Positions 1 through 64,000 of a stretch of 64,000 nt of DNA are shown here, piece after piece (within the stretch, counting starts at the first letter, position 1; every line of letters begins with the position of its first letter). The DNA comes from Escherichia phage dhaeg: sequence record MN850609.1. One strand, 5' to 3'. The notes beneath the pieces were generated by a model. The model was not told the origin of the DNA. It did not search any database and worked only from the letters and a program-made list of their open reading frames with translations. The translations under genes and the position numbers were made by a program.

Positions 1-30
1 TGCTTCGGCGATCAGTTGTTCTTTAAGCAT
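1..30 (-). CDS. 22: Prohead scaffold protein gp22, N-terminal fragment; the gene continues beyond the window edge
   Basis: Reverse complement of 1-30 reads ATG..MLKEQLIAEA, matching the T4 gp22 N-terminus. Position downstream of gene 21 fits T4 order. Confidence 0.55.
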   Translation of the reverse strand, partial: MLKEQLIAEA

Positions 31-57
31 TTTGTAGTCCTGTTGTTTAGATAATAA

Positions 58-65
58 TATTTATA
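58..65 (-). promoter_or_regulatory. Late promoter for gene 22
   Basis: TATAAATA on the minus strand overlapping the gene 21 stop, about 28 nt upstream of the gene 22 ATG. Confidence 0.5.
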
Positions 66-696
66 ACGCTTTTTTCATGGCCTCTGCGAGAGCCATAAAG
101 GCGTCATCGGCACTGGTATCGGTATCTACCGTTTGTGATTCTGTAATTTGTTTAGGAGTTACATAAGCATCAGGAGCAGATGGACCCCATACTGCATCAA
201 CACCGACGGTTAATTTATAACCTTCGTTTACACGCTTATATCCTTTATTGGTTTCAGTTAAAGAACCTAGACCACGAGAACTAACACCAGGCACCCAACC
301 GGCTCTAATATTAGCAGCTAGTTTATCACCAGGACCATGGTCGCCTTCAATAATACGAGCACGTCCATAAACGTCATTACCTTTCCACCACATATCTTCA
401 ATAATAATAGCGGCTTGCATAGGGTCGACGTTAGCACGAGGCGGATGATTTAATTCTCCTAAAGCTTGTTTAGTAGCAACCTGTTCTGCCATATAATCAG
501 CAACAGCTTTTTCCAAAATAGGTTTTGGATAAAGGCGTTTATTACGGTTAACCACTTCGGCTTGCATGAATATGCCTTCTATATAAAGGCCCGGGGCAAG
601 TCCAGAATCTTTTCCATCATGAGATTCCAACATCGGAACCCCATCGATAATTTCACCTGGTTGTCCCCAATGTTCGATGAGCAATTCAGGTTTCAT
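61..696 (-). CDS. 21: Prohead core protease gp21
   Basis: 211 aa. N-terminus ..LLIEHWGQPGEIIDGVPMLESHDGKD.. matches T4 gp21. Lies in the 20-67-68-21-22 order. Confidence 0.9.
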   Translation of the reverse strand: MKPELLIEHWGQPGEIIDGVPMLESHDGKDSGLAPGLYIEGIFMQAEVVNRNKRLYPKPILEKAVADYMAEQVATKQALGELNHPPRANVDPMQAAIIIEDMWWKGNDVYGRARIIEGDHGPGDKLAANIRAGWVPGVSSRGLGSLTETNKGYKRVNEGYKLTVGVDAVWGPSAPDAYVTPKQITESQTVDTDTSADDAFMALAEAMKKAL

Positions 697-1124
697 TAGT
701 TAAGTCCAAAGGCTTTACGTTTAGAACGAGCTTTCTTACGCTTACGTTCAGCACGTACTTGAGTAGACGGGTTAGCACGTTTGGTTTTAGACGCTTTGCG
801 AGCAATCTGACGGCGTTTTGCTTTAGACAACCCAGTCGTTTGATAAGCGTTGCGTTGACGGGTTTTAATATCTTTAGTACGAGTAAGCTCACCTTTAGAA
901 GAGACGTGCTTAACGATAAATTCGTTAAGAGCCATATTTTCATTCAAAGAGGCAATGGCGATAGCTGTATCGATATCACCATCAGCAATCATGTTCTCTA
1001 CAAGATTATTTATATCGCTTTTCTCGAGGGCTTCAGAAAGAGTAGCAAAACGTCCCTGTGCTTCTGGAATTTTGGCCTCTACGCTTTCTAGAGTTAATTC
1101 GTAATCATCAGGGATAAGGAACAT
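696..1124 (-). CDS. 68: Prohead core protein gp68
   Basis: 142 aa with a basic C-terminus. Position between 67 and 21 as in T4. Confidence 0.65.
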
Positions 1125-1402
1125 TATTCGTCGTCCTCGTCTTCATCATCATCGCCGTCATCACCTTCATCCGCATCGTCAGATTCTTTTTTGTCTTTCT
1201 TATCTGCTTTATCGGATTTTTCGTCTTTATCTTCGTCTTCGTCATCTTCGTCGGCTTCTTCGCCTTCAATCATAACGGAGCGAGCAATTTCTGCTTTACG
1301 GGCTTCAATCAAAGCGGCTACTCGAGATTCGATAAGCGGGGCTGCTGCTTTACGAACTGCTACGAGGTCGTTTGATTTAATAGCTTCGATTAAATCTTCC
1401 AT
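1124..1402 (-). CDS. 67: Prohead core protein gp67 (highly acidic)
   Basis: 92 aa with a poly-D/E C-terminus. Immediately downstream of the portal gene as in T4. Confidence 0.65.
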
Positions 1403-2976
1403 TAGAAATCCTCTTCTTCTTCATCTGGGTTTTGGAAACGAGCCTCTTTAGACTCTTCTTCAATTTGCTTAGCTTCTTGATTAATTTCTTCGTCAGTCAT
1501 CTGAAGGAAATCTTTCATAGCCGTTTGATGTGAAATATACTTACCAATAAATGGTTCAGCCATCGTTAGCATATTGATTCTGCGTTCCATGATTTCCGCA
1601 TCTTTCATTTCACTGAAATAGCTATCACGATTGAACGTAACTTTAATATTATTTATTTCCTTTTCCCACTCATCTTCTGTAATAATCTTTTTAAGAATGA
1701 GGTTTGTTTTTAACGGGTCTAGGAAAATTTCTTCAAATTTGTTTTGTAGCTGGCGAATCCATTTAGCAAATTTCAACTCATCACGAGTGATTGCTGTACC
1801 GGCATCAAACATAACGCCTGAATTAGATTCACTAGGGATACGTGACTCTGGAATACGCAGTGCACGATAAAGTGCTGTGCGGAAATAAAGAACATCATCC
1901 ATATCACTCATACCAGTAGCACCTGGCATTGTATCAACTTCTGTTACCGCTTTACCGTCACGACGTTGCAACCAATAGTCTTCAGTCATAGACATATTAT
2001 GTTGTTGGTTTTTAATTTTACCTGTCGAAGCATCATACACCACACGGTTTTTCATCGTGTTCATGATATGTTGCATTTGTGCTGCAGCCTTACGTGAAGG
2101 CATATTACCTGTATCGATATAAAACACACGACGGTCAGGAGCACGTGTAATACGGTAGATGACCATTGCGTCTTCCATCAATTTAAGCTGGTTTGCAGGC
2201 TTAATAGCACGTTGCAAATAGCCAATGATGTTTTTACCGCAACAATCTAATAATCCGGAATGTGCATAAACTACGGCAGCACGAGGAATTTTAACTTTAG
2301 TCCCGGCTGAATAAATGCGTCCATCAGCGCAATAACTTTCATGGCCTGTGTCGTAAACGAAAAACTCGCGATACCCGTCTACAATTTTAACGCCGTCTTC
2401 CATACGTGTAACGATTTCACGAATATATTGGACTTGGCGCGGGTCTAAGCGTCGAAGCTCTTGTACGCCATCTTTCATTTTTTTAGGGTTTATAATTTTA
2501 TGAAAGAATATTCTCGAGTCTACATACCAACGTTGGAAATGGTCAGTGCCTTTACGTTGGAAATTTAAAAGGTTTAAAACTTCACTAAATTCAGCCAAAA
2601 TTTTATCTTTAATTGATTGACTAAATTCCGTGCCGTCTAAATTCAATGCAACTACTTCTTTATCATCCTCGTAGACAATAGCGTCAGACACAATTTCTTG
2701 AACGGCATTGTCGACTTCATAGTTGTTCATCAAATTACGGTAGGTATCAATGAGTTCCCTGGTGTTTTTAACTTCAGGCTCATTACTACCAAACATTTGT
2801 TGCATAAGAGCATTATAAGGAATATTTTGCTCTTGGGTTTCAATTTCGCGAGCGCCATCATCAAGCTTAGGTGCAGTGACAGACTCTAAATTGTTATTTA
2901 ATTGTTGTTTATATTCTTTTTCGTCTTCATTAGCCCATGGCTTAAGAAAACTTAATATTGTATTAAAGTTTGCCAT
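1402..2976 (-). CDS. 20: Portal vertex protein gp20
   Basis: 524 aa, the same length as T4 gp20. Lies between tail tube and prohead core genes. Confidence 0.88.
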
Positions 2977-3033
2977 TAGAGTCTCCGATGAATGGGATAA
3001 GGAGCCGAAGCTCCTTTATAATTCTATTTATAC

Positions 3034-3537
3034 TCATTCCCACCAATCGATAGCGAACGTAGATTCGAAAGTTTCTACCTCGTTGTTTGAATCCCAATCC
3101 ATCTGGACTTCACCAACGTTAGTAGGCCATAAGCCATAAATTGTAACTTCTTTAGTCACAGTCTTACCATCACGGTGGAACTGTCGAACAATTGCTTGTT
3201 TCTTATATTCTGCAGGTGCAGCACCGGTAATTTCATTGGTCATACCGTGGCAGAGGTTTTGCCAATCGACAATTGCCTGACGGGTGTCATGGGCATCATC
3301 GTTATAAATGGTAATAGTCCAATCATCAAACGTACGGTCGCCAGCTACGTTAATTTTACGGTTCATGTAGCCAACCGGTACTTTTTCTACAATGCCTGCC
3401 GGCATAGGTGCTGCTTTACATTTAAAGCTAAAGTTTTTACCAAGAAATGGAATTTCCACTTCGAAAAGGTTAGGGCGTGCAAAGTCACCTGACTCAAACG
3501 CACGAGTGATATCTGTCAACTCCATGGGATGCCTCAT
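3034..3537 (-). CDS. 19: Tail tube protein gp19
   Basis: 167 aa, immediately downstream of the tail sheath gene. Size and position match T4. Confidence 0.85.
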   Translation of the reverse strand: MRHPMELTDITRAFESGDFARPNLFEVEIPFLGKNFSFKCKAAPMPAGIVEKVPVGYMNRKINVAGDRTFDDWTITIYNDDAHDTRQAIVDWQNLCHGMTNEITGAAPAEYKKQAIVRQFHRDGKTVTKEVTIYGLWPTNVGEVQMDWDSNNEVETFESTFAIDWWE

Positions 3538-3577
3538 AAGTCAGTTCCTGGCCACACCAGGAACGTTCTGATTAATT

Positions 3578-3585
3578 TATTTATA
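3578..3585 (-). promoter_or_regulatory. Late promoter for gene 19
   Basis: TATAAATA on the minus strand about 40 nt upstream of the gp19 ATG. A 7-bp hairpin TTCCTGG/CCAGGAA (3544-3563) lies in the leader. Confidence 0.5.
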
Positions 3586-3710
3586 ACAGTTGATAAATCA
3601 TATTCCTGATAGTTAATCAATCCCAGGCGCAATTCTACGTGATGTACGCTGTAACCAAACCCATGGTATAATGGTTTTAGGTTCTTTATATTACAGCCTG
3701 GGATAATAGA

Positions 3711-5693
3711 TTATACTAAAGGTCCAATCAATTCATCAAAATCAGCACCAGTGCTCGTTGCAACGAAGTTCAACGTGATGTAGTTAATAGAACGAGAAGG
3801 TTTTACGTATATATTAGCAATAAACTCGTTACGGTCGATAACCGCAGGGGTGTTCACTGTAGTATCACAAACCACACGTCCTTCATAAATCCCACCAAGT
3901 GCCTTAATACCATCTAAGTACTGAGAAACTTCCATACGGAAGCTTGAACGAGTGAAGTTATCGTTCAATTCAAACAGTTTATATTTAGAGGCATCACCGA
4001 TATTTTTCTTAAGCATGTTGAACAGACGGCGAACGTTAATGTGGTCCATCGGAGATGGAACTTTAGTTGCAGTCTTATCACCAAACAATACGAAACCATC
4101 ACCACCAGCAAAACCAACAACTGGGTTAATAGCTTCCTGGTACATGCGGTCGCGTTGTGCTTGGCGTGGTTCAATTGCCAATTTCAGAACGTTAAGAATC
4201 TGACCACGGTTATAACCAGCAGGAGACATCCAAGGCTGAGACACATCATCAGTACGTGCACACAAACCAGCCATATCAGCAGCCAGTGGTACCCAACGGT
4301 TTACGTCATTATATTTGTCATACTGATATTTATAGTTACCATCAATAGCAGCATAAGTGGTACTGATGTTCATGTTGTTGGCATCGAAATTACCAGCACC
4401 GGTACGCCAGTCAATAAGGTTATCTACTGCACGAGTCAGTGGAACGTTAACCAACAGTCCTTTAGGAGGAGAAATAAATGCTAAGCAATCCTGACGTTCA
4501 TCAGCAATACTCACAACGTGTTTCTGAACAGTAGAAGCCACTTCGTCGCCTTCACCAGCAACAGCACCGGCAATAAGCAGGTTAATATGGAGTGCTTCAC
4601 GATCGGCAAACAAATCCCAACCTTGCATCAAATCGCCTGCAGTAACTTTATCGTTAGCAGAAACACCGCCCATCAGATTAATGATACCGCTGAAGCCTTT
4701 AGGCCAGTTCAAAGAGGTAGCAAAAATATAGTTGGAAGTACCTTTAGCGAAATAGTCGTCAAGATAAATGTTATTACCGTAAACGTCTTTTTCACCTTCT
4801 TTGGTAGAAAGTACGACAGATTCTACGATAGCGCCATCGCGACGAACAATAATTGCGTATTGGTCATCTGTTTGCGGTCCGTAATTAAATACTGCCTTGG
4901 CAATAGAAGCACGGGTACCACCGCCAGGATAAATATCCAGCATTTTAGAAGAACCAGCATCATAAGCGGCTTTGGAAACGATTTCTACTTCCAGAGTAGA
5001 ACCAATTTCACCGGGATAAAGAGCCACTACGCCTGGCATAGCAAATTTCTTAAGAGAAGCTTGGAATTCAAGAGAAGTAATAGCTTCTTCACTATTCTCT
5101 GCTTCAGTCAAAAGAATACCGGAATCCGTAACAATTTTACCTACGGTAATAGTACCAGAAACACCGGAAGATGCAGAAGTAACTTCAGCGGTCCAAGCTG
5201 GGCCAAGGGTAGGATACTGGTTTAAAGAACGTGCATAAGCAATAATTTTTGCTGACGGAATAAACACGGAAAGAATTTTACCGTCTGTATCTACAGAAGT
5301 CACACGACCTTCAGATTCGACTACAGTTTGGTTATATTTAATATTGATTTTATCGCCTACTGCATAGTTGGAACCGGCCGTAGTAATAGTGGTCTCAATG
5401 TTACCAGCGATAGGAGATGCGTTTTTAGCAAATTCGCGACTAACAACACGAACTGTGCGAAGGTCATTACCATACTGGAGGAAGTTCATACCAGACATAA
5501 AGTAATCTGCTACTTCGTTATTAGGACCTCCAAATAAATCAACCAGTTCAACTTCATTAGTAATCTGAGTTACCTGGAAAGCAGGGCCCCACTGGAATTT
5601 ACCTACCAGCGCTGCACGACCCGTTGCGTTACGAACGACAGTACTCTGTACGGACGTTTCTTTGAGCTCAATGCCCGGTGATAATAAAGCCAT
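3711..5693 (-). CDS. 18: Contractile tail sheath protein gp18
   Basis: 660 aa. Size and position between 17 and 19 match T4. Confidence 0.9.
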   Translation of the reverse strand: MALLSPGIELKETSVQSTVVRNATGRAALVGKFQWGPAFQVTQITNEVELVDLFGGPNNEVADYFMSGMNFLQYGNDLRTVRVVSREFAKNASPIAGNIETTITTAGSNYAVGDKINIKYNQTVVESEGRVTSVDTDGKILSVFIPSAKIIAYARSLNQYPTLGPAWTAEVTSASSGVSGTITVGKIVTDSGILLTEAENSEEAITSLEFQASLKKFAMPGVVALYPGEIGSTLEVEIVSKAAYDAGSSKMLDIYPGGGTRASIAKAVFNYGPQTDDQYAIIVRRDGAIVESVVLSTKEGEKDVYGNNIYLDDYFAKGTSNYIFATSLNWPKGFSGIINLMGGVSANDKVTAGDLMQGWDLFADREALHINLLIAGAVAGEGDEVASTVQKHVVSIADERQDCLAFISPPKGLLVNVPLTRAVDNLIDWRTGAGNFDANNMNISTTYAAIDGNYKYQYDKYNDVNRWVPLAADMAGLCARTDDVSQPWMSPAGYNRGQILNVLKLAIEPRQAQRDRMYQEAINPVVGFAGGDGFVLFGDKTATKVPSPMDHINVRRLFNMLKKNIGDASKYKLFELNDNFTRSSFRMEVSQYLDGIKALGGIYEGRVVCDTTVNTPAVIDRNEFIANIYVKPSRSINYITLNFVATSTGADFDELIGPLV

Positions 5694-5722
5694 TTTGAAT
5701 CCTCTTGGTTATGCTTTATTGT

Positions 5723-8032
<2,310 letters not shown>

Positions 8033-8036
<4 letters not shown>

Positions 8037-8902
8037 GGGTTTCTCCTTGGTGCTGGAGGCTCTGGTTCAACAGGCACCGGAATATCTTGTGAATACGTTT
8101 GAATGGACTTACCATCCCATTCTTTTTCTTCTACGCCTCTAGGAACTACTTCGCTATCAACCGATTCAAAATTACCTTCAGGAGCGAGTTCTTTAGAGTT
8201 GGCAAAGAAATCAAGATAAATGGTTTTGATTTCGCCTTCCATTTCTTTAACAGGAGGATATAGCCATCCGTTAACCTCAAACATCATAGACCATTCTAAG
8301 CGACGACGTGAAGTGGTATCACCTTCTAATTGTTCGTCCATTGCTATAGATTGGAACACAATACGAATATCACGGTCAAATTTAATTTCGTTTGTATAGA
8401 GTTCGGTAATTGTTGTATTAAAGTGAGGTTGGAAATACGGCATAATTTGTTCCACAATCTGGAACATATCATCTTGAGTTCTAGTGTAAATACCCAGTTC
8501 AAAAATCATTTTTACTGGAGTAGGAGAATATTGGCTGACTCGTTTCCGAGGGTCTCCATTCTCAAATTGAATTTGTGTTCTATTTTGAAGAGCCGTTTTG
8601 TATTGTGAGTTATAAAGCATGTCAACCATTTGGAGGTTCATACGTGGAAGAACAGTTTCCACTTTAGCTTTTTGTTCAGCCCTTTCTTTTGGGGACATAT
8701 TAGGATTTGGGATATTTTGAACTGCGGTCCACTTACCTAAATTAGCCATAAATCTTTCTTTAGAAGCATACGTAATAGGAACCTTAATAAATTTAAGCCC
8801 TGTATCTTCTCTTTGACGTGCTACTTGAACATGGGAAAATAAATCACCCATCAAAACAATATAGCGACGTAGCGAACTATTATACCAATGTCCAAACATC
8901 AA
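8033..8902 (-). CDS. 15: Tail sheath stabiliser/terminator gp15
   Basis: 289 aa. Position in the 13-14-15-16 cluster. Confidence 0.75.
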
Positions 8903-8938
8903 ACCTCCTAAAATGGCGCATAGTGCGCCATGTATTAT

Positions 8939-9712
8939 TTAATCATCTAAAAAAGCATCATCAAATGCTGTAGGAGGAGCATCTTCTCCTCTACCATTAA
9001 TCACCACATAAGGATGTACGAATTCCGCTGCTTCAGCATTAATCTCATTAACCTCTTCATATTGGATATCAGAGATATCAGCCAACCCGTCGATATTTTT
9101 AACAGGCATTAAATCAAGCTCACTGAATTCAGGAATATTAATACCTTCATTTCTCTGTAATTCAGGACGAAGTTCTTCACCATTATAAATGAACTTGGTA
9201 GCAGTAATACGACGCTGGACGTTTGTACCAACTTGATAGAACGGGTCGTAAGGTTGAACCCAATTAATTTCAAATAGACTGTTGTCCATAGGGAAATAAA
9301 TCAAGTCACCTGAAACAGGTTCAGTACCATTGCATTGATGTTTAAAAAGGTTAGGGTTAATTGTGATTGTTACTTCATCATTAACCATCATACCGAACTT
9401 ACTGAAATAAGTATTGTCACCGGAATAACCTTCAAAGGAATCTAAATAACCTGCAAACTTCCAGGCTTTAGTAAATTTGTTCTGAAGGTCTTCGCCAAAT
9501 AGCTGGTCTGGTTTAACATATTCACGTGGTATATAATAAAGCTCGATACCACGCATTTGAATAGACTCAGCAACTAAAGCATCAGCCAATGTTTGGGTGT
9601 TCTCATGGCGATAAAAGTTGACGAATGGGTTCATTATTTCAGTTTCGTTCGTGTTAGCATAGCCAGTATTATCTTCTAGCTTAGCGAATAAACTCGAATC
9701 GAAAGTAGCCAT
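8939..9712 (-). CDS. 14: Neck protein gp14
   Basis: 257 aa, similar to T4 gp14 (256 aa). Position matches. Confidence 0.75.
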
Positions 9713-9714
9713 AA

Positions 9715-10647
9715 TTATCCAATTAAAATAGGTGTTGGTGGGTCGAGCAAATCTAATTCTTCACGAAGACGTTCTTTTTCTAAACGAGCCTCTTCAATCA
9801 ATCGAATACCATCTACAGTGGTTCCACCTGCAAGTTGCATGCCTTGGTGTTTGGCTAGAATATTGCCATTGACTTCTTTAACCAATGCAGTGGCATAATC
9901 TTTAACCCAACGGTTATTATATGCACCGTCCTGAAGGCCGAGGTCCTCGCCTACGCGCATACCGGAAATACGACGAGATGGGTTATCCCAAATAGCACCT
10001 GGGCTCCATTCGTTTTCACCACAGGCCGAAGCATAACCATAGCCTACGGTATTTCCAACCATAGAATCAACCCCATTAAAAGAACGAGTATAAACTTCGA
10101 TTACAATAAAATCGCCTTTAACAAAGTTACCCATTACCTTCAATTGTTCAGTGGCATCGTTATACCAATAATCTGGTAGTGGAACCAAAAGGTCCTGCAT
10201 CATAGAACGATATTGCATTAGCTGCGTAAAATAACCAAGGTCGGCGCCGAAGGCATTAGGTCCGAAACTGTTACATGAAGACCCAAGCCCACCATTAATA
10301 CCAGCTAAGCCTAATACAAAATCTGTAAACCAGGGATAAGTTGCTTGCCCATCCATAGATGTTAAAGAACCAACGTTAGTTCTCAAAATTTGTGTTACTG
10401 CAAATATATTACGTCCTTTAAGGTCGAATACACCATTACGGAATTTTTCTTCATCGTCGTGGCCGATATAAAAAGCCTGATATCCTTTGTTATACCCGTT
10501 ATAATGGTATTCACCGTAGAGCTCTAGAGCACGCTGGATGCAATCATATACTTGGTCTGTAGTTACTTCAATATTTGTAATCGGTGCACCCAGGCGGCGC
10601 AGAATAGCGTCCTTGAGTTGCTTAGGGTTGAATGATTCGCTTGCCAT
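9715..10647 (-). CDS. 13: Neck protein gp13
   Basis: 310 aa, similar to T4 gp13 (309 aa). Position matches. Confidence 0.75.
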
Positions 10648-10668
10648 ATTTTATTCCTCTAATAACCG

Positions 10669-10676
10669 TATTTATA
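10669..10676 (-). promoter_or_regulatory. Late promoter for gene 13
   Basis: TATAAATA on the minus strand directly after the wac terminator, about 22 nt upstream of the gp13 ATG. Confidence 0.55.
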
Positions 10677-10677
10677 G

Positions 10678-10701
10678 CAAAAAAGGGCCGAAGCCCTTTT
10701 T
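10678..10701 (-). terminator. Intrinsic terminator after wac
   Basis: AGGGC-ttcg-GCCCT hairpin followed by T6 on the minus strand, immediately after the wac stop. Confidence 0.6.
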
Positions 10702-10702
10702 A

Positions 10703-12772
10703 TTATGGTGCTGAGTTTAAAGTCACAAAATCAGACAATAATACCCATGCGTTATCAACCAGAACGTACGGGAGTCCGTCTGCAGCAGGAGCCACCGGCG
10801 GACGTTTAGCTAATTCTGTTTCTAAGGCTGTAATTTTACCTTCGGCGGTGGTTAAACGGGTTCCTAAATCGGCAACTTTATCCGATTCAACCTTAACTGC
10901 GGCTAAATCGGACTGAAGGGTAGTTATTTTACCTTCAGCTGTTGTTACACGAGTTGTTAAAGGAGCTATTTTAGCGGTATCTAATTTAATATCAGTAATT
11001 TCGCCTTCATTAGCTGCTACTCGCCCGGTTAAAGTAACGATATCACCTTTATTCTTGGTTATATCGGCTTTAATAGGGGTTAATTGTGATTCTATAGAAC
11101 TCACATCTAAAGCCAAAGCCGTAACATCAGAATCGGTTGTATCCGTCTTGGTTTCCAATGCGGTTATTTTGCCATTAATAGTTACGTCACTTTCTTCCAA
11201 AGCAGTAATACGATTATCTTGCTCAGTGTCTTTGGATTTTAACAAAACAACATCGGCTTTAATTTCTCCTACTGAAGTGTTTAAAGCACCAGTTCTGGTA
11301 TCAAGAGAAGAAATGGAGGCGTCATTAGTATCGACTCTAGCCGTTAAGGCTGATACCTTACCATCAGTAACCAATAAAGAAGCTTTTACTGCATCGATTT
11401 CTGTAGTACCATCAAGGATTTCCGTCCATGCCGAATCCTTACGTCCATACAATTTACCATCAGTAGGTGCTTCACCCAATTTAGTAGGCATCTGAGCTTC
11501 AAGGCCTTTAACCGAGTTTATTAATCCTCGTTCTTCTACGGTACTACCGTTAGGGTTGGTTCCTTCAATTTGGTTGGTGATTTTAAGAATAGAACCTTTG
11601 ATGCCTGTTTGGTTATTACCAATTTCGGCCTGCAAATCCTGAATAGTAGAGGCTGAAGTATTGCCTTGAGTTGTAAGGTCGTTCAAACGTTTATTGATTG
11701 TTCCTGCTGCCGGACTCACATCCGCACCGATTTTACGGTCTATATCAGAAACCTGGAAACGAAGCCCTTCAGATGAACTAGCACCAACTATGGTTTTTAA
11801 CTCATTAACATCAGTACGCAAGCCGCCCAATCTGCCGTTAATAGACGTAGGGGTATCGGCAGTACCGATGGCAGTTTCTACTGCAGTAACCCTAGGGACC
11901 AATCCATTATTAACAGTGTTTTCTAAAGTAGACGTTTTAGTTTCTAATGTAGTTACTCTGGTATCAATAGAGCCCTTATTAAAGCCTATACTGGTTTTGA
12001 TAGAATCTATCGATTCATTAAAGTTTACGGCTGCCGTTTCGAGAGCTGAAATTCTAGTATAAGCAGGTTGTTTACCTACCGTATCAATATGTGGACCAAG
12101 TTCTTCACGAATTTCGTTAAGTTTAAGCCCAAGTTGACCTACATCAGAATCTTCATAATTCTTTTCAAGGGTATCTATACGTTGCGAATGGTCGACAATA
12201 GCACTGGTATTATCCATAATACGACGTTTCATACCGGTGGCTTCAGAAGTTTCACCGGGAGGAAGCGGCTGGCTGTTTATATCTTGGTTTGCATAATGGC
12301 CAATTTCTGATTTAAGAAGATTTATATTTTCTCTAACAGTGAGATACGGGCCATCTAAAGACGGGTCATAATAACCGACATCTTCTTCTAAAAAATTAAA
12401 ATTAACTGTTAAGTCGCCTAAGTCCTTTTTAGTCTCGGAAGCCTTTTCATCTACAGCCAATATATCGACACGGTTCTTTTCAATTTGCTGAATAACAGCC
12501 GTATCAGTAGAAATATCAAGGGCTTCATTAATCAAATTAACGTTATCCACAAGCTCGTTAATTTTGTCTTTAGAAGCTATGCTGTTTTCTTCTAATCTAA
12601 CTACGTTAGTTTGTACTCCTAAAGCAGGGGCATTCAAATTACCGTCGTGACCGTATTTAGTCGTGGCTCCTTCAATACATTCGCCATTGCGTATCCAACG
12701 GATACGCTCTTGGGATGCATCAGGTACACCATCGACAAACGGAAGTTCTTTAATACTCAGTTTGTCAATCAT
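10703..12772 (-). CDS. wac: Fibritin (whisker antigen control), extended coiled-coil form
   Basis: 689 aa. Long heptad-rich segmented coiled coil (repeated LETK/LTTAEGKITALE units). Position between 12 and 13 as in T4. Confidence 0.7.
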   Translation of the reverse strand: MIDKLSIKELPFVDGVPDASQERIRWIRNGECIEGATTKYGHDGNLNAPALGVQTNVVRLEENSIASKDKINELVDNVNLINEALDISTDTAVIQQIEKNRVDILAVDEKASETKKDLGDLTVNFNFLEEDVGYYDPSLDGPYLTVRENINLLKSEIGHYANQDINSQPLPPGETSEATGMKRRIMDNTSAIVDHSQRIDTLEKNYEDSDVGQLGLKLNEIREELGPHIDTVGKQPAYTRISALETAAVNFNESIDSIKTSIGFNKGSIDTRVTTLETKTSTLENTVNNGLVPRVTAVETAIGTADTPTSINGRLGGLRTDVNELKTIVGASSSEGLRFQVSDIDRKIGADVSPAAGTINKRLNDLTTQGNTSASTIQDLQAEIGNNQTGIKGSILKITNQIEGTNPNGSTVEERGLINSVKGLEAQMPTKLGEAPTDGKLYGRKDSAWTEILDGTTEIDAVKASLLVTDGKVSALTARVDTNDASISSLDTRTGALNTSVGEIKADVVLLKSKDTEQDNRITALEESDVTINGKITALETKTDTTDSDVTALALDVSSIESQLTPIKADITKNKGDIVTLTGRVAANEGEITDIKLDTAKIAPLTTRVTTAEGKITTLQSDLAAVKVESDKVADLGTRLTTAEGKITALETELAKRPPVAPAADGLPYVLVDNAWVLLSDFVTLNSAP

Positions 12773-12781
12773 TTTATTTCC

Positions 12782-14314
12782 TTAAGCAACTTTAATAATG
12801 AATAGGATGGACATAGTCCAAGGACGGTTTTCGTTACCAATTAACCCTTCACTGTTTAGGGTAGTTCTTGAATCTCGTGAACCGGAACCGTCAATTTCGT
12901 ATCCTTCGTTTGTAAAGTAAGAACGGTTATCCCAGTCTAATCCTTTACGAGTACCGGCAAAGTTGGAACGAACAGTGTTACCAAAAGCACCTGCGTTATC
13001 ATGTTCACCAAAACCACCTGCATGTTTATGGAACCGAAGTTGTTGAGCTTGTACTGTACCGTGTCCATATGAACCACAACCTACACCTAATTTTGGTTTG
13101 CCTTTGGCGTCGTTACCTTTGGCGTCTCTAATTCTAACGTTGGCGTCCCATTCTTTTAATCCACCGTCATTAGTTTGGTTTGCACCTCTAGGATATAATC
13201 CACGGAAGTCAGGACGAGCACCAGTTGAGCCCCATTTACTACCAACTACGTTTCGGAATCCTTGCTCACCAGAGTTACCACCATCACAAACGGCCCAACC
13301 TGCAGGGATATTGTTAATTTGGCCTCCCCACATAACGATAGTACCAATAGGAACAGAATCTTTTAATTGGTCGACAGTAACAACATCACGCCCATTACGA
13401 CGTAAAGTACCATTAACGTTTAAAGTACCATTAATAGTACCACCGGTGGTAGAAATAACGTTAGCATTATATGCCAATGCTGTACTTCCATCGCCAGAAC
13501 CCACGGTAGTTGTGGTTTTAAGAAGGCCTATTCTACCGGTATTACCCGTTCTTGACAAAAGGGTTTGAGGCGTAATAGCTTTATTTGCATCAATTCCGGC
13601 CGAAACTTCAGCTCCAGTGGCTAATTGAACCAGTCCACGTCGAGAAGTATTAGAAGTTAAAGAAATAAGCCCTGATGGAGAAATTGCGACGCCATTAGTC
13701 AATGTGCCATTTGCCACTTCGGCATTTGTCGCGATTCTAACAATACCTTCAGTAGTTTGTGTTGCACTTGCATAAGTTGGTAAGGCCGATGTAGCGGCTC
13801 CAATTGCCTGTGCGGTTTTAAGAGGCGTCATAGCCGTAGTATCATCTGTACCCGCTAAAGCCGCTGGCAAGGTTGAAATCTTGAGTACACCTGTAGTGTT
13901 CTCTGTGGCTAAACGATTGGTGAATGTATAATCTATAGTAGCCTTCAAAGATGATGCTACGATTGCAGCCTGGGTCTCTGTCCCAGCGATGGCCTCATCA
14001 TTAGTAGCATAACGTGTGATACCTACATAGGTTTCAGTTGCTTGAGTAGGAATGTCCAAGCGGCCTTTTAAAGTAGCCGGGGTCACAGCAGAGAAAGTAT
14101 CAGTGCCATCAATAACTTCTTGTTGGGTGGCTAATCTAATAATACCCTGTTCTGTTTCGGATGCGGCCGGAATATTACCTGTAACACCTATAGCAGAAAT
14201 GGATGATAAGGCGTCTTGGACGTTGGTAATACTAGGGTCAAAATTCGACCCGGTAGGGTCGAATGTTTTAAATTCCGATTTATCACTTATATGTTTTAGT
14301 GTATTTGTAGACAT
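12782..14314 (-). CDS. 12: Short tail fibre gp12
   Basis: 510 aa with Gly/Thr-rich repeats. Position between 11 and wac. Confidence 0.75.
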   Translation of the reverse strand: MSTNTLKHISDKSEFKTFDPTGSNFDPSITNVQDALSSISAIGVTGNIPAASETEQGIIRLATQQEVIDGTDTFSAVTPATLKGRLDIPTQATETYVGITRYATNDEAIAGTETQAAIVASSLKATIDYTFTNRLATENTTGVLKISTLPAALAGTDDTTAMTPLKTAQAIGAATSALPTYASATQTTEGIVRIATNAEVANGTLTNGVAISPSGLISLTSNTSRRGLVQLATGAEVSAGIDANKAITPQTLLSRTGNTGRIGLLKTTTTVGSGDGSTALAYNANVISTTGGTINGTLNVNGTLRRNGRDVVTVDQLKDSVPIGTIVMWGGQINNIPAGWAVCDGGNSGEQGFRNVVGSKWGSTGARPDFRGLYPRGANQTNDGGLKEWDANVRIRDAKGNDAKGKPKLGVGCGSYGHGTVQAQQLRFHKHAGGFGEHDNAGAFGNTVRSNFAGTRKGLDWDNRSYFTNEGYEIDGSGSRDSRTTLNSEGLIGNENRPWTMSILFIIKVA

Positions 14315-14979
14315 TAACTTACTCGCTTATAGTGATATAAAGTTGTAGTTCCATTTATAGTTCCACCGGTCATAGATTCTGTAGTAGAACCTAAATATTC
14401 CCAGTATCCATAACCTGCACGAGGCTCTTGGACTATAGTTTGGGAAATGGTACATCCAGCCTGTTTAAATGGCTCAAAAATATGGTTTTGGTAGTCGTTA
14501 TATTTAATGTTTAAAGTAGATTGGTCCAGAGGGTCGATAGAGGTTTCTGCTAAAATATAACTATTAGCAATAGCGCTTATAAAAACATCGTTAACTTTAG
14601 AAGCAACCAGAACCGAAGAATCACCCACAATAACTTCAACAGGCAAACCAAATACCTTAATTATAACCGTATCGCCTAATTCGCCACCAGAAGAAATGGA
14701 GCCAGAGAAAGTTAATTTATCAGATTGTTGGATAAAGCCAGGCGCTCTGTTTTCGGTAGTAGTTACCACCGCATTAACAGGAAGTTCTGCGCGGAAAGCA
14801 ATATCATCAATAGCACTTTGGACTGTAGGGTAATAAACGCCTTTTCGGGTTTGGTTTGCCGATGGACCACCAATAGGGCGTTGACCTGCCACTGCGGCAG
14901 GTTGATTAGTTGTAAAAGAAAATTCTAAAAAGTCGGCAAGGCGGGATTTTAACCCGCTTTTCATTTCTGTTAAAGTCAT
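14314..14979 (-). CDS. 11: Baseplate wedge protein gp11
   Basis: 221 aa, similar to T4 gp11 (219 aa). Position matches. Confidence 0.7.
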   Translation of the reverse strand: MTLTEMKSGLKSRLADFLEFSFTTNQPAAVAGQRPIGGPSANQTRKGVYYPTVQSAIDDIAFRAELPVNAVVTTTENRAPGFIQQSDKLTFSGSISSGGELGDTVIIKVFGLPVEVIVGDSSVLVASKVNDVFISAIANSYILAETSIDPLDQSTLNIKYNDYQNHIFEPFKQAGCTISQTIVQEPRAGYGYWEYLGSTTESMTGGTINGTTTLYHYKRVS

Positions 14980-16790
14980 TACGCAATCCTCACCCAGCGA
15001 TAAACGGTTGTATATGGAGGCAATGTATTAATTGGAATAGGCGTTGTAGATTGCTGCTTGTTTATTGTAGCTTTATCTTCACGATATTTGGTATAAGCAG
15101 GACCTTGTGCATCCGGGTCTACCAAACATCCACCGATAACAATAGGGCCATTATCATCAGCAACTAATACCTTGTCATCTGTATTAAGTTCAGGAACATT
15201 TTCATATTTAATCGAAATATTATGAGAACCACCTGTTCCACCTGCGGTAGATTTAGGAATACCAGAAGAATCCAAATCGTTATTGTTCGCATTGAACAAT
15301 GAATCTGCATCCGGCGACCAACCTACAAGGAAACTATCAGATAAACGTTTCCAACTACCCATACCCATATAAGTTGCAGGGTTATTAGGGTTCACCGTGT
15401 TCTCGTAAATTGTCCCTATTGGATGGAACAAATCGAACATCACTGCAGCCGTATTAATAGAAACTTCGGATTCTGCAACAGGTTCAAAGTTAGGAGAAAA
15501 TGGATTATCCACATCAGTAATACGAACCTGGCCGGTTAAAGACACCGAAGGACCTTGAGAAATGTAGATATCATTTGTAGTATCCAAAATCTCATCAATA
15601 GTCATGGTAGTACCAATATCATTATTATACCAAATTACGGTAAGGATATCACCATGTTCTAATTTACGTCCAAATTCGAATGATTCGATTTTATCGTCAT
15701 CTGCAATATTCAAAATATAATCAGATTTAGATTGTGTCCATACACCACCCGAATCAGCACAAAGAGCTGCATCATCAGTATCAACACCTTCACAATAGAA
15801 AGCAGGGAACCCTGCAGTACCAGCTTGGTGCAATAAAGTACTGTTAAGCATTACCTGGCAAGCATTAGGGTTAATAGGGCTTGTAGGAGAAACATTTAAT
15901 TCCACCGCGGTAATAGTCTGTATGGTAGAAAGGTCTAATACTACTTTAGAACCGTTAACTGTGGTTTCATGGGTAAGGGTTTTATCTAAAATAGTAATAT
16001 CACGACGATTATAAGAACTACGCCATTGGGCCAATCCATCGTTATAGGATTTAATGATTACTGTATCACCGGCTTCACATGGATATTTCAAACGGATATC
16101 TTTACCGTTCAATTCAACCAATTCGCCTGGGTTAGCGCCTGGGCTACCGAACTCTGAAGTGGCTTCATCAAATATATCATCTACACCATAAAACAAGGTG
16201 TTACCACGTTGAATTACGCTAAGACTAGAAATATTATAGGTTAATCCTGGGAAAATATCCAAGAAATCGGTTTGGCCTTCAGTAGCAATAAACTGTTTGG
16301 TTGCTACAGTAGCGAGGTCGTTATTTGGAATACGGTTAACTTGCTTGTTCTCAACATATTCCCAGCGACCCGGAGCACAATAGACAAGTTCAAGGTCAGC
16401 AAAGTTACGGGCTATTTCAACCTGTACAGCAGAGCCTTTAATCGTATCACCTGGAGCAGGTATAATTGTTACAGGGTTAGCTTGCCAAGAAGAATAAACG
16501 TCACGCAAACGAATTACAAAGTTATATTCTGAAGGGGTACCTTTAGGAAGTTGAACGTTAATCCTTCCACCCTGGGTATTCAACGTATAGCTATGACCCA
16601 TAACAGCATTAAGTAAAGGACCATCTGCAGTAGAATATTGTTTCCAGGCACCAGCAGCGTGAGGATTATCTCCATCACCTAATTGATAGTATAACTCGTT
16701 AAAGTTATTATTGATTTTTAGACCACCTGCGCGCAGGTAATCTCCGGAGCCATCATCAACGGCCTGGCCTATTTTTAATTCTTGTTTCAT
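14979..16790 (-). CDS. 10: Baseplate wedge protein gp10
   Basis: 603 aa, similar to T4 gp10 (602 aa). Position matches. Confidence 0.75.
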   Translation of the reverse strand: MKQELKIGQAVDDGSGDYLRAGGLKINNNFNELYYQLGDGDNPHAAGAWKQYSTADGPLLNAVMGHSYTLNTQGGRINVQLPKGTPSEYNFVIRLRDVYSSWQANPVTIIPAPGDTIKGSAVQVEIARNFADLELVYCAPGRWEYVENKQVNRIPNNDLATVATKQFIATEGQTDFLDIFPGLTYNISSLSVIQRGNTLFYGVDDIFDEATSEFGSPGANPGELVELNGKDIRLKYPCEAGDTVIIKSYNDGLAQWRSSYNRRDITILDKTLTHETTVNGSKVVLDLSTIQTITAVELNVSPTSPINPNACQVMLNSTLLHQAGTAGFPAFYCEGVDTDDAALCADSGGVWTQSKSDYILNIADDDKIESFEFGRKLEHGDILTVIWYNNDIGTTMTIDEILDTTNDIYISQGPSVSLTGQVRITDVDNPFSPNFEPVAESEVSINTAAVMFDLFHPIGTIYENTVNPNNPATYMGMGSWKRLSDSFLVGWSPDADSLFNANNNDLDSSGIPKSTAGGTGGSHNISIKYENVPELNTDDKVLVADDNGPIVIGGCLVDPDAQGPAYTKYREDKATINKQQSTTPIPINTLPPYTTVYRWVRIA

Positions 16791-17650
16791 TATAATGGAA
16801 CTCCAATAGTTTGGGTATCTACGACTTTAATTGCTAATCTCATAGGGGTTTCAGATGATGCCGTAGCCACTATATAGTTAGAGGTATCAAATTTAAAATC
16901 GAGTTTGTAAATTTCGTCTTCATCAGTGGTCTGTCCACGACGGATAACAGCATATTCGGTGGAATATATTTTTTTAGCTTGGTTATCCATAAACAAAAGA
17001 TATTCAGAAGCTTTATAAATGGTTTCATTAGCATTTACTGCGGTAACTAAAAGCTTGACCAAAGAATATTGACCTGAAAAAACCACCGGTATATCTCTAG
17101 GTACGTTAGAAATGTTATATGTTCTATTTAACGGCACTCGTTTATCACCAAACATGCTCTCAATAGAATAATCCCATACAGCTATACCGTTGATGTCACT
17201 TACACACCATAATAGAACTCTAGTATAAGGAGTTACTATTCTTAGGGTTGATGTAGGATGGTTTAAAAACGAATCCAATATACGGATTTCAAGATAGTTG
17301 GTAGCTGAAATACTTCCATTAGAGTTAATTATTTCAATACCTTCACCTACGGCTCCTTTTACCGTGGTTAACACTATAGAACCTGTAGAAGCATCAATAT
17401 CAACCAAAGAACCAAGGTCAACAGAACTTGCTTGGTCGGTATCGCCAAATTTTTGATAGTATCCAGTGGCATGTAATTTCTGACCGGTAGTTTCGCCTGT
17501 AAGAGCGGTTTTACGTTGGTCACCAAAGGTATTATAGATGTTGTTTAAGTCGGTGTTTAGTTTAACACCACCGTCATAAAGAATGTCGCCGGTGCTAGCA
17601 TTACCAATTTCACCAACGTCAATTAGTAATTTACCAGTTTGCTTAATCAT
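16790..17650 (-). CDS. 9: Baseplate wedge / long tail fibre attachment protein gp9
   Basis: 286 aa, similar to T4 gp9 (288 aa). Position matches. Confidence 0.7.
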   Translation of the reverse strand: MIKQTGKLLIDVGEIGNASTGDILYDGGVKLNTDLNNIYNTFGDQRKTALTGETTGQKLHATGYYQKFGDTDQASSVDLGSLVDIDASTGSIVLTTVKGAVGEGIEIINSNGSISATNYLEIRILDSFLNHPTSTLRIVTPYTRVLLWCVSDINGIAVWDYSIESMFGDKRVPLNRTYNISNVPRDIPVVFSGQYSLVKLLVTAVNANETIYKASEYLLFMDNQAKKIYSTEYAVIRRGQTTDEDEIYKLDFKFDTSNYIVATASSETPMRLAIKVVDTQTIGVPL

Positions 17651-17676
17651 AGGTATGCCTCATTATTGATATAATG

Positions 17677-17684
17677 TATTTATA
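17677..17684 (-). promoter_or_regulatory. Late promoter for gene 9
   Basis: TATAAATA on the minus strand about 27 nt upstream of the gp9 ATG. Preceded by hairpin GGGCC-gcaa-GGCCC. Confidence 0.55.
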
Positions 17685-17711
17685 CCCCCGAAAGGGCCTT
17701 GCGGCCCTTTA

Positions 17712-18719
17712 TTAGAATTCGAAGATAATGTTAATTTCTTCGGTTTGGTCCATGGAACGAATAACCGGAGGACGGTTTTCCATATAAATCATTTCACCGG
17801 AGTGGCGGGAGAGGTCTATAACGTCATAGTACTCTTTTTCGGCTTTAATGATCGGGTCTGATGGGTGGGCTTTAGCTTCCAATGGGTTGGAAATTATTGA
17901 AAGTTGTCTAAATCCTTTATTCCCTGGCAAACTAAATTCAGGGAAATAAACTGAATCTAAGAATGCTTTAAAACGAATAGTATTGCCTTTAATACGATAA
18001 ATCAATCCGTAATCGTCTTGTTGCCAAGTGAGGTTATTCTCGTATCCCCAACGTTCAGGGTCTTCAGCAATTTCTTCCGGCCATGGAACTACAATATATT
18101 CATTGGTACAACGGTTGATACTTACATCAGGTGGAATCTCATAAAGATATTCCCAAAGATACCCATCGCCGGTATCAACCATACCTTCGGTATCGCCTTG
18201 TCCTGCTGGAGCTTTAACTGAAGGGACGTTTGCGGTCCATTTACCACCAAGTTTAATACACTCGGTTTTATTATCAAGAGATAAAATAGAGCATGCTCCG
18301 GATTCAGGAACATCCACACAACGATAAACCATCCAACCTGCACCAACATCAGTACGGTTTTGCGGCTGGCTATTCGCCACTACAATTTCACCAATCTGGA
18401 ATGTGAAAGGATTAGGATAAGAGGTATCGCCCCAGTCTTTGCGAGGAACAACACAATCCAACATACTCTTATAAACCTTAACACAACCCATCATGTTTGT
18501 CCAGACGTCCTCTACGCCCTCAGAATCATCTACAGGATACGGTGGAGCAAAGCCTGGGTCGTTTTCGTTAGGAGCCCATGGTTGGGCTCTCCCGAAAGAT
18601 ACATACATCGTGTTCTGGTCTTCACCATCACCGATTGTTCTGTAAAAGTTGTACATCTTTTCCGTTCTAAATTTAGAAGTAACAATAGAACGATATATTA
18701 CTGTTGAATTAATCATCAA
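17712..18719 (-). CDS. 8: Baseplate wedge protein gp8
   Basis: 335 aa, similar to T4 gp8 (334 aa). Position matches. Confidence 0.75.
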   Translation of the reverse strand: MMINSTVIYRSIVTSKFRTEKMYNFYRTIGDGEDQNTMYVSFGRAQPWAPNENDPGFAPPYPVDDSEGVEDVWTNMMGCVKVYKSMLDCVVPRKDWGDTSYPNPFTFQIGEIVVANSQPQNRTDVGAGWMVYRCVDVPESGACSILSLDNKTECIKLGGKWTANVPSVKAPAGQGDTEGMVDTGDGYLWEYLYEIPPDVSINRCTNEYIVVPWPEEIAEDPERWGYENNLTWQQDDYGLIYRIKGNTIRFKAFLDSVYFPEFSLPGNKGFRQLSIISNPLEAKAHPSDPIIKAEKEYYDVIDLSRHSGEMIYMENRPPVIRSMDQTEEINIIFEF

Positions 18720-21700
18720 TTTTTACCTGAGTTGGGTCTTGCGGGTCTCTAGGGTTTCCTATATCAGCTTTAAGTCTGTCATCAACTAAAGCACGCCATT
18801 TTGAAAATGTTACTGCACTTTGGTCAAATAAAGGACTATGCTTTTTAATACGTTCATGAGGTAATTGGCCTTGGAATACAGAGAAATCATTTTCTGCGTC
18901 ATAATCAGCAGGAATATCAAACGGTTCACCTGCTTTAGGTCCAACGTTATAAACCGGGAGCCCTGTTCTAGGGTCTCGTTCTATATTACCATCAAATCCG
19001 ATTACAGCAACTCTATCATACCATTCAGATGGAAGACCTGAGTCCCACTTATAGTTCTTAAGTATATTAATAATGGTTTCCGTGTGCTTTAATGTCAAAC
19101 CGACGTTAACAAACATAGAAAGCAACGTAATCCCTATAAAACCAAATCCTACAGGGTGGACAAATCTCAATACATCATTACGATATCGAGAAGTAGGGAG
19201 GTTGGATTTAATAGTCATAACATAATAAGAACGGTTGCGGTTAATATAATCGATATTGTTACTTAACAATTCTTTACCGCGTACACCCTGCACTATCATA
19301 CCTTTAAATGATGTGCGTTCAGATTTAATCTCTTGACCCACTATAAAACGACCTAAAAGATTATGAATGGTTAAACGCCATTGCAATTTACCATCTTTAT
19401 AATTTCGTTCTATATAAGTAACATTACTTCTTCCTGTAGGGGTATAAATTGTTTGGCCGACAATATCTTCACTGATGTTATCGGATTCTACAATGATATC
19501 ATATTCAATAGAGTTCTTAGACTCTATATCAATTTCGACATCTTCGTTATAAAGCAATTTAAACAGGAACTTATAAGAAGCCTCGGTACCTTTTGTAGAC
19601 CAGAAATCCGATTGACGAGCCTGGAAGAAACGAACCACTTCGTCGCGCTTTTCTTTAGACAGGTAGATATTACGTTTATAGATTTCGGACCACAAATATT
19701 CCCACGAGTCTTCTTCACGAGGATATTGGTTACGAATAAGATTTAATAGGTTATTATAATGAGTGCCAGAGCCATCACTAATAAACTGAAGATAATATTC
19801 GCAGAATTTTTCAAAGTTAGAATCTTGAAGCAAATAACTATCAGGGACCATTTTAACCAATAAAGGACGCAAATCAGGGTCTTGTTCACCTGTTTCTTCT
19901 TTAGGGGTCCATGGGATTTCATGCTCTTGGTTTTGGAGCTCTGCGGTAAACATTATTTCTTTAGGCTTCCAAATTATTCTAACTTCATCTCGAACTCGAT
20001 AATCGAACTCGAAATATCCTACCAATTCACCTGATGATTTGTGAATCATAATACCTGAAGAATATTTTTTAAATCCGCTGAATTCAATGTTAGGGCATGT
20101 TACGGTACAAAAGCCTTTATCCCAAATTTCACGGATAATACGCTCTGGAGAAGAACCACTGTTTAAATCAATAATTTTCTGATATAATGCATCGTTATAA
20201 ACTACCATCGCATGATTACTTGTGGTAATCCAAGAGCGGGTTCCATCGCGTCTAGACCAACTAAAGAATGGTTCGGCGTAATAAGCCATTCGGCCAGGTT
20301 TGAATTCTTTAAAATCTGATTTACTGTTGGCTCTAAAGCTCATCATCAGATAATGTTTATCATGAATCCACTGCTCATCCTTAACGTATTTTACGGCAGA
20401 AGCCACGATAGGGTATTCTAAAGGCAATTCGTTGTCAACTTCCACCTCGTATTTGAAGTTACTTGAGCTAAAGAATATTTCTTCACCGTCTGTAGACATG
20501 CTGGTATAACCATGCTCAATACGACGTCTCTCTTCTTCAGTATTACCAAATACTCTGGTCCATGTATCAGTTTCAGCATCCAACCAATAAACGCCTTTAG
20601 ATTCAGAATCAACCACGTTTTCTTCTTTAGTAGGGTCCATTCTTTCTTCTTTAACTTCACCCGTAATTAAGGCAAAAGTATTTCCTTGAATAGAGTCCAA
20701 TTTATAACAAACTGCTTTAGGGTTGCCGGTTATGGTCGAATATCCACTTTCAAATATTTTTTCACCATAAGTAGGAGAACCTGGGTCGGTATCAATAGGC
20801 GCATCGGTGGTTTTTGCTTTATAAACTCTGTCTCTAGCAGCCACGTAAATAAAATCATCCGAAGCACACATTGCCTCTGCTATAGTAGAAATAGCTAATG
20901 GTAAACGGGCATAAGAACCAAAAATTTCAATTTCAAAATCAAGGTCGATATCACTACCAATTTTAGCAAATGTCACGTCTTGTGAGCTAAAACGTACATC
21001 GTCAGCAGACCATCTGATATCGCTCGATTTACGTCCGTAAAATATACGGTCATAACCTAAAACATAAGTTGTGGTGTCCGTTTGGTAATGGGCCGTACGT
21101 GAAACCGGGTTACCTACTCGGTCATTAAACAAACGAATATAGTGCCAGTTTTGAGCTTTGTCATTAGATACCTTAGCAGTGTTCTGAAATCTTTCTAAAA
21201 GATAAAGTACACCACCAAGCTCCATTAAAATGGAACGATTAGGGTCCTTACATACGGCTTGAATACTTCCTTGAATCTCATGAAAGCGGTCAGCCTTTAA
21301 TACATAATTAGAAATTGAAGAAAGGTGAGAATACGATGGAGTCCAAGTAAAATCCTCTGTCATCATAGAAGCCATAATGGCATCACTATTAAAATCCACG
21401 TAATTCTGGTTATTTTTGGTAAATTTTTCTTCAATGAATTTATTGGATAAAGTGAATTCTCGCATATGCTCGAAGGTATATGCGTTGGTAGAAAATGTCT
21501 CGAATTCTTCTGTATAAACCCATTCAGATTGTTCAAATCCTTGAGCAGCTACAGCGACACGCATTTTATAAAACGAATTAGGAGAAATAAATCTTTCTTC
21601 GAACCAGTTATTGTTCGGGGTGTAACCTAAATTTCTCCAAAATAACTTATCATCGGGTATAGATTCACCCGCATCCTTGGTTTGGGCCAGTTCTACGAAA

Positions 21701-21801
21701 TAATAGAAATTGGCGCCTACGTCATCCCAAAGAATACTTACATGGTTAGCCGAGAGTTTATCAATTCTCAAACTAGTAACGGAAGGCGCTTGCACAGACA
21801 T
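18709..21801 (-). CDS. 7: Baseplate wedge protein gp7
   Basis: 1030 aa, similar to T4 gp7 (about 1032 aa). Position matches. Confidence 0.8.
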   Translation of the reverse strand: MSVQAPSVTSLRIDKLSANHVSILWDDVGANFYYFVELAQTKDAGESIPDDKLFWRNLGYTPNNNWFEERFISPNSFYKMRVAVAAQGFEQSEWVYTEEFETFSTNAYTFEHMREFTLSNKFIEEKFTKNNQNYVDFNSDAIMASMMTEDFTWTPSYSHLSSISNYVLKADRFHEIQGSIQAVCKDPNRSILMELGGVLYLLERFQNTAKVSNDKAQNWHYIRLFNDRVGNPVSRTAHYQTDTTTYVLGYDRIFYGRKSSDIRWSADDVRFSSQDVTFAKIGSDIDLDFEIEIFGSYARLPLAISTIAEAMCASDDFIYVAARDRVYKAKTTDAPIDTDPGSPTYGEKIFESGYSTITGNPKAVCYKLDSIQGNTFALITGEVKEERMDPTKEENVVDSESKGVYWLDAETDTWTRVFGNTEEERRRIEHGYTSMSTDGEEIFFSSSNFKYEVEVDNELPLEYPIVASAVKYVKDEQWIHDKHYLMMSFRANSKSDFKEFKPGRMAYYAEPFFSWSRRDGTRSWITTSNHAMVVYNDALYQKIIDLNSGSSPERIIREIWDKGFCTVTCPNIEFSGFKKYSSGIMIHKSSGELVGYFEFDYRVRDEVRIIWKPKEIMFTAELQNQEHEIPWTPKEETGEQDPDLRPLLVKMVPDSYLLQDSNFEKFCEYYLQFISDGSGTHYNNLLNLIRNQYPREEDSWEYLWSEIYKRNIYLSKEKRDEVVRFFQARQSDFWSTKGTEASYKFLFKLLYNEDVEIDIESKNSIEYDIIVESDNISEDIVGQTIYTPTGRSNVTYIERNYKDGKLQWRLTIHNLLGRFIVGQEIKSERTSFKGMIVQGVRGKELLSNNIDYINRNRSYYVMTIKSNLPTSRYRNDVLRFVHPVGFGFIGITLLSMFVNVGLTLKHTETIINILKNYKWDSGLPSEWYDRVAVIGFDGNIERDPRTGLPVYNVGPKAGEPFDIPADYDAENDFSVFQGQLPHERIKKHSPLFDQSAVTFSKWRALVDDRLKADIGNPRDPQDPTQVKIDD

Positions 21802-21829
21802 TAAATCTCCTCAAAGCCTCCTAAGAGGC

Positions 21830-23788
21830 TTATATTGTAATAGGTTCTAATTCAATGGTCGTGTATTGAGGGCGGAGGTCATCTTCAAATACGATTAATG
21901 AACCATCTTTTGTAAAGATGTTATCTTGGTCAGGTCCCGCATAAAGTTCTATAGATTGAACTTCAAAACGGTCGGACGTTAAACCAATAGCCGCGATGTC
22001 CCAGAAAATGAAATCTGAATAATAATCGATTTCACCTATAACGTAATAAACGGATTGGTCTGCAGGAGCAGGCATTTTATCAAAGTCATTTCCTGTATAT
22101 GGTTTAATATATTGGTTTTCAATTACATCTCCTGGACGGAAAGGCCCAATAACCATTTTACCATCACCACGTTCGTCTTTATCTGTAGCGGCAATTCGTA
22201 CATTATATGCCGGGTGGTCTTCAGAAACGTTAGTAGGGACAAACTCAAATTCACTAGAAACCACAGAACGGTTAGTGTATTGATTATAGTATTTAATACC
22301 TGACTCAGGAGTTTTGAAAAAGTTCAATACCTCACGAACCATTGTTATGGTAGCAGAGGAGCCTAAAATACTATGGTCAGCATTATCAATATAAGTCAGC
22401 ATTTTTGACTTAGCGAATCCGTGGTTAAAAATTTCTACTTCGTTAATATAATAACGGTCTATCTGAGAAAGAATTTGGGCCGATAACCACTGTTCAGATT
22501 CCTGTAATTTATTCAAGGCATACGATACCTTAATTTTATGCTTTAAGAACAAATAATCGGGAGAAATAACAGAAGCGGTAATAGGGGCTAAGTTAAATTC
22601 TTTTAGATAGTCTTGGATATCTTCACGTTGGACCGCGGTCAAATATAGCCCTGATTTAGGTTTAATGGTGACAAAAGCATAACCGGGTTTATTTGGGTCT
22701 GTAAAGGTTTGTACTGCTTGCACGATAGAACCAAAACGTTCGGATACGAATGTATCGTAGTCGGTTCCTGTTACAGCACGCATCTGGGCTTCACGCTTAA
22801 CTACAGCCAATTCACGGATTCGTTCAATATCTTCAGGGTCGCCACCACCATCAGCACCCACATAATCAGGGTCGTCGTTATAGTTTTCAGTAATTTTTTC
22901 TACAGTAATATAAGCCAAGGAGTCAGCATAACTGAAGTCCACCGCACCGTTAGCAACTTCACCATCTGTACGAAGATATTCGATGACGATAGTAGAATCT
23001 TTAACAGGTTTTAGGCCGCCGATATAATTAGCTTCCAATACTCCACCCGCAACAGATTTCTCGGCTTCACCCTCACCAAAGAAGAATTCTGTATTACCAT
23101 CTACGGTTTCACGCATATAATAAATTGTTGAAGTACTGCCAGCGTGGACCATTGATTTATTGGTCCAGTTAATCCATTCTGAGCCATCAACGTAAAGTCT
23201 AACTTCTTGTCTATCAATATCAGGGTCACGAATAAGAATAGGAGTTTTAGGGTCATATTTAAGTTCAGTACGAATAATACGTCCCTGGGCCAAAGAAACA
23301 ATAGGCCAATACTGATTATTAACGTCTCGCACTGCGATAACGTTATCAGTTGTCACAAAAGAATATGGGTCTGCTGATGTATCACGTGCATAAGCCAAGA
23401 ATTTGGTACCTCTAGGGATACGAATATTCTTTTCATTAAGGGCTTGCGTGCATGTGAGCATTACCGTAGTTTTAGCTGCAGACTTAGAACTAGGGAGATA
23501 TCCATTGTCTTGTGCAGCTTGGACAACAGAAGAACGAAGGTTTGCTGTTCCTATAAAAGATTCGTATAAAGCTGTGTTAGCAAATTGCTGCATATAAAGG
23601 GTATTATAAGCAAGCATATCAATAAGGATATTCATTCGAGAACCAACGAAATCATAATCCTTAAATTCGTCCTGGCTGGAAAGCCAGTCTATAATATTCT
23701 TTTTAATTTCTTCAAACGTAGCTCCCACAAATACTTTTGGGATAGCGTTAACGGTTCTTGTTAATTGGTAATTCGTAGGAGTAGCCAT
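21830..23788 (-). CDS. 6: Baseplate wedge protein gp6
   Basis: 652 aa, similar to T4 gp6 (about 660 aa). Position matches. Confidence 0.85.
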   Translation of the reverse strand: MATPTNYQLTRTVNAIPKVFVGATFEEIKKNIIDWLSSQDEFKDYDFVGSRMNILIDMLAYNTLYMQQFANTALYESFIGTANLRSSVVQAAQDNGYLPSSKSAAKTTVMLTCTQALNEKNIRIPRGTKFLAYARDTSADPYSFVTTDNVIAVRDVNNQYWPIVSLAQGRIIRTELKYDPKTPILIRDPDIDRQEVRLYVDGSEWINWTNKSMVHAGSTSTIYYMRETVDGNTEFFFGEGEAEKSVAGGVLEANYIGGLKPVKDSTIVIEYLRTDGEVANGAVDFSYADSLAYITVEKITENYNDDPDYVGADGGGDPEDIERIRELAVVKREAQMRAVTGTDYDTFVSERFGSIVQAVQTFTDPNKPGYAFVTIKPKSGLYLTAVQREDIQDYLKEFNLAPITASVISPDYLFLKHKIKVSYALNKLQESEQWLSAQILSQIDRYYINEVEIFNHGFAKSKMLTYIDNADHSILGSSATITMVREVLNFFKTPESGIKYYNQYTNRSVVSSEFEFVPTNVSEDHPAYNVRIAATDKDERGDGKMVIGPFRPGDVIENQYIKPYTGNDFDKMPAPADQSVYYVIGEIDYYSDFIFWDIAAIGLTSDRFEVQSIELYAGPDQDNIFTKDGSLIVFEDDLRPQYTTIELEPITI

Positions 23789-23796
23789 TTTAATTC

Positions 23797-24090
23797 CTAT
23801 TTTATGAATACTTTAGATGAGGCTTGTGCGACTGTATCACCGCACGAAATAGGGTCTGCCATCTGGACAGCCTTTTTGCCTGTAACATATACCTTTGATG
23901 TTCTAGGTTGGGTTACCCCACCGTGGGTTTCATATGGTTTTTTAATTTCTGTATGAGGAGTTATTGGGTCCCCATCGACTAATACAGGAATGCCGCCTGT
24001 AAATACTTTACCCTGGGTGGCATTTATTACTGTAGGAGGCCATGCTTCATGACCTGCGGTTACGCATTGGTTATAACTTAAGCCCGACAT
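23797..24090 (-). CDS. 5.4: PAAR-repeat spike-tip protein gp5.4
   Basis: 97 aa. Gly/Thr/Pro-rich with conserved Cys and His, typical of a PAAR domain. Lies between 5 and 6 as T4 5.4 does. Confidence 0.8.
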
Positions 24091-24671
24091 TATGGCCTCG
24101 CATATACATATTCTCTGAGTTGATTAGCCCATTTGCTCCAATTACCCACTATAACCTTGGTATAAACCTTAGTAAGGGTTTTTCTTACTGGTGCTGGAGG
24201 AGGGTCGGTTTCGCTACCGGCTCTAGAATTACTTCCTCCTGAGCTCCCTGTATCACCTCCTGATGACTCTTCCTGAAAGTCATAGATTAATGTGACAGTA
24301 TAGGAAAAAGTCTTCTGAAGATTACCAGGGGCTTTCCAGAGGTATAATTGAGTGCTCTTGTCCTCTGGTAAATCTTTCCATGAACCTGCTGTTTTAAATT
24401 CATCACCTAATCGATATTTTAACGCATCTTCAGAGAATCCAAATACCGATTCATAGGTTCCGTATAAACGAGCCCCATCGACAATAATGCCTTCTGTTGG
24501 CTCATATTCTGTTATATTTATTTCAACTAATGTTTCGTTTGTTTCTAATTGAGCGGTAAACGTAACATCGATTGAGGCTCCTTCCATGGAGTCTCCTAAA
24601 TCAGTGCTCATAGGTAAAATATTAGCCAATGTCAATCCTCGAACCATCAATAGTATATTGACCGGATGCAA
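24090..24671 (-). CDS. gp5.1-like baseplate-associated hypothetical protein
   Basis: 193 aa ORF. Overlaps the 3' end of gene 5 by 50 nt; an internal Met start is possible. Same position as the T4 5.1-5.3 ORFs. Confidence 0.45.
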
Positions 24672-26364
24672 TAGAACTCATAGTCGACATAGTTTCAGAC
24701 CAATTACCAGCAACGGTCATATCAACGTTTCCGTTTACCGACCATTTAACGTTTCCATTTACTGTATAATCATGGTTGCCTTCAACTAATGTTTTTGCAT
24801 CACCTTTAACAGTTATATCAGCATTGCCTTCAACAATAACCGTAACATTTCCTTTAACAATAAGGGTTCCGTCGCCTTCTACCGTTTTGGTTTCGTTACC
24901 ACGAATATGGATGCTTTCAGAACCGTCAGTTTGACGTCGAACGTTTGCCATATTATAATAGGTTTCATCACCACCTATATTGACTTTATTATTACCGCCA
25001 ACATAAGTATTAGAATCGCCTTGGGTCATATAATATCCGTCGGCTACGGTCTTAGAAGTTTTACGTCCATCAGGAGCAACTTCTTCATAACTACCTGTAG
25101 GGTGAATTAATCGGTAACGTTCTTGCCCTGGTGTGTTATCGAATTCTTGGATATGCCCACCTTCAGTTTGCATGGTTTGGACATATGGATATTCGCCTTT
25201 ATAACTGGAATCCGGCTCTTTAAAAAGAATCCTTGTATCTTCTGGAGTCCATGGGTCGGCTGGGTCTGAATTTGTAGGGGCTGCAAAGGTTTGAATCATC
25301 CTATAAGAACGGCCATTAAATTCTCTTTCTTTAGGGGCCATAATACCGTATGATTCCATATTACCGGTAAGGATAATCATTGATACCCTTGAGGCACGTC
25401 CCTTAGTTTGGTTAAACCATACTGAATTACGAGCTTCCTCAAATGCCTTTTTATAATCGCCTATTAACATAGCACTGAGCATACCACGGAATTTAGCAAG
25501 TCCACCTAAACCCATTTGGAAAGCCATGTTTTCAAGAGCCATTTGTCTTGAACGGTTTTCTTTATTGTAAACCGGACCTACAACACTATGCCTACCTATA
25601 TCGTTTTGAACTTTTTTAAGGTCTTCCTGGAATAACTTAGAAGCCTCGTCCATTGATATTGCACCTGGATTACCTTTAACTTCTCGACCTATTTGATTAG
25701 ATAATATTTTGTTTATCTGGGTCATATCTCTAATAGGTTGTGGAGTAATAAGGTGGCCTATACCAATAGTAGGGTATCCTTCGGTGTCCCAATATACCTT
25801 CAGTCTAAGCCCTTCATCACGATGAAGCATGTTTTCTATTGTGAAATTAGGATTATCATCAGGCTTAACTTGGCTTAAATCCAAACCGTCAGGATTAATA
25901 CCTACATCAGTGTTTGCATCTTGTATTACGTTAGAAGTGGCATCATATCCAACTTCACCACCTCGGTTTAGTGCAGCGGCATCATTACCTAAATAAAGCG
26001 GATACTGCCCTGTAGGGTCACTAAAACCTTCGTTTGGATTTGCCTTTTGTTTTGATGCTGAACCGTACGTACCAAGGACAAGCCCGTTTAATTTCCACTT
26101 ATCAAGAAAATGGCCATAAACTTGTGTACCAGGGACCATACCAGTCATAGCGGTTTGGATACCGGAAACAGAGGCAGAAGATGTAGGCATTAATACCGAC
26201 ATCCATGGTAAATCTTCCGTACGAAGGCCTTTTACAGGGCCCTGTACTTTTTCATACGGGTGCATACCCCATACGCGTACGCGTACACGACCTTGTTGGA
26301 GTGGGTCCATTCGGTCTTCAACTACACCGACGAACCAACTTACGTTATCAGACATGTTAATCAT
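24622..26364 (-). CDS. 5: Baseplate hub / cell-puncturing protein gp5 with lysozyme domain
   Basis: 580 aa. Internal T4-lysozyme-like segment LKVYWDTEGYPTIGIGHLI. C-terminal VxGxxxV beta-helix repeats. Confidence 0.92.
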   Translation of the reverse strand: MINMSDNVSWFVGVVEDRMDPLQQGRVRVRVWGMHPYEKVQGPVKGLRTEDLPWMSVLMPTSSASVSGIQTAMTGMVPGTQVYGHFLDKWKLNGLVLGTYGSASKQKANPNEGFSDPTGQYPLYLGNDAAALNRGGEVGYDATSNVIQDANTDVGINPDGLDLSQVKPDDNPNFTIENMLHRDEGLRLKVYWDTEGYPTIGIGHLITPQPIRDMTQINKILSNQIGREVKGNPGAISMDEASKLFQEDLKKVQNDIGRHSVVGPVYNKENRSRQMALENMAFQMGLGGLAKFRGMLSAMLIGDYKKAFEEARNSVWFNQTKGRASRVSMIILTGNMESYGIMAPKEREFNGRSYRMIQTFAAPTNSDPADPWTPEDTRILFKEPDSSYKGEYPYVQTMQTEGGHIQEFDNTPGQERYRLIHPTGSYEEVAPDGRKTSKTVADGYYMTQGDSNTYVGGNNKVNIGGDETYYNMANVRRQTDGSESIHIRGNETKTVEGDGTLIVKGNVTVIVEGNADITVKGDAKTLVEGNHDYTVNGNVKWSVNGNVDMTVAGNWSETMSTMSSIASGQYTIDGSRIDIG

Positions 26365-26966
26365 TAGAGGGCTTTCTCCATTTCACGAATAAGGGCAGAA
26401 ATAAAAGACTCAATATCATTAGGGTCAATAATCTTTATTTCGCGCTTATATTCATTTTTACGAATGGCATCCTCGTAAATATCTACTGCGGCTAATGGAC
26501 CTTCGTATTGAGGATAACGTTTTTCTGTATCGCCTTTATCATACCAAGTATACGGATTTTCCGGTGTGTTGACAAGATTCCAGAATTTCTCACCTTTTTC
26601 GTTTACATGGTAAAGGACCTGGTTTCCGCCGTCGGTAGAATATCTTTGGATTGCCGCTTGATATGCTGCTTCTTGCCCGGTAATCCATCCATAATAAGGG
26701 TCATATATATTGTTGCACATAAGTAGAACCCAATATAATTGGACATTGCCATAAAGAAGATGGGCCAATTCTTCTGGACGAGGGGCCCCATTGATATAAT
26801 AAGTCTTTAGTGTATAATTTTTAGCCACTTTATCAAAATATTCTTTATAATTTCTAAATATATCAGTCATCGGCACGCTCAATACATCGGCATTTGTTAA
26901 TGAGCCCGAATCCGGCTTGACTGTTTTTGATTCGTAATCGATAGGATCGAAAAATGAGAAGAGCAT
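26364..26966 (-). CDS. 53: Baseplate wedge protein gp53
   Basis: 200 aa, similar to T4 gp53 (196 aa). Immediately upstream of gene 5. Divergent from gene 4 as in T4. Confidence 0.75.
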   Translation of the reverse strand: MLFSFFDPIDYESKTVKPDSGSLTNADVLSVPMTDIFRNYKEYFDKVAKNYTLKTYYINGAPRPEELAHLLYGNVQLYWVLLMCNNIYDPYYGWITGQEAAYQAAIQRYSTDGGNQVLYHVNEKGEKFWNLVNTPENPYTWYDKGDTEKRYPQYEGPLAAVDIYEDAIRKNEYKREIKIIDPNDIESFISALIREMEKAL

Positions 26967-26978
26967 AGGGCCTCCGAG

Positions 26979-26986
26979 TATAAATA
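26979..26986 (+). promoter_or_regulatory. T4-type late promoter (TATAAATA) for gene 4
   Basis: TATAAATA about 27 nt upstream of the gene 4 ATG, with RBS AAGGAGG. Confidence 0.6.
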
Positions 26987-26994
26987 ATATTAAT

Positions 26995-27002
26995 ATTTAT
27001 AA
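26995..27002 (-). promoter_or_regulatory. T4-type late promoter for gene 53, divergent from the gene 4 promoter
   Basis: TATAAATA on the minus strand about 30 nt upstream of the gp53 start. Confidence 0.55.
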
Positions 27003-27012
27003 GGAGGCAACT

Positions 27013-27462
27013 ATGGCTTACTCAGGGAAATTTAAACCTACAAACTTACAAAAATATAAAGGTGACTGGAAGAAAATCCAATATCGTTCCTCTTGGGAAG
27101 CATGGCTAATGAGATGGCTTGATAATCATCCTAATGTAGTCCAATGGAATTCAGAAGAGGTTGTGATTCCATATTTTTGTAATGCTGAAGGAAAGAAACG
27201 TCGATATTATATGGACTTCTGGGTTAAGTTTGATAATGGTCAACAATTCTTTTTTGAAGTCAAACCTTTTAAAGAGACCCACCCTCCAGCGATTCCGGTA
27301 AAAATGACCACTGCCGCTAAAAAGAGATATATTAACGAACATTATACTTGGTCTGTGAATAGTGACAAGTGGAAAGCCGCTAAAGCTACCGCAGATAAAA
27401 TGGGTATCAACTTTAGATTGATTACCGAACATTCACTGAAAAAATTAGGATGGAAAGGATGA
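27013..27462 (+). CDS. 4: Head completion protein gp4
   Basis: 149 aa. N-terminus MAYSGKFKP...SSWE..W matches T4 gp4. Preceded by a late promoter. Confidence 0.85.
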
Positions 27463-28286
27463 GTATATTTTCCTACATCAATGAGGCCACTGAAACCACA
27501 AAAGGTTCTAAGCCTACTCGTTCAGAGCAACAATGGATAGCTTTAGGTGTTGAATATGCCAAAGCTAAGGCCAAAGGTGTCTCGTCTAAGAAATTCGCTG
27601 AAGATAAAGGCATTAAGTATTCTAGCTTTACATCTGCGATGTCTCGATACTCGAGTCGAATTAAAACTGCCGTACAGGTCGAAAAACTTCAGAAGAAACC
27701 TGGCAATAAATTGACCAAAGCCGAACGTCAATTAATTTTGGTGAATAGTTTTAGAAAGAGTATTCGTGATAAGATTGCTAACGAAGGCGCTGCTGTAAAC
27801 AATAAATCAGCTAAATGGTTTACAGAAACATTAAAGAAAGGAATTCGTGGACACCAGGTATCTAAACCATCTCCTGGTAAGCTTTATGCTTATATCTATG
27901 ATGCTAAACACAAGGACACATTACCCTACTGGGACAAATATCCTTTAATCATTTATCTTGGGCTCGGTAAGCATAATCTGATGTATGGGTTGAACTTACA
28001 CTATATTCCGCCTAAAGCACGCCAACAATTTCTAGAAGAATTGCTGAAGCAATACGCGAGTACGCCTACCATTACGAACTCGACCAAATTAAAAATTGAT
28101 TGGAGTAAGGTAAAAGGATTTGCTGGTGCTGACGCGATGATTAAGGCTTATATCCCTGGAAATATCAAGGGACCTTTAGTAGAGATAAAACCTTCTGATT
28201 GGGCTAATGTCGTAATGATGCCTCTCCAGCAGTTCATGTCTAAAGGTAAGCGTTACTCAGCTCAGAAAGTATGGAAGAACGCATAA
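27450..28286 (+). CDS. 2: DNA end-protector protein gp2
   Basis: 278 aa, similar to T4 gp2 (274 aa). Order 4-2-3-1 matches T4. Confidence 0.75.
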
Positions 28287-28368
28287 TCTATTATCCCAGC
28301 CAGTTATTGAATGGAACAGACCTAGGACCATTATACACTGTCTGGGACTTAAGCAATATAGGAATCCT

Positions 28369-28959
28369 ATGAACGGTTTATTTAACCAAACTAACACTAC
28401 CAACTTTATCTTAGAGGTTAGTGACTCAGGAATGACGCAGTCATTCAAATTGAACGTACAAGATGTAACACTACCGGGTATCCATATTCCTATCTCAGAC
28501 GTCCCCGGATCGACCCAGGGCATACATCGTGCTAAGCTGCCAGGTTCTACAGTAGAATTCGATCCCTTGATTGTAAACTTTCTTGTAGACCGTGAGTTGA
28601 AATCATGGATGGACGTTTATAAATGGATGCTATCATTAAACAACTATGTAACACATGAATCCGAAGCCTGGCATCCTAAAGGCTTGCCTGAAGCGATTAC
28701 CCTCCATATCCTTGATAACAACAAACAGAAAATCGTAATGAGCATTCATTACTACGGCGGTTGGCCATCCGACTTATCGGAAATCCAATACTCGTATAAA
28801 GAAGATTCTGACCCTGCTATAATCGCTACGGCAACATTCAACTTCAAGTCGTTTGCTGTAGAAATAGATGGTACAATAGTTACAGGTCGTCCACAAATTG
28901 ATTCGTATGCCGAACAACGTGTGGCTCGTATGTCTATGCATCCATCTATGAGAAAATAA
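28369..28959 (+). CDS. 3: Tail completion / sheath stabiliser gp3
   Basis: 196 aa. Position between 2 and 1. Confidence 0.7.
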   Translation: MNGLFNQTNTTNFILEVSDSGMTQSFKLNVQDVTLPGIHIPISDVPGSTQGIHRAKLPGSTVEFDPLIVNFLVDRELKSWMDVYKWMLSLNNYVTHESEAWHPKGLPEAITLHILDNNKQKIVMSIHYYGGWPSDLSEIQYSYKEDSDPAIIATATFNFKSFAVEIDGTIVTGRPQIDSYAEQRVARMSMHPSMRK

Positions 28960-29712
28960 TGAAACTAATATCAATTGTAGGAATCAAACGTAGCGGTAAG
29001 GATACCGTTGCTAACTATGTAATTGAGAATACGGATTCCGTAAAATTCCAACTCGCTGGTCCTATTAAAAAGTATCTGGCTGAAGCTTATGAATACATAT
29101 CTGATGACCCTGTATTTGACCGTAGCTATATGCCTAAATTAGATTTTAATTGTTTTGAAGGTATCGGTTATGACCGTGAAGAAATAATTCCTTTAAAACC
29201 GTATGATGTGGTTGATATTTTTGAACATGCTATTGTTAAGCTGAATAATATCCTTCCTATTCCAGGAATTGATGTTCGTATCGCATATCATTATGGTCTT
29301 ACCCCGGTCCAGTATCTGTCTGAAGAAACAAAAGACCAGCTATTTGAAGTAATAAATAAAAATAACAATTGGTCAGTACGTCGTCTCATGCAGACCCTTG
29401 GGACTGATATTATTGTTAACCAATTTGATAAGATGTATTGGGTTAAGTTGTTCGCTTTAGACTATTTTGATAAAATATACTCTGATGCGAAATACTATGT
29501 CGTACCTGATGTTCGTCAAACACACGAAATTGATTCACTCAGAGCGATGGGTGCTACGATTATTCATGTAGTTCGCGCTGAAACCGGTCAAGTACAAGAC
29601 TCGCACATCACTGAAGCGGGTCTACCAATTTTACCTGGTGACGTTGTTATTGAAAATAACGGCACTCTTTCTGAACTATACACTACTATTGATAAATTAT
29701 TAGGAAATAAAA

Positions 29713-29720
<8 letters not shown>
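28959..29720 (+). CDS. 1: Deoxynucleoside monophosphate kinase gp1
   Basis: 253 aa. N-terminal P-loop IVGIKRSGKDT. Position upstream of 57A. Confidence 0.85.
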
Positions 29721-30604
<884 letters not shown>

Positions 30605-30613
30605 TTTAAAAAT

Positions 30614-30655
30614 GTTTTACAAAGGGCTTTAGTGATGATACTATAGGCCTATCAA
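30614..30655 (+). promoter_or_regulatory. Early promoter cassette
   Basis: -35 GTTTTAC; -10 TACTAT followed by AGGCCTATCAA. Confidence 0.5.
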
Positions 30656-30682
30656 AAACAAACTAACCAAATGGAAATCAAA

Positions 30683-30961
30683 ATGAAAACTTATCAAGAA
30701 TTTAGTAAATCCCAAAAAGTGGCTCCTATCACTGAAGCCAGTGTTATGAGTGAAGTTATAGCCCTAAACAAAGGCCGTGAAGGTAAACCGGTTATCGGTC
30801 TTAATGGTGATGAACTTAAAGGTACTGTTTATCTGGGCGACGGTTACCATGCTAAAAAAGACGGTGGGAGCATTGTTATTTCCCCGGCTCAAGAATCTTC
30901 TGTAATGAAAACCGTTTACATCGCCACCAAGCACTTTGATATTTTGAAAAAAGCACTTTAA
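30683..30961 (+). CDS. Internal-protein-like protein with capsid-targeting leader
   Basis: Start moved to the MKTYQEF Met (ORF track 30671). Leader MKTYQEF...ITE|A. Preceded by an early promoter cassette. Confidence 0.6.
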   Translation: MKTYQEFSKSQKVAPITEASVMSEVIALNKGREGKPVIGLNGDELKGTVYLGDGYHAKKDGGSIVISPAQESSVMKTVYIATKHFDILKKAL

Positions 30962-30965
30962 AGTT

Positions 30966-31006
30966 ATTTACAACGGGCTCTAGTGATGATACTATAGCCC
31001 TATCAA
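30966..31006 (+). promoter_or_regulatory. Early promoter cassette
   Basis: -35 ATTTAC; -10 TACTAT followed by AGCCCTATCAA. Near-duplicate of the 30614 cassette (GGGCTyTAGTGATGATACTATAG). Confidence 0.5.
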
Positions 31007-31031
31007 AACAAATGAGTGATTGGAGAATAAA

Positions 31032-31217
31032 ATGAAACGTTGTGAATTAATTAGAAATGTTACTGCACTGGCCGCCGTTACTGCTTTTGGCTTTAGTATG
31101 TTTGCAGGATTCATGTTGGATTTGCTTACAACTTCCGAGAATATAATCTCTTTAGTAGTGGCATTCTTAATTGGTTCAATCTCTTTCGTTATGGATAAAA
31201 TCTCTAAAGGTGAGTAA
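31032..31217 (+). CDS. Small hydrophobic protein
   Basis: 61 aa from GGAGAATAAAATGAAA. One predicted TM helix. Early promoter cassette upstream. Confidence 0.45.
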   Translation: MKRCELIRNVTALAAVTAFGFSMFAGFMLDLLTTSENIISLVVAFLIGSISFVMDKISKGE

Positions 31218-31218
31218 A

Positions 31219-31599
31219 ATGTATAAAGTGTATGCGGATTATCAAGCAAATCCATCTGAAAAACCAGATTGCCAAATTGGGTGGGCGCATGACACCCTGC
31301 TTGAAGCGGTAAATGAAGCACAGAAATTAGGATATAGTTATGTAGATATTGTTCAACCGGGTGGAACAGTTATTACTCTTGAAGAATTCAAGAATATCAA
31401 AACAAACTTTTTGCTCTTTGCCGGTGATAACTATTATCCTCGTGGCGGTTATGCTGACTTAATCGCAAAGGCCGCGACTGAAGATGAACTGCGCGATATC
31501 ATTAAAGAAAACGAGAATAAGCCTTGTTACGGTTCCAATCGTTTTGACTGGTGGCAGATTGTCAATGCCAATACCCACACTATTGTAGACGAGGGTTAA
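31219..31599 (+). CDS. Hypothetical protein
   Basis: 126 aa from an internal Met with a GGTGAG RBS (ORF track 31171). Confidence 0.45.
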   Translation: MYKVYADYQANPSEKPDCQIGWAHDTLLEAVNEAQKLGYSYVDIVQPGGTVITLEEFKNIKTNFLLFAGDNYYPRGGYADLIAKAATEDELRDIIKENENKPCYGSNRFDWWQIVNANTHTIVDEG

Positions 31600-31884
31600 A
31601 TGTTATACGTTAAGGTTACTAATCCAGAGAATGGCTATAAATCCGATCAGGTTGCAGCCGAGTTGTTGATTCGAAATTACGGCAAAGATGCCGTGCTTGA
31701 TGTTCAACAGGTTAATATTGGCCGTAGTTCAAGCGATGTTAAACTCAAAGTTAACAGCCATCGCTATAATTCTGTTAACTTTACTTTTTATACCGCAACT
31801 GAAAATGGATTGGTCGAATACGACATCTTTAAAAACCCTTTGAAGATTGCTTCTATTAAACTTGACTATATTAATATGCTTTAA
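31600..31884 (+). CDS. Hypothetical protein
   Basis: 94 aa ORF with ATGA overlap coupling to the upstream gene. Confidence 0.45.
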   Translation: MLYVKVTNPENGYKSDQVAAELLIRNYGKDAVLDVQQVNIGRSSSDVKLKVNSHRYNSVNFTFYTATENGLVEYDIFKNPLKIASIKLDYINML

Positions 31885-31969
31885 GAATTATGTGATATTA
31901 TTACTCTATCATTAATACCCTCTATTACCAAAGGTTCTTCCCTCAAAGAGCCTTTCATAATAGAATTAA

Positions 31970-32043
31970 GGCCCTGTAGCTGGACGGTCAAGCGAGCGAC
32001 TCATAATCGCTGGATGGTGGTTCGATTCCACCCAGGGCCACCA
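31970..32043 (+). tRNA. tRNA with CAU anticodon (Met, or Ile via lysidine)
   Basis: Manual cloverleaf fold. Acceptor GGCCCTG/CAGGGCC, anticodon stem AGCGA/TCGCT, loop CTCATAA, T-arm GGTGG-TTCGATT-CCACC, encoded CCA. Confidence 0.6.
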
Positions 32044-32047
32044 ATTT

Positions 32048-32122
32048 GGATGTGTAGCTCAGTGGTAGAGCAGTTGACTGTTAATCAATTGGTCCATGGT
32101 TCGAATCCATGCATGTCCGCCA
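32048..32122 (+). tRNA. tRNA-Asn (GUU)
   Basis: Manual fold. D-arm GCTC/GAGC, anticodon stem GTTGA/TCAAT, loop CTGTTAA, T-arm CATGG-TTCGAAT-CCATG, CCA end. The acceptor stem has two G·U pairs. Confidence 0.55.
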
Positions 32123-32126
32123 AATA

Positions 32127-32202
32127 CGAGGCATAGCTCAGAAGGAAGAGCAAGGACCTTCTAAGTCCTGGGTCGTAGGTTCGATCCCTACTGTCTCGAC
32201 CA
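32127..32202 (+). tRNA. tRNA-Arg (UCU)
   Basis: Manual fold. Acceptor CGAGGCA/TGTCTCG, anticodon stem AGGAC/GTCCT, loop CTTCTAA, T-arm GTAGG-TTCGATC-CCTAC, CCA end. Confidence 0.7.
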
Positions 32203-32400
32203 AACAAGAAACCGGGTCGCTACCGGTAAGTCGTCGGACTGAAGTTCCCTGAATAAGACCCGACTTTAAGGCGTACATGAGTTCCTCTTAAAGTCCCTTA
32301 TCTCACAGCTGAAACGGCGCACCGAACACTTGCCTAGCAGGTGGAACCCCGACAAGGTTACCCTAGGTTAAAGGCCCTTCCGAAAGGTTGGGCCTTTTTT
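32203..32400 (+). ncRNA. Structured small RNA downstream of the tRNAs, with an intrinsic terminator at its end; position is that of T4 RNA C / RNA D
   Basis: About 195 nt without a credible ORF. Multiple local hairpins (CCGG-tcgcta-CCGG; GTCGG/CCGAC). Ends with AGGCCC-ttccgaaaggtt-GGGCCT + T6. Immediately after tRNA-Arg, as in T4. Confidence 0.4.
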
Positions 32401-32401
32401 G

Positions 32402-32409
32402 TATAAATA
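32402..32409 (+). promoter_or_regulatory. Late promoter for the IPIII-like gene
   Basis: TATAAATA immediately after the terminator, about 28 nt before the ATG. Confidence 0.6.
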
Positions 32410-32437
32410 GATAAGTTAATTAACACAGGAAACAATA

Positions 32438-33061
32438 ATGAAAACTTACAATGAATTTTTGAACGAAAGCGTTCTGACTGAAGCCAGCGTGCGCATGACT
32501 AAAGATATGTGGCAAGCTGCTTATGATAAAATTTCCGGGACTAAAACCACTACCGAGTTCTTTAAAAACGTTTATGATATGTATGGTTTTGATACTAGTA
32601 ACCAGAAAGAATATTACAAAGCTTCCAAAGCTTTTAAAGATATCGTAGCCGGTGGCGCTACTAAACCTGCTAAACCAGCTAAAGCTCCTGTTGCTAAACC
32701 TGCAGCCCCAACCAAAGTTGCACCACCTAAACCTGCGGCAGCACCTAAAGCAGAGCCTGTAAAAGAAGCTCCTAAACCTAAAATCAAGTTCGACACCAGC
32801 ACTATTGTTAAAAAATATAACCAACTGGCTTCTTTGGTTTCTGAAATAGAATCCGAAACTAAACACCTTGTTCGTGAATTCAATGTTCTTCGTAACGGTC
32901 AACACATTAACAACCTGGACACACCAGACCTTTATCGTCTCTATCTGACGGTTGAAGGCCTTAAGTACACCCAGCCTATGCGCGAAGAAATTGACAACAA
33001 ACTTCGTCAAGCACGCCGACTGGCCGGTGACGCAGCTCAGTTCGAAAAGACTCGTAAATAA
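32438..33061 (+). CDS. Internal protein (IPIII-like) with capsid-targeting leader and Pro/Ala/Lys-rich repeat
   Basis: 207 aa. Leader MKTYNEFLNESVLTE|A. PAKPAKAPVAKPAAP repeats. Late promoter TATAAATA at 32402-32409 and an RBS upstream. Confidence 0.7.
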   Translation: MKTYNEFLNESVLTEASVRMTKDMWQAAYDKISGTKTTTEFFKNVYDMYGFDTSNQKEYYKASKAFKDIVAGGATKPAKPAKAPVAKPAAPTKVAPPKPAAAPKAEPVKEAPKPKIKFDTSTIVKKYNQLASLVSEIESETKHLVREFNVLRNGQHINNLDTPDLYRLYLTVEGLKYTQPMREEIDNKLRQARRLAGDAAQFEKTRK

Positions 33062-33065
33062 TGAA

Positions 33066-33087
33066 AGGAGACTTCGGTCTCCTTTTA
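33066..33087 (+). terminator. Intrinsic terminator after the IPIII-like gene
   Basis: GGAGAC-ttcg-GTCTCC hairpin + TTTT. Confidence 0.55.
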
Positions 33088-33120
33088 GGGGGTTTAAACT
33101 AAAAATAATTTCACAAAGTT

Positions 33121-33160
33121 GTTTACACCTCCTTTAAACGTGATACTATAGACCTATCAA
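33121..33160 (+). promoter_or_regulatory. Early promoter cassette
   Basis: GTTTAC-17-TACTAT-AGACCTATCAA. Confidence 0.55.
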
Positions 33161-33184
33161 AACAACAGAGTGAAGGAGAGTAAA

Positions 33185-33448
33185 ATGGATAATTATGGTG
33201 AATTGTTTAATTTCTTTATGAAATGCGTTCCTGAAGAATTTGGTGCTACTGTTAACGATATTAAGGTTATAGGTGATGACCATCCCATATTTGAAACCTA
33301 CGCAGTAATGGGTAATGACGATGGACAGTGGTATACCGTAAAGGTTGTGGTTAATATGTTTGCTGCCGAAGGGTACGTCAAATTGTCTACCAAAGTTTAT
33401 CACGATAACGATTTTGATGCGGAAGATTATTTCAATAATATGAAATAA
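33185..33448 (+). CDS. Hypothetical protein
   Basis: 87 aa from GGAGAGTAAAATG. Early promoter cassette upstream. Confidence 0.45.
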   Translation: MDNYGELFNFFMKCVPEEFGATVNDIKVIGDDHPIFETYAVMGNDDGQWYTVKVVVNMFAAEGYVKLSTKVYHDNDFDAEDYFNNMK

Positions 33449-33450
33449 TT

Positions 33451-33487
33451 GTTTACACGGGCTCATGATTGAGATATTATGAGCCCG
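33451..33487 (+). promoter_or_regulatory. Early promoter with inverted repeat bracketing the -10
   Basis: GTTTAC; -10 TATTAT. Inverted repeat CGGGCTCAT/ATGAGCCCG flanks it. Confidence 0.5.
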
Positions 33488-33505
33488 TAATTTGAGGAGA
33501 GCATA

Positions 33506-33904
33506 ATGAATATCGAAGATAAAGAAATGCAAGAGTTGTATAATTCATTAACGCCTGAACAACAAAAAGCTGCCAAAGAATTAGAGAAAGCTCTTACTTT
33601 CAGCTTGGCAAAAACTGATTGGGCCGCCATGTATGAAGAAAAAAGGAGATCGGAAATTGAAGCTGTCGAGAGAAATGAATGGATTGTAGAAACCAAGATT
33701 TCTGATGGTGGTTGCTCTGTTGAGGTGTCAGCTGTGGTTAAAGGTACTCATGGTGAAAAATCACTAGGTTGGCATAATGAGGCAAACAAATATATTGTTC
33801 TCTCAACGTCAAAAACTTATGGTCAAAGGGTTCCTGTATCCAAAGCTATTATTAAGCAAGCTCAATGGGAAGCCAATGAAATTTGCCTAGCAAAAATGAA
33901 ATAA
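33506..33904 (+). CDS. Hypothetical protein
   Basis: 132 aa. Early promoter with flanking inverted repeat upstream. Confidence 0.45.
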
Positions 33905-33907
33905 AAT

Positions 33908-33945
33908 GTTTACAACCCTCAGAGGACAGGGTATAATGTCCTCAT
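33908..33945 (+). promoter_or_regulatory. Early promoter with inverted repeat bracketing the -10
   Basis: GTTTAC-18-TATAAT. Inverted repeat GAGGACA/TGTCCTC. Confidence 0.55.
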
Positions 33946-33980
33946 GGATTACAAAATATCAACCGACTGAAGGAAATACT

Positions 33981-34574
33981 ATGAACACTTTAAAGAAAAT
34001 CGTTGAATTCATCCGTTCTAAACTGGGTACCGCAATGACTCAGAACCTGTCAATCGAAGACCAGTATACTAAAGCTGCTTCTACCCTGATTGATAAAATT
34101 ACTGAACTCCAGACTGCTCATGTTAAGTCTGTGAATGAAGAAAAACGTATTCGCGAGTTAGCGAATGAAAAAGACCAACTCGCCGCTTCAAAAGAGCGTG
34201 AAATTCGTAAACTGATTAAAGAAGGCGCCGATGTCCAGGTGCATGCTAAACTTGGCCTCCTTTATCGTCGTACAGCTAATCAACTTCGTAAGAAAGCAGA
34301 CGATTATATCGAAATGCGTAATGAAATTAAACTGAAGGTCAAGGAACTTGATGACTCTCGTCAAGAACTGGCTGTTAAGCTCGAGTACATCCGTGAAACT
34401 CGTAATATGGCTGCCCTTGGTATTGCTACTGCCGATGATGTGGTTGAAATCGCTGCACTGACTAAGATTGATATTGAAGATACCCTGCTGCGTGTAGAAA
34501 CGTTTAAAGGCCCACAAGTTGGAATGGATACGACTTCAGCCGATATCGAAGACTACATTAATTCACTTAAGTAA
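33981..34574 (+). CDS. Coiled-coil protein, possibly PspA/IM30-like
   Basis: Start moved to MNTLKK (the track start at 33906 overlaps the promoter). About 197 aa and almost entirely helical/coiled coil, with a PspA-like charge pattern. Confidence 0.4.
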
Positions 34575-34581
34575 TATTACC

Positions 34582-34603
34582 GGGAGACTTCGGTCTCCCT
34601 ATT
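34582..34603 (+). terminator. Hairpin (weak terminator) repeating the 33066 stem-loop
   Basis: GGGAGAC-ttcg-GTCTCCC followed by TATTT. The core GGAGACTTCGGTCTCC is identical to the 33067 hairpin. Confidence 0.4.
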
Positions 34604-34622
34604 TGGAGGAGAGGAGAATATT

Positions 34623-35177
34623 ATGAGTTTATATGATAACCTTATATCAAATATTGATTGGTTTAAAAATAGTGGTCTTTCCCATGAAACCAATTCAGTT
34701 CTTTATAGAATTCGCCAAGACCTAGGCTATTCAAACGATTTCTTAAGCAGAACATCTAGCCGTGGCGATACTACCAAATTACCTTTTATTTTTGCTTTAG
34801 CTGAAGACCTTTCTTTTGAAGATGCTTTGGAAATTATTGACGTAAATCTGGCTATTCAACGAGTGGAATTCGCTGGACTACGTTATTCAGTATATTCTTT
34901 AAATGAGAGCAATGATTGCGTGCTTCTTAATATGGCAGACGATGATTACCATTTAGTATGCTATGTGGCTTTAGAAAATGGTGATGTATTTGGAATGGTC
35001 GACCGCCGCCCAACTTATACTGATATTAAAAATTATGATAAAGATGAGCTTCTTGATTTGGCGGCTGAGTACACATTAGAGAGTCGTAAACGGAAACGTA
35101 AGCTTAATCGTTTTATTGCTGAATGTCGTGAATATGCTAAAGGGGTTCAAAATGCGAACGTTATATCTGCCAAGTAA
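34623..35177 (+). CDS. Hypothetical protein
   Basis: 184 aa ORF with RBS GGAGGAGAGGAG. The hairpin at 34582-34599 precedes it. Confidence 0.45.
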   Translation: MSLYDNLISNIDWFKNSGLSHETNSVLYRIRQDLGYSNDFLSRTSSRGDTTKLPFIFALAEDLSFEDALEIIDVNLAIQRVEFAGLRYSVYSLNESNDCVLLNMADDDYHLVCYVALENGDVFGMVDRRPTYTDIKNYDKDELLDLAAEYTLESRKRKRKLNRFIAECREYAKGVQNANVISAK

Positions 35178-35511
35178 ACCAGAAAAATTTGTATACGCAG
35201 ACAAGATTGATAAAGACCTTATGCCTCCATTTGGGGCTCTGTCCATGTGCATCGTTGGAATTATAATGATGGTTGTTTGTGGAGATATGAATATCATCAG
35301 TGTTGGAGTCGCCTGGACGCTAGTAATTACAGCTCCTTTTATTACAGTCCTGTGTATGGTATTGATAAATGTGTGGCATCAAAATCATATGAATAAAGGA
35401 TATCGTGGGCGAGTTAAAGAGTGGGAACAAAAATGTGTTTCCCTACAAGAAGAGCACAAAATTAAATGTGCCGAAGAATTTATTAAGGAGGTTCGTAATG
35501 GAACGGCCTAA
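35152..35511 (+). CDS. Membrane protein, paralogue family with C-terminal FIKE motif
   Basis: 119 aa from MRTLYL. Two predicted TM helices. C-terminus ..EEFIKEVRNGTA. Confidence 0.5.
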   Translation: MRTLYLPSKPEKFVYADKIDKDLMPPFGALSMCIVGIIMMVVCGDMNIISVGVAWTLVITAPFITVLCMVLINVWHQNHMNKGYRGRVKEWEQKCVSLQEEHKIKCAEEFIKEVRNGTA

Positions 35512-35851
35512 TCTTGCATCACATGTTTATCAATTGGCTGAATATGATATTGGTGCCAATTTATTATTAGGGATTGCCACCGGTATGCTTGGCGGCTTGG
35601 TTGGTCTGGTAATGACCACGGTTATGGCTGCAATCGAGGGAGTCATGCCCATTGAGATGGGTTTCTATATGATAATCGCTCCGGCTGTCGTGGCTTATTT
35701 TATCCCTCTAGTGTATGATATTTGCCATACAAATGCTTTGAATGCTCCCATCCGTAAGAGATATGCTTTAGAGATGGCTAATTATAATGAGTATGTAAAA
35801 CAAACCAAACGTAATGACCTTGAAACCTTTATTAAGGAATGTAAATCATGA
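35498..35851 (+). CDS. Membrane protein, paralogue family with C-terminal FIKEC motif
   Basis: 117 aa from MERPNL with RBS AAGGAGG. Multiple TM helices. C-terminus ..ETFIKECKS. Confidence 0.5.
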   Translation: MERPNLASHVYQLAEYDIGANLLLGIATGMLGGLVGLVMTTVMAAIEGVMPIEMGFYMIIAPAVVAYFIPLVYDICHTNALNAPIRKRYALEMANYNEYVKQTKRNDLETFIKECKS

Positions 35852-36138
35852 ATAAAATTGAAATTGAAATCCCTGAATACAACGACGAGAAATCTGCAGA
35901 AAAAGCTATCTATGCTCTTCTGAATAAAGTAGATATCATCGAATCCAAATGTGAAGCTATTGCCGATAAGTACGGTATTCAATTCGGAACAGGTGATTAT
36001 GGCTCAGGACGTACATACTATCCGGTCGGTTATGAATGCTCCCAGTGGTTTAAAGATGAAATTGAAAACAATGGCGGTGAAGTTGAAAATGGCGTCGTTA
36101 CAGTTGGTGCCTGGGTCTCCTCTTCGGCAATGTGCTAA
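35848..36138 (+). CDS. Small protein, member 1 of the tandem W-x-S-S-S-x-x-C tail family
   Basis: 96 aa. C-terminus GAWVSSSAMC. Confidence 0.5.
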   Translation: MNKIEIEIPEYNDEKSAEKAIYALLNKVDIIESKCEAIADKYGIQFGTGDYGSGRTYYPVGYECSQWFKDEIENNGGEVENGVVTVGAWVSSSAMC

Positions 36139-36147
36139 GGAAAAGCT

Positions 36148-36429
36148 ATGATGAATGATAATCATAACCATCCAGAGCTTCTGGCCGCAGTAAAAGAAAT
36201 TCATGAAGCTATTCGTCGTGCCGAGGAAATTGCAGATAAATATGAGACTCATTTTAATATATACCCTGCTCGCGGTATGGGCGGTGACTATTATTCTCCT
36301 GGCGCCTTGAAAGCTGACCTTGCCCATTGGGAAGAAGATGGTCATCCTGAATGGGCTATTGTTAATACTCATGACTATACAACTGACCTCGCAACTGGCG
36401 GTTGGGTGTCCTCTTCTTCTGAATGTTAA
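36148..36429 (+). CDS. Small protein, member 2 of the tandem family
   Basis: 93 aa. C-terminus GGWVSSSSEC. Shares the ADKY(G/E) helix with member 1. Confidence 0.5.
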   Translation: MMNDNHNHPELLAAVKEIHEAIRRAEEIADKYETHFNIYPARGMGGDYYSPGALKADLAHWEEDGHPEWAIVNTHDYTTDLATGGWVSSSSEC

Positions 36430-36438
36430 GGAAATATT

Positions 36439-36636
36439 ATGTCTCGTGAATTAGATTGTGCAATCCGAACTGCCGCGGCGGCAATTGAAAACGTTATTCA
36501 AATTTGTAAAGAAGAACGCGAAGAAGCTGATATCTATATTGATGGTGCTCGTGACTTAGAACGACATATAACGCTTTATAACGGTTGTATTACTATTAGT
36601 GGTACCTCTTGGGTGTCCTCTTCTTACGAATGCTAA
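36439..36636 (+). CDS. Small protein, member 3 of the tandem family
   Basis: 65 aa. C-terminus TSWVSSSYEC. Confidence 0.5.
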   Translation: MSRELDCAIRTAAAAIENVIQICKEEREEADIYIDGARDLERHITLYNGCITISGTSWVSSSYEC

Positions 36637-36645
36637 GGTAATAAA

Positions 36646-36858
36646 ATGACTATTGATGAAATTGAAAAACAAATCCGTGAATTAGTACGTAAAGGCCAGT
36701 CCGTGGCTGATGAAACAGGTGAAGAATTTTATGTTTCTGGACGCGGTCAATACATTTCTCCAAAGAATCCAGAATATGATGATTACGAATGGGTCCGTGA
36801 TGACTACGGTATCCCAGAAGGTGAAGGTTTCTGGTTTAGCTCCTCTATGTCTTGCTAA
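36646..36858 (+). CDS. Small protein, member 4 of the tandem family
   Basis: 70 aa. C-terminus GFWFSSSMSC. Confidence 0.5.
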   Translation: MTIDEIEKQIRELVRKGQSVADETGEEFYVSGRGQYISPKNPEYDDYEWVRDDYGIPEGEGFWFSSSMSC

Positions 36859-36868
36859 GGAATAAAAA

Positions 36869-37093
36869 ATGTCTAATATTAATGAATTGGAAAAAGCAGC
36901 TCTTGAACTGGCTGCGCTGTATAAGAAAGTAAAAGATATGGCTTCTGCCCAGGATTTTGGTGTTGAGCTAGATGATTACGACGGTGAAGTTCGTCTTGAA
37001 GATTGGCTGAATAGCTCTTGTTATGGTGAAGAAGCTGGTCGTACCTTCGTTGCTCGCTCCGATGGTAAAATCTGGTACCCGAGCTCATGCTAA
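36869..37093 (+). CDS. Small protein, member 5 of the tandem family
   Basis: 74 aa. C-terminus KIWYPSSC. Confidence 0.5.
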   Translation: MSNINELEKAALELAALYKKVKDMASAQDFGVELDDYDGEVRLEDWLNSSCYGEEAGRTFVARSDGKIWYPSSC

Positions 37094-37314
37094 AATTAAA
37101 GAAAAGATACATTCGTAAAATAAATGGTCTTCGCGATTATGCCAAAGGTTGGCCGTTAAGTATTATTATGGCTGATAGACACCCACGTTATAATACCGAG
37201 TTGACCTATTATAAAAAGTATGATTCATATTGTCGGTCTAAAGCCGGTCGTTTAGATGGTTCTTATGAAGAATACTTTGGTAAAAAACCTACTCGTATTT
37301 CGTTAGGAAAATAA
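37087..37314 (+). CDS. Small basic protein
   Basis: 75 aa and Arg/Lys-rich. Overlap-coupled to the upstream gene. Confidence 0.4.
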   Translation: MLKLKKRYIRKINGLRDYAKGWPLSIIMADRHPRYNTELTYYKKYDSYCRSKAGRLDGSYEEYFGKKPTRISLGK

Positions 37315-37344
37315 TTTAGCCACACGGATGTGGTAGGAGGACTT

Positions 37345-37674
37345 ATGCACAAAGATTCAGTATTCAAATATCTTTTGAAAACAGATAAAGAATTCTATAT
37401 GAATGGGCAAGCTTTCTTGTTCGTCCGTGGTAAACGTGAGATGTTTTATAAATGCGACCTCTCAATGCACCATCATATGTATCATACCCACGGCGAGCCT
37501 ATACTAGGGTTCTCTGGTGACGAGACTAGACACATAGCTATGTACTATGACCATTTTAAGCTCAATGATTGTGGTGACAACGCTTTGGTCTGGAACCCAT
37601 CTTGGAGACGTTGGGATACAGTAGACAGCGATAAATTATTTTTAGAATATTGCAGAAGTGATGTACAACTCTAA
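37345..37674 (+). CDS. His-rich hypothetical protein
   Basis: About 109 aa from MHKDS with RBS GGAGGA. Contains HHHMYHTHGEP. Confidence 0.45.
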   Translation: MHKDSVFKYLLKTDKEFYMNGQAFLFVRGKREMFYKCDLSMHHHMYHTHGEPILGFSGDETRHIAMYYDHFKLNDCGDNALVWNPSWRRWDTVDSDKLFLEYCRSDVQL

Positions 37675-37718
37675 AAACTTGTGTTACTATTACCTTACAC
37701 AAACATGAGGGGAACATT

Positions 37719-37958
37719 ATGTGGTATTATTCTCCACTGTCTGATAAGTCTGATGAGCCGGTACGCATTAGTCGTGCCAAGTTTAAAAAGATTTATGGCT
37801 TTGCCTATAAGAAGTCTGATTACGGTGTTCGTTTTGAAGATGCCCACTGTATCAACGACCCTTATGCAGAAGAAATCTCTAATGAGATAATTCCTATCAT
37901 TAAGAATAATTCTGATGATATGTGGGAATTGCATAACGATTACGTTGCTGAAATTTAA
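37719..37958 (+). CDS. Hypothetical protein
   Basis: 79 aa with an RBS GAGGGGAA upstream. Confidence 0.45.
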   Translation: MWYYSPLSDKSDEPVRISRAKFKKIYGFAYKKSDYGVRFEDAHCINDPYAEEISNEIIPIIKNNSDDMWELHNDYVAEI

Positions 37959-37980
37959 GTTTACTCTGAGGAAAATATTA

Positions 37981-38148
37981 TGTATAATGTTCTTATTGTT
38001 TTTGTTACTCACCCACAAGGTGGCGTAAGGCAGAATACTTCCCAAGTGGTCCAATTTTCTTCACTAGAGGCTGCTAATCTAGCCGCAACGCGTATTGAAG
38101 CAAAAAAATCTGAACTGGGTAAATATGAAGTAACTCGTCTTTATTAAT
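37981..38148 (+). CDS. Small hypothetical protein
   Basis: 55 aa ORF (MYNVLIVFVTHPQGG...), below the ORF-track length cutoff. RBS GAGGAAAATATTATG identical to the next gene's. Confidence 0.35.
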
Positions 38149-38160
38149 GAGGAAAATATT

Positions 38161-39120
38161 ATGATGCTAGTTATTGGTTCTCGTGCACTGCACCACGCTG
38201 GTCTGATTGAAAGTAAGTATATCGAAAATTCTGATTGGGATTTTATTGCCGACCAGGGGTCATGGAATAATTTTAAAGCACAGATGTTTGGCGCCCATGT
38301 ACACGTAGACAACCCTGACGTCCAGGCTTTTAAATGCATGCACAACGGTAAAGAAACCTATTTTGAAGCTTATATCGTCCGCGCCTTGACTAACGTACGT
38401 GAAATTACCGGCGAACTCCAAGATGAGGATTTCACCTCAAGCTACCGCCTTCTGAATTATGCTAAAACACATATTAAGAAAGATCGGATGACGGGTTTCT
38501 ATTGGGCCACGCCTGATATCTGTCTGGCCATCAAAATGAGCCATCGTTATTTGAAGAACAACCCTTTCTTTTTGAAGACGATGTCCCACATCAAATACCT
38601 TCGTAATAAAGGTGTAACCTTGAATGAAGAGCTCCAAGAAATCATGCTGCAACGTCAGAAAGAAACGTTGAGCTATTCTCATCCTAAATTAGATGTAAAC
38701 AAATCATCGTTCTTTAATGATACCATCTATACATTAGACCACGACTCTATTCATGAAGCTGTGGCATTAGCCGGACGCCCAGCGTATACCTTTTATATGA
38801 AAGATGGTTCTGAAGTCATGACCTCTCGTGAGAAGTTTGAAGCTTTGCCTGAAGCTATTAAACTGGCAGGGGTTTATGAAGAAGCATGTGTACTTGCTCT
38901 AGAGCGTTCGCAGGTTCCTAATGACTTTAATATCCCAGCAGCCACAAGTTTCTATATGGCTCTTGAGAAAGTGTGCACCTCAATCACTTCAGGTTGGTTC
39001 CGTGAGTATGCCTGGGAAAACTACCAAGCTGTAGTGAATATGTATAGGACCCTAGGTGAAAGTGACTACATCAACCGGTTTAAGCGTAATCAACATTTAA
39101 TTCGTCCTTTCGAAAAATAA
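38161..39120 (+). CDS. Hypothetical protein (319 aa)
   Basis: Long clean ORF with RBS GAGGAAAATATTATG. No motif recognised. Confidence 0.5.
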   Translation: MMLVIGSRALHHAGLIESKYIENSDWDFIADQGSWNNFKAQMFGAHVHVDNPDVQAFKCMHNGKETYFEAYIVRALTNVREITGELQDEDFTSSYRLLNYAKTHIKKDRMTGFYWATPDICLAIKMSHRYLKNNPFFLKTMSHIKYLRNKGVTLNEELQEIMLQRQKETLSYSHPKLDVNKSSFFNDTIYTLDHDSIHEAVALAGRPAYTFYMKDGSEVMTSREKFEALPEAIKLAGVYEEACVLALERSQVPNDFNIPAATSFYMALEKVCTSITSGWFREYAWENYQAVVNMYRTLGESDYINRFKRNQHLIRPFEK

Positions 39121-39133
39121 TTGCATAAAACAG

Positions 39134-39172
39134 TGTACAAGGTCTATAGGTGTGATACTATAGACCTATCAA
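39134..39172 (+). promoter_or_regulatory. Early promoter cassette with 9-bp inverted repeat around the -10
   Basis: -35 GTGTAC; -10 TACTAT followed by AGACCTATCAA. Inverted repeat GGTCTATAG/CTATAGACC. Confidence 0.5.
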
Positions 39173-39198
39173 AACAACAGAGTGAAATGGAGAATAAA

Positions 39199-39411
39199 AT
39201 GAAACTTTCTAACCAAGCAATCAACATGTTAAACGAAGTTCGTGCAGCTGGTGCTAAATGTCTGATGGTTAACACTCGTGACGGTGACCTTCGTCAAGCA
39301 TTTGGTGAATTGAAATCTGCTGACCTGGTTAAATGTTCGGTTGGTATCGGTAATGCACTTCGTGTATCCTTATCCCCTAAAGGTAAAATGTACTTTTTCA
39401 ACAAAAAGTAA
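39199..39411 (+). CDS. Small hypothetical protein
   Basis: 70 aa from GGAGAATAAAATGAAA (ORF track 39121 includes the promoter). Early cassette upstream. Confidence 0.45.
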   Translation: MKLSNQAINMLNEVRAAGAKCLMVNTRDGDLRQAFGELKSADLVKCSVGIGNALRVSLSPKGKMYFFNKK

Positions 39412-39424
39412 TATACATTCTCGT

Positions 39425-39452
39425 AAGATATGTTATTATAGACCTATCAAAA
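39425..39452 (+). promoter_or_regulatory. Early promoter cassette (weak -35)
   Basis: -10 TATTAT followed by AGACCTATCAAAACAA. Downstream GAGTGAATTGGAGAATAAAATG copies the 39160-39200 leader. Confidence 0.4.
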
Positions 39453-39476
39453 CAAATGAGTGAATTGGAGAATAAA

Positions 39477-39707
39477 ATGAAAGCCATCATGAGTGTTTTA
39501 GCCCTGAGCTTGGTTGCTTTAGCTGCAGTTCCTTTTATTGTTGATGTTGGAGACGAAACACAAGTTGAATCCTCAATCGTTGTCAGTAAAGATGGTACAT
39601 CGGTTAAGATCGGTAATAATCTCCATATGAATCCTAATGGTACTTTAGGTGTTCAGCTCGGTAACACATGTGTAAGCACAACTGGTAAAGTTAATACTTG
39701 CTTCTGA
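39477..39707 (+). CDS. Small secreted/membrane-anchored protein
   Basis: 76 aa from GGAGAATAAAATGAAA. N-terminal signal/TM segment MKAIMSVLALSLVALAAVPF. Confidence 0.45.
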   Translation: MKAIMSVLALSLVALAAVPFIVDVGDETQVESSIVVSKDGTSVKIGNNLHMNPNGTLGVQLGNTCVSTTGKVNTCF

Positions 39708-39717
39708 GGAAAATATT

Positions 39718-40404
39718 ATGAACAGCCCAAAAACTTTTAATTCTCAAGCTCGTGCAGTAGGCGGTTTCGCTGGTAAAATTTCTAACGATAAAATCAAAAA
39801 CGAAACTATGTTCTTCAACAGCTCATTGGCTTTCGCTTTTGATAATGGTGGCCCTATTACTCGTAGCTTTATAATGAGTCTGCCGGATGATTGGAACACC
39901 GACCAGGTTGTATTTGATTCTCGGGTTCATATGCTGATGCCTGGTTGGTATCCTGCTATCCCAGGTTATCACCATGATGATGTACCACGCCCGGATATTC
40001 CGGTTGGTCAACACTTTATTACTGCAGGGCAACCTGATTATGATAACCCTCGATACCATTCTGAACATATTCTTGGTCTTGTTAACGCTGATGTGTGTCC
40101 TACTTATTTTGCAACCGGAACTGCACAATTTAGCCAGATTCCTGATGGCGAACTTATCTATCGCCAGTGGCATAAAGAAGTTCTGGAAAAAATTGAGTCT
40201 AATGAATTAACCAAGTGGGATGCTCCTGACCGTACATTGCTCCAGTTTGATTGGCAGACATGGCATACAGGTTCCCGTGCAGTAAGTAACGGATGGCGCT
40301 GGTTTGGTCGTGTGTCTCGTAATACCGACCGTGTTAAAAAGATTACAAATGAAATCCGCGTTAATGCTCAAGTATATCTGGAATTCCCTATGGAGGGCTG
40401 GTAA
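39718..40404 (+). CDS. Hypothetical protein, possible 2OG-Fe(II) oxygenase fold
   Basis: 228 aa. HHDD (HxD) motif, a distal His (WHTGS), then R-V-S fourteen residues later, consistent with the HxD...H...RxS triad arrangement. Confidence 0.4.
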   Translation: MNSPKTFNSQARAVGGFAGKISNDKIKNETMFFNSSLAFAFDNGGPITRSFIMSLPDDWNTDQVVFDSRVHMLMPGWYPAIPGYHHDDVPRPDIPVGQHFITAGQPDYDNPRYHSEHILGLVNADVCPTYFATGTAQFSQIPDGELIYRQWHKEVLEKIESNELTKWDAPDRTLLQFDWQTWHTGSRAVSNGWRWFGRVSRNTDRVKKITNEIRVNAQVYLEFPMEGW

Positions 40405-40991
40405 TGGCCCTTTATGAACCTGGTTGCATGGGTGTTGATGTAAACTTCATCCGTCGGTCTGAAAATGCCGGAATCATTATCCCAAATGGTGAGAATATGA
40501 TTATTAAAAAGTCCTGGCGAAATATTGATGATGCTGATGAAGGAATTTCAGCCAGTACAGTAGATTGGTCAGGATGTACTGCTGAAATGAAACAACTTTT
40601 AATTGAGGAATATAAAATGGGCTATATCGTAAATGGTTGGCAACCGGAACCCCATAAAGAACAGACGCCAGACCCATTGATTTGTTATAGCAAAAAATAC
40701 GGCTTCCGTACATGGAGTGATGAATACGACAAATTGGTGAGTTCTAGGTTCTATGTTTGGATGGGGATATTATTTTTCCCACTCCTAGGGTTTTTCCTGA
40801 CAACGGATAATGACCTGCCTATTACGCTATTTGCTTCAGCGATGTCTGCGGCTATCTTAGGACTTATCGCATCATTTTTATGGACTGCAGTTATTGAAGT
40901 ACCTTTTCGTATTTCTAAAGTTAAAAAGGTATATGACGATATCACTAAGAAAAATACATTAAACTCTTTTATTGAGGAATGCCGTAAATGA
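40404..40991 (+). CDS. Membrane protein, third member of the FI(K/E)EC C-tail family
   Basis: 195 aa. C-terminal TM helices. C-terminus ..NSFIEECRK. Confidence 0.5.
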   Translation: MALYEPGCMGVDVNFIRRSENAGIIIPNGENMIIKKSWRNIDDADEGISASTVDWSGCTAEMKQLLIEEYKMGYIVNGWQPEPHKEQTPDPLICYSKKYGFRTWSDEYDKLVSSRFYVWMGILFFPLLGFFLTTDNDLPITLFASAMSAAILGLIASFLWTAVIEVPFRISKVKKVYDDITKKNTLNSFIEECRK

Positions 40992-41224
40992 GTATTGCGA
41001 TTTATATTAAATCTGAGTCATGCGATTCTTATCTGTATTCCTATGACACTGGAACATCAGAAGAGAAAATCAAAGAAGATTTAGAAAGCGACTTGGATAT
41101 GTTCCGACCTATTTCTGATTATATGGTCCAAATATCTGATAGTGAAAGTCCGTCATTAGAAAATAGACTTGAAATTTTAATGAGCGACATTTTTAACCAA
41201 TCATGGAAACGAGACGATGAGTAA
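40988..41224 (+). CDS. Small acidic hypothetical protein
   Basis: 78 aa. Overlap-coupled on both sides. Confidence 0.4.
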   Translation: MSIAIYIKSESCDSYLYSYDTGTSEEKIKEDLESDLDMFRPISDYMVQISDSESPSLENRLEILMSDIFNQSWKRDDE

Positions 41225-41666
41225 AAAAGTTAAAGAACTATCCGCCGGTATTTTGTTTATGACCGCCGATAAAGAATTGGTTATGGGTCGTGTAACAGGT
41301 TCTCGTAATCCAGAGAATATGCGTCATAAATGGGACATCCCTAAAGGTCATGTCGAACCGGGTGAAGAGCCTATTCAAGCAGCAATGCGTGAAACTGAAG
41401 AAGAGATTGGATTCACTGCATACGATCCTGCGTTCCTGAAAGACCTAGGTGAGTTCAAATATTCTAGCAATAAGAATCTACACCTGTTCTTATATACTGT
41501 GCCTGTCGAACACGAGCAGTTCAAGAATTGCAAATGTACAGCTTACCACACGTTCCCTGATGGTCGTACGATTCCTGAATTTGATGCCTTCGCCTTGATT
41601 AAACGCCCGCAATGGGAATACGTCATGGGCCCGTCGATGTTTAAGGTTTTAGATTCGCTCTTTTGA
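41217..41666 (+). CDS. nudE: Nudix hydrolase NudE
   Basis: 149 aa. Nudix box GHVEPGEEPIQAAMRETEEEIGF. Adjacent to e as T4 e.1/nudE is. Confidence 0.85.
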   Translation: MSKKVKELSAGILFMTADKELVMGRVTGSRNPENMRHKWDIPKGHVEPGEEPIQAAMRETEEEIGFTAYDPAFLKDLGEFKYSSNKNLHLFLYTVPVEHEQFKNCKCTAYHTFPDGRTIPEFDAFALIKRPQWEYVMGPSMFKVLDSLF

Positions 41667-41674
41667 TATAAATA
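41667..41674 (+). promoter_or_regulatory. Late promoter for the lysozyme gene e
   Basis: TATAAATA 22 nt upstream of the ATG. Followed by inverted repeat ACCTCCT/AGGAGGT spanning the RBS. Confidence 0.6.
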
Positions 41675-41696
41675 CCTCCTATAATCAGGAGGTATT

Positions 41697-42185
41697 ATGG
41701 ATATTTTTGATATGTTACGTCAAGACGAAGGTCTTGATTTAAATCTTTATAAAGACACCGAAGGTTATTGGACTATTGGTATAGGCCAATTGATTACTAA
41801 GAACCCATCTAAAGATGTTGCTCGCGCTGAACTTGATAAGCTTATGGGTCGAGTTTGTAATGGTCGTATTACTATGGCTGAAGCCGAACAACTCTTTAAT
41901 CGTTCAGTAGAAAATGCCCGTAGAGCTATAACGCGCAATCCTAAATTGAAACCGGTTTATGATGTGCTAGACGAAGTTCGTCGTTGCGCATTGATTAATA
42001 TGGTCTTCCAAATGGGTGAAGCTGGTGTAGCGGGATTTACCAACTCTCTGCGTATGCTCCAACAAAAACGTTGGGATGACGCCGCAGTTAACCTGGCGCA
42101 GTCTCGTTGGTACAAGCAAACCCCTAATCGTGCCAAGCGTGTTATCGCCACCTTTAAAACAGGTACTTGGGCCGCTTATAGATAA
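41697..42185 (+). CDS. e: Endolysin (T4 lysozyme)
   Basis: 162 aa. [32 protein letters not shown].. is near-identical to T4 lysozyme. Late promoter TATAAATA at 41667-41674. Confidence 0.95.
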
Positions 42186-42190
42186 AAGCA

Positions 42191-42230
42191 GTTTACATCT
42201 CCGGTAGGCATGATACTATAGACCTATCAA
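42191..42230 (+). promoter_or_regulatory. Early promoter cassette for denV
   Basis: GTTTAC-17-TACTAT-AGACCTATCAA. Inverted repeat ATCTCCGGTAG/CTACAGGAGAT pairs the spacer with the Shine-Dalgarno region. Confidence 0.6.
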
Positions 42231-42245
42231 CTACAGGAGATTAAA

Positions 42246-42662
42246 ATGACTCGTATCAACCTTACCTTAGTATCTGAATTGGCTGACCAACACTTAATGG
42301 CTGAATATCGTGAATTGCCACGTGTTTTCGGTGCAGTTCGAAAGCATGTTGCTAACGGTAAACGTGTTCGTGATTTTAAAATCAGCCCTACTTTTATCCT
42401 TGGTACAGGCCATGTCACATTCTTTTATGATAAGCTTGAATTTTTACGTAAGCGTCAAATCGAGCTTATAGCCGAATGTTTAAAACGTGGCTTTAATATC
42501 AAGGATACTACGGTCCAGGACATTAGTGATATTCCTCAGGAATTCCGTGGTGATTATGTTCTTCACGAAGCTTCTATCGCTATTTCACAAGCCCGTTTGG
42601 ATGAAAAAATTGCACAACGTCCTACCTGGTACAAACATTATGGTAAGGCGATTTATGCATAA
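42246..42662 (+). CDS. denV: Endonuclease V (pyrimidine-dimer DNA glycosylase)
   Basis: 138 aa. Essentially identical to T4 DenV ([28 protein letters not shown]...). Confidence 0.95.
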
Positions 42663-42800
42663 GGGAGCAACCTGGACCTCACAATTCTGTGAGGGACTCC
42701 CGCCAACCTGTAATAAGGTCGAGCCCAAGTGCGGTAATGGGTAAATGCAGAAAGGGACGAATTAATGTGCCAAGGAACGGCCCACAACTAAGAGACAACT

Positions 42801-43328
42801 ATGAAATTTTTAACCCCCATTTATCTAACCTTAATGCACGCCTTCGCTGAACGCGCCATTGAACGTTTAGACTCAGACCAATATACCTGGTATGAACCTA
42901 CTTCAAGAATGCAAGAGTTTGGTACTCTTCGACTTGACGGTGGGCGTCAAACAGGTAAAACAAGTGCCATTGCCCAGTTCGCAGCTGATTGGGTTTCCAA
43001 GGGTAATGATGTGATTGTTATGTCAAGTTCTTCGCACCGGTCACGCGAAATTTGTAATGTAATAAAAAGGGTTTCTAAGGCCCAACCACACCTTCAAGTA
43101 GAAGGTCCTGGGTTTGTTGTATATGATACCGTACGTTCATTTTTAGACGAAGATAACTTCCATAAGTATCGTGGTCTATCAGTTACTCGATTATTGATTA
43201 TTATCGAAGAGCCAATGCGCCTTCCAGCGATGGATAAGTTCTATGAAGCTTACCAGGTAATGATGAATAAATTTATGTGCCAGGGTTCTAAACCTCTGCC
43301 GCTGTTCTTTGTGATAGGAATGCAATGA
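42801..43328 (+). CDS. Small P-loop NTPase-like protein
   Basis: 175 aa. Walker A GGRQTGKTS. Hydrophobic stretch ending in EE (LLIIIEEP) as Walker B. Confidence 0.45.
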   Translation: MKFLTPIYLTLMHAFAERAIERLDSDQYTWYEPTSRMQEFGTLRLDGGRQTGKTSAIAQFAADWVSKGNDVIVMSSSSHRSREICNVIKRVSKAQPHLQVEGPGFVVYDTVRSFLDEDNFHKYRGLSVTRLLIIIEEPMRLPAMDKFYEAYQVMMNKFMCQGSKPLPLFFVIGMQ

Positions 43329-43621
43329 TGACTGATGAAGAGCTTTTTGAGTTCTGTTATTTCTCACGTAAGGTTCGAAGAGAGGACCTTACTACAAATT
43401 TCGAATATGCTTATTTCTATCCATTAGAATATGTATTCATGTCAGGGCCCTTTAAGGGCTCTCGTTTTAGATGTCATGCCCCAAGCATCCGATTAATGAA
43501 ACAGGTTCCTTACTTCACTCTCGAGTTCATCTCTGGGCCGTGTAAGGGTATTATTACTCGCAGTCTCTTGACGTATGACCAAGAGATTCATATGATTTCT
43601 GACTGGAAAAAATATGTCTAA
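43325..43621 (+). CDS. Hypothetical protein with internal duplication
   Basis: 98 aa. Two SGP(F/C)KG-containing repeats. Confidence 0.4.
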   Translation: MMTDEELFEFCYFSRKVRREDLTTNFEYAYFYPLEYVFMSGPFKGSRFRCHAPSIRLMKQVPYFTLEFISGPCKGIITRSLLTYDQEIHMISDWKKYV

Positions 43622-43832
43622 ATTGACAATTGAAGGCTCTGATGAAGCTCTGAAGAGATTTGTTGAATGGTTTAATGGGCCGGGTGAACAAGACTTTCTG
43701 GAAGTCTGGGACGGCGGCCAATGGAATGGTAAAGAAATTGTTTACCCAACTACTTATATCTCCGTGCAAGGTTGGACTGAAGGCCTTCGTTTGGTGGAAT
43801 ATGATATCGCAACTGGCGAGGAAGTGAAATGA
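43614..43832 (+). CDS. Hypothetical protein
   Basis: 72 aa, overlap-coupled. Confidence 0.4.
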   Translation: MSKLTIEGSDEALKRFVEWFNGPGEQDFLEVWDGGQWNGKEIVYPTTYISVQGWTEGLRLVEYDIATGEEVK

Positions 43833-44107
43833 TTGAAGACATCAAAGGTTACAAGCCACATACCGACGATAAAATAGGTAAAGTGAATGCCATTAAAGAT
43901 GCTGAAGTTCGATTGGGCTTAATCTTTAAAGCATTAGAAGAAGAATATGTTGAAGCCTTTACATGCTCCGGTGTTGATAAAATGAGTGATGAAGAATTCG
44001 ACCTTACTCATGAACGCCTCGCCCAGATTCGTACGGCAATCGAACGCTTGAAAGAAGCATCCATGTGGGCCTGTCGTTCCGTTTTCCAACCGGAAGAGAA
44101 ATACTAA
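43829..44107 (+). CDS. Hypothetical protein
   Basis: 92 aa, overlap-coupled. Confidence 0.4.
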   Translation: MIEDIKGYKPHTDDKIGKVNAIKDAEVRLGLIFKALEEEYVEAFTCSGVDKMSDEEFDLTHERLAQIRTAIERLKEASMWACRSVFQPEEKY

Positions 44108-44316
44108 TGAAAATCGAAAGTTTGCAAGAATTCCAACGTATCATCAGTGAAGCCTGTACTGGCTACCACAAATACTTGCTTGACGACCAAATGGCTTGTA
44201 TTGAAGAAGGTGAATTGCAGTACGCAGCCCAGCGCCTTGAACAGGTGAAAGAGTTTTATCCGGTGCTGGTAGAAATTTGTTCTGCTGTCGGAAAACTTAC
44301 CCCATTCCAAGAATAA
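44107..44316 (+). CDS. Hypothetical protein
   Basis: About 70 aa from MKIESL (ORF track 44065). The ATGA overlap with the upstream stop favours this start. Confidence 0.4.
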   Translation: MKIESLQEFQRIISEACTGYHKYLLDDQMACIEEGELQYAAQRLEQVKEFYPVLVEICSAVGKLTPFQE

Positions 44317-44320
44317 AGCA

Positions 44321-44360
44321 GTTTACATCTCCTGTAGACGTGGTACTATAGACCTATCAA
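44321..44360 (+). promoter_or_regulatory. Early promoter cassette for regB
   Basis: GTTTAC-17-TACTAT-AGACCTATCAA. Perfect 10-bp inverted repeat TCTCCTGTAG/CTACAGGAGA. Near-duplicate of the denV cassette. Confidence 0.6.
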
Positions 44361-44377
44361 CTACAGGAGATTACAAA

Positions 44378-44836
44378 ATGTCAGAAATTAATTCAGAAGT
44401 ATTCATCCGCCGCAACAAATTACGTCGTCAGTTCGAAACCGAATTTCGTGAACTTAACGCGTCCATCAAAAAAGCCGCCATTAAGAGCGGTGTCCCAGCT
44501 TTCTTTATTAAGTACTCTAATCACTTGTTGGACCGTGCTATCCAACGTGAAATTGACGAAAAATATGTTTTCTCTTTGTTCAAGAAGCTCCATAATCATG
44601 TTAAAGAAATCCATGAATTTTTAATCCAGGAGCCTCTTCCTGACATAGAATCTGAAATTGTCCCAGGTAAAGTGTATCGTCCACTGCGTCTCGAGATTAC
44701 CGATAAAACCTTATGGTTGGGTATGACCGTAGATCGTAAACATCCTGATAAAGGATATTCATTAAAATGTCGTATGGCATTTGTTAATTCTAAACGTTTA
44801 GAAGGTAAAACCAGCACGAAAGTAATCTATCTTTAA
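44378..44836 (+). CDS. regB: RegB site-specific endoribonuclease (cleaves GGAG in early mRNA Shine-Dalgarno sites)
   Basis: 152 aa. VFIRRNKLRR.FE.EFR...HLLDRAIQREIDE.YVF..RLEITD..LWLG matches T4 RegB. Confidence 0.85.
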   Translation: MSEINSEVFIRRNKLRRQFETEFRELNASIKKAAIKSGVPAFFIKYSNHLLDRAIQREIDEKYVFSLFKKLHNHVKEIHEFLIQEPLPDIESEIVPGKVYRPLRLEITDKTLWLGMTVDRKHPDKGYSLKCRMAFVNSKRLEGKTSTKVIYL

Positions 44837-44848
44837 TAATGAGGTCTC

Positions 44849-45388
44849 ATGAAAAAAGTATTAGCCACTTTACTATTGACAGTTAGTATGTCTGCCTATA
44901 GCGTAGAGCCTACTTTCAGTAATGAACAACTCGATAATTTACATTATGCGTATGCTTTCGGTGAACAATACCAAAAGTCGGGAAAGTTCAAAGAAAACCC
45001 TAATCAAAAAGGATTAGGATATATAATGGCCGGATTATTATGGCAGGAATCATCTGCTGGAATTAATCAAGGTTTAAATAAAGATAAGCACCATGCTTAT
45101 GGCATGTTCCAAAATTACTTGCCTACGTTAAGAAGTCGTGTTCAACAGGTAGGTTGGAAGATGTCAGACAAAGAAATAATTCGCATGGTCCAAAAACGAC
45201 AGAACAGTGCCTCTTGGGCCTACATTGAGCTGTCTTATTGGATTGATGTTCACAAAGGTGACCTGAGAAAAGCGATTGCTTCTTATAATGCGGGCTGGAA
45301 TGTCAAAGCAGGCAGTAAATATGCTTCCGAAGTTCTAGAAAAGGCCAATTACCTAAAATCTAAAAAGATGTTTGAGGCGGTATATTAA
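44849..45388 (+). CDS. Secreted protein, possible lytic transglycosylase-like
   Basis: 179 aa. N-terminal signal peptide MKKVLATLLLTVSMSAYS. Position equivalent to the T4 vs-region ORFs. Confidence 0.4.
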   Translation: MKKVLATLLLTVSMSAYSVEPTFSNEQLDNLHYAYAFGEQYQKSGKFKENPNQKGLGYIMAGLLWQESSAGINQGLNKDKHHAYGMFQNYLPTLRSRVQQVGWKMSDKEIIRMVQKRQNSASWAYIELSYWIDVHKGDLRKAIASYNAGWNVKAGSKYASEVLEKANYLKSKKMFEAVY

Positions 45389-45745
45389 ATGATTAAACAG
45401 ATGACTATAGCGCTTATGTTGATTGCTCCGGGAGTATTAGCATCACAGGTTGATGATACAAATAATTCAATTGTCGAGTATGCCACCCGTACAGCAAAAG
45501 ATTATTGTCATCCGAGTAATACTGAATGTGTTATTGAATTCAGTTCAAAAATAACAGCTGCTTTTAAAGATGGACAGAACGACGTCGAGCATCGCCGAAT
45601 GAAAGAGAAAACTCTTTCTAAAAGATACGAGCAACGTCTAAACGTTACTGAATGTGTTCCGTCTGATAAAAAGTACAAAGAAATGTGCGCGTCTATGGTA
45701 GACAGACTCGTTGACTCTTACAACCGAGGGCTAAACTCTAAATGA
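45389..45745 (+). CDS. Secreted hypothetical protein
   Basis: 118 aa with a signal peptide. Position and size similar to T4 vs (115 aa), but no sequence match asserted. Confidence 0.4.
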   Translation: MIKQMTIALMLIAPGVLASQVDDTNNSIVEYATRTAKDYCHPSNTECVIEFSSKITAAFKDGQNDVEHRRMKEKTLSKRYEQRLNVTECVPSDKKYKEMCASMVDRLVDSYNRGLNSK

Positions 45746-46221
45746 TTATTGATTATATTAAGGGCGATATCGTCGCCCTGTTTCTTCAAGGTAATATTAT
45801 TGCACACGGGTGCAACTGTTTTCATACTATGGGTTCAGGTGTGGCTGGTCAATTAGCAAAGGCCTATCCTAAAATATTAGAAATTGATAAGACCACTACT
45901 GAATATGGTTCTCGTGATAAATTGGGTGATATGTCTATTGTTTTTAAACATAAGCCTAATGGATTTGCAATGTGCTATAATTTATACACCCAATACGAAC
46001 CAGGCCCTAATCTTGATTACGGTGCTTTAGTAAACTGTATGATAGAATTAAATCTACAAGCAAATGACCTTTTGTTTAAACCAAGAATTTATATTCCTCG
46101 CATTGGTTGTGGTATTGCTGGTGGTGATTGGGACAAGGTTTCTAAATTAATCGACATGTTTACTCCTGATATTGATTTAATAGTGGTGGATTATGAAAGC
46201 ACATTACCCACATCCGTTTGA
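45742..46221 (+). CDS. Macro-domain (ADP-ribose binding/processing) protein
   Basis: 159 aa. IAHGCNCFHTMGSGVAGQL and IGCGIAGGDWDKV correspond to the two Gly-rich macro-domain motifs. Confidence 0.65.
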   Translation: MIIDYIKGDIVALFLQGNIIAHGCNCFHTMGSGVAGQLAKAYPKILEIDKTTTEYGSRDKLGDMSIVFKHKPNGFAMCYNLYTQYEPGPNLDYGALVNCMIELNLQANDLLFKPRIYIPRIGCGIAGGDWDKVSKLIDMFTPDIDLIVVDYESTLPTSV

Positions 46222-46405
46222 CCCTAAAAATAAAGCTGAAATTATTCGGCGCTGGACTGAAACTCGAGTAACCAAATGCCCTATAAAAAGTCAGCATAAC
46301 ACCGATAAATGGTATATTGGTGAATATGTTGAATATACTTTTATAGATAAAAATAAACGTAAACAGCATGTAGAAGAATATTGCTTAAAGGTACAATGGT
46401 TATGA
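46193..46405 (+). CDS. Hypothetical protein
   Basis: 70 aa. Overlaps the macro gene end. Confidence 0.35.
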   Translation: MKAHYPHPFDPKNKAEIIRRWTETRVTKCPIKSQHNTDKWYIGEYVEYTFIDKNKRKQHVEEYCLKVQWL

Positions 46406-46608
46406 GCCAAGCCCGAATTCTTAAAACAGCCAAATGTGAAAAATGCGAATGGCCGGTAATCGCAGCTTTATGCAACGATGAAATGAATTGCGAATATGAT
46501 TACTGGTGGTACTGTTCTAATAAAGGATGTTCTAATCATAAAGGTGAAGGTTTTCATTCTGGTTATTGCGAACATCCTAAATTTGTGCGATATGGTGAAC
46601 CTAAATGA
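46396..46608 (+). CDS. Cys-rich putative zinc-binding small protein
   Basis: About 70 aa. CEKCEW...CNDEMNCEY...CSNKGCSNH...YCEHP. Confidence 0.4.
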   Translation: MVMSQARILKTAKCEKCEWPVIAALCNDEMNCEYDYWWYCSNKGCSNHKGEGFHSGYCEHPKFVRYGEPK

Positions 46609-46790
46609 GTTTGAGTAAAGAACAGAAAGACAAATTGTTTGAGCTTATCCATGAGCTTTTGGATGAACATGCCGAAGCAAACGCTTTTTACGATGAATAT
46701 GGCCCGATAGATGCCGACCATCAGGAAGAATTTGCTAATCGATTTGATGAGAAAGAAAACGAATTAATTGCTTATGTGAATAGTCTTTAA
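46605..46790 (+). CDS. Small acidic hypothetical protein
   Basis: 61 aa, overlap-coupled. Confidence 0.35.
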   Translation: MSLSKEQKDKLFELIHELLDEHAEANAFYDEYGPIDADHQEEFANRFDEKENELIAYVNSL

Positions 46791-46799
46791 GAAGGTAAT

Positions 46800-47372
46800 A
46801 TGGCTCAACTTTATTTTCACTATGCGGCAATGAACTCAGGTAAGACAGCTTCATTGCTAACGGCGGCTCATAACTACAAAGAACGTGGTATGGGCGTGCT
46901 CCTTTTAAAGCCTGCGATAGACAATAGAGAATCAAGCCATACCATTTCGTCTCGTATAGGGATTAGTCAAGAGGCTAATGCAGTGACTCCGGATATGGAC
47001 CTATACGAGTTCTATCGTTGGGCTGAATCTCAAAAAGATATCCACTGTGTGTTTGTGGATGAAGCACAGTTCTTAGAACCTGCACAGATAAAACAACTGG
47101 CAAAGATAGTAGACAATTATAATGTTCCAGTTATGTGTTATGGACTAAGAACTGATTTTCAGGGTAAACTGTTTCCTGGTTCTGCCGAATTACTCGCTAC
47201 GGCAGATAAACTCGTTGAGTACAAAGGTGTGTGCCATTGTGGCCGTAAAGCTACTATGACTGCTAGGGTCCAAGATGGTATCGCAATTAAGGACGGAGCC
47301 CAAGTTTCTATAGGTGGCAACGATTCTTACGTGTCATTGTGCAGGAAGCACTGGATAGAAATAACGAGTTGA
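46800..47372 (+). CDS. tk: Thymidine kinase
   Basis: 190 aa. P-loop NSGKTASLL. C-terminal zinc-ribbon Cys pairs (CHCGRKA...CRKH). Confidence 0.9.
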   Translation: MAQLYFHYAAMNSGKTASLLTAAHNYKERGMGVLLLKPAIDNRESSHTISSRIGISQEANAVTPDMDLYEFYRWAESQKDIHCVFVDEAQFLEPAQIKQLAKIVDNYNVPVMCYGLRTDFQGKLFPGSAELLATADKLVEYKGVCHCGRKATMTARVQDGIAIKDGAQVSIGGNDSYVSLCRKHWIEITS

Positions 47373-47379
47373 GGGTACT

Positions 47380-47658
47380 ATGGACCTAAATTCAAAGATT
47401 TTAATTCTAGCGTTCGCTGTGGCCATCTCTTATATTGTTCTTTCGCCCATCATGGATGATGTGGCTTACAAAAGAGAGATAGAAGTTGTAGCAGCGACGT
47501 ATAATGCTAATAATAAAGAATGTCCTAATAAAAATGGAATGGATTTAATTAAAGCGCATTATATGCTTTCCATTACCTCGCCTATACAGAGGAATTGGGT
47601 TGAATATAATTTTAACGACGTGTTCTATTCTTATTGTCGTAAGCTTAAAAAGCTATAA
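47380..47658 (+). CDS. Small membrane-anchored protein
   Basis: 92 aa with an N-terminal TM helix. Confidence 0.4.
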   Translation: MDLNSKILILAFAVAISYIVLSPIMDDVAYKREIEVVAATYNANNKECPNKNGMDLIKAHYMLSITSPIQRNWVEYNFNDVFYSYCRKLKKL

Positions 47659-47751
47659 ATAGTAATACTAACCGTAGAGCTTTAGCTTTTGGTAATCGCT
47701 ATCGGTTAAGGCCGAAAGGCAAATTCGTATAAAATAACAAAGGACTTTTGT

Positions 47752-48045
47752 ATGGGTATTTTCCGTACAGTGGCTTGTATCCTTATGATTGGATGTTTAA
47801 GCCCGACATCTTCACTAGCAAACAAATCCGACCCTAAATTGATGGATGCCTTTGCTAGTAGTGCGATGCCAGTTTATGCGCAAATGAGTAAACCTAGTGT
47901 AAAGGCTTCCGAAGACTACTGGGCTTATGTAACTGCTTCTTGGAAAATTTCAAATTGCAATACAATAGAGTCTTGCTCGATTGAAGGTCGGGCTATCGGA
48001 GAACGATACGCTAAACTAATGAAGGTAGATGATGAAATTCAATGA
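47752..48045 (+). CDS. rI: Lysis-inhibition regulator rI-like periplasmic protein
   Basis: 97 aa, the same length as T4 RI. N-terminal signal anchor. Position next to tk as in T4. Confidence 0.55.
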   Translation: MGIFRTVACILMIGCLSPTSSLANKSDPKLMDAFASSAMPVYAQMSKPSVKASEDYWAYVTASWKISNCNTIESCSIEGRAIGERYAKLMKVDDEIQ

Positions 48046-48415
48046 TTTCGTACTTAGTCGAGGGACTGAAGTAGATTCTTATATTGGCTGGCTGTTGGTT
48101 TCTTTAGCCTATTTTAAGTCAGCCCATTTGGAAACCAAAAGCTATGCAAGACACAAAGCATATGACTTCTATTATACAGAAGTTCAAGGACCACTAGACC
48201 AGTTCAGTGAACAGTATTTAGGATTTAGTGGCAAAGAATATAAAGCATCACTACCGTCTGCTTCAGAACTGCCTAAAGACCCCATAGATTTTCTTGATGA
48301 ACTTATTAAAGCGTCTGATAAAATCTACAAAAATCTTCCTAAGGCCATCCAATCGACTTTGGACGACATCACTGGTGTCTTTTACCAGACTAAGTATTTG
48401 TTAACGTTAGAATAA
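48029..48415 (+). CDS. Hypothetical protein
   Basis: 128 aa, followed by an intrinsic terminator. Confidence 0.45.
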   Translation: MMKFNDFVLSRGTEVDSYIGWLLVSLAYFKSAHLETKSYARHKAYDFYYTEVQGPLDQFSEQYLGFSGKEYKASLPSASELPKDPIDFLDELIKASDKIYKNLPKAIQSTLDDITGVFYQTKYLLTLE

Positions 48416-48416
48416 T

Positions 48417-48446
48417 CAAAGGTCTCACTTCGGTGGGACCTTTTTT
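48417..48446 (+). terminator. Intrinsic terminator
   Basis: GGTCTCAC-ttcg-GTGGGACC + T6. Confidence 0.65.
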
Positions 48447-48455
48447 CGTTTTAGT

Positions 48456-48495
48456 GTTTACATCCTCTAGGAACGTGATACTATAGACCTATCAA
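48456..48495 (+). promoter_or_regulatory. Early promoter cassette
   Basis: GTTTAC-17-TACTAT-AGACCTATCAA, then CTAATGAGGAG. Confidence 0.55.
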
Positions 48496-48512
48496 CTAAT
48501 GAGGAGAATAAA

Positions 48513-48743
48513 ATGAAAACCATCACCAACCTGAAAGTTATCGATATCGCTAAAGCTTCTAAAGCACTTAAAGTTAAAGCTGAAGATTTTGAAAACGCTA
48601 CCTTTGCTATTATCGAACAAAACGGTAAAGTAACTGGTTTAGAAGTTTATGAAGCTACTAAGTTCCAATCACAGCCTAAAATGGTTATTGGTACTAAATC
48701 TGTAGCTATCGAAAAAGCTTTGGCATTATTCGAAAAAATTTAA
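48513..48743 (+). CDS. Hypothetical protein
   Basis: 76 aa from GAGGAGAATAAAATGAAA. Early cassette upstream. Confidence 0.45.
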   Translation: MKTITNLKVIDIAKASKALKVKAEDFENATFAIIEQNGKVTGLEVYEATKFQSQPKMVIGTKSVAIEKALALFEKI

Positions 48744-48756
48744 TGAGGAAAATATT

Positions 48757-48939
48757 ATGTTAACTACCGAACAGATTGAGAAAATTATCAAACTCGCCCA
48801 GCACATTGAAAACGCATCCAATGACCTGGCTGTTGAATATTGTGAAGGTTATTCGTATTCCGGAATAGAGCAGTGTAAACGAGATTTGGCTAACTCTAAA
48901 GCAGCCTTGGTTGAGTATCTTAATGGGTTGAAAGCATAG
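48757..48939 (+). CDS. Hypothetical protein
   Basis: 60 aa with RBS GAGGAAAATATTATG. Confidence 0.4.
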   Translation: MLTTEQIEKIIKLAQHIENASNDLAVEYCEGYSYSGIEQCKRDLANSKAALVEYLNGLKA

Positions 48940-49196
48940 TGGCCGTTGGATTTGCTAAGGACGGGGCCGAACAGCTCGAAATGGAAGCGGTCGTACAGGC
49001 CGCTATAGTACACGCCCGTAAGCAAGTAGCAGTTGAACGTGAATCGGCTAAATATTGTTTTGATTGTGATGAAGAGATTCCTGAAGCACGACGTCAAGCT
49101 ATTAAGGGTGTGATATACTGTGTAGGTTGTCAGTCAATGCATGATGAAATTTTTAAACGTGAGCCACGTAACTGTTGGCATAGGAGCATGAGATGA
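48939..49196 (+). CDS. TraR/DksA-type C4 zinc-finger protein
   Basis: 85 aa from a GTG start. CFDCDEEIPEARRQA...CVGCQ. Confidence 0.5.
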   Translation: MAVGFAKDGAEQLEMEAVVQAAIVHARKQVAVERESAKYCFDCDEEIPEARRQAIKGVIYCVGCQSMHDEIFKREPRNCWHRSMR

Positions 49197-49287
49197 TTTA
49201 CTATCTTGAACCTTGGGCTTGGCTTACAATGCTTATTGGTCCAGTTTTAATAGGTTTATTCTTTTCACGGTTAGCGAGGAAACTGTA

Positions 49288-49497
49288 ATGTTATACGACC
49301 CGAGTGGTAATTCTGAAGATGGTGTTATTGTTTTGAAACCTGAAACATTAGCAGGTTCAGGTGATGATATGACTGTTGAAGTGGTAGAGTGGAATCTTAT
49401 TAAAGGCGGAATTGTCCTGGAACAAGATGACGAGGTCATTTATCTGGATGCAAGCCAAGTCGAAGAGCTTTATAGTATTTTAAAACATAACCGGTGA
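49288..49497 (+). CDS. Hypothetical protein
   Basis: About 69 aa from an internal Met (MLYDPSGN) with RBS GAGGAAACTGTAATG (ORF track 49213). Confidence 0.4.
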   Translation: MLYDPSGNSEDGVIVLKPETLAGSGDDMTVEVVEWNLIKGGIVLEQDDEVIYLDASQVEELYSILKHNR

Positions 49498-49500
49498 TTT

Positions 49501-49683
49501 ATGAAAACCAAAGAAAAGCACTTAAAGCTTGAAGAGCTTATCGAGGCCTATGCTGGTACAGTTGCCAGATTCGAAACAGCATTTTGTCACCATTACTCGG
49601 TTGATGATTGTACTAGGCTTTCTAAAGAAGAAGATAAAGCCCTTAAAGAATTGCTAAATTTTATTAAACAAAATGTGAAATGA
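49501..49683 (+). CDS. Hypothetical protein
   Basis: 60 aa. Confidence 0.35.
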   Translation: MKTKEKHLKLEELIEAYAGTVARFETAFCHHYSVDDCTRLSKEEDKALKELLNFIKQNVK

Positions 49684-49693
49684 GGAACGGAAA

Positions 49694-50254
49694 ATGATTA
49701 TTGAAACATCTGGGCTGTTTGGTGACCTGACTGCTGAAGTAGTTGATAATGCAATTGTGCTTTCACAAGAAGACGATAAAATCGTACTGACTATCCAAGA
49801 TATCAAGCCGCTTTATGATTTAAAGGTTTTGGACAAACACGAATATCTTAATGGCAGATTTAGAGGTGTATTTGATATTAATGATGGTTTATGGGCCCAG
49901 ATTTATAACCATGACAAAGGGTTTAATTTGGAAACAGACGGAGAATGTCTGAGCATTAGCGATTCTAGTAATTTCTTTAAATGTATTTTTAAACTGTTCC
50001 AGGAAGAATGCAAGCCGGAAGTTGAATGGAAAGTCCCTGGTCAAGATGCCGTAATTCGTTCTAGTGAAACATTTGAAGGTGATGAAGAAGAAATGGATTA
50101 TGATACCGAACTAACCGTGTATCAACACCAGGGCCGTGATTTGCTATCCTTGGTCCAAAGACACGACGGTGAAAATGAAGTTGTATTTACGAAGGACGAG
50201 CTAAAAGTTTTAGTATCTTATCTGAACTCTGTTATCCCAACTATGAACTCTTAA
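49694..50254 (+). CDS. Hypothetical acidic protein
   Basis: 186 aa with RBS GAGGAACGGAAAATG. Confidence 0.45.
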   Translation: MIIETSGLFGDLTAEVVDNAIVLSQEDDKIVLTIQDIKPLYDLKVLDKHEYLNGRFRGVFDINDGLWAQIYNHDKGFNLETDGECLSISDSSNFFKCIFKLFQEECKPEVEWKVPGQDAVIRSSETFEGDEEEMDYDTELTVYQHQGRDLLSLVQRHDGENEVVFTKDELKVLVSYLNSVIPTMNS

Positions 50255-50263
50255 GGAAATATT

Positions 50264-50716
50264 ATGATTATCAATGAAAACTCTTGGCATGTTAAATTAC
50301 ATGACCGCTTTTATGCCAGTTATTCGCGTCCGCGATCATTATGCGCATACTTCTGGAAAATGGTTTGGGTGTGCTTTATGTGTTCTGTGCTTGCAGGTAG
50401 TACTATTTTCGGCTTAACTGTTGCAGGTGCCGGTATATTGGAGCAGTTCTTTGTATTGAGTACTCCTGTTGGTTTAAGTTTAGGTTTTATTTTAGGACTG
50501 ATTATAATAGCCCTTATTCTAGCGGTAGCTTTTGGTTTGGTGTATGGTCTAATGAATTTATGGGCCCGGTACGATTTACGTAAAGAAGAAAAAGAATGGG
50601 AACGCATTAAAGCTAAACGTGAAGGAAAGGAAATTAAAGAAAATGTTTTCATTCAATATATTAAAGCTCGTAAATCTAAGATGTGTCCGGTAATCCATTT
50701 TGAGGCTAAGAAATGA
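50264..50716 (+). CDS. Membrane protein
   Basis: 150 aa with three predicted TM helices. Confidence 0.45.
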   Translation: MIINENSWHVKLHDRFYASYSRPRSLCAYFWKMVWVCFMCSVLAGSTIFGLTVAGAGILEQFFVLSTPVGLSLGFILGLIIIALILAVAFGLVYGLMNLWARYDLRKEEKEWERIKAKREGKEIKENVFIQYIKARKSKMCPVIHFEAKK

Positions 50717-51723
50717 GAACAGTTATGAAAGGCTACTTCGGTAGCCACCTTTATGGAACAAGTACTCCGGAATCTGATGTCGATTTTAAAGAAATCTTTG
50801 TTCCACATCCGCGTGATATTCTGTTAGGTACGGCAATGAACCATACCAACCTGAACACGAATAACACTGCTTCCAAAAACACTAAAGATGATGTTGACCA
50901 TGAGCTTTACAGTCTGAAATATTTCTTTAAACTAGCTGCTGAAGGCGAAACCGTTGCTCTGGATATGCTCCACACTCCGCCTGAAATGGTGGTTAAATCT
51001 GATTTACCTGATGTATGGAAATTTATCCAAGATAACCGTTCGCGTTTCTATACAACCAACATGAAAGCCTATTTAGGGTACGTCCGTAAGCAAGCTTCTA
51101 AATATGGTGTTAAGGGTTCTCGACTGGCTGCTTTACGTGGTGTACTGGCAATTGTTAACCAGATTCCTGAACAGTGGGTTGATTATCAAGAAGATGGTTC
51201 TACTAAGCAACGACGTACTAAGGTAGAAGATATTAAGCACCGGCTCCCTGAAAATGAGTTCTGTGAATGGGTATTTCATAACCACGAGAAAACAGGTCCT
51301 CAAACGTTCTATACCGTCCTCGGTCGTAAATACCAAACTACTTTGTCATTAATCGAGCTCAAGCAATCTCTGAATAAACTTGATGCCGAATATGGTGAAC
51401 GTGCTCGTAAGGCCGAAGCCAATGAAGGTATTGACTGGAAAGCTCTGAGCCACGCTTATCGTGCTGGATATCAGTTGAAGGAAATCTATCAAACAGGCGA
51501 TTTGGTTTATCCACTTAAAAATGCTTCTATTATTAAAGCAATAAAAGCAGGTGATATGCCTTTTAAAGTGGTCCAAGGGCTGCTAGAAAACATTGTTGAT
51601 GAAGTTGAAGTCCTGGCTGTACAAGCTCATAAGAACGGTATACCTGAGAAGGTGGACATGAAGTTCTGGGACAAGTTCGTCGAAGAGGTGTATCTTGACA
51701 ACCACAACTCTTATTACCGCTAA
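50713..51723 (+). CDS. Polβ-superfamily nucleotidyltransferase-fold protein
   Basis: 336 aa. GSHLYGTSTPESDVDF (GS-x11-DxD) and a later acidic cluster DDVDHE. Confidence 0.55.
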   Translation: MRTVMKGYFGSHLYGTSTPESDVDFKEIFVPHPRDILLGTAMNHTNLNTNNTASKNTKDDVDHELYSLKYFFKLAAEGETVALDMLHTPPEMVVKSDLPDVWKFIQDNRSRFYTTNMKAYLGYVRKQASKYGVKGSRLAALRGVLAIVNQIPEQWVDYQEDGSTKQRRTKVEDIKHRLPENEFCEWVFHNHEKTGPQTFYTVLGRKYQTTLSLIELKQSLNKLDAEYGERARKAEANEGIDWKALSHAYRAGYQLKEIYQTGDLVYPLKNASIIKAIKAGDMPFKVVQGLLENIVDEVEVLAVQAHKNGIPEKVDMKFWDKFVEEVYLDNHNSYYR

Positions 51724-51917
51724 AGAAGAAATCAAGGTTTTCCTGTCATATGGAAGACCTCATAAAACCTGTCGTTGGTATCTTGAAGTAGTTTGTAGAG
51801 AAACCGGTAGACGAATCAATTTCAAGTACGTATGCAAGCCTACGTCTAAGCAGATAAGACGGTGTATTAACTGGGCTATCAATAATATCCGCTTCCATAA
51901 TTATTGGAGCGCAATTT

Positions 51918-51942
51918 AGGAACCTTCGGGTTCCTTTTTTTG
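51918..51942 (+). terminator. Intrinsic terminator after the nucleotidyltransferase gene
   Basis: AGGAACC-ttcg-GGTTCCT + T7. Confidence 0.65.
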
Positions 51943-51960
51943 GGTTCAGCACAAAAAAGT

Positions 51961-52000
51961 GTTTACAACCTAGTAGAGCATGTTATTATGGACCTATCAA
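51961..52000 (+). promoter_or_regulatory. Early promoter cassette for the AAA+ ATPase gene
   Basis: GTTTAC-17-TATTAT-GGACCTATCAA. Confidence 0.55.
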
Positions 52001-52026
52001 ATCTACTGAGTGAAACGGAGAATATA

Positions 52027-53007
52027 ATGTTAACTATCAAAATCAACAAAGGTATCTATCGAGGTAATGAAATCTCTGGTACGTTCATGAGTTCAGGTAA
52101 AACCTGGTTCCCTAATAAAATTCATGAATCCGAAGCTCACCTCGGTGACGGCAAGGTATTTGTACAGATTGATGGTGTTGAACGTGGTGTGTGGGTGTTC
52201 AAATGTGACATCGAAATGGAAGGTGCTGAAGCTCCTGCAATGGTCACCGAATCCGCTGAAGAAATGAAACACCGCATCAACAAACGTTTTAAAGTAATGA
52301 ACATGATGACTAACGGAATCATCGATGGTAAAATTCGTTCCCTTATCATCTCTGGTGCCGCAGGTATTGGTAAAACATACTCTTTGGATAAAGCATTACA
52401 AAATGCCCATGAAAATGAAACTATCGAATATAAATCAATCAACGGAAAGATTAGTGGAATCGGTCTTTACGAGCAGCTTTGGAATAACCGCGGCCCTAAT
52501 AGTGTTCTTCTTATTGATGATGTTGATGTATTCTCTGACATGGATATCCTGAACCTTCTGAAAGCCGCATTGGATACTGGTGAAAAACGTAAGGTGTGTT
52601 GGAGCACTTCAAGTTCTTACCTCGACGATAAAAATATCGATAAAGAATTCGAATACGAAGGCACCATCGTGTTCATCACCAACGTTGATATTGACCGTGA
52701 ATTAGAGCGTGGAACTAAACTTGCTCCACACCTCCAGGCTTTAGTATCTCGTTCCGTTTATCTCGACTTGGGTGTTCACTCAAACGAAGAGATTATGGTT
52801 CGGGTTGAAGACGTTATCCTGTCCACTGATATGATGCAAAACCGAGGTCTGACCGATGCCGAGACTTATCAAGCTTTAGCATGGATGAAGGCTAATGTAT
52901 CTCGTCTTCGTAACGTATCATTACGTACAGCTCTTTATCTGGCGGACTTCATTGCCACCGATAAAAATGACTGGAGCGAAATCGCTGAAGTTACACTTCT
53001 GAAATAA
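52027..53007 (+). CDS. AAA+ ATPase with an N-terminal domain of about 100 aa
   Basis: Start moved to MLTIKI after GGAGAATATAATG (ORF track 51904 runs through the promoter). Walker A GAAGIGKTY, Walker B VLLIDDVD, sensor-1-like FITN. Confidence 0.6.
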   Translation: MLTIKINKGIYRGNEISGTFMSSGKTWFPNKIHESEAHLGDGKVFVQIDGVERGVWVFKCDIEMEGAEAPAMVTESAEEMKHRINKRFKVMNMMTNGIIDGKIRSLIISGAAGIGKTYSLDKALQNAHENETIEYKSINGKISGIGLYEQLWNNRGPNSVLLIDDVDVFSDMDILNLLKAALDTGEKRKVCWSTSSSYLDDKNIDKEFEYEGTIVFITNVDIDRELERGTKLAPHLQALVSRSVYLDLGVHSNEEIMVRVEDVILSTDMMQNRGLTDAETYQALAWMKANVSRLRNVSLRTALYLADFIATDKNDWSEIAEVTLLK

Positions 53008-53017
53008 AGGTGAAATT

Positions 53018-53359
53018 ATGTTCGAACAATTTAGTTATGACCTTATAAAAACAGAGTTGAAATACTCTAATGCCATGAAACAGTCTATTGAAGACTATGA
53101 TAATGAATTTAAACACCAATTCGCCGAGAAGGTTTACAAAACCGATTGTGAAGAAGGAGACTACAAGAGACTGGCCTTGGCCGCGAAGACCCAAGCCTTA
53201 ATAAATCTAGACCGTAAGCAGGTTAAGTTGGCAGGCGACTTCAGAGATGAACTCTGCGCCATCAGGAACGAATACCTTATTCGTATTAAACACCAACGGA
53301 AAGAGAACACCCAATCCGCATGGTTTAGTGGGCAAGCCGGTGAAAAAAGTTTTTATTAG
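53018..53359 (+). CDS. Hypothetical protein
   Basis: 113 aa. Confidence 0.4.
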   Translation: MFEQFSYDLIKTELKYSNAMKQSIEDYDNEFKHQFAEKVYKTDCEEGDYKRLALAAKTQALINLDRKQVKLAGDFRDELCAIRNEYLIRIKHQRKENTQSAWFSGQAGEKSFY

Positions 53360-53362
53360 TTG

Positions 53363-53401
53363 TTTACATCTCCAGTAGAAATGATACTATAGACCTATCA
53401 A
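53363..53401 (+). promoter_or_regulatory. Early promoter cassette
   Basis: GTTTAC-16-TACTAT-AGACCTATCAA. Imperfect inverted repeat CTCCAGTAG/CTAATGGAGG. Confidence 0.55.
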
Positions 53402-53416
53402 CTAATGGAGGTTATC

Positions 53417-53941
53417 ATGAACGCTAAAGATATTTTTTCACTGATTAATTTTAACAATGGTAATTTCAAATCTGAAAAACAAAGCAAGTTCTTTAACGAC
53501 GTTGCTTGTGGTAATGAGATTACCGTATCTGGAGGAGAGATTTACAAAAGCCGTTGGAACTGGATTGTTATCATCGATTCAGTTGGTATTGTAGAGCTCT
53601 ATAAAAACACTAACAAAAAACGTACTCTTCACTGGAGTCGTGAAACCAATCAAGCTTATCAAGCCGAGCGTAATAAACGTTTAATGCCTACTGAATCTGA
53701 CCTGGCAAACGTTAAATCAGATATCGCTTATTTTGATAACTTGATTGCCGAACAACAAGCGGTTATTGATAAGTTTGACGAAATCAAAGCTTGTAAAGAG
53801 ATTCCTGAATTTATGCGGGAATCAGTAAACGAACAGTATGCCCTCACTTCAGGTCGTATCGAGCAGTACAAATCACAACGAGCTGAACGCCAAGCTCTGC
53901 TTCAGAAATTTGAAGAGCGTTTAAAGACGGTTCTCGCATAA
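53417..53941 (+). CDS. Protein with C-terminal coiled coil (family member A)
   Basis: About 174 aa from MNAKDIF after GGAGGTTATCATG. C-terminus IAYFDNLIAEQQAVIDKFDEI... Confidence 0.5.
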   Translation: MNAKDIFSLINFNNGNFKSEKQSKFFNDVACGNEITVSGGEIYKSRWNWIVIIDSVGIVELYKNTNKKRTLHWSRETNQAYQAERNKRLMPTESDLANVKSDIAYFDNLIAEQQAVIDKFDEIKACKEIPEFMRESVNEQYALTSGRIEQYKSQRAERQALLQKFEERLKTVLA

Positions 53942-53975
53942 ACGCTTTATACCAAGGATGGTATAATGGTTCTAG
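53942..53975 (+). promoter_or_regulatory. Possible MotA-type middle promoter
   Basis: CGCTTTA (MotA-box-like) 12 nt upstream of TATAAT. No -35 GTTTAC. Confidence 0.3.
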
Positions 53976-54004
53976 GTTCTTAATTACTTACTGAGGAAAT
54001 TATT

Positions 54005-54850
54005 ATGTCACAAGCAATTAATCAAATTCGTTCTGAAGTTAAAAAAGTTGTTAAATTTGGTCGTATTCCTAGTTCTAAAGAAGTGGTTGAAAAGGTCCTA
54101 TATATGATGTGGGACAAGTTCAATGTTTGTACTGTTAAAGATGACTTTATTAAAATCTTTGACAAGACTAAAGGTTCGTTTACGTTAGAAGACCGGGTCA
54201 TGAAAACTCTTCGTAAAACAGGTATGTTGTCTCGTGCTAATGCCAAAATTATTCTTAAAAATTATAACAAAGGCTACGACCTTTATGGTCGTTTAATCCC
54301 GGCGATGTCATTTGGTGAAGTTGTTCAAGACCTTCATGCCAACCAACGACGTTTACTGGCTCTTGGCGCTCGACTTGCAAAAGGTCTTGATAAACAAATG
54401 ACATTTAAGACTAACGGTTCAGGTGATTGGATTATCTTTAATATTGTTAACCACCCTGGAAATGAAAATGAGTATACCATTTCGACTTTTAGTGGTTGTC
54501 AATACGACAACTGGAAGTTCCATCTGCGCTTGGCCCTGTCTGAATTAGAACAACACGGTGTTCTTAGTTTTGGTGATGCTGAAACTGGAGTAGGTCAGCG
54601 TATTAAACTTTATAAAATTAAAGACCTGGCTGAAGAGCATTCAGAACAAGCTCCTAAAATGGAACCTGTACCAGTGCGCAGCAATGAGAAACATCAGGCC
54701 CAGATTGAGTATTTTAGCAATTTGCTTACTTGCTTGAATGTTACAATCCAACAACAAGATGATGAGATTTTCCGACTCTCTGGTCTTAATGCCAAAGCTA
54801 AGGCTGAACGCCAGAAATATATCGATATCCTAAATCTTCTTAAGGATTAA
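54005..54850 (+). CDS. Protein with C-terminal coiled coil (family member B)
   Basis: 281 aa. C-terminus IEYFSNLLTCLNVTIQQQDDEI.. parallels member A. Confidence 0.5.
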   Translation: MSQAINQIRSEVKKVVKFGRIPSSKEVVEKVLYMMWDKFNVCTVKDDFIKIFDKTKGSFTLEDRVMKTLRKTGMLSRANAKIILKNYNKGYDLYGRLIPAMSFGEVVQDLHANQRRLLALGARLAKGLDKQMTFKTNGSGDWIIFNIVNHPGNENEYTISTFSGCQYDNWKFHLRLALSELEQHGVLSFGDAETGVGQRIKLYKIKDLAEEHSEQAPKMEPVPVRSNEKHQAQIEYFSNLLTCLNVTIQQQDDEIFRLSGLNAKAKAERQKYIDILNLLKD

Positions 54851-54934
54851 TTATGGAATGGCTCGCTGTTCTTGGTTATGTAATCGTAGCCACGGGTGTT
54901 CTGTGGCTAATTTTCTCAAACATTATAGGTTAAT

Positions 54935-55150
54935 ATGGAAATCTTAGGTTTTATTCTCCTTTACTTTGTGCTAGGATTTATGACGACCTTTATCATTCAT
55001 AAATCAGGTGATTGGAATCCGATCGAAATTGAATCAAGCTATGATGCAGTATTCATTACACTAGTATGGCCCCTACTTTGGGTTGTTTTGGTCATTATGA
55101 TGGTGTTTTGGCCTATCGCTAAATTCTATGAAAAATTATTTGGACTTTAA
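54935..55150 (+). CDS. Small membrane protein
   Basis: 71 aa with two TM helices. Confidence 0.4.
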   Translation: MEILGFILLYFVLGFMTTFIIHKSGDWNPIEIESSYDAVFITLVWPLLWVVLVIMMVFWPIAKFYEKLFGL

Positions 55151-55151
55151 T

Positions 55152-56021
55152 ATGAACATTAAAACACGTAAAGAATACTCTATATACGACCATGACACAA
55201 CTCGTCGTATCGCTATTGACAGGTTAGCCGACTTTGGTCATATTTGTAATGGTAATTATACTTATGGCGTAGGTCGTAAAGGAACTTATATTTCTTCTTT
55301 GAACGATTATTGCCGTCGCCCAGCCCACCTGTTTGGTGCAACATTACGAGCTAATATCAAAGACCTCTTGGCTACTGCAGGACGTATTTCTACGGTTCCT
55401 GTTAATATCAAGAATATTAATTTTACGGCCCGTAACCTAGTCATTAATATTCTGTCTGACGGTATTCAAGTTCGTTTTCGCCCCACCTCAAAAGGTAATA
55501 AGGCCCTTCGTGAAGCATTCGAAACCTTATTCAGAGAAGCAATGACTCGTATTAAGGCCGTAGAATCATATAAAGTTACAACCGATGAATATGCTGATTG
55601 TTCCGGGCAAGCCGATGCAGTGTATATCAGAGTTAAACTAACTAGCGAATATCTTTTATCTTATGCCCCTTATCAACCCCAACAAAAGGACCCACAAATG
55701 GAACGTCGTATCTCTGCAGTATCATGTGACAGCGTAGGCCAGTATGCAGCCTATGACAAATTCAAAACCACCGCTGTGCCTAGTCCATTCAATTCCGAAC
55801 CGTATCATTGGAAAATTAAACCTGATAATTCTTTGGTTGTTACTAACCCTACGATGAAACCTATTGAGACCTATTATGCAGATAGCATTCAGGAATCAAT
55901 CCATCGTTTAAATGGTCAGATTGAAGATGAGAAAAAGAGCATTCAAGACGTTCTTAATCGCATCAAGAATATGGAAAACCAGCGTGACAAGCTTCGCGCG
56001 GCACTATTAGCTCTAAAATAA
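55152..56021 (+). CDS. Protein with C-terminal coiled coil (family member C)
   Basis: About 289 aa from MNIKTRK. C-terminal heptad region ..IEDEKKSIQDVLNRIKNMENQRDKLRAALLALK. Confidence 0.5.
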   Translation: MNIKTRKEYSIYDHDTTRRIAIDRLADFGHICNGNYTYGVGRKGTYISSLNDYCRRPAHLFGATLRANIKDLLATAGRISTVPVNIKNINFTARNLVINILSDGIQVRFRPTSKGNKALREAFETLFREAMTRIKAVESYKVTTDEYADCSGQADAVYIRVKLTSEYLLSYAPYQPQQKDPQMERRISAVSCDSVGQYAAYDKFKTTAVPSPFNSEPYHWKIKPDNSLVVTNPTMKPIETYYADSIQESIHRLNGQIEDEKKSIQDVLNRIKNMENQRDKLRAALLALK

Positions 56022-56022
56022 T

Positions 56023-56060
56023 GTTTACATCCAAGGACGGATGGAGTATAATCCTTTTAT
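56023..56060 (+). promoter_or_regulatory. Early promoter
   Basis: GTTTAC-18-TATAAT. Small inverted repeat AAGGA/TCCTT around the -10. Confidence 0.5.
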
Positions 56061-56080
56061 CAACTACTGAGGAGAATATC

Positions 56081-57091
56081 ATGACCCGTACTGAATACAT
56101 CAATGCCTTTACTACGTATATCACTGACAATACCCCTCCATTAACCCCATATGAGGTGATAGTTTCCAATATCAATAAATGGGTAGACCAAATTGATGAA
56201 GATTTGTCGCTGTATTTTAAATCTGAAATAGAAAAGATTGCAGGGCGTTTGTTTATCCCTGATATCATAGATACATTTAAAGGTTCTCGACTTCTTTCGC
56301 GGCTGGTTAATAAGGATATCCTTTCAGAGTTTGGCAAAGAGAAACACCCAGGTTCCAGCCACGTTGTTAGCTACCAATGGTTTGGTGATGTTTTAAAAAG
56401 CTATATCAAAATGAAAGGTATGGATCCTAGTGGTCTATTTCCACAGCGTTGGACTAGTGAATTTAAGGCTAACTCTGCATTAATTCTCAAAGCGGCCTCT
56501 AAAACCATAGTTTCTGGTGATTCCCGTACTATTCACCCTATGGCTAATTGCATGATTAAAACAAATAGTTATAAAGGAAAAGCAATTATTTCTGTTATTT
56601 GGTCACCTAATAGGAAACCTAAAGATGACGCGGAAGTTGTAAAGTATCAAGATATTGCTTACGACACCTTGAATATTATCGAACAAGCCTTAGCTTTTAT
56701 GGATACAGTAGAGAAATATGAGACTCAAGAAGTAAAACATTTCTATGGCTGGAAAGGATACGAGGTCTTAGTAAAAGTTCGCGAAATCAAATGCCATGTT
56801 CCAAAAACTGACGCTGAAATTTACCAAGAAAAATGTGAGGAAATTGTGAACACTGATAAAGAGCCTGCTACATTAGAAGACTTGATTAACGACTTGAATA
56901 GCCCTATCATGGCTCCTACACCAATTACTAAATCCAAGTTACCGGAAATCGTTGCCTTAGAAAAAGCGTATAAAGATGCCCTTGCTATTAACAAAAAACT
57001 GACTGGCCAATATACCGCTGCCAAGAAACTTTGGGAAGAGTCTACCAATCGTTTAGACCGTCTTGAACAAGCTCTGGAGCTGTTGAAATGA
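56081..57091 (+). CDS. Protein with C-terminal coiled coil (family member D)
   Basis: About 336 aa from MTRTEY after GAGGAGAATATCATG (ORF track 56021 overlaps the promoter). C-terminus ..[14 protein letters not shown]. Confidence 0.5.
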   Translation: MTRTEYINAFTTYITDNTPPLTPYEVIVSNINKWVDQIDEDLSLYFKSEIEKIAGRLFIPDIIDTFKGSRLLSRLVNKDILSEFGKEKHPGSSHVVSYQWFGDVLKSYIKMKGMDPSGLFPQRWTSEFKANSALILKAASKTIVSGDSRTIHPMANCMIKTNSYKGKAIISVIWSPNRKPKDDAEVVKYQDIAYDTLNIIEQALAFMDTVEKYETQEVKHFYGWKGYEVLVKVREIKCHVPKTDAEIYQEKCEEIVNTDKEPATLEDLINDLNSPIMAPTPITKSKLPEIVALEKAYKDALAINKKLTGQYTAAKKLWEESTNRLDRLEQALELLK

Positions 57092-57309
57092 AATATCAAT
57101 TAGCCGATGATATCGACCAAACTATTCCTGATTGGAATCAAATTATTAAAATTGTCGAACGTCGTGAAAAAGCTTCTAAGAACGTTCCTAACTGTCCTGA
57201 GTGCGGAACTGAACAAGTCCAGTTGACTCAATGGCGTCATAATCCGCTTCAGTATAAATGCCGTCATTGTAAACACCGATTTGAGCGAGATGAAAATGGC
57301 AAAGCGTAA
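57088..57309 (+). CDS. Zinc-ribbon small protein
   Basis: 73 aa. CPECG...CRHCKH. Confidence 0.45.
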
Positions 57310-57532
57310 AGAATATGTAGAGGCCGCTGATAAGGCGGTCCGTGAACTTACTTTGGCTTATTATAAAGAGCACGGTAAATTTCCGGACAGTTATTCAGTA
57401 TTGAAATCTGCTTTAACTCGTTCGTATAATAATATACTATCTGATGTATATGATTTAAAATACGAACACCTCGAAAAATACGGAACAGAACTTGACCGTT
57501 CTGAAGCATTCAAACAAGTATTAGGAATTTAA
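57281..57532 (+). CDS. Hypothetical protein
   Basis: 83 aa. Confidence 0.4.
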
Positions 57533-57533
57533 A

Positions 57534-57797
57534 ATGTTTAAAGTTTATGGTTACGATTCAAATATTCACCGTTGTGTTTTCTGTGATAATGCCAAACGTC
57601 TACTTGATGTTAAGAAACAACCTTACGAATTCATTAACGTGATGCCGGAAAAAGGTGTATTTGATGATAAGAAGATTGCTGAACTCTTGGCTGCTCTTGG
57701 TCGTGAATCTCAAGTAGGTTTGACCATGCCTCAGGTATTTGCTCCTGACGGAACTTCTATTGGTGGCTTTGACCAACTGCGAGCATATTTCAAATGA
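57534..57797 (+). CDS. nrdC: Thioredoxin/glutaredoxin NrdC
   Basis: 87 aa. MFKVYGYDSNIHRCVFCDNAKRLL.. is near-identical to T4 NrdC (87 aa). Confidence 0.9.
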   Translation: MFKVYGYDSNIHRCVFCDNAKRLLDVKKQPYEFINVMPEKGVFDDKKIAELLAALGRESQVGLTMPQVFAPDGTSIGGFDQLRAYFK

Positions 57798-57961
57798 TTG
57801 AATTATTGTTGGGTATTTTGTATCTTATCATCGGTATTGGTTATGCTAAGACCCTAGCTAAATTAGATGATTTCGGTGCAGGTGACTTTTGTTGGTGGCT
57901 GACGTCTATGATTTGTTGGCCTTTATTTCTGGTTGGTGCTTCATTCTGGAACTTTAAATGA
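57794..57961 (+). CDS. Small membrane protein
   Basis: 55 aa ORF (MIELLLGILYLIIGIG...) overlapping the nrdC stop. Two TM helices. Confidence 0.3.
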   Translation: MIELLLGILYLIIGIGYAKTLAKLDDFGAGDFCWWLTSMICWPLFLVGASFWNFK

Positions 57962-58266
57962 TTGGATTAAATGAACAGACCATTTTTCTAGGTGATGGTA
58001 CTGAAGACGACCTAGAATATAAACTATACGAATATATGGTTTGGTTGGCTAAAGCAGAAGGTATTGATTTTGTTGTGGCTAACCCGTATGGCGAGAATAC
58101 TGTTGTAATCGGTGGCACTGCTTATGAAGTCCAATGGCAATACGTTGGGCTAGAATCTGAAGAATTTGAAGAAGATGAGCATGGTGATTGGCATCCGGTT
58201 GGCCCTTGGTATTGGGAAAACGGCGAGCCTGATTTTGAAGTAAGTAGTTGGTGGTGTGACCGTTAA
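57958..58266 (+). CDS. Hypothetical acidic protein
   Basis: 102 aa. Confidence 0.4.
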   Translation: MIGLNEQTIFLGDGTEDDLEYKLYEYMVWLAKAEGIDFVVANPYGENTVVIGGTAYEVQWQYVGLESEEFEEDEHGDWHPVGPWYWENGEPDFEVSSWWCDR

Positions 58267-58312
58267 GCCATGGTATGTCGCTCGGTGGGAAACTACCGAG
58301 CCAGAGGAACCG

Positions 58313-58345
58313 GTTTACAACGATTCCGAAATAGAGTATAATGAA
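58313..58345 (+). promoter_or_regulatory. Early promoter
   Basis: GTTTAC-18-TATAAT. Upstream hairpin CGGTGGG-aaacta-CCGAGCC. Confidence 0.45.
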
Positions 58346-58844
58346 CCTTCAAACAATGATTTAATCGATATGGAGTTTGGATATGAGTACCAAAATTGAA
58401 GTTGGCCGTCACAAAGGCCGTCTGATTGAGCATTCGCTTTACGAGTTGTCGGATTCGGGTTCTTTACCTGACCTAGAATCCGATTTGATTAAAGCTGCTG
58501 CTGACTATATCCATTGGCTTGAAGCTCAACTTCGCTTTGCTGATAAGGCGTTCTGATGAAAACTTCTACTGTAATCTTGTGCTTATGGGGAATTTTTAAT
58601 TTGGGTATGCTTGTTTACTTGGTGGGTCAATTATGAAAACTAAATTAGTCTATACTGAAAAGTTAAATGGTGACAAGGTCTGGAAACTTCTTATCAAAGG
58701 AAGTCCTACCGACCAGTTTATGGCCACCTGTATAGGGTTGTATACCCGTCCTACCAAAAAGATGATTCGTCAATTTAAACGGTTGCATCGCTCATTTTAT
58801 AATGTTTAATAAATACCCTTATCTAATAATGGTAAGGGTTTATT

Positions 58845-59318
58845 ATGTTGCTGACTGGCAAATTATACAAAGAAGAAAAACAAAATCTTTATGATGCACA
58901 ACATGGTAAGTGTTTGATTTGTAAACGTGAATTAAACCCTGATGTTCAAAGTAACCACCTTGACCACGACCATGAATTGAATGGGCCAAAAGCCGGTAAG
59001 GTTCGTGGTTTACTATGTAATCTGTGCAATGCTGCAGAAGGACAAATGAAGCATAAGTTCAACCGTTCTGGTTTGAAAGGTCAAAACGTTGACTACCTCG
59101 AATGGTTAGAGAATTTGCTGGTCTATCTGAAAGCTGATTATACCGAAAATAATATCCATCCTAATTTCGTTCCTGATAAAACCAAAGAGTTCAGTAGATT
59201 AGGTAAGGAAGAAATGATTGCTGAAATGCTTTCACATGGAATGACTTATAATGAATCTGACACAAAGAAACAAATGGTCGATTCATTTAAAAAACAACTG
59301 AGGAAATCGCTTAAATGA
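58845..59318 (+). CDS. 49: Endonuclease VII (Holliday-junction resolvase)
   Basis: 157 aa. CLICKREL..HLDHDHELNGPKAGKVRGLLCNLCNAAEG matches T4 gp49 (157 aa). Confidence 0.92.
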   Translation: MLLTGKLYKEEKQNLYDAQHGKCLICKRELNPDVQSNHLDHDHELNGPKAGKVRGLLCNLCNAAEGQMKHKFNRSGLKGQNVDYLEWLENLLVYLKADYTENNIHPNFVPDKTKEFSRLGKEEMIAEMLSHGMTYNESDTKKQMVDSFKKQLRKSLK

Positions 59319-59427
59319 TTAATTTTTATGGCTACACATTCTATGCTTTAGCCGAATCAGTGAATGATGCTGTACGTCTTATGGGTGTTGAGTATCCTGC
59401 TCAATGGTTATTTGTTGTAACTAACAT

Positions 59428-59655
59428 GTGGGTTCTTTAATGAATAAATTTCGTAATGCAGTTTCTGATATCTTGGCCAATATTACATTTGTCTTGTTTA
59501 TTGTGTGCCTTTTAATCCTAGTCATCCCATTTGGATTGCTGTTCGTTATTATTGGTGCGCTGAGTACTGAAAAGGGTCTCGAAGAGTCTGAGTTCGAAAA
59601 ACGAATCCAGTCTGTCCATAGTGTTATTTCTAAAATGATGAAGGTGAAAGAATGA
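59428..59655 (+). CDS. Small membrane protein
   Basis: 75 aa with two TM helices. Confidence 0.4.
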   Translation: MGSLMNKFRNAVSDILANITFVLFIVCLLILVIPFGLLFVIIGALSTEKGLEESEFEKRIQSVHSVISKMMKVKE

Positions 59656-59948
59656 AACGTTTTGAAGAATATGTAGCTACTGATTGGGGTGCCTGGGACA
59701 AGTTCGGTCAAGAATGGTATTTCCATGATTGCGACCTTAACCCGGAATTCTTTAAAGATAAGGAAGATGACCTCAAGGACATCTATGCTCTATCAGAGAT
59801 TCACGGTATTAAACCTACTGTCTACTTCTCTTTTGATGATATGGGATTCCTTATCCAGATTTACGTCCCGTATGGAACTAATGAAGACGAAGTTATCAAA
59901 ACTTGGGACTACCAAGGAGTTATTTCCTGTGGACCAAAAGTTAACTAA
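59652..59948 (+). CDS. Hypothetical protein
   Basis: 98 aa. Confidence 0.4.
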   Translation: MKRFEEYVATDWGAWDKFGQEWYFHDCDLNPEFFKDKEDDLKDIYALSEIHGIKPTVYFSFDDMGFLIQIYVPYGTNEDEVIKTWDYQGVISCGPKVN

Positions 59949-60246
59949 AATTGAGATTTACGGTATCCCTGAGACAGTCATGCGCTGTCCAGGGTGCATT
60001 GCAGTTCTATCGCTCCTAAATTCCCTTTCTATCCCACATACTTTCTATCCTGTGATTAACCAGACGCCGTCAGGCGCAGTATATGACAAGCCTCTTATAG
60101 TATCATTGGCCAAACGCGCCGGCTTCAAGAGCTTAGCTATACGCTATCCTGTCATCTTTGTTGATAATAAGAAAATAGAAAATATTCCTGCTTTTAAAGC
60201 ACTTTTGATTGAACTTGGTTATGACCGAGATTTAATTGAAGATTAG
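59928..60246 (+). CDS. Thioredoxin-fold redoxin (NrdH/glutaredoxin-like), possible GTG start
   Basis: About 106 aa if started at GTG after AGGAG. IEIYG..CPGC active-site-like motif. In the frame of ORF-track entry 59689. Confidence 0.4.
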
Positions 60247-60247
60247 T

Positions 60248-60300
60248 GTTTACTTCCTCTCCTCACGTGTTATAGTCTATCCTATCAACACATGAGGAGA
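60248..60300 (+). promoter_or_regulatory. Early promoter cassette with 13-bp inverted repeat
   Basis: GTTTAC; -10 TATAGT followed by CTATCCTATCAA. Inverted repeat CTCCTCACGTGTT/AACACATGAGGAG pairs the spacer with the Shine-Dalgarno region. Confidence 0.5.
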
Positions 60301-60478
60301 ACATTATGACTATCCAAGATAAAGAAATTAAAGTCCACCAGTATTATTCAATCAACGGCAAAGCTGTTCTAGTAACTGAAATATCTAGCCTGGACGTGTG
60401 GTATACCATAATTGACCTTAATATTAAAATGATTTGTGACCGTGGTGTATTTTGTTCGATAGCTAAGGAAATTAAATT

Positions 60479-60733
60479 ATGAGCCTGAAATTACATTCAA
60501 TGAAAAATGTCATCACCCTTAATCTGGATGATGAGCGCCTAATTTTTCTCACCGTCACTGATAAGAATATTGAAATTGCAAATGGTCCTAAGACTTATTG
60601 CTGCCCAGTGAAGAATTGGAAGCATGTAACCTTTTTGACCCTGGCCGACCGTCTGAAAGACCTTAAGTTGGATTTGGATATCAAAGATATCCAGTACATT
60701 AAAAATCTTATTGGATACAAACTGTTGAGGTAA
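60479..60733 (+). CDS. Hypothetical protein
   Basis: 84 aa. Confidence 0.4.
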   Translation: MSLKLHSMKNVITLNLDDERLIFLTVTDKNIEIANGPKTYCCPVKNWKHVTFLTLADRLKDLKLDLDIKDIQYIKNLIGYKLLR

Positions 60734-60735
60734 CT

Positions 60736-61029
60736 ATGGGTAAAACTATCCGTCGTAAAGAATTGCCTGTAAAAGATTTTTATTATTCCGGACGCCGTAA
60801 AGCACCATACGGCGTAAGTCAGGAAAGAGTTGAAGAAAATATCTTCCGTTCTGACAAGTGGAAACGTATGCGTGGCGTTGATTCTGAAGTTAAGAATGAA
60901 ATGAACCGCCAACTTCGTAAAGAAGTAAGAAAACTGAAAAAAGATGTTTACAGCGACGATGAACCTGATTACAATACTTCTCATCGAGTTGCAAAACGTA
61001 AATCAAACGAATGCTATCGTTACAGCTGA
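60736..61029 (+). CDS. Basic hypothetical protein
   Basis: 97 aa, Lys/Arg-rich. Confidence 0.4.
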   Translation: MGKTIRRKELPVKDFYYSGRRKAPYGVSQERVEENIFRSDKWKRMRGVDSEVKNEMNRQLRKEVRKLKKDVYSDDEPDYNTSHRVAKRKSNECYRYS

Positions 61030-61168
61030 GGAAAATATGAATATCAAACGTATGCTTTTTAAACAAGGATTATACACTTTAAATGTTGCTCCAAAAGGCG
61101 ATACGACTAAGTGGTCAGTAAATGACTGGATTGAATTTATTGATGAAAACGGTAACTGGAAAATTTAA

Positions 61169-61369
61169 ATGAATCCTGAATCTAAATTATCACAACGAAT
61201 TGCTGAAGCCCGTCGTCAGTTCTTTGAAAATATGATAGCCCAAGGTATTGATGACGAAGTTTTTCTAAACTGGTTTTGGAATAACAAATATTCAAAATGC
61301 TCAGGAGCAATATTGATATCAGCCGCGATGATGTATGAAGGCTGGAAAGGCGCCAAAGCACAAAAATAG
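61169..61369 (+). CDS. Hypothetical protein
   Basis: 66 aa. Confidence 0.35.
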   Translation: MNPESKLSQRIAEARRQFFENMIAQGIDDEVFLNWFWNNKYSKCSGAILISAAMMYEGWKGAKAQK

Positions 61370-61405
61370 TTTACAAACTCTTGGGACCAGAGTATAATGG
61401 TCCCA
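61369..61405 (+). promoter_or_regulatory. Early promoter with inverted repeat bracketing the -10
   Basis: GTTTAC-18-TATAAT. Inverted repeat GGGACCA/TGGTCCC. Confidence 0.55.
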
Positions 61406-61437
61406 CGGATTATAAATTTTAAACTGAGGAAATTATT

Positions 61438-61767
61438 ATGTCACAAGCTATTAAAAACGTACTGAACTCTTTCGCTTTCGATAAAGTTAACGAACTGATG
61501 AAAACCGGCTTTGTAACTCCTCAGGTTCTTGACCAATGGGTTGCTGAACTGTTACCAATCATGCACTCTAAAGACCAAAAAATTGGTAAGAACGGTATTC
61601 GTGAAATCCTGGTTCAATATATTCTCGACGAGTTTGATGTGGCCGCCTTTGGTGTCGAATCTAAAGCTTGGCAGCCGGGTGAAATCACAGACAAAACCAT
61701 CCGTCGTATGAAGAATCAACGTAAGAAAAAATTCGTTGACCTGAAAATTGTTAAGGCTGCTAAATGA
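61438..61767 (+). CDS. Hypothetical protein
   Basis: 109 aa with RBS GAGGAAATTATTATG. Early promoter upstream. Confidence 0.45.
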   Translation: MSQAIKNVLNSFAFDKVNELMKTGFVTPQVLDQWVAELLPIMHSKDQKIGKNGIREILVQYILDEFDVAAFGVESKAWQPGEITDKTIRRMKNQRKKKFVDLKIVKAAK

Positions 61768-62012
61768 GTAATTTGCCTGAAGATGTATCGGTTATAATAG
61801 TCCTTAAAGCTTTAGCCGGTTTCCAACGTACCCCTATGATGAATAATAGCGAAACTATTATAAAAGCGGCTAATATGTTAAGTGGAAGTCATCGCGATTT
61901 CAGGATATTTCCTATAAGCTCTAAGACCACTTATATGAAAATGCCCGATCCTAAAATAGCTTGGGACGAAGGCATGACATTAAATGAATTTGAGGATTAT
62001 TTAAATGATTAA
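61764..62012 (+). CDS. Hypothetical protein
   Basis: 82 aa, overlap-coupled. Confidence 0.4.
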   Translation: MSNLPEDVSVIIVLKALAGFQRTPMMNNSETIIKAANMLSGSHRDFRIFPISSKTTYMKMPDPKIAWDEGMTLNEFEDYLND

Positions 62013-62271
62013 AATAAAACTCTCTAATTACGATAAAAACTTGGAAATGATTGCTATGAAAGAAGAACTCCTGAATGATGTCCGCTTTACTGGTTATGCA
62101 GTTCAATTTAATAGTGATGGGGTTCTCCAGATTGAGGGTGACCACTTTATTATTGAATATGAATTTAAACAGTACTGGCTATACGCTAAAGATGAGGTCG
62201 GCGGTATTGATTACGTTGATGAGTTTGATAATCTTGATGATGCACTAGAAGGAGCCCGATTCCTACAATGA
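62005..62271 (+). CDS. Hypothetical protein
   Basis: 88 aa, overlap-coupled. Confidence 0.4.
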   Translation: MIKIKLSNYDKNLEMIAMKEELLNDVRFTGYAVQFNSDGVLQIEGDHFIIEYEFKQYWLYAKDEVGGIDYVDEFDNLDDALEGARFLQ

Positions 62272-62531
62272 CGCCTGTATCCATAACATTAGCTTATGAA
62301 GGCTTAGGATTTTTCTTAATAGATAACTATATGAATGTTGAGTTTATTTGCGGAGAGACTTCTGAAGTGTGGAAGTCTCATATTTCCAAATACAACCAAT
62401 CCGAATATTTAGTCCTTTACCAACAATTCTGCCTTTATATTCAAAGCCAAGGATTTGAAGGAGCCCCTTCCTTCGAAGAGTTCAAAAAAATTCTTGAAAC
62501 AGTATTTCAGGCTTATTGCTTACTCCGTTGA
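62268..62531 (+). CDS. Hypothetical protein
   Basis: 87 aa, overlap-coupled. Confidence 0.4.
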   Translation: MTPVSITLAYEGLGFFLIDNYMNVEFICGETSEVWKSHISKYNQSEYLVLYQQFCLYIQSQGFEGAPSFEEFKKILETVFQAYCLLR

Positions 62532-62580
62532 TGCTTTAAACGGGTCTTCAAATACTATGATATAATAGACCTATGATTTG
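62532..62580 (+). promoter_or_regulatory. Promoter upstream of gene 55 (MotA-box-like TGCTTTA plus -10)
   Basis: TGCTTTA ... TACTAT/TATAAT, then TAGACCTATGA. Confidence 0.35.
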
Positions 62581-62597
62581 AGTTATCTGAGGTAACA

Positions 62598-63155
62598 ATG
62601 ACCGAAATTAAACTGACTAAAAATAACTATGTAAATAATAAGGAGCTTCTGAAAGCCATTACCCAGTGGAAAACAGAGCTCCGAGAAAATACCGATCCTA
62701 ATAAAATAGTTCGTCAGAACGATGTTATCGGCTTGGCTATTATGCTCATTGCTGAAGGCCTTTCTAAGCGTTTCAACTTCTCCGGGTATACCCAATCTTG
62801 GAAGCAAGAAATGATTGCTGATGGAATCGAAGCTTCTATTAAAGGCCTTCACAACTTCGACGAAACAAAATACGACAACCCACATGCATATATCACTATG
62901 GCTTGTTTTAATGCCTTTGTTCAGCGTATCAAGAAAGAACGTAAAGAAATGGCAAAGAAATACAGCTACTTCGTCCATAACGTTTATGACGCTAATGACG
63001 ACGACATGGTAGGTATCGCAGATGAAACTTTTATCCAGGATATTTACGACAAAATGACTCAGTATGAAACCTCTTTAGTTAAAGCGCCAGGGTCTGATAA
63101 GAGCGCCGAATCTAAAGTTGGTGAGCTGGATTTTTTATATGGAACTCAAGATTAA
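62598..63155 (+). CDS. 55: Late-transcription sigma factor gp55
   Basis: 185 aa. ..[10 protein letters not shown]...WKTEL....[65 protein letters not shown] is near-identical to T4 gp55. Confidence 0.95.
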
Positions 63156-63366
63156 CCTGGTAGGCCTTTTAGAAGAAGTAGATGGAGAGTATTCGGCAAT
63201 TCCTTATGTTCTTAAAATGTATCTTAAGGATATTGCCAAGCTTCCTATTGTAATAGACCCAAAACACCCTGATTCGGTAGAAATTAAAGCTGAAAAAGGA
63301 ACATTAACTTATAACTATCACGTTACCGACGAAGATTTTTATATAAAACTGAATTACAAGGATTAA
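63118..63366 (+). CDS. Hypothetical protein
   Basis: 82 aa. Overlaps the gene 55 end. Confidence 0.35.
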
Positions 63367-63367
63367 T

Positions 63368-63679
63368 ATGCAAAGCACCGACATTTCTCAATTGACCGAA
63401 GAGCAAATTGAAGAAGCCCAGAAGCGTTTAGAAGAGAATAATGCTAAAGAAGCCGCTTCTCAAGCTGCCAAAATTCTTAAAAAGAATGCCCGTGAAATTA
63501 AGCGTCTTAATACACATGCTCAGGGCGCTGTTCTCGAAAACAATTTCGAAGCTTACAAATATGCTATAATTAAATTACGTGGTATTTACCGTCAACCAAC
63601 TACTGACGAAATCGTTAGAGTTATGTGGGAAACTACGCGTAAACAGATTTGGGAAATTATCAATGGCGCTAGTAAATAA
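63368..63679 (+). CDS. Hypothetical helical protein
   Basis: 103 aa. Confidence 0.4.
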   Translation: MQSTDISQLTEEQIEEAQKRLEENNAKEAASQAAKILKKNAREIKRLNTHAQGAVLENNFEAYKYAIIKLRGIYRQPTTDEIVRVMWETTRKQIWEIINGASK

Positions 63680-64000
63680 ACCCTTTAAACGGCTTCTTAT
63701 TGGAGCCGCCTTCAGACTTCGCTCATACGGTAATATTTGTATTAAGCAGACTGAAACCGAATATAAAATGGTTGGGCAATATTCCGATGAAATTTTTCGG
63801 ATTGAGCCTGTAGCCAAGGTTTGGGTGGATTCTCATCAACTTAAGAAATGGTGGAAACGATGGTAGGATTTTATGAAAGCGGATGTAACGAAGACGAACA
63901 TCCGGATTTTTAAGCTTATGAATGACGAATACGAAAAAGTTTAAGAGGTCGTATGAATGACGAATTCGATGGATTTTGATAAGATTAAATCTGACAAAAA

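Follow-up and report, generated by a model that had tools for sequence, protein, structure and literature searches.

The early region of this phage raises the question of what its repeated promoter-bearing blocks are, and whether the inverted repeats within them act in DNA or in RNA. The window (the whole 64,000-nt stretch analysed) is from a Dhakavirus, a JS98/dhabil-like T4-type phage, and its early region holds about 16–18 cassettes combining a promoter with a ribosome site, a statistically solid set. The family is that of the known PeSL-type early-promoter cassettes and not a new kind of element.

Extent of the early-promoter family

A motif search of the window for GTTTAC-N15-19-TACTAT returned five exact matches against 0.05 expected, all on the plus strand, and an objective-rule scan found 18 T4-type early-promoter sites, likewise all on the plus strand, between 30.6 and 61.4 kb, about 16 of which are credible. 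Dhabil has 41 sites of the same type and T4 has 35, all on the early strand. A repeat finder independently gave the same copies as direct-repeat families of 60–85 nt (D1–D4), and this together with the motif enrichment puts the repeat family proposed in an earlier sequence-only reading far beyond chance. The count of at least 15 given there stands for early-promoter-like sites generally but not for the TACTAT plus AGACCTATCAA form: the extension (A/G)G(A/G/C)CCTATCAA occurs in 10 of the 18 sites (seven exact, three with one mismatch), and a tolerant motif that includes it finds nine copies, all on the plus strand, with a tenth at 39411 behind a degenerate -35. The extension had also been called near-invariant; the remaining sites carry TATAAT, TATTAT or TATAGT followed by quite different sequence, so it marks a subfamily instead, and AGACC is a feature of one Dhakavirus subfamily. 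No support was found for an additional factor bound to TAGACCTATCAA: TATCAA(C) occupies the predicted +1, is common to T4 early promoters and is complementary to TG(A/G)TA of the extended -10. The site closing the interval first described (TATAAT-AGACCTATGAT, 62561–62577) is probably a middle promoter, because a TGCTTTA MotA-like box replaces the GTTTAC -35.

The sites presumably fire as promoters in this phage, from about the predicted +1, being nearly identical to early promoters of T4, those of denV and regB among them. A unit has five parts in order: the preceding gene's stop codon, an A-rich stretch resembling an UP element, a strong sigma-70 promoter of the T4 type (GTTTAC, 17–18 nt, TGn + TAnnAT), a very short leader predicted to start near TATCAAC, and a GGAG-type Shine–Dalgarno (SD) site with the ATG.

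Co-varying inverted repeats in two classes

The four inverted repeats quoted earlier (regB, denV, 60259/60288 and 39141/39158) were located where they had been placed, and strong bracket hairpins occur in roughly 10–12 of the 18 sites. Folding z-scores lie between -2.7 and -5.2 for five of the 12 tested sites (44321, 42191, 33451, 39133 and 60248) and at -2.1 for 61369, and the hairpin is weak or absent in the other six; in about one-third of sites no hairpin outperforms shuffled sequence, so a hairpin is not an obligatory part of the cassette. The positions of the 3' arms are bimodal and define two classes. Class A hairpins enclose the -10 and discriminator, have short loops (4–8 nt) and end about 17–43 nt before the ATG, whereas in class B, with loops of 17–45 nt, the 3' arm coincides exactly with the SD and ends 3–8 nt before the ATG.

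A class A hairpin of 13 bp at -21.5 kcal/mol (z = -5.2) is formed by ACGGGCTCATGAT (33457–33469) and ATTATGAGCCCGT (33476–33488) in cassette 4 (33451–33508, plus strand, as are all features below; GTTTAC, TATTAT at 33475–33480 without the AGACC extension, ATG 33506), and its T4 orthologue reads ATAGGCT./GAGCCTAT, with two pairs compensated. Cassette 6 (39133–39201; GTGTAC, TACTAT at 39156–39161, AGACCTATCAA, ATG 39199) has a perfect 10-bp hairpin, AGGTCTATAG (39140–39149) with CTATAGACCT (39158–39167; z = -2.7), and cassette 15, at 55.2 (61369–61440; GTTTAC, TATAAT at 61393–61398, ATG 61438), has one of 8 bp with the -10 in the loop, TGGGACCA (61382–61389) with TGGTCCCA (61398–61405). Class A arms are imperfect in cassette 1, upstream of an internal-head-protein gene (30615–30685, repeat family D4; TTTTAC at 30615–30620, TACTAT at 30639–30644, extension AGGCCTATCAA, ATG 30683; arms 30623–30633/30640–30650). 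In cassette 2 (30966–31034; ATTTAC, TACTAT at 30990–30995, extension AGCCCTATCAA, ATG 31032) the spacer carries GGGCT, which matches an A-to-C change in the extension, and the arms are GGGCTCTAGT (30975–30984) and ACTATAGCCC (30991–31000; z = -1.6). The helix of cassette 5, at e.6 (33908–33983; GTTTAC, TATAAT at 33932–33937, ATG 33981), pairs GAGGACA (33922–33928) with TGTCCTC (33937–33943) and is present but not above shuffles (z = -0.5).

Class B includes the regB and denV cassettes, which are 90% identical over 67 nt (D3). The former, cassette 9 (44321–44380; GTTTAC, TACTAT at 44344–44349, AGACCTATCAA, ATG 44378), has perfect 11-bp arms (44327–44337/44361–44371; z = -2.9) covering the SD GGAG; the latter, cassette 8 (42191–42248; GTTTAC, TACTAT at 42214–42219, AGACCTATCAA, ATG 42246), covers its SD with ATCTCCGGTAG (42197–42207) and CTACAGGAGAT (42231–42241), which contain one G·A mismatch (z = -3.1). 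Thirteen-base-pair arms with one C·A mismatch, TCTCCTCACGTGT (60258–60270) and ACACATGAGGAGA (60288–60300), give cassette 14, at 55.6 (60248–60308; GTTTAC, TATAGT at 60271–60276, CTATCCTATCA, ATG 60306), a hairpin of -22.8 kcal/mol (z = -4.7). At nrdC.8, cassette 12 (53362–53419; GTTTAC, TACTAT at 53385–53390, AGACCTATCAA, ATG 53417) pairs ATCTCCAGTAG (53368–53378) with CTAATGGAGGT (53402–53412) with two irregularities, an A·G mismatch and a wobble (z = -1.6), and the 9-bp core CTCCAGTAG/CTACTGGAG is perfect in dhabil.

Cassette 7 (39411–39479; degenerate ATATAC, TATTAT at 39434–39439, AGACCTATCAA, ATG 39477) has ATTCTC (39417–39422) and GAGAAT (39468–39473) over the SD, and cassette 13, at nrdC.4 (56023–56083; GTTTAC, TATAAT at 56047–56052, CCTTTTATCAA, ATG 56081), only a weak AAGGA/TCCTT bracket. 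Two members are uncertain: a weaker promoter-like site at 37661–37721 (ATGTAC, TACTAT at 37685–37690, ATG 37719; arms TTGTGT 37679–37684 and ACACAA 37697–37702), and one inside a coding region at 60946–61039 (GTTTAC, TACAAT at 60970–60975; arms CGATGA 60957–60962 and TCATCG 60981–60986), which is conserved in T4 (T4 41261). Also conserved there (T4 47452) is the promoter-like site of a pin-like gene (58313–58385; GTTTAC, TATAAT at 58337–58342, ATG 58383), which has no convincing hairpin.

The arms co-vary in the window, in dhabil and in T4, a point on which the sequence-only reading had staked its proposal. A spacer pairs more stably with its own downstream sequence than with permuted partners, at -12.7 kcal/mol against -8.6 in the window (z = -6.8), -11.9 against -8.4 in dhabil (z = -8.7) and -11.9 against -7.7 in T4 (z = -9.6); 0 of 20,000 permutations were as strong in each, and the 24 nt preceding the -35, taken as a control, gave no signal. 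In 13 natural variants of the 61369 promoter, gathered without bias by placing N at every stem position, 104 of 104 cells are paired, against 36–51% in slid controls; two pairs are changed on both sides, and the covariation score is 0.313 vs 0.180 (0 of 500 shuffles). These results bear on the reading that the repeats have no structural function and are by-products of cassette duplication or gene conversion, their complementarity inherited or accidental (CTCC against GGAG). The cassettes are indeed homologous repeats, several copies have no significant hairpin, and the generic CTCC/GGAG complementarity extends to non-cognate copies, but inheritance from a common cassette cannot give an own-partner excess of 7–10 s.d. 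in three genomes, because off-diagonal scores would rise too. Compensatory double changes with exclusively G·U intermediates at unconstrained positions, and regB promoter orthologues from five lineages whose arms are unrelated in sequence yet complementary in all, argue the same way; the reading is already disfavoured and we consider it very improbable.

RNA-level signature and read-through transcripts

Among 63 distinct helices, from a search that penalised all mismatches equally, internal mismatches were G·T in 20 cases and A·C in two; in nine of these G·T pairs the -10 hexamer pairs with the TGn region, both under promoter constraint, and leaving such pairs out reduces the ratio to about 9–11 to 2. 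In the 61369 family every one-sided change is G·U. The excess of G·T over A·C points to a hairpin in sense-strand RNA, possible only in read-through transcripts. Pairing is near background in promoters preceded by an intrinsic terminator, at -8.9 kcal/mol against -12.0, although this contrast reaches only P = 0.056 in a one-sided test and the sequences are partly redundant. Terminator followed by promoter is a classical arrangement, seen at cassette 3, the e.8 homologue (33121–33187; GTTTAC, TACTAT at 33144–33149, AGACCTATCAA, ATG 33185), just downstream of an intrinsic-terminator-like TTCG-tetraloop hairpin (AAAGGAGACTTCGGTCTCCTTT, 33064–33085); its sole pair, CTCCTTTA (33129–33136) with TGAAGGAG (33171–33178) over the SD, is weak (z = -1.2). 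An intrinsic terminator with an 11-bp stem, TTCG loop and T-run (48418–48443) lies 12 nt upstream of cassette 10 (48456–48515; GTTTAC, TACTAT at 48479–48484, AGACCTATCAA, ATG 48513), where folding gave no significant hairpin (z = +0.07) and pairing is limited to TCCTC/GAGGA, and another (GGAACCTTCGGGTTCC plus T7, 51918–51935) precedes cassette 11, the nrdC.10 homologue (51961–52029; GTTTAC, TATTAT at 51984–51989, GGACCTATCAA, ATG 52027), with weak AGTAGA/TCTACT arms (z = +0.8).

An alternative interpretation is a DNA-level element, a cruciform or the site of a dimeric protein, that tunes promoter strength or targets recombination. The arms lie on either side of the stretch that RNA polymerase melts, the loops of class A are short, and the PeSL authors speculated about a DNA-binding protein recognising the stem-loop; but we consider this improbable because both strands must pair in a cruciform, for which neither the 20:2 bias nor the all-G·U one-sided changes are expected, class B loops are unfavourable for extrusion, arms wholly different between copies and orthologues argue against a sequence-specific protein, and a DNA function would show no dependence on upstream terminators, where pairing is weakest.

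The hairpins might instead attenuate or terminate upstream transcription, with translation control incidental. The PeSL authors proposed that the stem-loop attenuates or punctuates read-through RNA, and one RB49 PeSL stem-loop lowered lacZ expression by as much as rrnB T1 did (PMC2839356), a result that could equally mean blocked translation. Strong hairpins and canonical upstream terminators also tend to stand in for each other, as functional equivalents would. However, none of 77 helices checked for a T-rich tail had at least 5 T in 8 nt (mean 2.0 T), the sequence after the 3' arms being ATCAAAA, AATTTGAG or A-rich SD–ATG spacers; the hairpins are thus not canonical terminators, and the published role lacks sequence support here. 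A terminator would also have no need of class B arms placed exactly on the SD. We regard this explanation as rather unlikely.

We favour, as reasonably probable, the view that these are early-promoter cassettes of PeSL type in a T-even-like phage, with the promoter core sitting within an inverted repeat. The spacer, which holds the 5' arm, precedes the start site of the same cassette, so a transcript begun at that site would have no hairpin; only RNA reading through from upstream could form it. In class B, translation of the cassette gene from read-through RNA would be poor and the GGAG shielded, whereas own-promoter RNA would be open. The predicted probability that the SD is unpaired is 0.00–0.25 in read-through RNA (44321, 42191, 60248 and 33121) and 0.45–0.91 in primary transcripts, so that the earlier suggestion of RegB targets in read-through transcripts gives way to its opposite as more likely, the GGAG of this class being predicted to be base-paired. 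We caution that occlusion is not specific to the own spacer (0.42 own vs 0.36 swapped), because many spacers contain a generic CTCC, and co-variation of the SD part alone therefore does not prove class B function. Class A leaves the ribosome site free (0.69–0.91 unpaired at 33451, 39133, 61369 and 30966) and is likely to attenuate or punctuate read-through RNA, to act in its processing or stability, or to shield the ribosome site from the spacer.

Possible gene shuffling and relation to published PeSL cassettes

As direct repeats of 60–85 nt, up to 90% identical, the cassettes could provide patches of homology through which intervening genes are deleted, inserted or replaced. Several indels between the window and JS98 have breakpoints within cassettes. 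A cassette lies at each end of the 1,105-bp ipIII+orf114 block of JS98, with an overlap of 13 nt in AGTTTACATCTCC, and the denV cassette (42191) is a chimera, its 5' part of the JS98 ipIII type and its 3' part of the JS98 denV type. The block 39412–39705, cassette 7 with its ORF, is absent from JS98; ORF swaps at 30704–30964 and 48518–48752 end at cassette edges, the latter replacing in JS98 the ORF directly after the cassette 10 ATG, and cassette 11 is a tandem duplicate there. Cassette-mediated shuffling, as proposed, is at most weakly supported: among 15 indels, 7 involve a cassette, which is not clearly above the roughly five expected under a gene-junction null.

The PeSL identification holds: the published definition takes in stem-loops overlapping the -10 (Arbiol 2010; Comeau 2014), and the window cassettes fit it. 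The 2014 paper widened PeSLs to T4 and PST with the motif TTTACW-N17-TAYWAT (PMC4122927). The element is a known one, in a genus where it had barely been noted, to which the RNA-level signature, the two hairpin classes and the generality in T4 add modestly. Hairpins at e, soc, 49 and I-TevI of T4 are known, and the proposed class B logic is the same; the difference is that class B has an early promoter inside the hairpin.

Early-promoter cassettes in the 30-64 kb block

The 30-64 kb part of the window is an early plus-strand block (tRNA/e.x genes, e, denV, regB, tk, nrdC.x, 49 and gene 55, from the annotations of the Dhakavirus relatives dhabil and JS98), and the family of repeated early-promoter cassettes found there is a real and well-supported feature. 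An 8-kb probe of the window matched dhabil (98.7%), and JS98 and JS10 were among the further Dhakavirus genomes that it matched. The pattern GTTTAC-N15-19-TACTAT had five matches in the window, all on the plus strand, compared with 0.05 expected, and a search that tolerated mismatches but required the extension, a conserved segment directly after the −10, recovered nine copies in the window and none on the minus strand; a tenth, cassette 39411 (cassettes are named by the plus-strand start of the −35), has a degenerate −35. The same loci were recovered independently by a repeat finder as direct-repeat families of 60-85 nt, in which the denV and regB copies (cassettes 42191 and 44321) are 90% identical over 67 nt. 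A generic sigma-70 consensus scan of the window revealed no enrichment (55 versus 48 and 53 versus 51 expected), and only the T4-type consensus is informative; an Rfam search of the window gave no match besides three tRNAs.

Sites were defined by GTTTAC with at most one mismatch, a spacer of 16-18 nt and a TAnnnT hexamer with at most one mismatch from TATAAT, TACTAT or TATTAT, followed within 12-65 nt by a Shine-Dalgarno (SD) sequence, an ATG and an ORF of at least 40 codons. Under this rule the window has 18 sites, which all lie on the plus strand, dhabil (1-116,888) has 41 and T4 has 35, every one of them on the early strand. At 18/18 window sites a predicted sigma-70-type early promoter lies in the correct orientation 12-65 nt upstream of SD, ATG and ORF; the SD and start codon form the 3′ end of the unit in 18/18, and GGAG lies within the SD in 13/18. 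An A-rich stretch (consensus aaaAAa.t) precedes GTTTAC, and at 12 of the 15 sites examined no more than 12 nt separate the end of the upstream ORF from the −35. A sequence-only reading had proposed at least 15 cassettes with a near-invariant AGACCTATCAA after the −10. The count holds for early-promoter cassettes in general (18 by the rule) but not for the extended form; AGACCTATCAA defines only a subfamily of seven exact and three one-mismatch copies, and the remaining sites differ in the −10 hexamer and in downstream sequence. Nothing was found in favour of an extra bound factor acting at the extension, and that part of the reading is not supported.

The last site of the same reading (62561-62577) has a TGCTTTA box instead of GTTTAC. 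The gene 55 leader in which it lies (62532-62600) carries TGCTTTA-N14-TACTAT plus an overlapping TATAAT-AGACCTATGAT, with no GTTTAC −35, and from these motifs the site looks like a MotA-dependent middle promoter; a AGACCTAT discriminator is common to this site and the early cassettes.

The cassettes also help annotation to place true start codons. In the dhabil annotation e.6 starts at an ATG overlapping the −10 hexamer (TATAATG; window 33936), and the start that has an SD is 45 nt downstream at 33981, in agreement with the JS98 annotation. Two other repeated leaders occur in the block. A 48-nt intercistronic direct repeat (TTGGGTGTCCTCTTC...TAAGGAAAT..ATG) is present three times (36111-36158, 36402-36449 and 36609-36656) in a tandem array of small ORFs (35848-36858), forming a second, promoter-less family of repeated leaders. 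A 45-nt repeat, 84% identical between 53977-54021 and 61410-61454, spans the leader and first codons (MSQA..) of the genes starting at 54005 and 61438, which are predicted to have paralogous N-termini and a common 5′ UTR.

Co-varying hairpins at the promoter core

All four inverted-repeat pairs quoted in the sequence-only reading were found in place, and their arms, whose failure to co-vary had been named as the observation that would count against it, do co-vary. When the −35 and spacer of each promoter were folded against its own −10-to-ATG segment and against the segments of other promoters, pairing with the own partner was stronger than permuted pairing in the window (−12.7 versus −8.6 kcal/mol, z = −6.8), in dhabil (−11.9 versus −8.4 kcal/mol, z = −8.7) and in T4 (−11.9 versus −7.7 kcal/mol, z = −9.6), with 0/20,000 permutations reaching the observed value in each case; the 24 nt upstream of the −35, used as a control, gave no own-partner pairing signal. 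At the regB promoter of five lineages the arm sequences are unrelated and complementary in every case (ATCTCCTGTAG/CTACAGGAGAT; GTGTAGGAGT/ACTTCTACAC; AGGGCTAT/ATAGCCCT, nested in TCTCC/GGAGA; TTTCTCCTCTTTATG/CATAAAGAGGAGAAA; and, in T4, UUCCUCUUGAC/GUUAAGAGGAG). Variants of cassette 61369 were collected from IMG/VR using a pattern with N at all stem positions, and in the 13 distinct sequences among the matches listed (about 20 stretches per scan) 104/104 cells of the stem were paired. Two pairs were altered on both sides (C-G/G-C and G-C/A-U) and all one-sided changes were G·U; the covariation score was 0.313 versus 0.180 in shuffles (0/500), and slid registers paired at only 36-51%. A single fixed-register covariation model for all promoters was ruled out, at least four registers being in use (k = 5, 2, −1, −10).

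The strength of the fold varies among copies. For read-through RNA, that is, transcripts arriving from upstream, folding z values were −2.7 to −5.2 for cassettes 44321, 42191, 33451, 39133 and 60248, −2.1 for 61369, and about +0.8 to −1.6 for 48456, 51961, 33121, 33908, 30966 and 53362; a convincing stem is absent from about one-third of window sites. Where the extension is present, the predicted folds contain a short apical UGAUA/UAUCA helix linking the extended −10 to a conserved TATCA at +1, and in cassettes with TGATACTAT...TATCAA (for example, 42211-42230) TG(A/G)TA is complementary to TATCA, giving a predicted apical helix of 5 bp. TATCA is present in 70/129 promoters with TGn versus 1/27 without it, an association that shared cassette ancestry could explain equally well.

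Positions of the 3′ arm are bimodal. In class A (plus-strand cassettes 30966, 33451, 33908, 39133 and 61369) the hairpin overlaps the −10, with a 3′ arm that begins 0-11 nt from the first base of the −10 hexamer and ends 17-43 nt before the ATG, so that the hexamer lies in the stem or loop. In class B (plus-strand cassettes 42191, 44321, 53362, 60248, 39411 and, weakly, 33121) the spacer holds the 5′ arm, and the 3′ arm contains the SD; class B arms stop 3-8 nt short of the ATG, and those of these window cassettes 3-6 nt short of it. At the five class B sites covered by the accessibility analysis (42191, 44321, 53362, 60248 and 33121), the predicted probability that the SD is unpaired was 0.00-0.25 in read-through RNA versus 0.45-0.91 in proximal transcripts started at the cassette’s own promoter, while at class A sites it was 0.69-0.91 in read-through RNA. 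With all sites pooled, occlusion of the SD by the promoter’s own spacer was no better than by a swapped spacer (0.42 versus 0.36), and a single SD-sequestering explanation for all copies was rejected on these values; because occlusion was independent of the promoter’s own spacer, two classes are described. If anything, the folding models suggest that class A hairpins sequester the spacer and so leave the SD accessible. The proposal that GGAG-containing arms would be cleaved by RegB in read-through RNA finds no support, since the class B SD is predicted to be paired there.

An alternative interpretation of such inverted repeats is that they act as DNA, either as a cruciform or as a protein-bound palindrome. 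Helices were called with an equal penalty for every mismatch type, and the internal mismatches in 63 distinct helices comprised 20 G·T versus 2 A·C; nine of the 20 G·T pairs fall on TGn/−10 positions that are constrained anyway, and when these are left out G·T still outnumbers A·C by about 9-11 to 2. This asymmetry is not expected of a cruciform or protein-bound palindrome and argues for a sense-strand single-stranded molecule. Promoters just after an intrinsic terminator showed near-background pairing (−8.9 versus −12.0 kcal/mol, one-sided p = 0.056), and the three window cassettes preceded by a terminator hairpin (33121, 48456 and 51961) are all among the weak folds. Since the 5′ arm lies in the spacer and the class A 3′ arm ends at about +1, the hairpin is possible only in RNA started upstream, and we infer, assuming the usual 7-nt distance from −10 to +1, that it is confined to read-through RNA. 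The sense-strand RNA signature narrows the possible functions of the hairpins to effects on read-through transcripts, and it is there that we infer a biological role for those of the window cassettes.

Gene content and breakpoints among relatives

Between 30 and 64 kb the window differs from JS98 by about 15 indels or replacements, of which seven touch a cassette, with four breakpoints inside cassette sequence. Seven of 15 is not clearly above a null of random gene-junction breakpoints (about 36% per event), and relative to dhabil only 1/6 events touches a cassette. In JS98 another sequence takes the place of the internal-protein (IP) gene that lies between cassettes 30615 and 30966, the alignment resuming exactly at the second −35; the cassette-plus-ORF unit at 39412-39705 is absent from JS98; the ORF after cassette 48456 is replaced in JS98 from 5 nt after the ATG; and cassette 51961 is tandemly duplicated there. 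Between e and denV, JS98 also has a 1105-bp block, ipIII+orf114, with one cassette at each end and a 13-nt overlap in AGTTTACATCTCC; the window denV cassette is a chimera of these two cassettes; a further JS98 IP gene is an insertion that begins at its own cassette. Judged from the junctions, cassette-internal breakpoints are what homologous exchange between cassettes would leave. The replaced IP gene and the two cassette-bounded IP insertions resemble the T-even IP locus, where relatives exchange IP genes that lie between homologous early-promoter sequences (Repoila et al. 1994, cited after PMC2839356). The cassettes also flag places where recombination joints are likely in Dhakavirus genomes that serve in phage therapy.

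Other differences from JS98 involve no cassette (35160-35484, 46196-46400, 49497-49681 and 61771-62003). The 324 bp at 35160-35484 are absent from both dhabil and JS98; at the junction their alignments have a 21-nt overlap, suggestive of a deletion through short direct repeats rather than through cassettes. Among the differences that do involve a cassette is a 69-aa ORF (44107-44316), coupled to vs.4 by TAATG, which is preceded by a stop codon and followed, after 4 nt, by the regB cassette; it is present in the window and some Dhakaviruses and absent from dhabil and JS98. At about 28283-28293 the window lacks a 640-bp homing-endonuclease gene that dhabil carries (dhabil segment 5984-6634) between the genes for a DNA end protector (gp2-like, dhabil_209) and a tail completion protein (dhabil_207). 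Three tRNA genes (31970-32199) lie between cassettes 30966 and 33121, and JS98 has about 880 bp extra beside the cluster.

Relation to PeSL cassettes and T4 early promoters

Promoter-early stem-loop (PeSL) cassettes were described for RB49/phi1 (Arbiol et al. 2010, PMC2839356) and extended to T4/PST (TTTACW-N17-TAYWAT) and KVP40/nt-1 (Comeau et al. 2014, PMC4122927). According to the 2010 paper, a PeSL comprises the upstream gene’s stop codon in an AT-rich region, a promoter with a stem-loop, and then SD and ATG; the stem-loops form five positional subclasses, most commonly between −35 and −10 or overlapping the −10. PeSL copies are numerous, cluster in hyperplastic early regions and go together with indels that distinguish close relatives. 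The stem-loop was proposed to be a terminator or attenuator and the cassette a recombination substrate, recombination giving mini-circles detected by inverse PCR on infected cells; PeSL-like sequences in JS98 had already been noted (PMC2839356). The order of parts in the window (upstream stop, AT-rich stretch, early promoter, stem-loop with G-T pairs at the promoter core, SD, ATG), the positions of the stems and the many repeats in variable early regions fit this description; some indels are bounded by units, an association not clearly above the gene-junction null. The sequence-only identification as PeSL-type cassettes was essentially right. A narrower definition excluding −10-bracketing stems, taken from a 2014 figure legend (‘stem-loops just upstream of the promoter’), is ruled out by the 2010 paper, which includes such stems. 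RB49 itself has −10-bracketing stems (for example, GGGAGT-..TAAAAT-ACTCCC) beside many that lie wholly inside the spacer, and the window cassettes fit the structural definition and are members of the described PeSL class. The many in-spacer stems explain why spacer-versus-downstream pairing was not significant in the first 50 kb of RB49 (z = −0.9). Unlike the PeSL type (TTGACA/TATAAT), the window promoter is T4-type GTTTAC/TGnTAnnAT, its stems are not polyG/polyC, and a canonical terminator lies upstream at only 3/18 sites. A T-rich tail follows 0/77 helices, and the hairpins are therefore not predicted to be canonical intrinsic terminators.

PeSL stem arms were formerly drawn by eye, and co-variation gives them a quantitative, falsifiable basis. 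This quantitative co-variation is added here, together with the signature of a sense-strand RNA, the division of the hairpins into an SD-occluding and a −10-enclosing class, and the same property in T4; in the available portions of PMC2839356 and PMC4122927 we found no description of an SD-occluding class or a sense-strand G·U bias.

The extended consensus of T4 early promoters comprises UP, −35 GTTTAC, TGn, −10 and ‘additional regions of consensus’ (Hinton 2010, PMC2988021; Nolan et al. 2006, PMC1524935). Window, dhabil and T4 have in common GTTTAC, the A-rich upstream stretch, TGn, TA(c/t)(t/a)AT and t-A-t-.-a-a around +1, and the T4 denV promoter has an identical TACTATAGACCTATCAAC; the discriminator AGACC is frequent only in Dhakavirus copies, the commonest T4 form being ACAACTATCAAC. 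No mention of a co-varying inverted repeat at T4 early promoters was found in PMC2988021, PMC3014915 or PMC1524935, although older primary papers may describe one. Very strong −10-bracketing repeats occur at T4 early promoters at 65799 (ipII, a 14-bp repeat, TCCTAGAATTGTGA/TCACAATTCTAGGA), 73939 (ipI), 20612 and 129918 of NC_000866, and no discussion of them was found in the T4 reviews PMC2988021 and PMC3014915.

Hairpin-embedded early promoters are seen in Dhakavirus and T4, and three more lineages have them at regB. We put forward tentatively, and with rather less than even confidence, that they represent a general RNA-level design rule of Tevenvirinae by which each cassette marks transcripts according to their origin. 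RNA started at a cassette would be open, and RNA from upstream would be closed at the ribosome site in class B or, in class A, capped by a −10-enclosing hairpin that would insulate or process it. If true, this rule would account for some of the ‘extra’ conservation seen in T4 early promoters and would make a post-transcriptional contribution to the rapid, still unexplained shut-off of early genes once early promoters stop firing. T4, in which the feature is equally strong (z = −9.6), lends itself to genetics and transcript mapping, which makes it worthwhile to check T4 early-gene translation against promoter of origin.

The closest parallel to class B is with T4 genes e, soc, 49 and I-TevI, which have ribosome-binding-site-sequestering hairpins with an internal promoter (Uzan & Miller 2010, PMC3014915). 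There, as in class B, transcripts of the proximal promoter start downstream of the 5′ arm, and the 3′ arm takes in the SD or AUG; class B would by analogy follow the same logic, with long transcripts closed and promoter-proximal transcripts open. Class A sites do not fit this type. In the T4 genes the internal promoter is late and the effect of the arrangement is to delay expression, whereas in class B it is early and the arrangement recurs at many genes.

What the first reader, a model, noticed from the sequence alone, without database searches (positions are those of the whole stretch)
35848..37093. Five tandem small paralogous genes all ending in a W-[VFY]-S-S-S-x-x-Cys tail, with a conserved DNA junction
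Five consecutive genes encode proteins of 65, 70, 74, 93 and 96 aa with divergent N-terminal regions. Their last 9-12 residues are nearly invariant (GAWVSSSAMC, GGWVSSSSEC, TSWVSSSYEC, GFWFSSSMSC, KIWYPSSC) and every one ends in a C-terminal Cys immediately before the stop. The conservation continues at the DNA level across the stop and into the next RBS (TGGGTGTCCTCTTCTnnnGAATGyTAAGGAAAtatTATG), so each unit behaves as a cassette with a fixed 3' boundary. Two readings are possible. One is a paralogue family whose common C-tail is a recognition, modification or degradation tag, or a C-terminal Cys lipidation or cross-link site. The other is an RNA or DNA-level element overlapping the 3' coding end, such as CCTCTTC pairing with the following Shine-Dalgarno site, or a recombination boundary. 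I do not recognise this family from T4.
Basis: seen in the sequence. Interest (0 to 1): 0.75.

Follow-up and report, generated by a model that had tools for sequence, protein, structure and literature searches.

The report
Cys-tailed small proteins plus partner enzyme
The five small genes belong to an old, widespread and unstudied phage family whose invariant C-terminal peptide (Trp-x-Ser-Ser-Ser-x-x-Cys) is conserved as protein, not as RNA or DNA, and which almost always sits just upstream of one uncharacterised, probably nucleotide-transferring enzyme gene, so the two look like a two-part system.

Summary
Five tandem + strand genes (35848-37093; 96, 93, 65, 70 and 74 aa) all end in W-x-[S/P]-S-S-(x-x)-Cys-stop.

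It is not a recent duplication or a low-complexity accident. An exhaustive profile search finds 323 clusters of 75-110 aa proteins with the same tail at the true C-terminus: W, one Ser and Cys are invariant, and Cys is the last residue in 135 of 143.

The constraint is on the protein. All six Ser codons and both Cys codons are used. Synonymous variation in the tail equals the rest of the gene (0.278 vs 0.286, p=0.82). The junction RNAs do not fold better than shuffles. The conserved DNA after the stop is the ordinary TAAGGA Shine-Dalgarno site.

New here: in 37 of 37 small-gene-anchored loci with enough downstream DNA, and 74 of 80 enzyme-anchored loci, the small genes (1-6 copies) lie upstream, same strand, of one ~310 aa gene. 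In the window this is 38161-39120 (Pfam DUF7277+DUF7275), with a GS...DxD...E nucleotidyltransferase-like motif. No other gene co-occurs. The module is phage-restricted and was not found in the three quarters of T4 searched.

Best reading: the tail is the peptide through which this enzyme recognises, and probably modifies, the small proteins. That step is inferred, not shown. I found no literature.

The parts
35848..36138 (+). Small acidic tail protein 1 (96 aa, pI 4.3). Tail W89-C96 is encoded at 36112-36135.
   Evidence: PHROG 899 E=3e-23. Family HMM E=3e-28.
36148..36429 (+). Small acidic tail protein 2 (93 aa), the paralogue closest to the family consensus (GMGGDYYSPG hairpin). Tail W86-C93 is encoded at 36403-36426.
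   Evidence: AF2 model pLDDT 91.3: helix 9-31, hairpin 35-49, helix 51-63, strand 84-88 (GWVSS); the last residues have lower confidence.
36439..36636 (+). Small tail protein 3 (65 aa), a diverged member that lacks the Gly-rich hairpin. Tail W58-C65 is encoded at 36610-36633.
   Evidence: phrog_4882 E=2e-36. Family HMM E=1e-7.
36646..36858 (+). Small tail protein 4 (70 aa). Tail W63-C70 is encoded at 36832-36855 with different Ser codons (AGC TCC TCT).
36869..37093 (+). Small tail protein 5 (74 aa), the 'double-unit' subtype. The internal unit W46-C51 (DWLNSSC) lies at 37004-37021 and the terminal unit W69-C74 (IWYPSSC) at 37073-37090.
   Evidence: The same subtype occurs in other T4-like lineages and in Phapecoctavirus tuntematon (WQSSSC...WHSSSC).
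36136..36150 (+). Junction 1: stop codon overlapping the Shine-Dalgarno site and the next start (TAAGGAAAAGCTATG). Equivalent junctions lie at 36427-36441, 36634-36648 and 36856-36871.
   Evidence: This is a generic motif in the window; the identical 15-mer of junction 2 recurs at 50252. No RNA structure was found.
38161..39120 (+). Partner gene: a 319 aa protein with DUF7277 (residues 2-101; G6-S7...D25-x-D27...E69, a Pol-beta-type nucleotidyltransferase-like motif) plus DUF7275 (residues 120-305). DUF7275 is rich in invariant residues: K125, H128, R129, K139, R165, H194, D195, H198, E240, E241, E248, R249, K270, R281 and E286.
   Evidence: Pfam E=2e-78 and 1.5e-27. phrog_2141. Conservation. 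Synteny with the small genes. Two GenBank records call homologues '(putative) nucleotidyltransferase'. Sub-threshold hits to NTase families.
37087..38147 (+). Four intervening small ORFs (75, 114, 79 and 55 aa; phrog_7065, 9796, 3723, 20278). They are specific to T4-like phages and are not part of the conserved module. In many other phages the tail genes abut the enzyme gene directly.

Best explanation
The five genes are ancient paralogues of a widespread, uncharacterised family of small (65-110 aa), acidic, cytoplasmic phage proteins. The proteins have a compact helix plus three-stranded-sheet fold and end in an invariant peptide, G-x-W-x-[S/A/P]-S-[S/T]-x-x-Cys-COOH, with a short form W-x-x-S-S-Cys.

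The tail is conserved by selection on the protein. The DNA identity across the stop codon is just codon choice plus the normal stop-overlapping Shine-Dalgarno site used for translational coupling.

The family forms a two-gene module with the DUF7277-DUF7275 gene 1 kb downstream (38161-39120). Its N-terminal domain carries a Pol-beta-type nucleotidyltransferase-like motif. Its C-terminal domain has an enzyme-like set of invariant His, Asp, Glu, Arg and Lys residues.

Most likely mechanism (inferred, not shown): the flexible W...SS...C unit is the short motif through which this single enzyme recognises the several small proteins. The enzyme probably modifies the motif covalently on a Ser hydroxyl and/or the terminal Cys, for example by nucleotidylylation. 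In that model the diversified acidic bodies of the paralogues carry different specificities towards host or phage targets early in infection.

Shown: family membership, protein-level constraint, and linkage to the enzyme gene. Inferred: the NTase activity, physical docking of the tail, and any covalent modification.
For: The tail is a family hallmark. There are 323 clusters at E<=1e-3, and matches run to the very C-terminus. W, Ser(+3) and Cys are invariant in 143 of 143 standard tails, and Cys is the last residue in 135 of 143. Median pI is 4.46, and 85 of 147 members have no other Cys.

The constraint is on the protein. There is no RNA fold and the SD is generic.

The unit behaves as an autonomous motif: 43 internal extra copies against 0.3 expected. 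The last residues have lower model confidence in an otherwise confident model (pLDDT 91.3).

Linkage is strong. From the small-gene side, 37 of 37 loci with enough downstream DNA have the big gene downstream on the same strand, often within 20-60 bp. From the enzyme side, 74 of 80 loci have 1-5 upstream tail ORFs and no tail ORF on the opposite strand. The small family occurs in 29 of 32 enzyme lineages, while no other gene family occurs in more than 6.

The module spans T4-like, Phapecoctavirus, Pseudomonas and jumbo (355-390 kb) phages. It was essentially not found in bacterial genomes: 7 MAG contigs among 185,579 species genomes.

The enzyme motif G-S...D-x-D is present in 120 of 120 homologues, with an invariant or near-invariant downstream Glu. 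Independent annotators label homologues as nucleotidyltransferase. Sub-threshold Pfam hits fall on DUF6036 NTase (E=0.0049 and 0.25) and the PolyA_pol head domain (E=0.21).
Against: No direct evidence exists of binding or modification.

No profile match of the enzyme to any NTase family reaches significance. hhalign against AadA and KNTase gave probability below 1%, and a profile search of PDB sequences found nothing.

W-V-S-S of ORF2 is modelled as a confident beta-strand inside the fold, so part of the tail's conservation may be structural.

One enzyme lineage (L100, L101, L103, L110) and the actinophage homologues have no tail gene nearby.

In the T4-like phages, four unrelated ORFs separate the tail genes from the enzyme gene.
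Confidence: 0.5

Rival explanations
1. The tail is an intrinsic element of the small proteins: the last beta-strand plus a Cys used for oligomerisation or metal binding. On this reading the proteins act on their own, for example as acidic nucleic-acid mimics or inhibitors of host proteins. Their position next to the DUF7277-DUF7275 gene would then reflect co-regulation or shared inheritance of a gene block, not a direct interaction.
For: W-V-S-S is a confident strand in the AF2 model. The proteins are strongly acidic, with median pI 4.46. Four unrelated ORFs lie between the two components in T4-like phages. One enzyme lineage and the actinophage homologues lack nearby tail genes.
Against: Nothing else is conserved around the pair across 32 lineages. 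The genes directly abut or overlap in many unrelated phages. The unit is duplicated internally as an autonomous motif. The Cys must be the very last residue in 135 of 143 members, which a purely structural strand does not explain.
Confidence: 0.2
2. Regulator or antitoxin-like reading. The small proteins inhibit or gate a potentially toxic nucleotidyltransferase by inserting the Ser/Cys tail into its active site, as in the NTase toxin-antitoxin pairs AbiEii/AbiEi, MenT/MenA and MntA/HepT.
Confidence: 0.12
3. RiPP-like or cofactor-like maturation. The small proteins are scaffolds whose invariant C-terminal residues are converted into a cyclic thioether or aminovinyl-Cys-type structure, or into a released small molecule. 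On this reading the single enzyme activates Ser and processes the terminal Cys.
For: Several tandem precursor-like genes sit next to one enzyme gene. The C-terminus is invariant with a terminal Cys and S/T at -3. From my own knowledge, that S-x-x-Cys-COOH spacing is the one used for the AviCys ring of epidermin, and invariant C-termini are typical of peptide-derived cofactors such as PqqA and MftA.
Against: No dehydratase, LanD-type flavoprotein, radical-SAM enzyme, YcaO, protease or exporter is conserved with the pair. The precursors are folded domains. The short form W-x-x-S-S-C leaves no ring spacing. No chemistry is demonstrated.
Confidence: 0.1
4. One reading: the conservation is an RNA or DNA element overlapping the 3' coding end. 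That element would be SD-sequestering pairing, or a cassette or recombination boundary.
For: The 14-nt identity TGGGTnTCCTCTTC is shared by junctions 1-3, followed by TAAGGAAA.
Against: Junctions 4 and 5 encode the same peptide with other codons. All six Ser codons and both Cys codons are used across 171 genes. Synonymous diversity in the tail is 0.278 against 0.286 in the rest of the gene, p=0.82. Four of the five junction folds are weaker than the shuffle mean and none is significantly more stable. The SD motif is generic in the window.
Confidence: 0.02
5. The shared tail reflects only recent tandem duplication of one gene in this phage.
For: The genes are adjacent and of similar size.
Against: The paralogues are only 24-29% identical. 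All five subtypes have orthologues in other T4-like lineages, in a different order. The family has 323 clusters at 50% identity across unrelated phages.
Confidence: 0.01

Closest known systems
PHROG 899 / phrog_4882 (small proteins) and Pfam DUF7277 + DUF7275 / phrog_2141 (partner)
   Same: These are the actual families. Four of the five small proteins match PHROG 899 and ORF3 matches phrog_4882. The partner matches both DUFs far above the Pfam cut-offs.
   Different: All are catalogued only as 'unknown function'. I found no description of the C-terminal motif, the tandem arrays or the pairing of the two families.
GlnD / PII (uridylyltransferase with HD domain acting on a small signalling protein) and GlnE
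   Same: From my own knowledge, a Pol-beta-type nucleotidyltransferase joined to a second catalytic domain reversibly nucleotidylylates a hydroxyl on a flexible segment of a small protein. That is the closest 'works like' model for an NTase-like enzyme paired with small proteins that carry an exposed Ser-rich tail.
   Different: No sequence or fold relationship was detected. The acceptor there is a Tyr in the T-loop of a trimeric ferredoxin-like protein. Here the candidate site is a C-terminal Ser/Cys peptide, there are several paralogous substrates, and the system was found only in phages.
NTase toxin-antitoxin pairs (MntA/HepT, AbiEii/AbiEi, MenT/MenA)
   Same: Both are two-gene operons in which a small protein and a minimal NTase act on each other. 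MntA poly-AMPylates its partner protein (PMC7641770, abstract).
   Different: Those pairs are bacterial, have a 1:1 gene ratio and appear in defence catalogues. This module was found only in phages, has 1-6 small genes, and gave no PADLOC or NCBIfam match.
RiPP or peptide-derived-cofactor precursors (prochlorosin ProcA arrays with one ProcM; epidermin AviCys; MftA; PqqA)
   Same: Many tandem small precursor genes are served by one enzyme. The critical residues sit at the extreme C-terminus, and the S-x-x-Cys-COOH spacing is the same. This comparison rests on my own knowledge.
   Different: No known RiPP enzyme class is present in the module. The tail here is invariant, whereas lanthipeptide cores are hypervariable. 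The bodies are folded acidic domains.
T-even internal-protein (IP) cassettes with a shared capsid-targeting sequence
   Same: Both are variable small genes in the same general region of T-even genomes that share one short conserved terminal peptide. This comparison rests on my own knowledge.
   Different: The IP signal is N-terminal and is cleaved at L/I-x-E. Here the conserved peptide is C-terminal and the N-termini show no CTS-like consensus. T4 has IPs, but this family was not found in the parts of T4 searched.
QatB/QatC and CdnD/Cap9 (terminus of a small protein inserted into a nucleotide-using enzyme)
   Same: This is a precedent for a protein terminus serving as the substrate of an ATP-using enzyme encoded next to it (PMC13376578).
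   Different: Those enzymes are PP-loop (QueC-like), they act on the N-terminus, and they belong to bacterial defence systems.

Membership tests
PHROG 899 / tail-protein family defined here | Full-length profile match (N-terminal helix ..AExIADxxG..F, then a beta hairpin) | tested here: met
   ORF1, 2, 4 and 5 hit PHROG 899 at E=3e-23 to 4e-10. ORF3 hits phrog_4882. All five hit the family HMM.
PHROG 899 / tail-protein family defined here | C-terminal W-x-[SAP]-S-[ST]-x-x-C (or W-x-x-S-S-C) ending at the stop codon | tested here: met
   All five ORFs have it.
Two-gene module (tail proteins + DUF7277-DUF7275) | A DUF7277+DUF7275 gene downstream on the same strand | tested here: met
   Window 38161-39120, Pfam E=2e-78 and 1.5e-27.
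Pol-beta-type nucleotidyltransferase superfamily (partner enzyme) | hG[GS] ... [DE]h[DE]h ... a third carboxylate on a following strand | tested here: met
   G6-S7...D25-W-D27...E69. The G[S]..DxD motif is present in 120 of 120 homologues. This is a motif-level match only.
Pol-beta-type nucleotidyltransferase superfamily (partner enzyme) | Significant profile or fold match to a known NTase family | tested here: inconclusive
   Only sub-threshold hits: DUF6036 at E=0.0049 and 0.25, PolyA_pol head at E=0.21. hhalign against AadA and KNTase was not significant. The PDB profile search found nothing.
Lanthipeptide / AviCys-type RiPP | A dehydratase or cyclase (LanB/LanC/LanM/LanKC) or a LanD flavoprotein encoded with the precursors | tested here: not met
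   No gene family other than the DUF7277-DUF7275 gene co-occurs in more than 6 of 32 lineages. The enzyme gave no significant Pfam hit to these families.
Type II / type VII toxin-antitoxin module | Present in bacterial or plasmid genomes as a 1:1 pair, with recognisable toxin or antitoxin families | tested here: not met
Cis-acting RNA/DNA element at the gene junction | Excess conservation of synonymous sites and/or a stable conserved structure | tested here: not met
   p=0.82; z from -1.08 to +1.42.
T4 internal proteins (CTS cassette) | N-terminal capsid-targeting sequence with an L/I-x-E cleavage site shared by the cassette genes | tested here: not met
   The N-termini of the five proteins share no such consensus. 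The conserved peptide is C-terminal.
GlnD/PII-type protein nucleotidylylation | Demonstrated transfer of NMP to the small protein | not testable with these tools
   This needs biochemistry or mass spectrometry.

The most novel reading that the evidence does not exclude
Large virulent phages of Proteobacteria carry a previously unrecognised protein-tail modification system. A dedicated two-domain enzyme (an NTase-like DUF7277 plus a His/Asp-rich DUF7275) would act on the invariant W-x-S-S-S-x-x-Cys-COOH unit displayed by a set of diversified small acidic carrier proteins. The product would be a new covalent structure: O-nucleotidylyl-Ser, a Ser-Cys thioether or decarboxylated Cys, or a released tail-derived small molecule. 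The phage would use it for host takeover or counter-defence.
Probability: 0.25. Interest if true: 0.9.

Novelty: categorically new. Interest (0 to 1): 0.72.

Why it matters
The enzyme family is found in 733 of about 50,700 GenBank phage records and in at least 2,809 protein clusters. These include T4-like phages outside Tequatrovirus, Phapecoctavirus, and Acinetobacter, Aeromonas, Pseudomonas and jumbo phages. Both the enzyme and the tail proteins are annotated only as hypothetical or DUF.

Neither family was found in the parts of T4 searched, which probably explains why the module escaped classical genetics.

Recognising that the two families form one module, with a sharply defined 8-residue C-terminal motif, turns two anonymous families into a testable system. 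The candidate substrate site is defined (Ser-Ser/Cys). The candidate catalytic residues are defined (D25/D27/E69 and the His/Asp cluster). Tractable hosts exist: dhabil infects E. coli K-12 MG1655.

If the tail is modified, this would be a new phage post-translational chemistry and probably a new host-takeover or anti-defence mechanism. If it is not, the motif is still a useful marker for annotating several genes per genome in hundreds of therapeutic-candidate phages.

Tried and rejected
Ideas tested and rejected:
- **RNA or DNA element at the junction.** Rejected by codon usage, synonymous diversity and folding.
- **'Conserved junction' as a cassette boundary.** The post-stop part is the generic TAAGGA SD. 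The shared pre-stop 14-mer is confined to three paralogues.
- **Recent duplication or low-complexity Ser run.** Rejected.
- **Obligatory disulfide or thiol relay between the tail Cys and the enzyme's near-invariant Cys (KVCTSITSGW).** Not supported. L016, L022 and L115 have Ala or Ser there yet keep tail genes, and L100-type enzymes keep Cys without nearby tail genes. Only the two actinophage enzymes lack both.
- **Functional link to tRNA genes** (the module is near the tRNA cluster here and in Gordonia phage Lozinak). tRNA genes lie within the fetched loci in only 8 of 57 loci.
- **A third conserved component.** None found.
- **T4 NrdC.11 'nucleotidyltransferase' as a homologue.** It is unrelated.

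Searches that found nothing:
- Known families for the enzyme. The PDB profile search, PADLOC and NCBIfam found nothing. hhalign against my recalled AadA and KNTase sequences was not significant.
- The sub-threshold DUF3715 (pseudo-PARP) hit of the C-domain consensus (E=0.0049, below the cut-off). I noted it but did not rely on it.
- Literature searches for the motif, the DUFs and the PHROGs returned nothing relevant.

- The afdb50 fold library was unavailable.
- The search for related loci with the 126-sequence alignment failed for lack of a conserved block. I replaced it with a tighter alignment.
Full report
**Where the window comes from.** The region is 96% identical to Escherichia phages dhabil and CLB_P2 and 94% identical to JS98 and JS10 (genus Dhakavirus, T4-like Tevenvirinae). 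It lies in the variable early block between the tRNA cluster and nudE/e. In SP18 and dhabil every gene there is annotated 'hypothetical protein'.

**The observation.** Searches confirm five consecutive + strand ORFs of 96, 93, 65, 70 and 74 aa at 35848-37093. They end in GAWVSSSAMC, GGWVSSSSEC, TSWVSSSYEC, GFWFSSSMSC and KIWYPSSC, each followed by TAA. No other ORF in the 64 kb window carries such an end. The proteins are acidic (pI 4.2-4.8).

- The proteins are homologous over their whole length, at 24-29% identity. They share an N-terminal helix ending ..AExIADxxG..F, and three of them share a Gly-rich hairpin. Four hit PHROG 899 end to end and ORF3 hits phrog_4882.
- The nucleotide consensus holds only for junctions 2 and 3, and partly for junction 1. 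Junction 4 encodes Ser-Ser-Ser as AGC TCC TCT. Junction 5 uses CCG AGC TCA and lacks the TAAGGA; the next ORF's ATG overlaps TGC-TAA.

ORF5 contains the unit twice, as DWLNSSC (internal) and IWYPSSC (terminal).

**Is it only a recent duplication?** No. tblastn with ORF2 finds 280 phage records across several T4-like groups.

An exhaustive profile search of 1.84 billion representative proteins finds 323 clusters at E<=1e-3. Nearly all are 75-110 aa, and the match runs to the last residue. Among 147 of these:
- 143 have the standard tail.
- W, Ser(+3) and Cys(+7) are invariant. Position +4 is S or T and position +2 is S, A or P.
- Cys is the very last residue in 135 of 143.
- 85 of 147 have no other Cys.
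- Median pI is 4.46.

The five subtypes in the window all have orthologues in other T4-like lineages, in a different order. The duplications therefore predate those lineages.

**Protein or nucleic-acid constraint?** The evidence points to the protein.
- Across 171 unique tail-bearing genes, every Ser position uses all six Ser codons (TCN and AGY) and Cys uses both codons.
- Within the five orthologue groups I compared codons at columns where the amino acid is invariant. Mean pairwise codon difference is 0.278 for 23 tail columns and 0.286 for 158 other columns (Mann-Whitney p=0.82).
- The five junction RNAs have z-scores of +0.47, +1.42, +0.97, +0.69 and -1.08 against dinucleotide shuffles. 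Four fold less stably than the shuffle mean and none is significantly more stable.
- TAAGG-N5-10-ATG occurs 28 times in the window against 15.3 expected. The 15-mer of junction 2 recurs verbatim at 50252 between unrelated genes.

The post-stop conservation is therefore the usual stop-overlapping Shine-Dalgarno site of tightly packed T4-type operons. The RNA/DNA reading is rejected.

**What the small proteins look like.** With a 126-sequence alignment, AlphaFold2 gives a confident model of ORF2 (pLDDT 91.3, pTM 0.79). It has a helix at 9-31, a beta hairpin at 35-49 that carries the (Y)GMGG.YY motif, a helix at 51-63, an acidic variable segment and a strand at 84-88 (GWVSS). The last residues have lower confidence.

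The fold has no significant relative:
- Foldseek against PDB finds nothing.
- BFVD returns only uncharacterised phage proteins.
- There is no Pfam, NCBIfam or PADLOC match.

The W...SS...C unit behaves as an autonomous short motif. Of 393 unique family sequences, 42 carry one or two extra internal copies, typically DW-x-x-SSC-YGE. That gives 43 internal units against 0.3 expected from composition-preserving shuffles.

**The key new finding: a partner gene.** I clustered all ORFs around family members fetched from IMG/VR. One gene family of about 300 aa lies downstream of the small genes on the same strand in 37 of 37 loci with enough downstream DNA. The stop-to-start distance is often only 20-60 bp, and in some loci the genes overlap.

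In the window this gene is 38161-39120 (319 aa). It matches Pfam DUF7277 (residues 2-101) and DUF7275 (residues 120-305), and phrog_2141.

Anchoring on the enzyme instead gives the same picture:
- 74 of 80 loci have 1-5 upstream, same-strand ORFs with the tail, and no tail ORF on the opposite strand.
- One further locus has a variant tail, WESSESSEC.
- One lineage (L100, L101, L103, L110) lacks tail genes nearby.

The enzyme sequences fall into 32 lineages at 60% identity. The small family accompanies 29 of them, and no other gene family accompanies more than 6. This is therefore a two-component module.

The module occurs on T4-like (165-177 kb), 45-150 kb and jumbo (355-390 kb) contigs. It is present in Phapecoctavirus tuntematon and Pseudomonas phage vB_PpS_SYP. 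The enzyme is found in 733 GenBank phage records and at least 2,809 clusters at 90% identity.

A scan of one genome per 185,579 bacterial and archaeal species found only 7 loci. All were MAG contigs of phage-like size, and several carried tail genes. On this evidence the module is phage-restricted.

Neither family was found in T4 at 1-78,000 or 120,001-168,903. T4's NrdC.11 'nucleotidyltransferase' is unrelated. The unsearched 78-120 kb is the late structural block.

Actinophage homologues (Streptomyces and Gordonia phages) have a truncated DUF7277 and no tail genes nearby.

**What the partner may be.** All 120 homologues inspected begin with a hydrophobic strand followed by G-S, then 8-25 residues later D-x-D. 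An invariant or near-invariant Glu sits on a later strand. This is the signature of Pol-beta-type nucleotidyltransferases, which I identify from my own knowledge of that superfamily.

Supporting but weak evidence:
- Two GenBank annotators call homologues '(putative) nucleotidyltransferase'.
- Sub-threshold Pfam hits fall on DUF6036 'nucleotidyltransferase' (E=0.0049 and 0.25) and the PolyA_pol head domain (E=0.21).

No significant profile match was obtained. The NTase assignment is therefore an inference.

The C-terminal domain has a dense set of invariant polar residues (K125, H128, R129, K139, R165, H194, D195, H198, E240, E241, E248, R249, K270, R281, E286). That pattern looks catalytic or ligand-binding rather than merely structural.

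**Most likely mechanism.**

Shown:
- The tail is a protein-level hallmark of the family.
- It behaves as an autonomous, duplicable unit.
- It requires a terminal Cys in almost all members.
- The small genes are genetically coupled to one enzyme-like gene across very diverse phages.

Inferred:
- The enzyme recognises the small proteins through this unit.
- It probably modifies a Ser hydroxyl and/or the terminal Cys. Nucleotidylylation is the simplest guess, given the NTase-like motif.
- The diversified acidic bodies of the 1-6 paralogues provide different specificities.

The closest functional analogy is GlnD/PII or MntA/HepT, but none of their defining features could be tested here.

Rivals are listed with weights in the rival section: an intrinsic structural or metal role with independent function, an inhibitor or antitoxin-like role, and RiPP- or cofactor-like maturation. 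A strict Cys-Cys partnership with the enzyme's conserved Cys is not supported. A tRNA connection is not general.

**Novelty and verdict.** Both families are catalogued only as unknown (PHROG, DUF). I found no paper mentioning the motif, the DUFs or the PHROGs. Its RNA/DNA reading is refuted.

The finding becomes more interesting than stated, because the tail marks a widespread two-gene phage module, apparently confined to phages, of unknown chemistry. Confidence is high for the anatomy and the linkage, moderate for 'the tail is the enzyme's recognition site', and low for any specific chemistry.

Noticed in passing
window 36869-37093 (internal unit 37004-37021; terminal unit 37073-37090): ORF5 carries the W-x-x-S-S-C unit twice (DWLNSSC-YGEE... 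and IWYPSSC). The same double-unit architecture recurs in other T4-like lineages and in Phapecoctavirus tuntematon (WQSSSC...WHSSSC). Family-wide there are 43 internal extra units against 0.3 expected.
   Followed up: yes
window 37087-37314: The next gene (75 aa, phrog_7065) starts at an ATG that overlaps the TGC-TAA end of ORF5 (TCATGCTAA). There is therefore no TAAGGA junction, and this protein is not a family member.
   Followed up: partly
window 50252-50266: This is an exact copy of the junction-2 15-mer TAAGGAAATATTATG between unrelated genes. It shows that the stop/SD/start arrangement is generic in this genome.
   Followed up: yes
L123 (Streptomyces phage Wakanda 3351-4097) and L124 (Gordonia phage Lozinak 3309-4100): Actinophage homologues of the partner enzyme keep DUF7275 but only the first ~30 residues of DUF7277. 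They replace the conserved Cys of the KVCTSITSGW motif by Val or Ile, and they have no tail-bearing small genes nearby. In Lozinak the gene lies beside a tRNA cluster. In Wakanda it lies about 3 kb from a polynucleotide-kinase-like ATPase gene.
   Followed up: partly
window 38161-39120, residues ~200-280 of the protein: The consensus of the DUF7275 domain gives a sub-threshold Pfam hit to DUF3715 (E=0.0049, 17.3 bits against a 28.5-bit cut-off). From memory, that is the pseudo-PARP domain of TASOR. It is a lead only.
   Followed up: no
L125-L131 (GTDB genome contigs): The only 'bacterial' genomes holding the module are MAG bins (Saccharibacteria, Bacteriovoracales, Chitinophagales, Flavobacteriaceae) with contigs of 6-383 kb. 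Several carry tail genes. These are probably phage contigs mis-binned into MAGs.
   Followed up: partly
L103 3788-4714 and L065 3748-3987: In L103 the enzyme gene is split into two ORFs and looks like a pseudogene. In L065 (a T4-like contig) the enzyme gene is intact, but the only upstream candidate ends ...VCYSSSTF, which looks like a degraded tail gene.
   Followed up: no
L133 10346-10549 (T4 tk.1): T4 Tk.1 gives a weak hit to the small-protein HMM (E=0.0011 within 12.5 kb, 12.7 bits) but has no W..SS..C tail. This is probably only helix similarity.
   Followed up: no
window 35116-35851: Two overlapping ORFs for predicted membrane proteins (131 aa and 148 aa; the second is e.4-like, phrog_2330) lie immediately upstream of the array. 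The stop of the second overlaps the ATG of ORF1 (ATCATGA).
   Followed up: no

Follow-up and report, generated by a model that had tools for sequence, protein, structure and literature searches.

Tk.4 of Escherichia phage dhaeg, a Gln-type macrodomain protein orthologous to the T4 anti-DarT factor AdfM

The tk.4 gene, its neighbours and its orthologues

The window analysed here is a stretch of 64,000 nucleotides (nt) from Escherichia phage dhaeg (MN850609.1), a Dhakavirus (Tevenvirinae) with 97% nt identity to Escherichia phage JS98. At positions 45742..46221, on the plus strand, the ORF list places a reading frame that starts with ATG and encodes 159 amino acids (aa) followed by a stop codon. 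This is tk.4, the orthologue of adfM, and it codes for a single macro domain; the assignment comes from the Pfam Macro match, the JS98 annotation and the identity to T4 Tk.4. Upstream on the same strand lie regB (44378-44836; Pfam REGB_T4, E 2e-69), vs.1 (44849-45388) and vs (45389-45745). Downstream, also on the plus strand, lie tk.3 (46193-46405; DUF7202), a zinc-binding ORF of 75 aa (46381-46608; ‘Phage zinc binding domain’ PF23895, E 2e-29), tk.2 (46605-46790) and tk (46800-47372; Pfam TK, E 6e-57). The sequence-only reading had put the gene near regB and tk, and both are indeed close by and co-directional with it. By ORFs, Pfam matches and annotations, the order regB-vs.1-vs-tk.4-tk.3...tk is common to dhaeg, JS98 and T4. 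The full order annotated in T4 is regB-vs.1-vs-tk.4-tk.3-tk.2-tk.1-tk, with no gene at the position that the 75-aa zinc-binding ORF occupies in dhaeg, between tk.3 and tk.2. The adjoining gene, vs, encodes the valyl-tRNA synthetase modifier, and is the most strongly depleted of T4 genes in minimal medium (HIDEN-SEQ preprint, 10.1101/2025.11.20.689424).

The stop codon of vs and the start codon of tk.4 share the letters ATGA (45742..45745, plus strand; read directly from the sequence). The same 4-nt overlap is present in T4, and translation of the two genes may be coupled through it. Transcription of tk.4 is probably shared with regB, vs.1 and vs. Ahead of regB, a consensus scan finds a sigma-70-like promoter match on the plus strand (44322..44349; TTTACA-16-TACTAT, with an upstream TG), which may, on weak evidence, mark where the co-directional block regB-vs.1-vs-tk.4-tk.3-tk begins. 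Downstream of the block, the scan finds a strong terminator-like hairpin, also on the plus strand (48418..48443; an 11-bp stem, then a T-run), and directly after it a promoter-like site (48457-48484). Together, the interval 48418-48484 probably marks a transcription-unit boundary, downstream of an rI.-1-like gene. Promoter-like matches number 15 in the region and 14.6 in shuffles, and because the count equals the expectation from shuffling, these boundaries are suggestive only. A terminator scan also picks out a GC-rich hairpin within the 5'-most 40 nt of tk.4 (45761-45779), with an 8-bp stem, AGGGCGAT-ATC-GTCGCCCT. We judge this one incidental: a separate repeat search did not return it, and it overlaps the conserved codons for KGDIVAL. 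In phage T2, RIL-seq recovered tk.4 mRNA together with the host sRNA ArcZ, and infected cells contain detectable amounts of the Tk.4 protein. Elsewhere in the window, tRNA genes for Met-CAT, Asn-GTT and Arg-TCT stand side by side (31970-32202).

The dhaeg protein aligns with T4 Tk.4 over 155/155 residues, ungapped, at 57% identity (E 5e-69), and the two are orthologous, the ORF encoding the Dhakavirus version of Tk.4 (AdfM). In JS98 the corresponding protein, gp104, is annotated as tk.4, ‘phosphatase; contains A1pp phosphatase motif’. Codon differences between dhaeg and JS98 tk.4 comprise 17 that are synonymous and 2 that are non-synonymous, and we conclude from this excess that the gene is under purifying selection. 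Homologues occur in 2773/50,697 phage records searched by tblastn, in phages of Escherichia, Klebsiella, Salmonella, Pseudomonas, Vibrio, Acinetobacter, Aeromonas and other hosts. A survey from 2022 reported Macro domains in 41% of myoviruses, and the A1pp/macro match of tk.4 orthologues has been in print since 2006. Base composition gives no sign of recent acquisition, the GC content of tk.4, about 0.36, being equal to that of its neighbours. We also considered an origin from a bacterial orphan DarG-like antitoxin, and rejected it. A homologue in Pelagimonas is a stand-alone chromosomal gene that has no DarT neighbour, and a 43%-identical homologue lends the idea no support either, being located in a large phage contig. 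In that contig, of >100 kb, the macro gene lies ~4 kb downstream of a gene for Acb5 (anti-CBASS), which hints at an anti-defence gene neighbourhood. The two genes take up segment positions 1541-1888 and 6001-6447.

Macro fold and active site

The protein carries both of the Gly-rich motifs that the sequence-only reading had ascribed to its 159 aa, and they are present exactly: HGCNCFHTMGSGVAGQ at residues 22-37 (45805..45852, plus strand) and IGCGIAGGDWDKV at residues 121-133 (46102..46140, plus strand). The macro-domain identity proposed from them holds as well. Pfam PF01661 (Macro) matches residues 22-136 over profile positions 2-117/118, with 33.7 bits (E 4e-8) against a curated gathering threshold of 22 bits, and PHROG 335 (‘phosphatase’) matches with E 7e-71. 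Structure prediction, the check that had been proposed, returned a macro fold: AlphaFold2, supplied with an alignment of 82 homologous sequences, models dhaeg Tk.4 with a mean pLDDT of 94.5 and a pTM of 0.89. Foldseek places human TARG1 first among PDB structures (E 1.8e-9; TM 0.72/0.81), followed by BT1257, Poa1p, DarG and ALC1; by profile search, BT1257 is the best PDB match (E 1e-19). Its closest structures and sequences place the protein in the ALC1-like class (TARG1/DarG/SCO6735/Poa1p), and not among the MacroD, viral or PARG macrodomains. Both Gly-rich motifs align, as had been expected, with the ADP-ribose-binding loops of TARG1, BT1257 and SCO6735. Within the first, MGSGVA aligns with MGAGIA of TARG1, and within the second, PRIGCGIAGG aligns with PRIGCGL of all three.

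Residues H22, G23, N25, C26, G33 and A35 of the first loop are invariant in the 82-sequence alignment. Asn25 (45814-45816) matches N27 of SCO6735 and N23 of the PhiKZ protein AdfM, in alignments that include TARG1, BT1257 and DarG. Between the loops lies the motif NLYTQ, residues 80-84 (45979..45993, plus strand), located by hhalign against Taq DarG, by profile alignment with TARG1 and BT1257, and by MAFFT. Its last residue, Gln84 (45991-45993), stands where DarG and TARG1 have their catalytic Lys (K80 and K84, respectively), and is the equivalent of Gln85 in SCO6735. The catalytic-Lys region was placed by profile search and hhalign; a search of the PDB with the C-terminal 103 residues alone aligned only the last loop. 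In that loop, G122, G124 and W130 are invariant; G124 matches G128 of SCO6735, and A126 stands where TARG1 has the catalytic D125. Asn25, Gln84 and Gly124 are conserved in 82/82 aligned homologues. In SCO6735, the corresponding mutants are inactive (Q85A), nearly inactive (N27S) or impaired (G128E), and in PhiKZ gp104 the N23A substitution reduces activity (PMC13309987). Fold and catalytic residues cannot by themselves fix the substrate, because relatives of the Adpp type, described below, keep the same invariant residues, Gln84 included.

Probable removal of ADP-ribose from DNA, and the alternatives

DarTG systems block phages via ADP-ribosylation of phage DNA. Earlier work found that T4 without adfA and adfN stays resistant to DarTG2, from which the existence of an additional T4 anti-DarTG2 factor was predicted. 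In November 2025, a screen of a saturating transposon library (HIDEN-SEQ) on a DarTG2-expressing host returned a single significant T4 gene, tk.4. A clean knockout of the gene rendered T4 sensitive to DarTG2, and tk.4 was renamed adfM, for ‘anti-DarT factor Macrodomain’. The T4 case is that one preprint, and is genetic; removal of ADP-ribose (ADPr) from DNA is its authors' inference (10.1101/2025.11.20.689424). The sequence-only reading had suggested counter-defence as a plausible role for the dhaeg protein, and this idea gains support from the requirement for the orthologous T4 gene. The phenotype is from T4, and by analogy tk.4 would confer DarTG2 resistance in Dhakavirus too.

For the chemistry, the analogy is with SCO6735, which outperforms both DarG and TARG1 in clearing thymidine-ADPr made by DarT, in vitro as well as in cells. 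Its proposed mechanism is water-mediated, with the Gln positioning the distal ribose. We favour, as the probable function of dhaeg Tk.4, that of a stand-alone hydrolase of the thymine-N3-ADPr made by DarT2 on single-stranded DNA, acting by Gln/Asn chemistry of the SCO6735 type; both the reaction, thymidine-ADPr hydrolysis, and the substrate, DNA, are assigned by analogy. In the proposed scheme, host DarT2 attaches ADP-ribose to thymidine N3 in single-stranded phage DNA, and Tk.4 would bind the ADP-ribose, its Gly-rich loops gripping the diphosphate. Gln84, kept in place by Asn25, would orient the distal ribose for cleavage mediated by water, in contrast to DarG and TARG1, which rely on Lys. 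Hydrolysis of the C1''-N bond would then release ADP-ribose and restore thymine, and the phage would escape DarTG2 because replication could proceed. Several findings count against this reading. SCO6735 is an analogue at just 26% identity. The Tk.4 group is without the insertion of 5-6 residues that forms the mobile loop with Lys89, which the SCO6735 authors linked to efficient DNA handling. Homologues at ~38% identity that keep the same invariant residues are found in the Adpp gene arrangement, and the N-terminal HxCNC motif of the Tk.4 family is most similar to that of the phosphatase Poa1p.

These last two findings bear on a different reading, in which dhaeg Tk.4 is an Adpp-like phosphatase that converts ADPR-1''-phosphate, produced by RES-domain NAD+ phosphorylases (aRES), to ADPR for the rebuilding of NAD+. 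According to a preprint of January 2026, Adpp of Vibrio phage Gary, described there as Poa1p-like, dephosphorylates ADPR-1''-phosphate in vitro and is needed to overcome the RES-domain defence aRES; its gene lies in an Adps-macro-Namat layout like that of phage Brizo. In Vibrio phage Brizo, a macro homologue is flanked by two genes with the annotations ‘ribose-phosphate pyrophosphokinase’ and ‘nicotinamide phosphoribosyltransferase’ (segment positions 3132-6159), and in Pseudomonas phage PaP1 the same three genes are close together (segment positions 1-3480). The NARP1-AP layout is thus seen in both Brizo and PaP1, phages of unrelated lineages. Their NARP1-associated macro proteins share with dhaeg Tk.4, at 36-38% identity, the residues H22, N25, N80, Q84, G88, P119, G122, G124 and W130. 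They are common members of PHROG 335, the ‘phosphatase’ family, and searches by sequence and by structure both rank Poa1p high among the matches of dhaeg Tk.4. Against this, Adpp is useful only by feeding NARP1, together with Adps and Namat, and tblastn with the Adps-like and Namat-like proteins of Brizo and the Namat-like protein of PaP1 found no homologue of either in the dhaeg window or in OP292222. The latter is the complete genome (170,483 bp) of Esco_phi_B-01, the closest relative, where the best E values in these searches were 0.68 and 3.8, and where the macro gene, the sole macro copy, was found at E 1e-19 or better. The two groups also differ in sequence, with NLYTQ and no inserted loop in the Tk.4 group, and YGQ and 4-7 extra residues in the proteins linked to NARP1. 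The genetic phenotype of the true orthologue, T4 tk.4, concerns DarTG2. Because neither Adps nor Namat was found in the complete Esco_phi_B-01 genome, an Adpp role is unlikely in dhaeg, and we reject NARP1-AP as the main role of the protein; activity toward ADPR-1''-phosphate might, by analogy with these relatives, be a possible side activity.

Reversal of ADP-ribosylation on proteins or RNA we consider improbable. Tk.4 might tune the modifications made by the phage's own Alt, ModA and ModB, or might undo those made by host ARTs on RNA (uracil-ADPr) or on acidic residues. The activities of SCO6735 and TARG1 do extend to ADPr attached to protein and to the uracil-linked ADPr of RNA, and tk.4 is near the RNA-processing gene regB and adjoins vs. 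That adjacency, however, is not kept outside T4-like phages, e.g. in rV5, PaP1 and Brizo. The ARTs of T4 modify arginine, and no ALC1-like macrodomain is known to cleave the arginine linkage, which argues against tuning of the phage's own modifications.

More improbable still is a Tk.4 that does not act as an enzyme at all, working instead as a stoichiometric inhibitor of DarT2, or as a sponge for immune signals derived from ADP-ribose, e.g. Thoeris gcADPR or His-ADPR. Macro domains do bind ADPR derivatives, those of ThsA bind His-ADPR, and DarG neutralises DarT by protein-protein contact as well as by catalysis. The part of DarG that binds DarT is, however, a separate C-terminal domain, absent from the 159-aa protein, and the strict invariance of N25, Q84 and G124 down to 38% identity is what would be expected of an enzyme.

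Significance and comparison with known systems

The gene, its macro domain and its counter-defence role are already on record, and what we add is small: that T4-type AdfM is of a Gln-type stand-alone lineage, and that its family also holds enzymes with a different demonstrated anti-defence activity. T-even phages deploy layered countermeasures to DarTG, namely AdfA, AdfN (against guanine-ADPr) and Tk.4/AdfM (against thymine-ADPr), and orthology to AdfM predicts that JS98-like therapeutic phages would withstand E. coli that bear DarTG2. Annotation transfer within the Tk.4 family, whether of ‘phosphatase’ or of ‘anti-DarT’, needs care, since relatives of ~38% identity counter defence by another reaction. 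We raise, speculatively, a more general idea for PHROG 335: that one Asn/Gln active site breaks two kinds of C1'' bond, in thymine-N3-ADPr on DNA and in ADPR-1''-phosphate, against DarTG2 and aRES, respectively. The short-loop proteins with NLYTQ (Tk.4) would act on DNA and the long-loop proteins with YGQ (Adpp) on a small molecule, or else Tk.4 would be bifunctional. Tk.4 would then be a third variant of thymidine-ADPr hydrolase, one of the Gln type without the mobile loop of SCO6735.

The nearest known counterpart of the dhaeg protein is T4 Tk.4 (AdfM). Both genes lie between vs and tk.3, that of T4 at segment positions 4923-5390, and both proteins possess the invariant residues H22, N25, Q84, G122, G124 and W130. 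They differ in that dhaeg Tk.4 extends four residues further at its C-terminal end, and in that its second loop reads GCGIAGG where that of T4 reads GAGIGKG.

SCO6735, from Streptomyces coelicolor, and BT1257 are also stand-alone proteins of the ALC1-like class, and have the same replacement of Lys by Gln as Tk.4, at 26-31% identity. The residues that characterize this subclass are found in dhaeg Tk.4, N25, Q84 and G124 aligning with N27, Q85 and G128 of SCO6735. The extended mobile loop that follows the Gln is absent from the dhaeg and T4 proteins, which show a gap of 6-7 columns opposite the insertion in BT1257 and SCO6735. In those two proteins (KDSKGL / TGSKG, with Lys89) the loop is five residues longer than in DarG and TARG1. 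The first loop also differs, HGCNCF in Tk.4 corresponding to HxCNDxGGWGKG in SCO6735 and BT1257. Adpp of phage Gary and yeast Poa1p, both ADPR-1''-phosphate phosphatases, resemble Tk.4 in other respects: Adpp likewise belongs to PHROG 335 and shares the invariant residues, and Poa1p has the HxCNC motif in common with Tk.4. Enzymes of the Adpp type differ in having YGQ and the loop insertion, and in acting on a small molecule and not on DNA; their genes are part of Adps-Namat operons, and in the Dhakavirus genome both Adps and Namat are missing.

DarG, the antitoxin of DarTG2, has a macrodomain (PDB 5M3I, 5M31 and 7OMU) in which the catalytic Lys is part of the motif FPTKxHW, and a C-terminal domain that binds DarT, and it is encoded beside darT. 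Dhaeg Tk.4 is not a DarG. The NCBIfam equivalog NF048014 for DarG scores it at 28.3 bits, far below the cut-off of 250, over model positions 1-142/338 only. The catalytic Lys (K80 of Taq DarG, FPTK motif) is absent, the residue in its place being Gln84, invariant among 82 homologues. Nor is there a C-terminal domain for binding DarT, or a darT gene alongside; the protein is a single domain of 159 aa, and its gene has vs and tk.3 for neighbours. Human TARG1 (OARD1) is the top Foldseek match and, like DarG and SCO6735, removes thymidine-ADPr, but its catalytic dyad, K84/D125, corresponds to Q84/A126 in dhaeg Tk.4.

Another phage macrodomain that acts against DarTG2 as a stand-alone protein is PhiKZ gp104, which was independently named AdfM and which removes DarT2-made ADPr from a TNTC oligonucleotide in vitro (Cell Rep 2026, PMC13309987). 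Its conserved N23 aligns with N25 of Tk.4. PhiKZ gp104 is a close relative of DarG (E 9e-25 to the DarG of M. tuberculosis), bears the Lys motif FPTKDNW, and is imported into the phage nucleus. Its match to dhaeg Tk.4 is marginal (BLASTP E 8e-4, over 33 residues), and the two are not orthologous. The report on PhiKZ AdfM does not mention T4, SCO6735 or a catalytic lysine (PMC13309987). The name AdfM covers two non-orthologous macrodomains: PhiKZ gp104, which is Lys-type and DarG-like, and T4 Tk.4, which is Gln-type and SCO6735/BT1257-like. T4-type AdfM, to which dhaeg Tk.4 belongs, is not a captured DarG, but a Gln-type stand-alone lineage related to SCO6735, BT1257 and Adpp.

Follow-up and report, generated by a model that had tools for sequence, protein, structure and literature searches.

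Genes at the locus

The DNA analysed here is a 64,000-nucleotide stretch of Escherichia phage dhaeg, a T4-like Dhakavirus, and is called the window below. It shares 98% identity with the phages dhabil and CLB_P2, and 94% with JS10 and JS98. The region under study is part of a hypervariable early accessory-gene block, the nrdC.10 to nrdC interval of a T4-like phage. Its four larger open reading frames (Table 1) all lie on the plus strand and have exactly the lengths, 174, 281, 289 and 336 aa, given in a preliminary description made from the sequence. Their T4 counterparts are nrdC.8, nrdC.6, nrdC.5 and nrdC.4, respectively. The T4 order is nrdC.8,.7,.6,.5,.4 and.3, whereas in the window nrdC.6 and nrdC.5 are separated by a 71 aa ORF and no NrdC.3 copy is found. 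The four genes are thus not strictly consecutive, although described as such, since both this membrane ORF and a possible 26 aa ORF intervene between the second and the third. The 71 aa ORF is conserved, being present in 17 related loci, and 1 nt separates its stop codon from the ATG that starts the 289 aa gene. The 26 aa ORF is tightly spaced between its neighbours and overlaps a terminator-like hairpin at 54887-54909. Two promoter-like sites were noted. The first is a positional hint only, the regional total of such sites not exceeding that of shuffled sequence; the second supports the start of the 336 aa gene at 56081 by its position just upstream. This start also agrees with the N-terminus of T4 NrdC.4 (MTRNEYI) and with a shared ribosome-binding region, ACTGAGGA.

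Table 1. Coordinates of genes and other features at the locus (window numbering).
Feature	Position	Strand	Remarks
Promoter-like site, TTTACA-16-TACTAT with TG	53363..53390	+	Consensus scan; in the gap 5' of the 174 aa gene
174 aa NrdC.8 homologue	53417..53941	+	Outside the putative paralogue family
174 aa protein, two long helices	53693..53935	+	Read as an antiparallel hairpin; include the segment IAYFDNLIAEQQAVIDKFDEI singled out in the preliminary description
281 aa NrdC.6 homologue	54005..54850	+	Putative paralogue family, member 1
281 aa protein, predicted helical module at the C-terminus (residues 229-281)	54689..54847	+	Ends ILNLLKD
Possible 26 aa hydrophobic ORF, MEWLAVLGYVIVATGVLWLIFSNIIG	54853..54933	+	Direct sequence reading
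71 aa predicted membrane protein	54935..55150	+	phrog_7899, E=2e-31
289 aa NrdC.5 homologue (DUF7235)	55152..56021	+	Putative paralogue family, member 2; counterpart of the T4 anti-Dsr1 gene
289 aa protein, 51-residue heptad helix at the C-terminus	55863..56015	+	Ends QRDKLRAALLALK
Strong promoter-like site, TTTACA-17-TATAAT	56024..56052	+	11/12; just 5' of the 336 aa gene
336 aa NrdC.4 homologue	56081..57091	+	Putative paralogue family, member 3
336 aa protein, predicted heptad helix at the C-terminus (residues 288-336)	56942..57088	+	Periodicity, alignment

The 281 aa protein, 48% identical to T4 NrdC.6 (phrog_2257, E=3e-126), is the orthologue of that uncharacterised early protein, whose T4 reference sequence lacks the C-terminal helix because of a 1-nt frameshift. 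Similarly, the 336 aa protein is the orthologue of the uncharacterised T4 NrdC.4 (45% identity; phrog_1435, E=6e-143), and its homologues carry PF26897. The 289 aa protein matches PF23882 at 397.1 bits (cutoff 30), residues 1-289 falling on profile positions 9-307, and all 67 of its database homologues carry this domain. It is only 26-29% identical to T4 NrdC.5 (26% over 296 aa, E=2e-19) and lacks some 45 N-terminal residues of the T4 protein, with which it shares the terminal helix motif (QRDKLRAALLALK versus QRSKLNNALNALN) and the map position between the nrdC.6 and nrdC.4 homologues. Several phage records in GenBank name these ORFs thioredoxin; a thioredoxin-fold domain/CxxC was not found in them.

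Distant homology of the three larger proteins

The N-terminal parts of the four products had been considered unrelated. In the three larger products they are instead distantly homologous and collinear, as judged from comparisons in which the last 70 residues were removed. Iterative HMM searches with such truncated sequences converged on an identical set of 68 proteins from NrdC.6-like and NrdC.4-like seeds, comprising NrdC.3,.4,.5 and.6 together with about ten other clusters, and none of the reversed decoys scored at E<=10. Profile comparisons (hhalign) of the truncated groups gave E=5e-6 for NrdC.4 with NrdC.5 (86% probability, 163 columns), 3.5e-5 for NrdC.6 with NrdC.4 and 1.6e-3 for NrdC.6 with NrdC.5, while every control pair remained at or above 0.018. 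An intermediate group, G146, was matched by NrdC.6 at E=3.8e-6 and by NrdC.5 at 2.3e-3.

Full-length profiles gave probabilities of 95% for NrdC.6 with the NrdC.4/NrdC.3 group (E=2.6e-8, 271 collinear columns), 91% for NrdC.4 with NrdC.5 and 95% for NrdC.5 with G146. Alignments across the family run in the same order, from a helix with SRLLS..FG through one with ..LL..ASR. to the terminal LK. T4 NrdC.3 matches the N-terminal 150 residues of the 336 aa protein (E=9e-9). Foldseek with an AF2 model likewise returned near-full-length matches (269-316 aligned columns, 12-16% identity); these come from T4-like phages of Enterobacter, Erwinia, Klebsiella, Yersinia, Acinetobacter and Serratia. When the families of the three window genes are compared directly, each match is weak (E 0.03-0.4), and paralogy rests on intermediate families and on merged profiles from shallow alignments, for which controls and decoys were clean.

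By these sequence comparisons, NrdC.3-6 and about ten other clusters are one collinear family, with a predicted architecture of alpha/beta domain, linker and heptad helix of about 50 residues. Reference resources treat NrdC.3, NrdC.4 and NrdC.6 as separate families, whereas here they are collinear with one another and with NrdC.5. On balance, and with modest confidence, we favour the view that the 281, 289 and 336 aa genes are tandem, strongly diverged and fast-evolving paralogues over their whole length.

A conserved C-terminal helix

Long C-terminal helices, as noted previously, are present in the AF2 models, which cover the 289 and 174 aa proteins. AF2 predicts for the 289 aa protein an alpha/beta domain (residues 1-172), a disordered stretch (173-236) and a single helix (238-288), isolated and extended in the monomer; confidence in this model is moderate (mean pLDDT 66, pTM 0.50; helix block pLDDT 64-86). 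Coiled-coil character was assessed with a crude home-made score, as a hydrophobic periodicity of 3.5 residues kept up for 28 residues or more with no helix breaker. The 289 aa helix has a continuous heptad register over residues 244-289, with mostly Ile at a positions and mostly Leu, Val or Met at d, and its periodicity (best period 3.50) was equalled in 8 of 5000 shuffles. The corresponding figures for the 336 aa protein, whose helix aligns end to end with that of NrdC.5, are 3.45 and 19 of 5000. Periodicity is weak in the 281 aa protein (397/5000; heptad run of 29 residues, 231-259), whose module has a conserved mid-module Gly (RLSGLN) and is kept across the NrdC.6 family. A clear heptad pattern is therefore seen in two of the three window copies, and the helix typically ends h..A h..LK.

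An HMM of the C-terminal module, which includes close orthologues, recovered all three with E-values from 1e-15 to 2e-21; at E<=10 it matched nothing else in the whole window. In a pooled leave-out version, only the NrdC.5-like helix rose above heptad-preserving shuffles, the score of the 289 aa helix (21.7 bits) being reached in 0 of 1000. Compared with T4-type phages, the helix is better conserved than the N-domain, at 60 versus 43% identity and at 65 versus 44%, the latter for the 336 aa protein and T4 NrdC.4.

Through intermediate families, comparisons restricted to the C-termini gave E=6e-7 (NrdC.6 with NrdC.5) and 3.4e-10 (NrdC.5 with G146). By this route, the suggestion that C-terminal similarity exceeds that of generic coiled coils stands for the three larger proteins and fails for the 174 aa protein, which family HMMs, the C-terminal profile included, did not match at E<=10.

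The 174 aa protein

The first gene product is a full-length orthologue of T4 NrdC.8 (69% identity; phrog_2274, E=2.5e-102), with homologues that carry PF26901 and that, where full-length, are at least 65% identical. Its modelled architecture is a beta domain followed by an antiparallel helical hairpin (AF2 helices at residues 93-125 and 131-173). Against all family groups, hhalign probabilities did not exceed 2.5% (0.7% for N-only comparisons), and an iterative N-only HMM search from this protein recruited no family member. E-values against the family C-terminal groups were 0.018-0.14, and in Smith-Waterman comparisons its C-terminal pairs were equalled by 128, 35 and 448 of 500 heptad shuffles, none significant. 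By the crude home-made score, a sustained periodicity of 3.5 residues was not found, and the terminal motif of the family (see below) occurs in 0 of 14 NrdC.8 proteins.

The near-identical segment reported for the first two genes is identical at just 7 of 21 positions. Shuffled versions of the 281 aa protein yielded a best 21-mer scoring 7 or more in 163 of 200 cases, and BLASTP gives E=2.7 for the pair. The 174 aa NrdC.8 homologue is a separate, highly conserved family, not a fast-evolving one, and merely adjoins the paralogue array. The idea of a modular family accordingly keeps, for the last three genes, its conserved helix and much more variable N-terminal part, and loses both the unrelated domains and the membership of the first gene.

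Copy number and map position

One family copy is present in 22 loci, three in 9 (the window included) and four in T4 and 3 others; five family ORFs in one locus, L025, are explained by a split copy, and none was detected in 2 loci. The whole window holds three members and no more. All 68 members, from 34 loci, lie downstream of nrdC.10 and upstream of nrdC.2/nrdC. The family evolves faster than its neighbours, with identities of 29-47% versus 71-76%, and in our searches was found only in T4-like phages. Most T4-like loci are single-copy; three or four copies would have arisen by tandem duplication in lineages of E. coli T-even phages.

Proposed function and alternatives

T4 and its relatives have more than 100 genes without assigned function. 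For those considered here, an earlier guess at anti-defence roles fits the literature. T4 nrdC.5 counteracts Dsr1, restoring infection on Dsr1 cells in plaque assays (Srikant, Guegler & Laub 2022, PMC9391042), the nearby nrdC.1 inhibits Septu (bioRxiv 10.1101/2025.11.20.689424) and gp49.2 inhibits OLD (PMC13096335), while nrdC.1-6 can be deleted in T4 (PMC9825161). The nrdC.1 to nrdC.11 block is emerging as an anti-defence island. We infer that the window array is most likely an anti-defence family that has undergone duplication and is diversifying, its members sharing a conserved helix that would serve for oligomerisation.

In the mechanism we propose, each member would join its N-terminal alpha/beta domain through a variable and probably disordered linker to the C-terminal helix. 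The latter, from its sequence, probably forms a homo-oligomer, and a parallel dimer would be the most plausible form. The fast-evolving alpha/beta domain would bind and block a host defence protein; one family member, T4 NrdC.5, is known from experiment to neutralise Dsr1, a SIR2 NADase defence. Divergence may then have suited the paralogues to different defence proteins, or to variants of them. Given the low identity to T4 NrdC.5, anti-Dsr1 activity may not persist in the 289 aa protein.

A broader proposition, which we hold to be unlikely, is that NrdC.3-6 and their single-copy relatives in other T4-like phages make up one superfamily of defence inhibitors that had gone unrecognised. Tandem duplication would have yielded an array of specificities, with a separate host immune protein or allele as the target of each paralogue, and the helix would form homo- and hetero-oligomers. 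If true, such oligomers could inhibit oligomeric defence proteins, Dsr1 among them, in a combinatorial manner or through avidity.

The grouping of NrdC.3-6 in one family offers a cheap prediction, namely that the copies still uncharacterised probably act as counter-defence factors against other targets, and the division into variable alpha/beta domain and conserved helix may guide dissection of these proteins. It corrects, moreover, the misleading names "thioredoxin" and "nucleotide reductase", which are already leaking into the interpretation of transcriptome data.

Three other readings deserve consideration. Firstly, the paralogues could be variable adaptor or substrate-recognition subunits for NrdC.10, an AAA/STAND-like ATPase, and NrdC.11, an RlaP-type nucleotidyltransferase, with the helix docking and the variable domain picking the target. 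Both partners occur in 36 of 36 loci, in 34 of which at least one family member follows in the same orientation at a distance of a few kb, and the helix, the most conserved part of the family, would suit a docking role. However, supplying nrdC.5 alone from a plasmid was enough to rescue a deletion mutant of the phage on Dsr1 cells (PMC9391042), although that phage may have kept nrdC.10 and nrdC.11. Variable unrelated genes separate the family from nrdC.10, and its members apparently have their own promoters; we regard the adaptor reading as rather improbable.

Secondly, the preliminary description envisaged a common oligomerisation or docking helix shuffled onto four unrelated effector or recognition domains. 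Single-sequence BLASTP indeed sees no N-terminal similarity, PHROGs and Pfam place the four proteins in separate families, and the helix is what is best conserved between families (compare the C-only and N-only values for NrdC.5 with G146). One protein, P0154, combines an N-domain of NrdC.4 type (E=2.4e-9) with a helix of NrdC.5 type (E=3.5e-14); we count it towards whole-length paralogy, but it could be read as a recombinant. Nevertheless, the N-only profiles and searches, whose controls were clean, link three of the four proteins in collinear fashion, neither domain nor module is shared by the 174 aa protein, whose helical architecture differs, and the segment on which the idea leaned is at chance level. 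Collinear homologous N-domains therefore argue for duplication and divergence of whole genes in tandem, not for fusion of a helix to different effectors, and we give the shuffling of a helix little credence.

Finally, the C-terminal resemblance might be that of generic amphipathic or coiled-coil helices in independent neighbouring accessory genes of no common origin or function. Most comparisons among the window C-termini are borderline when set beside heptad-preserving shuffles (p about 0.02-0.3): single sequences were equalled in 10/500 (289 with 336 aa) and 12/500 (281 with 289 aa), and family profiles in 2/150 (NrdC.5 with NrdC.4), 7-9/150 (four pairs) and 42/150 (NrdC.8 with NrdC.4), direct profile E-values being 0.0024-0.14. 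For the 174 aa protein, whose pairs are non-significant, this reading does hold. For the array as a whole it has a poor chance of being correct: homology is recovered with the helix removed and is thus independent of it, alignments of the helices keep their register and are anchored at the end, a terminal motif of the form h..[A/h]h..h[K/R/N] occurs in 52 of 65 family members versus 111 of 1649 other ORFs, and the map position 3' of nrdC.10 is constant.

Comparison with known systems

For the anti-defence family that we favour, DSAD1 of an SPbeta-like phage, which inhibits DSR2 by direct binding (PMC10981675, PMC10973363), provides a working analogy, as an early accessory phage protein that neutralises a defence-associated sirtuin NADase. 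Closer at hand are the anti-defence islands and hyperplastic regions of T-even phages, such as the tifA/dmd/adfA locus, gp49.2 and nrdC.1, with which the window array has in common its neighbourhood, early expression and dispensability in laboratory hosts, as well as a gene content that changes quickly from one related phage to the next. Those islands, however, consist of unrelated small genes, whereas part of the island in the window would be the tandem expansion of one diverging family.

Gene correspondences and annotation

The 4.4 kb around the four reading frames share 98% identity with Escherichia phages dhabil and CLB_P2 and 94% with JS10/JS98, all of which belong to Dhakavirus (Straboviridae). 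In the JS10 record the four are labelled nrdC.8, nrdC.6, "hypothetical protein" and nrdC.4, flanked by nrdC.10/nrdC.11 on one side and nrdC.2/nrdC.1/nrdC on the other; individually, they are already known T4-type genes. The reading frames and lengths originally reported were recovered, but the genes are not strictly adjacent, the second and third being separated by a conserved 71 aa membrane-protein frame and a possible 26 aa reading frame.

Features of the window and their T4 counterparts
Feature	Coordinates	Strand	T4 counterpart	Identity
nrdC.11	50713-51723			
nrdC.10	52027-53007			
174 aa protein	53417-53941	+	NrdC.8	69%
281 aa protein	54005-54850	+	NrdC.6	48% over 192 aa
26 aa ORF (possible)	54853-54933			
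Terminator-like hairpin	54887-54909			
71 aa ORF (phrog_7899)	54935-55150			
289 aa protein	55152-56021	+	NrdC.5	26% over 296 aa, E=2e-19
5' stretch, NrdC.5-like gene	55152-55177			
336 aa protein	56081-57091	+	NrdC.4	45%
5' stretch, nrdC.1 homologue	57290-57315			

The four proteins fall into four separate PHROGs, each of unknown function, and the 289 aa protein passes the Pfam family DUF7235 with 397 bits. The nrdC.x names denote map position only. No thioredoxin or reductase domain was detected in the four proteins with Pfam or NCBIfam, while searches for a known fold returned no match in NCBIfam and nothing beyond coiled-coil noise in PDB sequence profiles. Homologues of NrdC.4, NrdC.5 and NrdC.8 are nonetheless named "thioredoxin" in many GenBank records (e.g. 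OL770107 of CLB_P2 and MN850621 of dhabil; proteins P0001, P0019, P0076 and P0109), a label transferred from the adjoining nrdC gene. A 2026 RNA-seq paper interprets nrdC.8 as a nucleotide reductase (PMC13275509).

Whole-length paralogy

NrdC.3, NrdC.4, NrdC.5 and NrdC.6 constitute one family, apparently absent from the Pfam and PHROGs groupings, to which the 281, 289 and 336 aa proteins belong. BLASTP of the four window proteins against one another gave nothing significant and, with the exception of NrdC.4-NrdC.3, hhalign of shallow single-family profiles reached only E-values of 0.014-0.44, so that intermediate families were needed. A set of 34 T4-like phage loci was fetched using the conserved nrdC.10 as anchor. 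With the last 70 residues removed (N-only), iterative HMM searches seeded with NrdC.6-like and NrdC.4-like proteins converged on an identical set of 68 proteins, comprising NrdC.3, NrdC.4, NrdC.5, NrdC.6 and ten further clusters. The corresponding search from NrdC.8 recovered nothing outside its own family, and the N-only family profile matched no reversed-sequence decoy at E<=10. Comparisons of merged groups, including an intermediate family group (c146), linked the three window proteins through their N-terminal parts, which the preliminary description had held to be unrelated.

hhalign comparisons of merged family groups
Region	Groups compared	Result
N-only	NrdC.4/.3 vs NrdC.5	E=5e-6
N-only	NrdC.6 group vs c146 group	E=3.8e-6
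N-only	NrdC.6 group vs NrdC.4/.3	E=3.5e-5
N-only	NrdC.6 group vs NrdC.5	E=1.6e-3
N-only	All control pairs	E>=0.018
C-only	NrdC.5 vs c146 group	E=3.4e-10
C-only	NrdC.6 group vs NrdC.5	E=6e-7
Full length	NrdC.6 group vs NrdC.4/.3	95% probability
Full length	NrdC.4/.3 vs NrdC.5	91% probability
	NrdC.8 vs any group	<=2.5% probability

The group alignments are collinear over 207-271 columns and agree with the helices and strands of the AF2 model of the 289 aa protein, their landmarks following in order as an "SRLLS..L..FG" helix, an "..LL..ASR." helix, an "A...hD.VE" helix and the end-anchored terminal helix. Pure domain shuffling, whereby a common helix would have been fused to unrelated domains, is contradicted by the N-only homology and highly improbable. 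HMMs of the family from which the window sequences had been left out found exactly three members in all six frames of the 64 kb, the 174 aa protein giving no match even at E<=10; this NrdC.8 homologue is a conserved neighbour, unrelated to the paralogue family.

Foldseek comparison of the 289 aa model with viral predicted structures returned near-full-length matches (269-316 columns, 12-16% identity) to uncharacterised proteins of 309-374 aa from T4-like phages of Enterobacter, Erwinia, Klebsiella, Pectobacterium, Yersinia, Acinetobacter and Serratia. A large database search with the NrdC.5 profile collected 67 proteins, all DUF7235, and the NrdC.5-family profile matched nine clusters only among 1.84 billion representatives, cross-family links being sub-threshold at such database sizes except for one of the nine, P0154, whose N-domain is of NrdC.4 type (E=2.4e-9) and whose helix is of NrdC.5 type (E=3.5e-14). 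This metagenomic protein of 315 aa carries NrdC.4/NrdC.3-like segments in its N-domain (MTRNEVI..., FKHSRILSS..., LKLASKT) and an NrdC.5-like C-terminal helix (PAERHFASQM...TQRGKLLRAIQALK); it either belongs to an intermediate lineage or arose by recombination between paralogues.

C-terminal helices

The long C-terminal helices initially noted are genuine, but are not all of one kind; AF2 modelling covered the 289 and 174 aa proteins. The AF2 model of the 289 aa protein comprises an alpha/beta domain (1-172), a low-confidence linker (173-236) and a single extended helix (238-288), with mostly Ile in heptad a positions and mostly Leu, Val or Met in d positions. Its 3.5-residue periodicity was reached in 8 of 5000 shuffles, that of the 336 aa protein in 19 and that of the 281 aa protein in 397; the last has a heptad run of 29 residues with a conserved Gly mid-run. 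The 174 aa model instead shows a beta-rich domain followed by two helices, 93-125 and 131-173 (block pLDDT 78-97 over 101-170), neither with significant periodicity. The segment once considered near-identical between the 174 and 281 aa proteins (IAYFDNLIAEQQAVIDKFDEI versus IEYFSNLLTCLNVTIQQQDDEI) matches at 7 of 21 positions, and at least as many identities occurred in 163 of 200 shuffles (best 21-mer, 174 aa protein against shuffled 281 aa protein).

For the refuting check proposed with the preliminary description, the C-termini were compared against shuffles in which each heptad position was kept, equivalent to random coiled coils with the same composition. For single sequences (last 80 residues), the observed similarity was reached in 10 of 500 shuffles for the 289 and 336 aa proteins, 12 for 281 and 289 aa and 181 for 281 and 336 aa; for the three pairs containing the 174 aa protein it was reached in 128, 35 and 448. 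For family profiles (last 63 residues), the counts were 2 of 150 for NrdC.5-NrdC.4, 7-9 for four further pairs and 42 for NrdC.8-NrdC.4. Judged on the window sequences alone, the C-terminus of the 174 aa protein therefore shows no similarity to the others, and that among the remaining three is marginal. Generic coiled-coil resemblance holds for the 174 aa protein only, and we regard it as a most doubtful account of the similarity as a whole. In leave-one-group-out trials of a pooled C-terminal module HMM, only the NrdC.5-like helix exceeded heptad-preserving shuffles, probably as the untidy multi-family alignment lowers sensitivity. An end-anchored motif is discernible by eye in 290-390 aa proteins of many sequence clusters (QRDKLRAALLALK, QRSKLNNALNALN, QYSKLFNAMNALKS, QRAKLLHAMQELRK, QRDVLKKAIEVLIG, a segment of 14 residues, KANGLRNAIEVLK, ERQKYIDILNLLKD).

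Copy number and evolution

Gene content between nrdC.10 and nrdC is highly variable among T4-like loci, and all family members lie in this interval, downstream of nrdC.10. One copy is found in 22 loci, three in nine loci including the window (NrdC.6-type, NrdC.5-type and NrdC.4- or NrdC.3-type) and four in T4 and three further T4-type loci; in a fifth T4-type locus (L025), the NrdC.4 copy is broken into two reading frames. Iterative search found no member in the two most divergent loci, L042 and L045. The N-only family profile does match a 348 aa reading frame of L042 (17220-18266) at E=1.7e-5, and the 68 proteins counted are therefore probably not the whole family. The copy-number pattern points to lineage-specific tandem expansion from one ancestral gene. 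Except for a common ribosome-binding region, no DNA-level repeats between paralogues, a sign of recent duplication or gene conversion, were found. Between the window phage and T4-type phages, family members share 29-47% identity, whereas the flanking NrdC.1 and NrdC.10 share 71-76%; conservation is higher in the helix than in the N-domain (60 versus 43% for the NrdC.6 pair, 65 versus 44% for the NrdC.4 pair). The best promoter-like sites fall in the gaps upstream of the 174 and 336 aa genes, predicted positions which would be consistent with T4 early transcription units.

Several oddities were observed nearby. The 26 aa frame (MEWLAVLGYVIVATGVLWLIFSNIIG), within which the hairpin lies, is hydrophobic, as is the 71 aa frame, which has two predicted membrane helices and is unannotated in the JS10 record. 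From the 281 aa gene through both small frames to the 289 aa gene, the junctions read TAA-tt-ATG, TAA-t-ATG and TAA-t-ATG, a tight spacing that makes translational coupling likely. The T4 reference nrdC.6 (NC_000866; L011:10007-10130, minus strand) carries a 1-nt deletion (GAGCTGATATTTC versus GAGCTGAATATTTC in close relatives), a frameshift by which IFLFNNMMMKFSDYLD takes the place of the conserved C-terminal helix, while ISIQQYDDEIFRLSGLSSKAKSEREKLIKIVDLLKS is still encoded in the other frame; the laboratory T4 allele of NrdC.6 may thus be truncated or inactive, unless the deletion is a sequencing error. In Escherichia phage vB_EcoM_005 (IMGVR_UViG_2974741249, 155 kb; L016, 11391-14697), three adjoining genes have in-frame internal deletions, leaving NrdC.8 (141 aa, second helix mostly gone), NrdC.5 (268 aa) and NrdC.4 (323 aa, terminal helix mostly gone) homologues; these could be genuine decay or an assembly artefact. 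The two 26-nt 5' stretches are 77% identical, and several nrdC-region proteins start alike (M-K/N-T/A-K-R-K-E-Y, MTRTEYI, MKTRKHYI), both of which may be due to chance.

Functional implications

The preliminary description was partly confirmed as an observation, and its interpretation, a common oligomerisation or docking helix fused to interchangeable domains as in host-takeover and anti-defence proteins, is partly supported. The family is duplicated and fast-diverging, retains a conserved terminal helix and is located in a dispensable early region. Most likely, the proteins would assemble into parallel homo-oligomers through the terminal helix and bind a defence protein with the variable alpha/beta domain, and different paralogues would have different targets.

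Upstream, nrdC.11 and nrdC.10 are conserved in 36 of 36 loci, everything downstream being variable. The former encodes an RlaP-type DNA polymerase beta-like nucleotidyltransferase (Pfam E=1.8e-11) and the latter a P-loop AAA/STAND-like ATPase (Pfam matches slightly under threshold). A functional link of this pair to the variable downstream genes is possible, though that the paralogues are variable adaptors for the conserved ATPase and nucleotidyltransferase seems unlikely.

The grouping of NrdC.3 to NrdC.6 in one family offers the testable prediction that uncharacterised family copies are counter-defence paralogues. In T4, the region nrdC.1-6 is deletable (PMC9825161), and nrdC.5 supplied in trans allows a deletion mutant to plate again on cells with the Dsr1 SIR2 NADase (PMC9391042). 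Septu is inhibited by nrdC.1 (bioRxiv 10.1101/2025.11.20.689424) and OLD by gp49.2 (PMC13096335).
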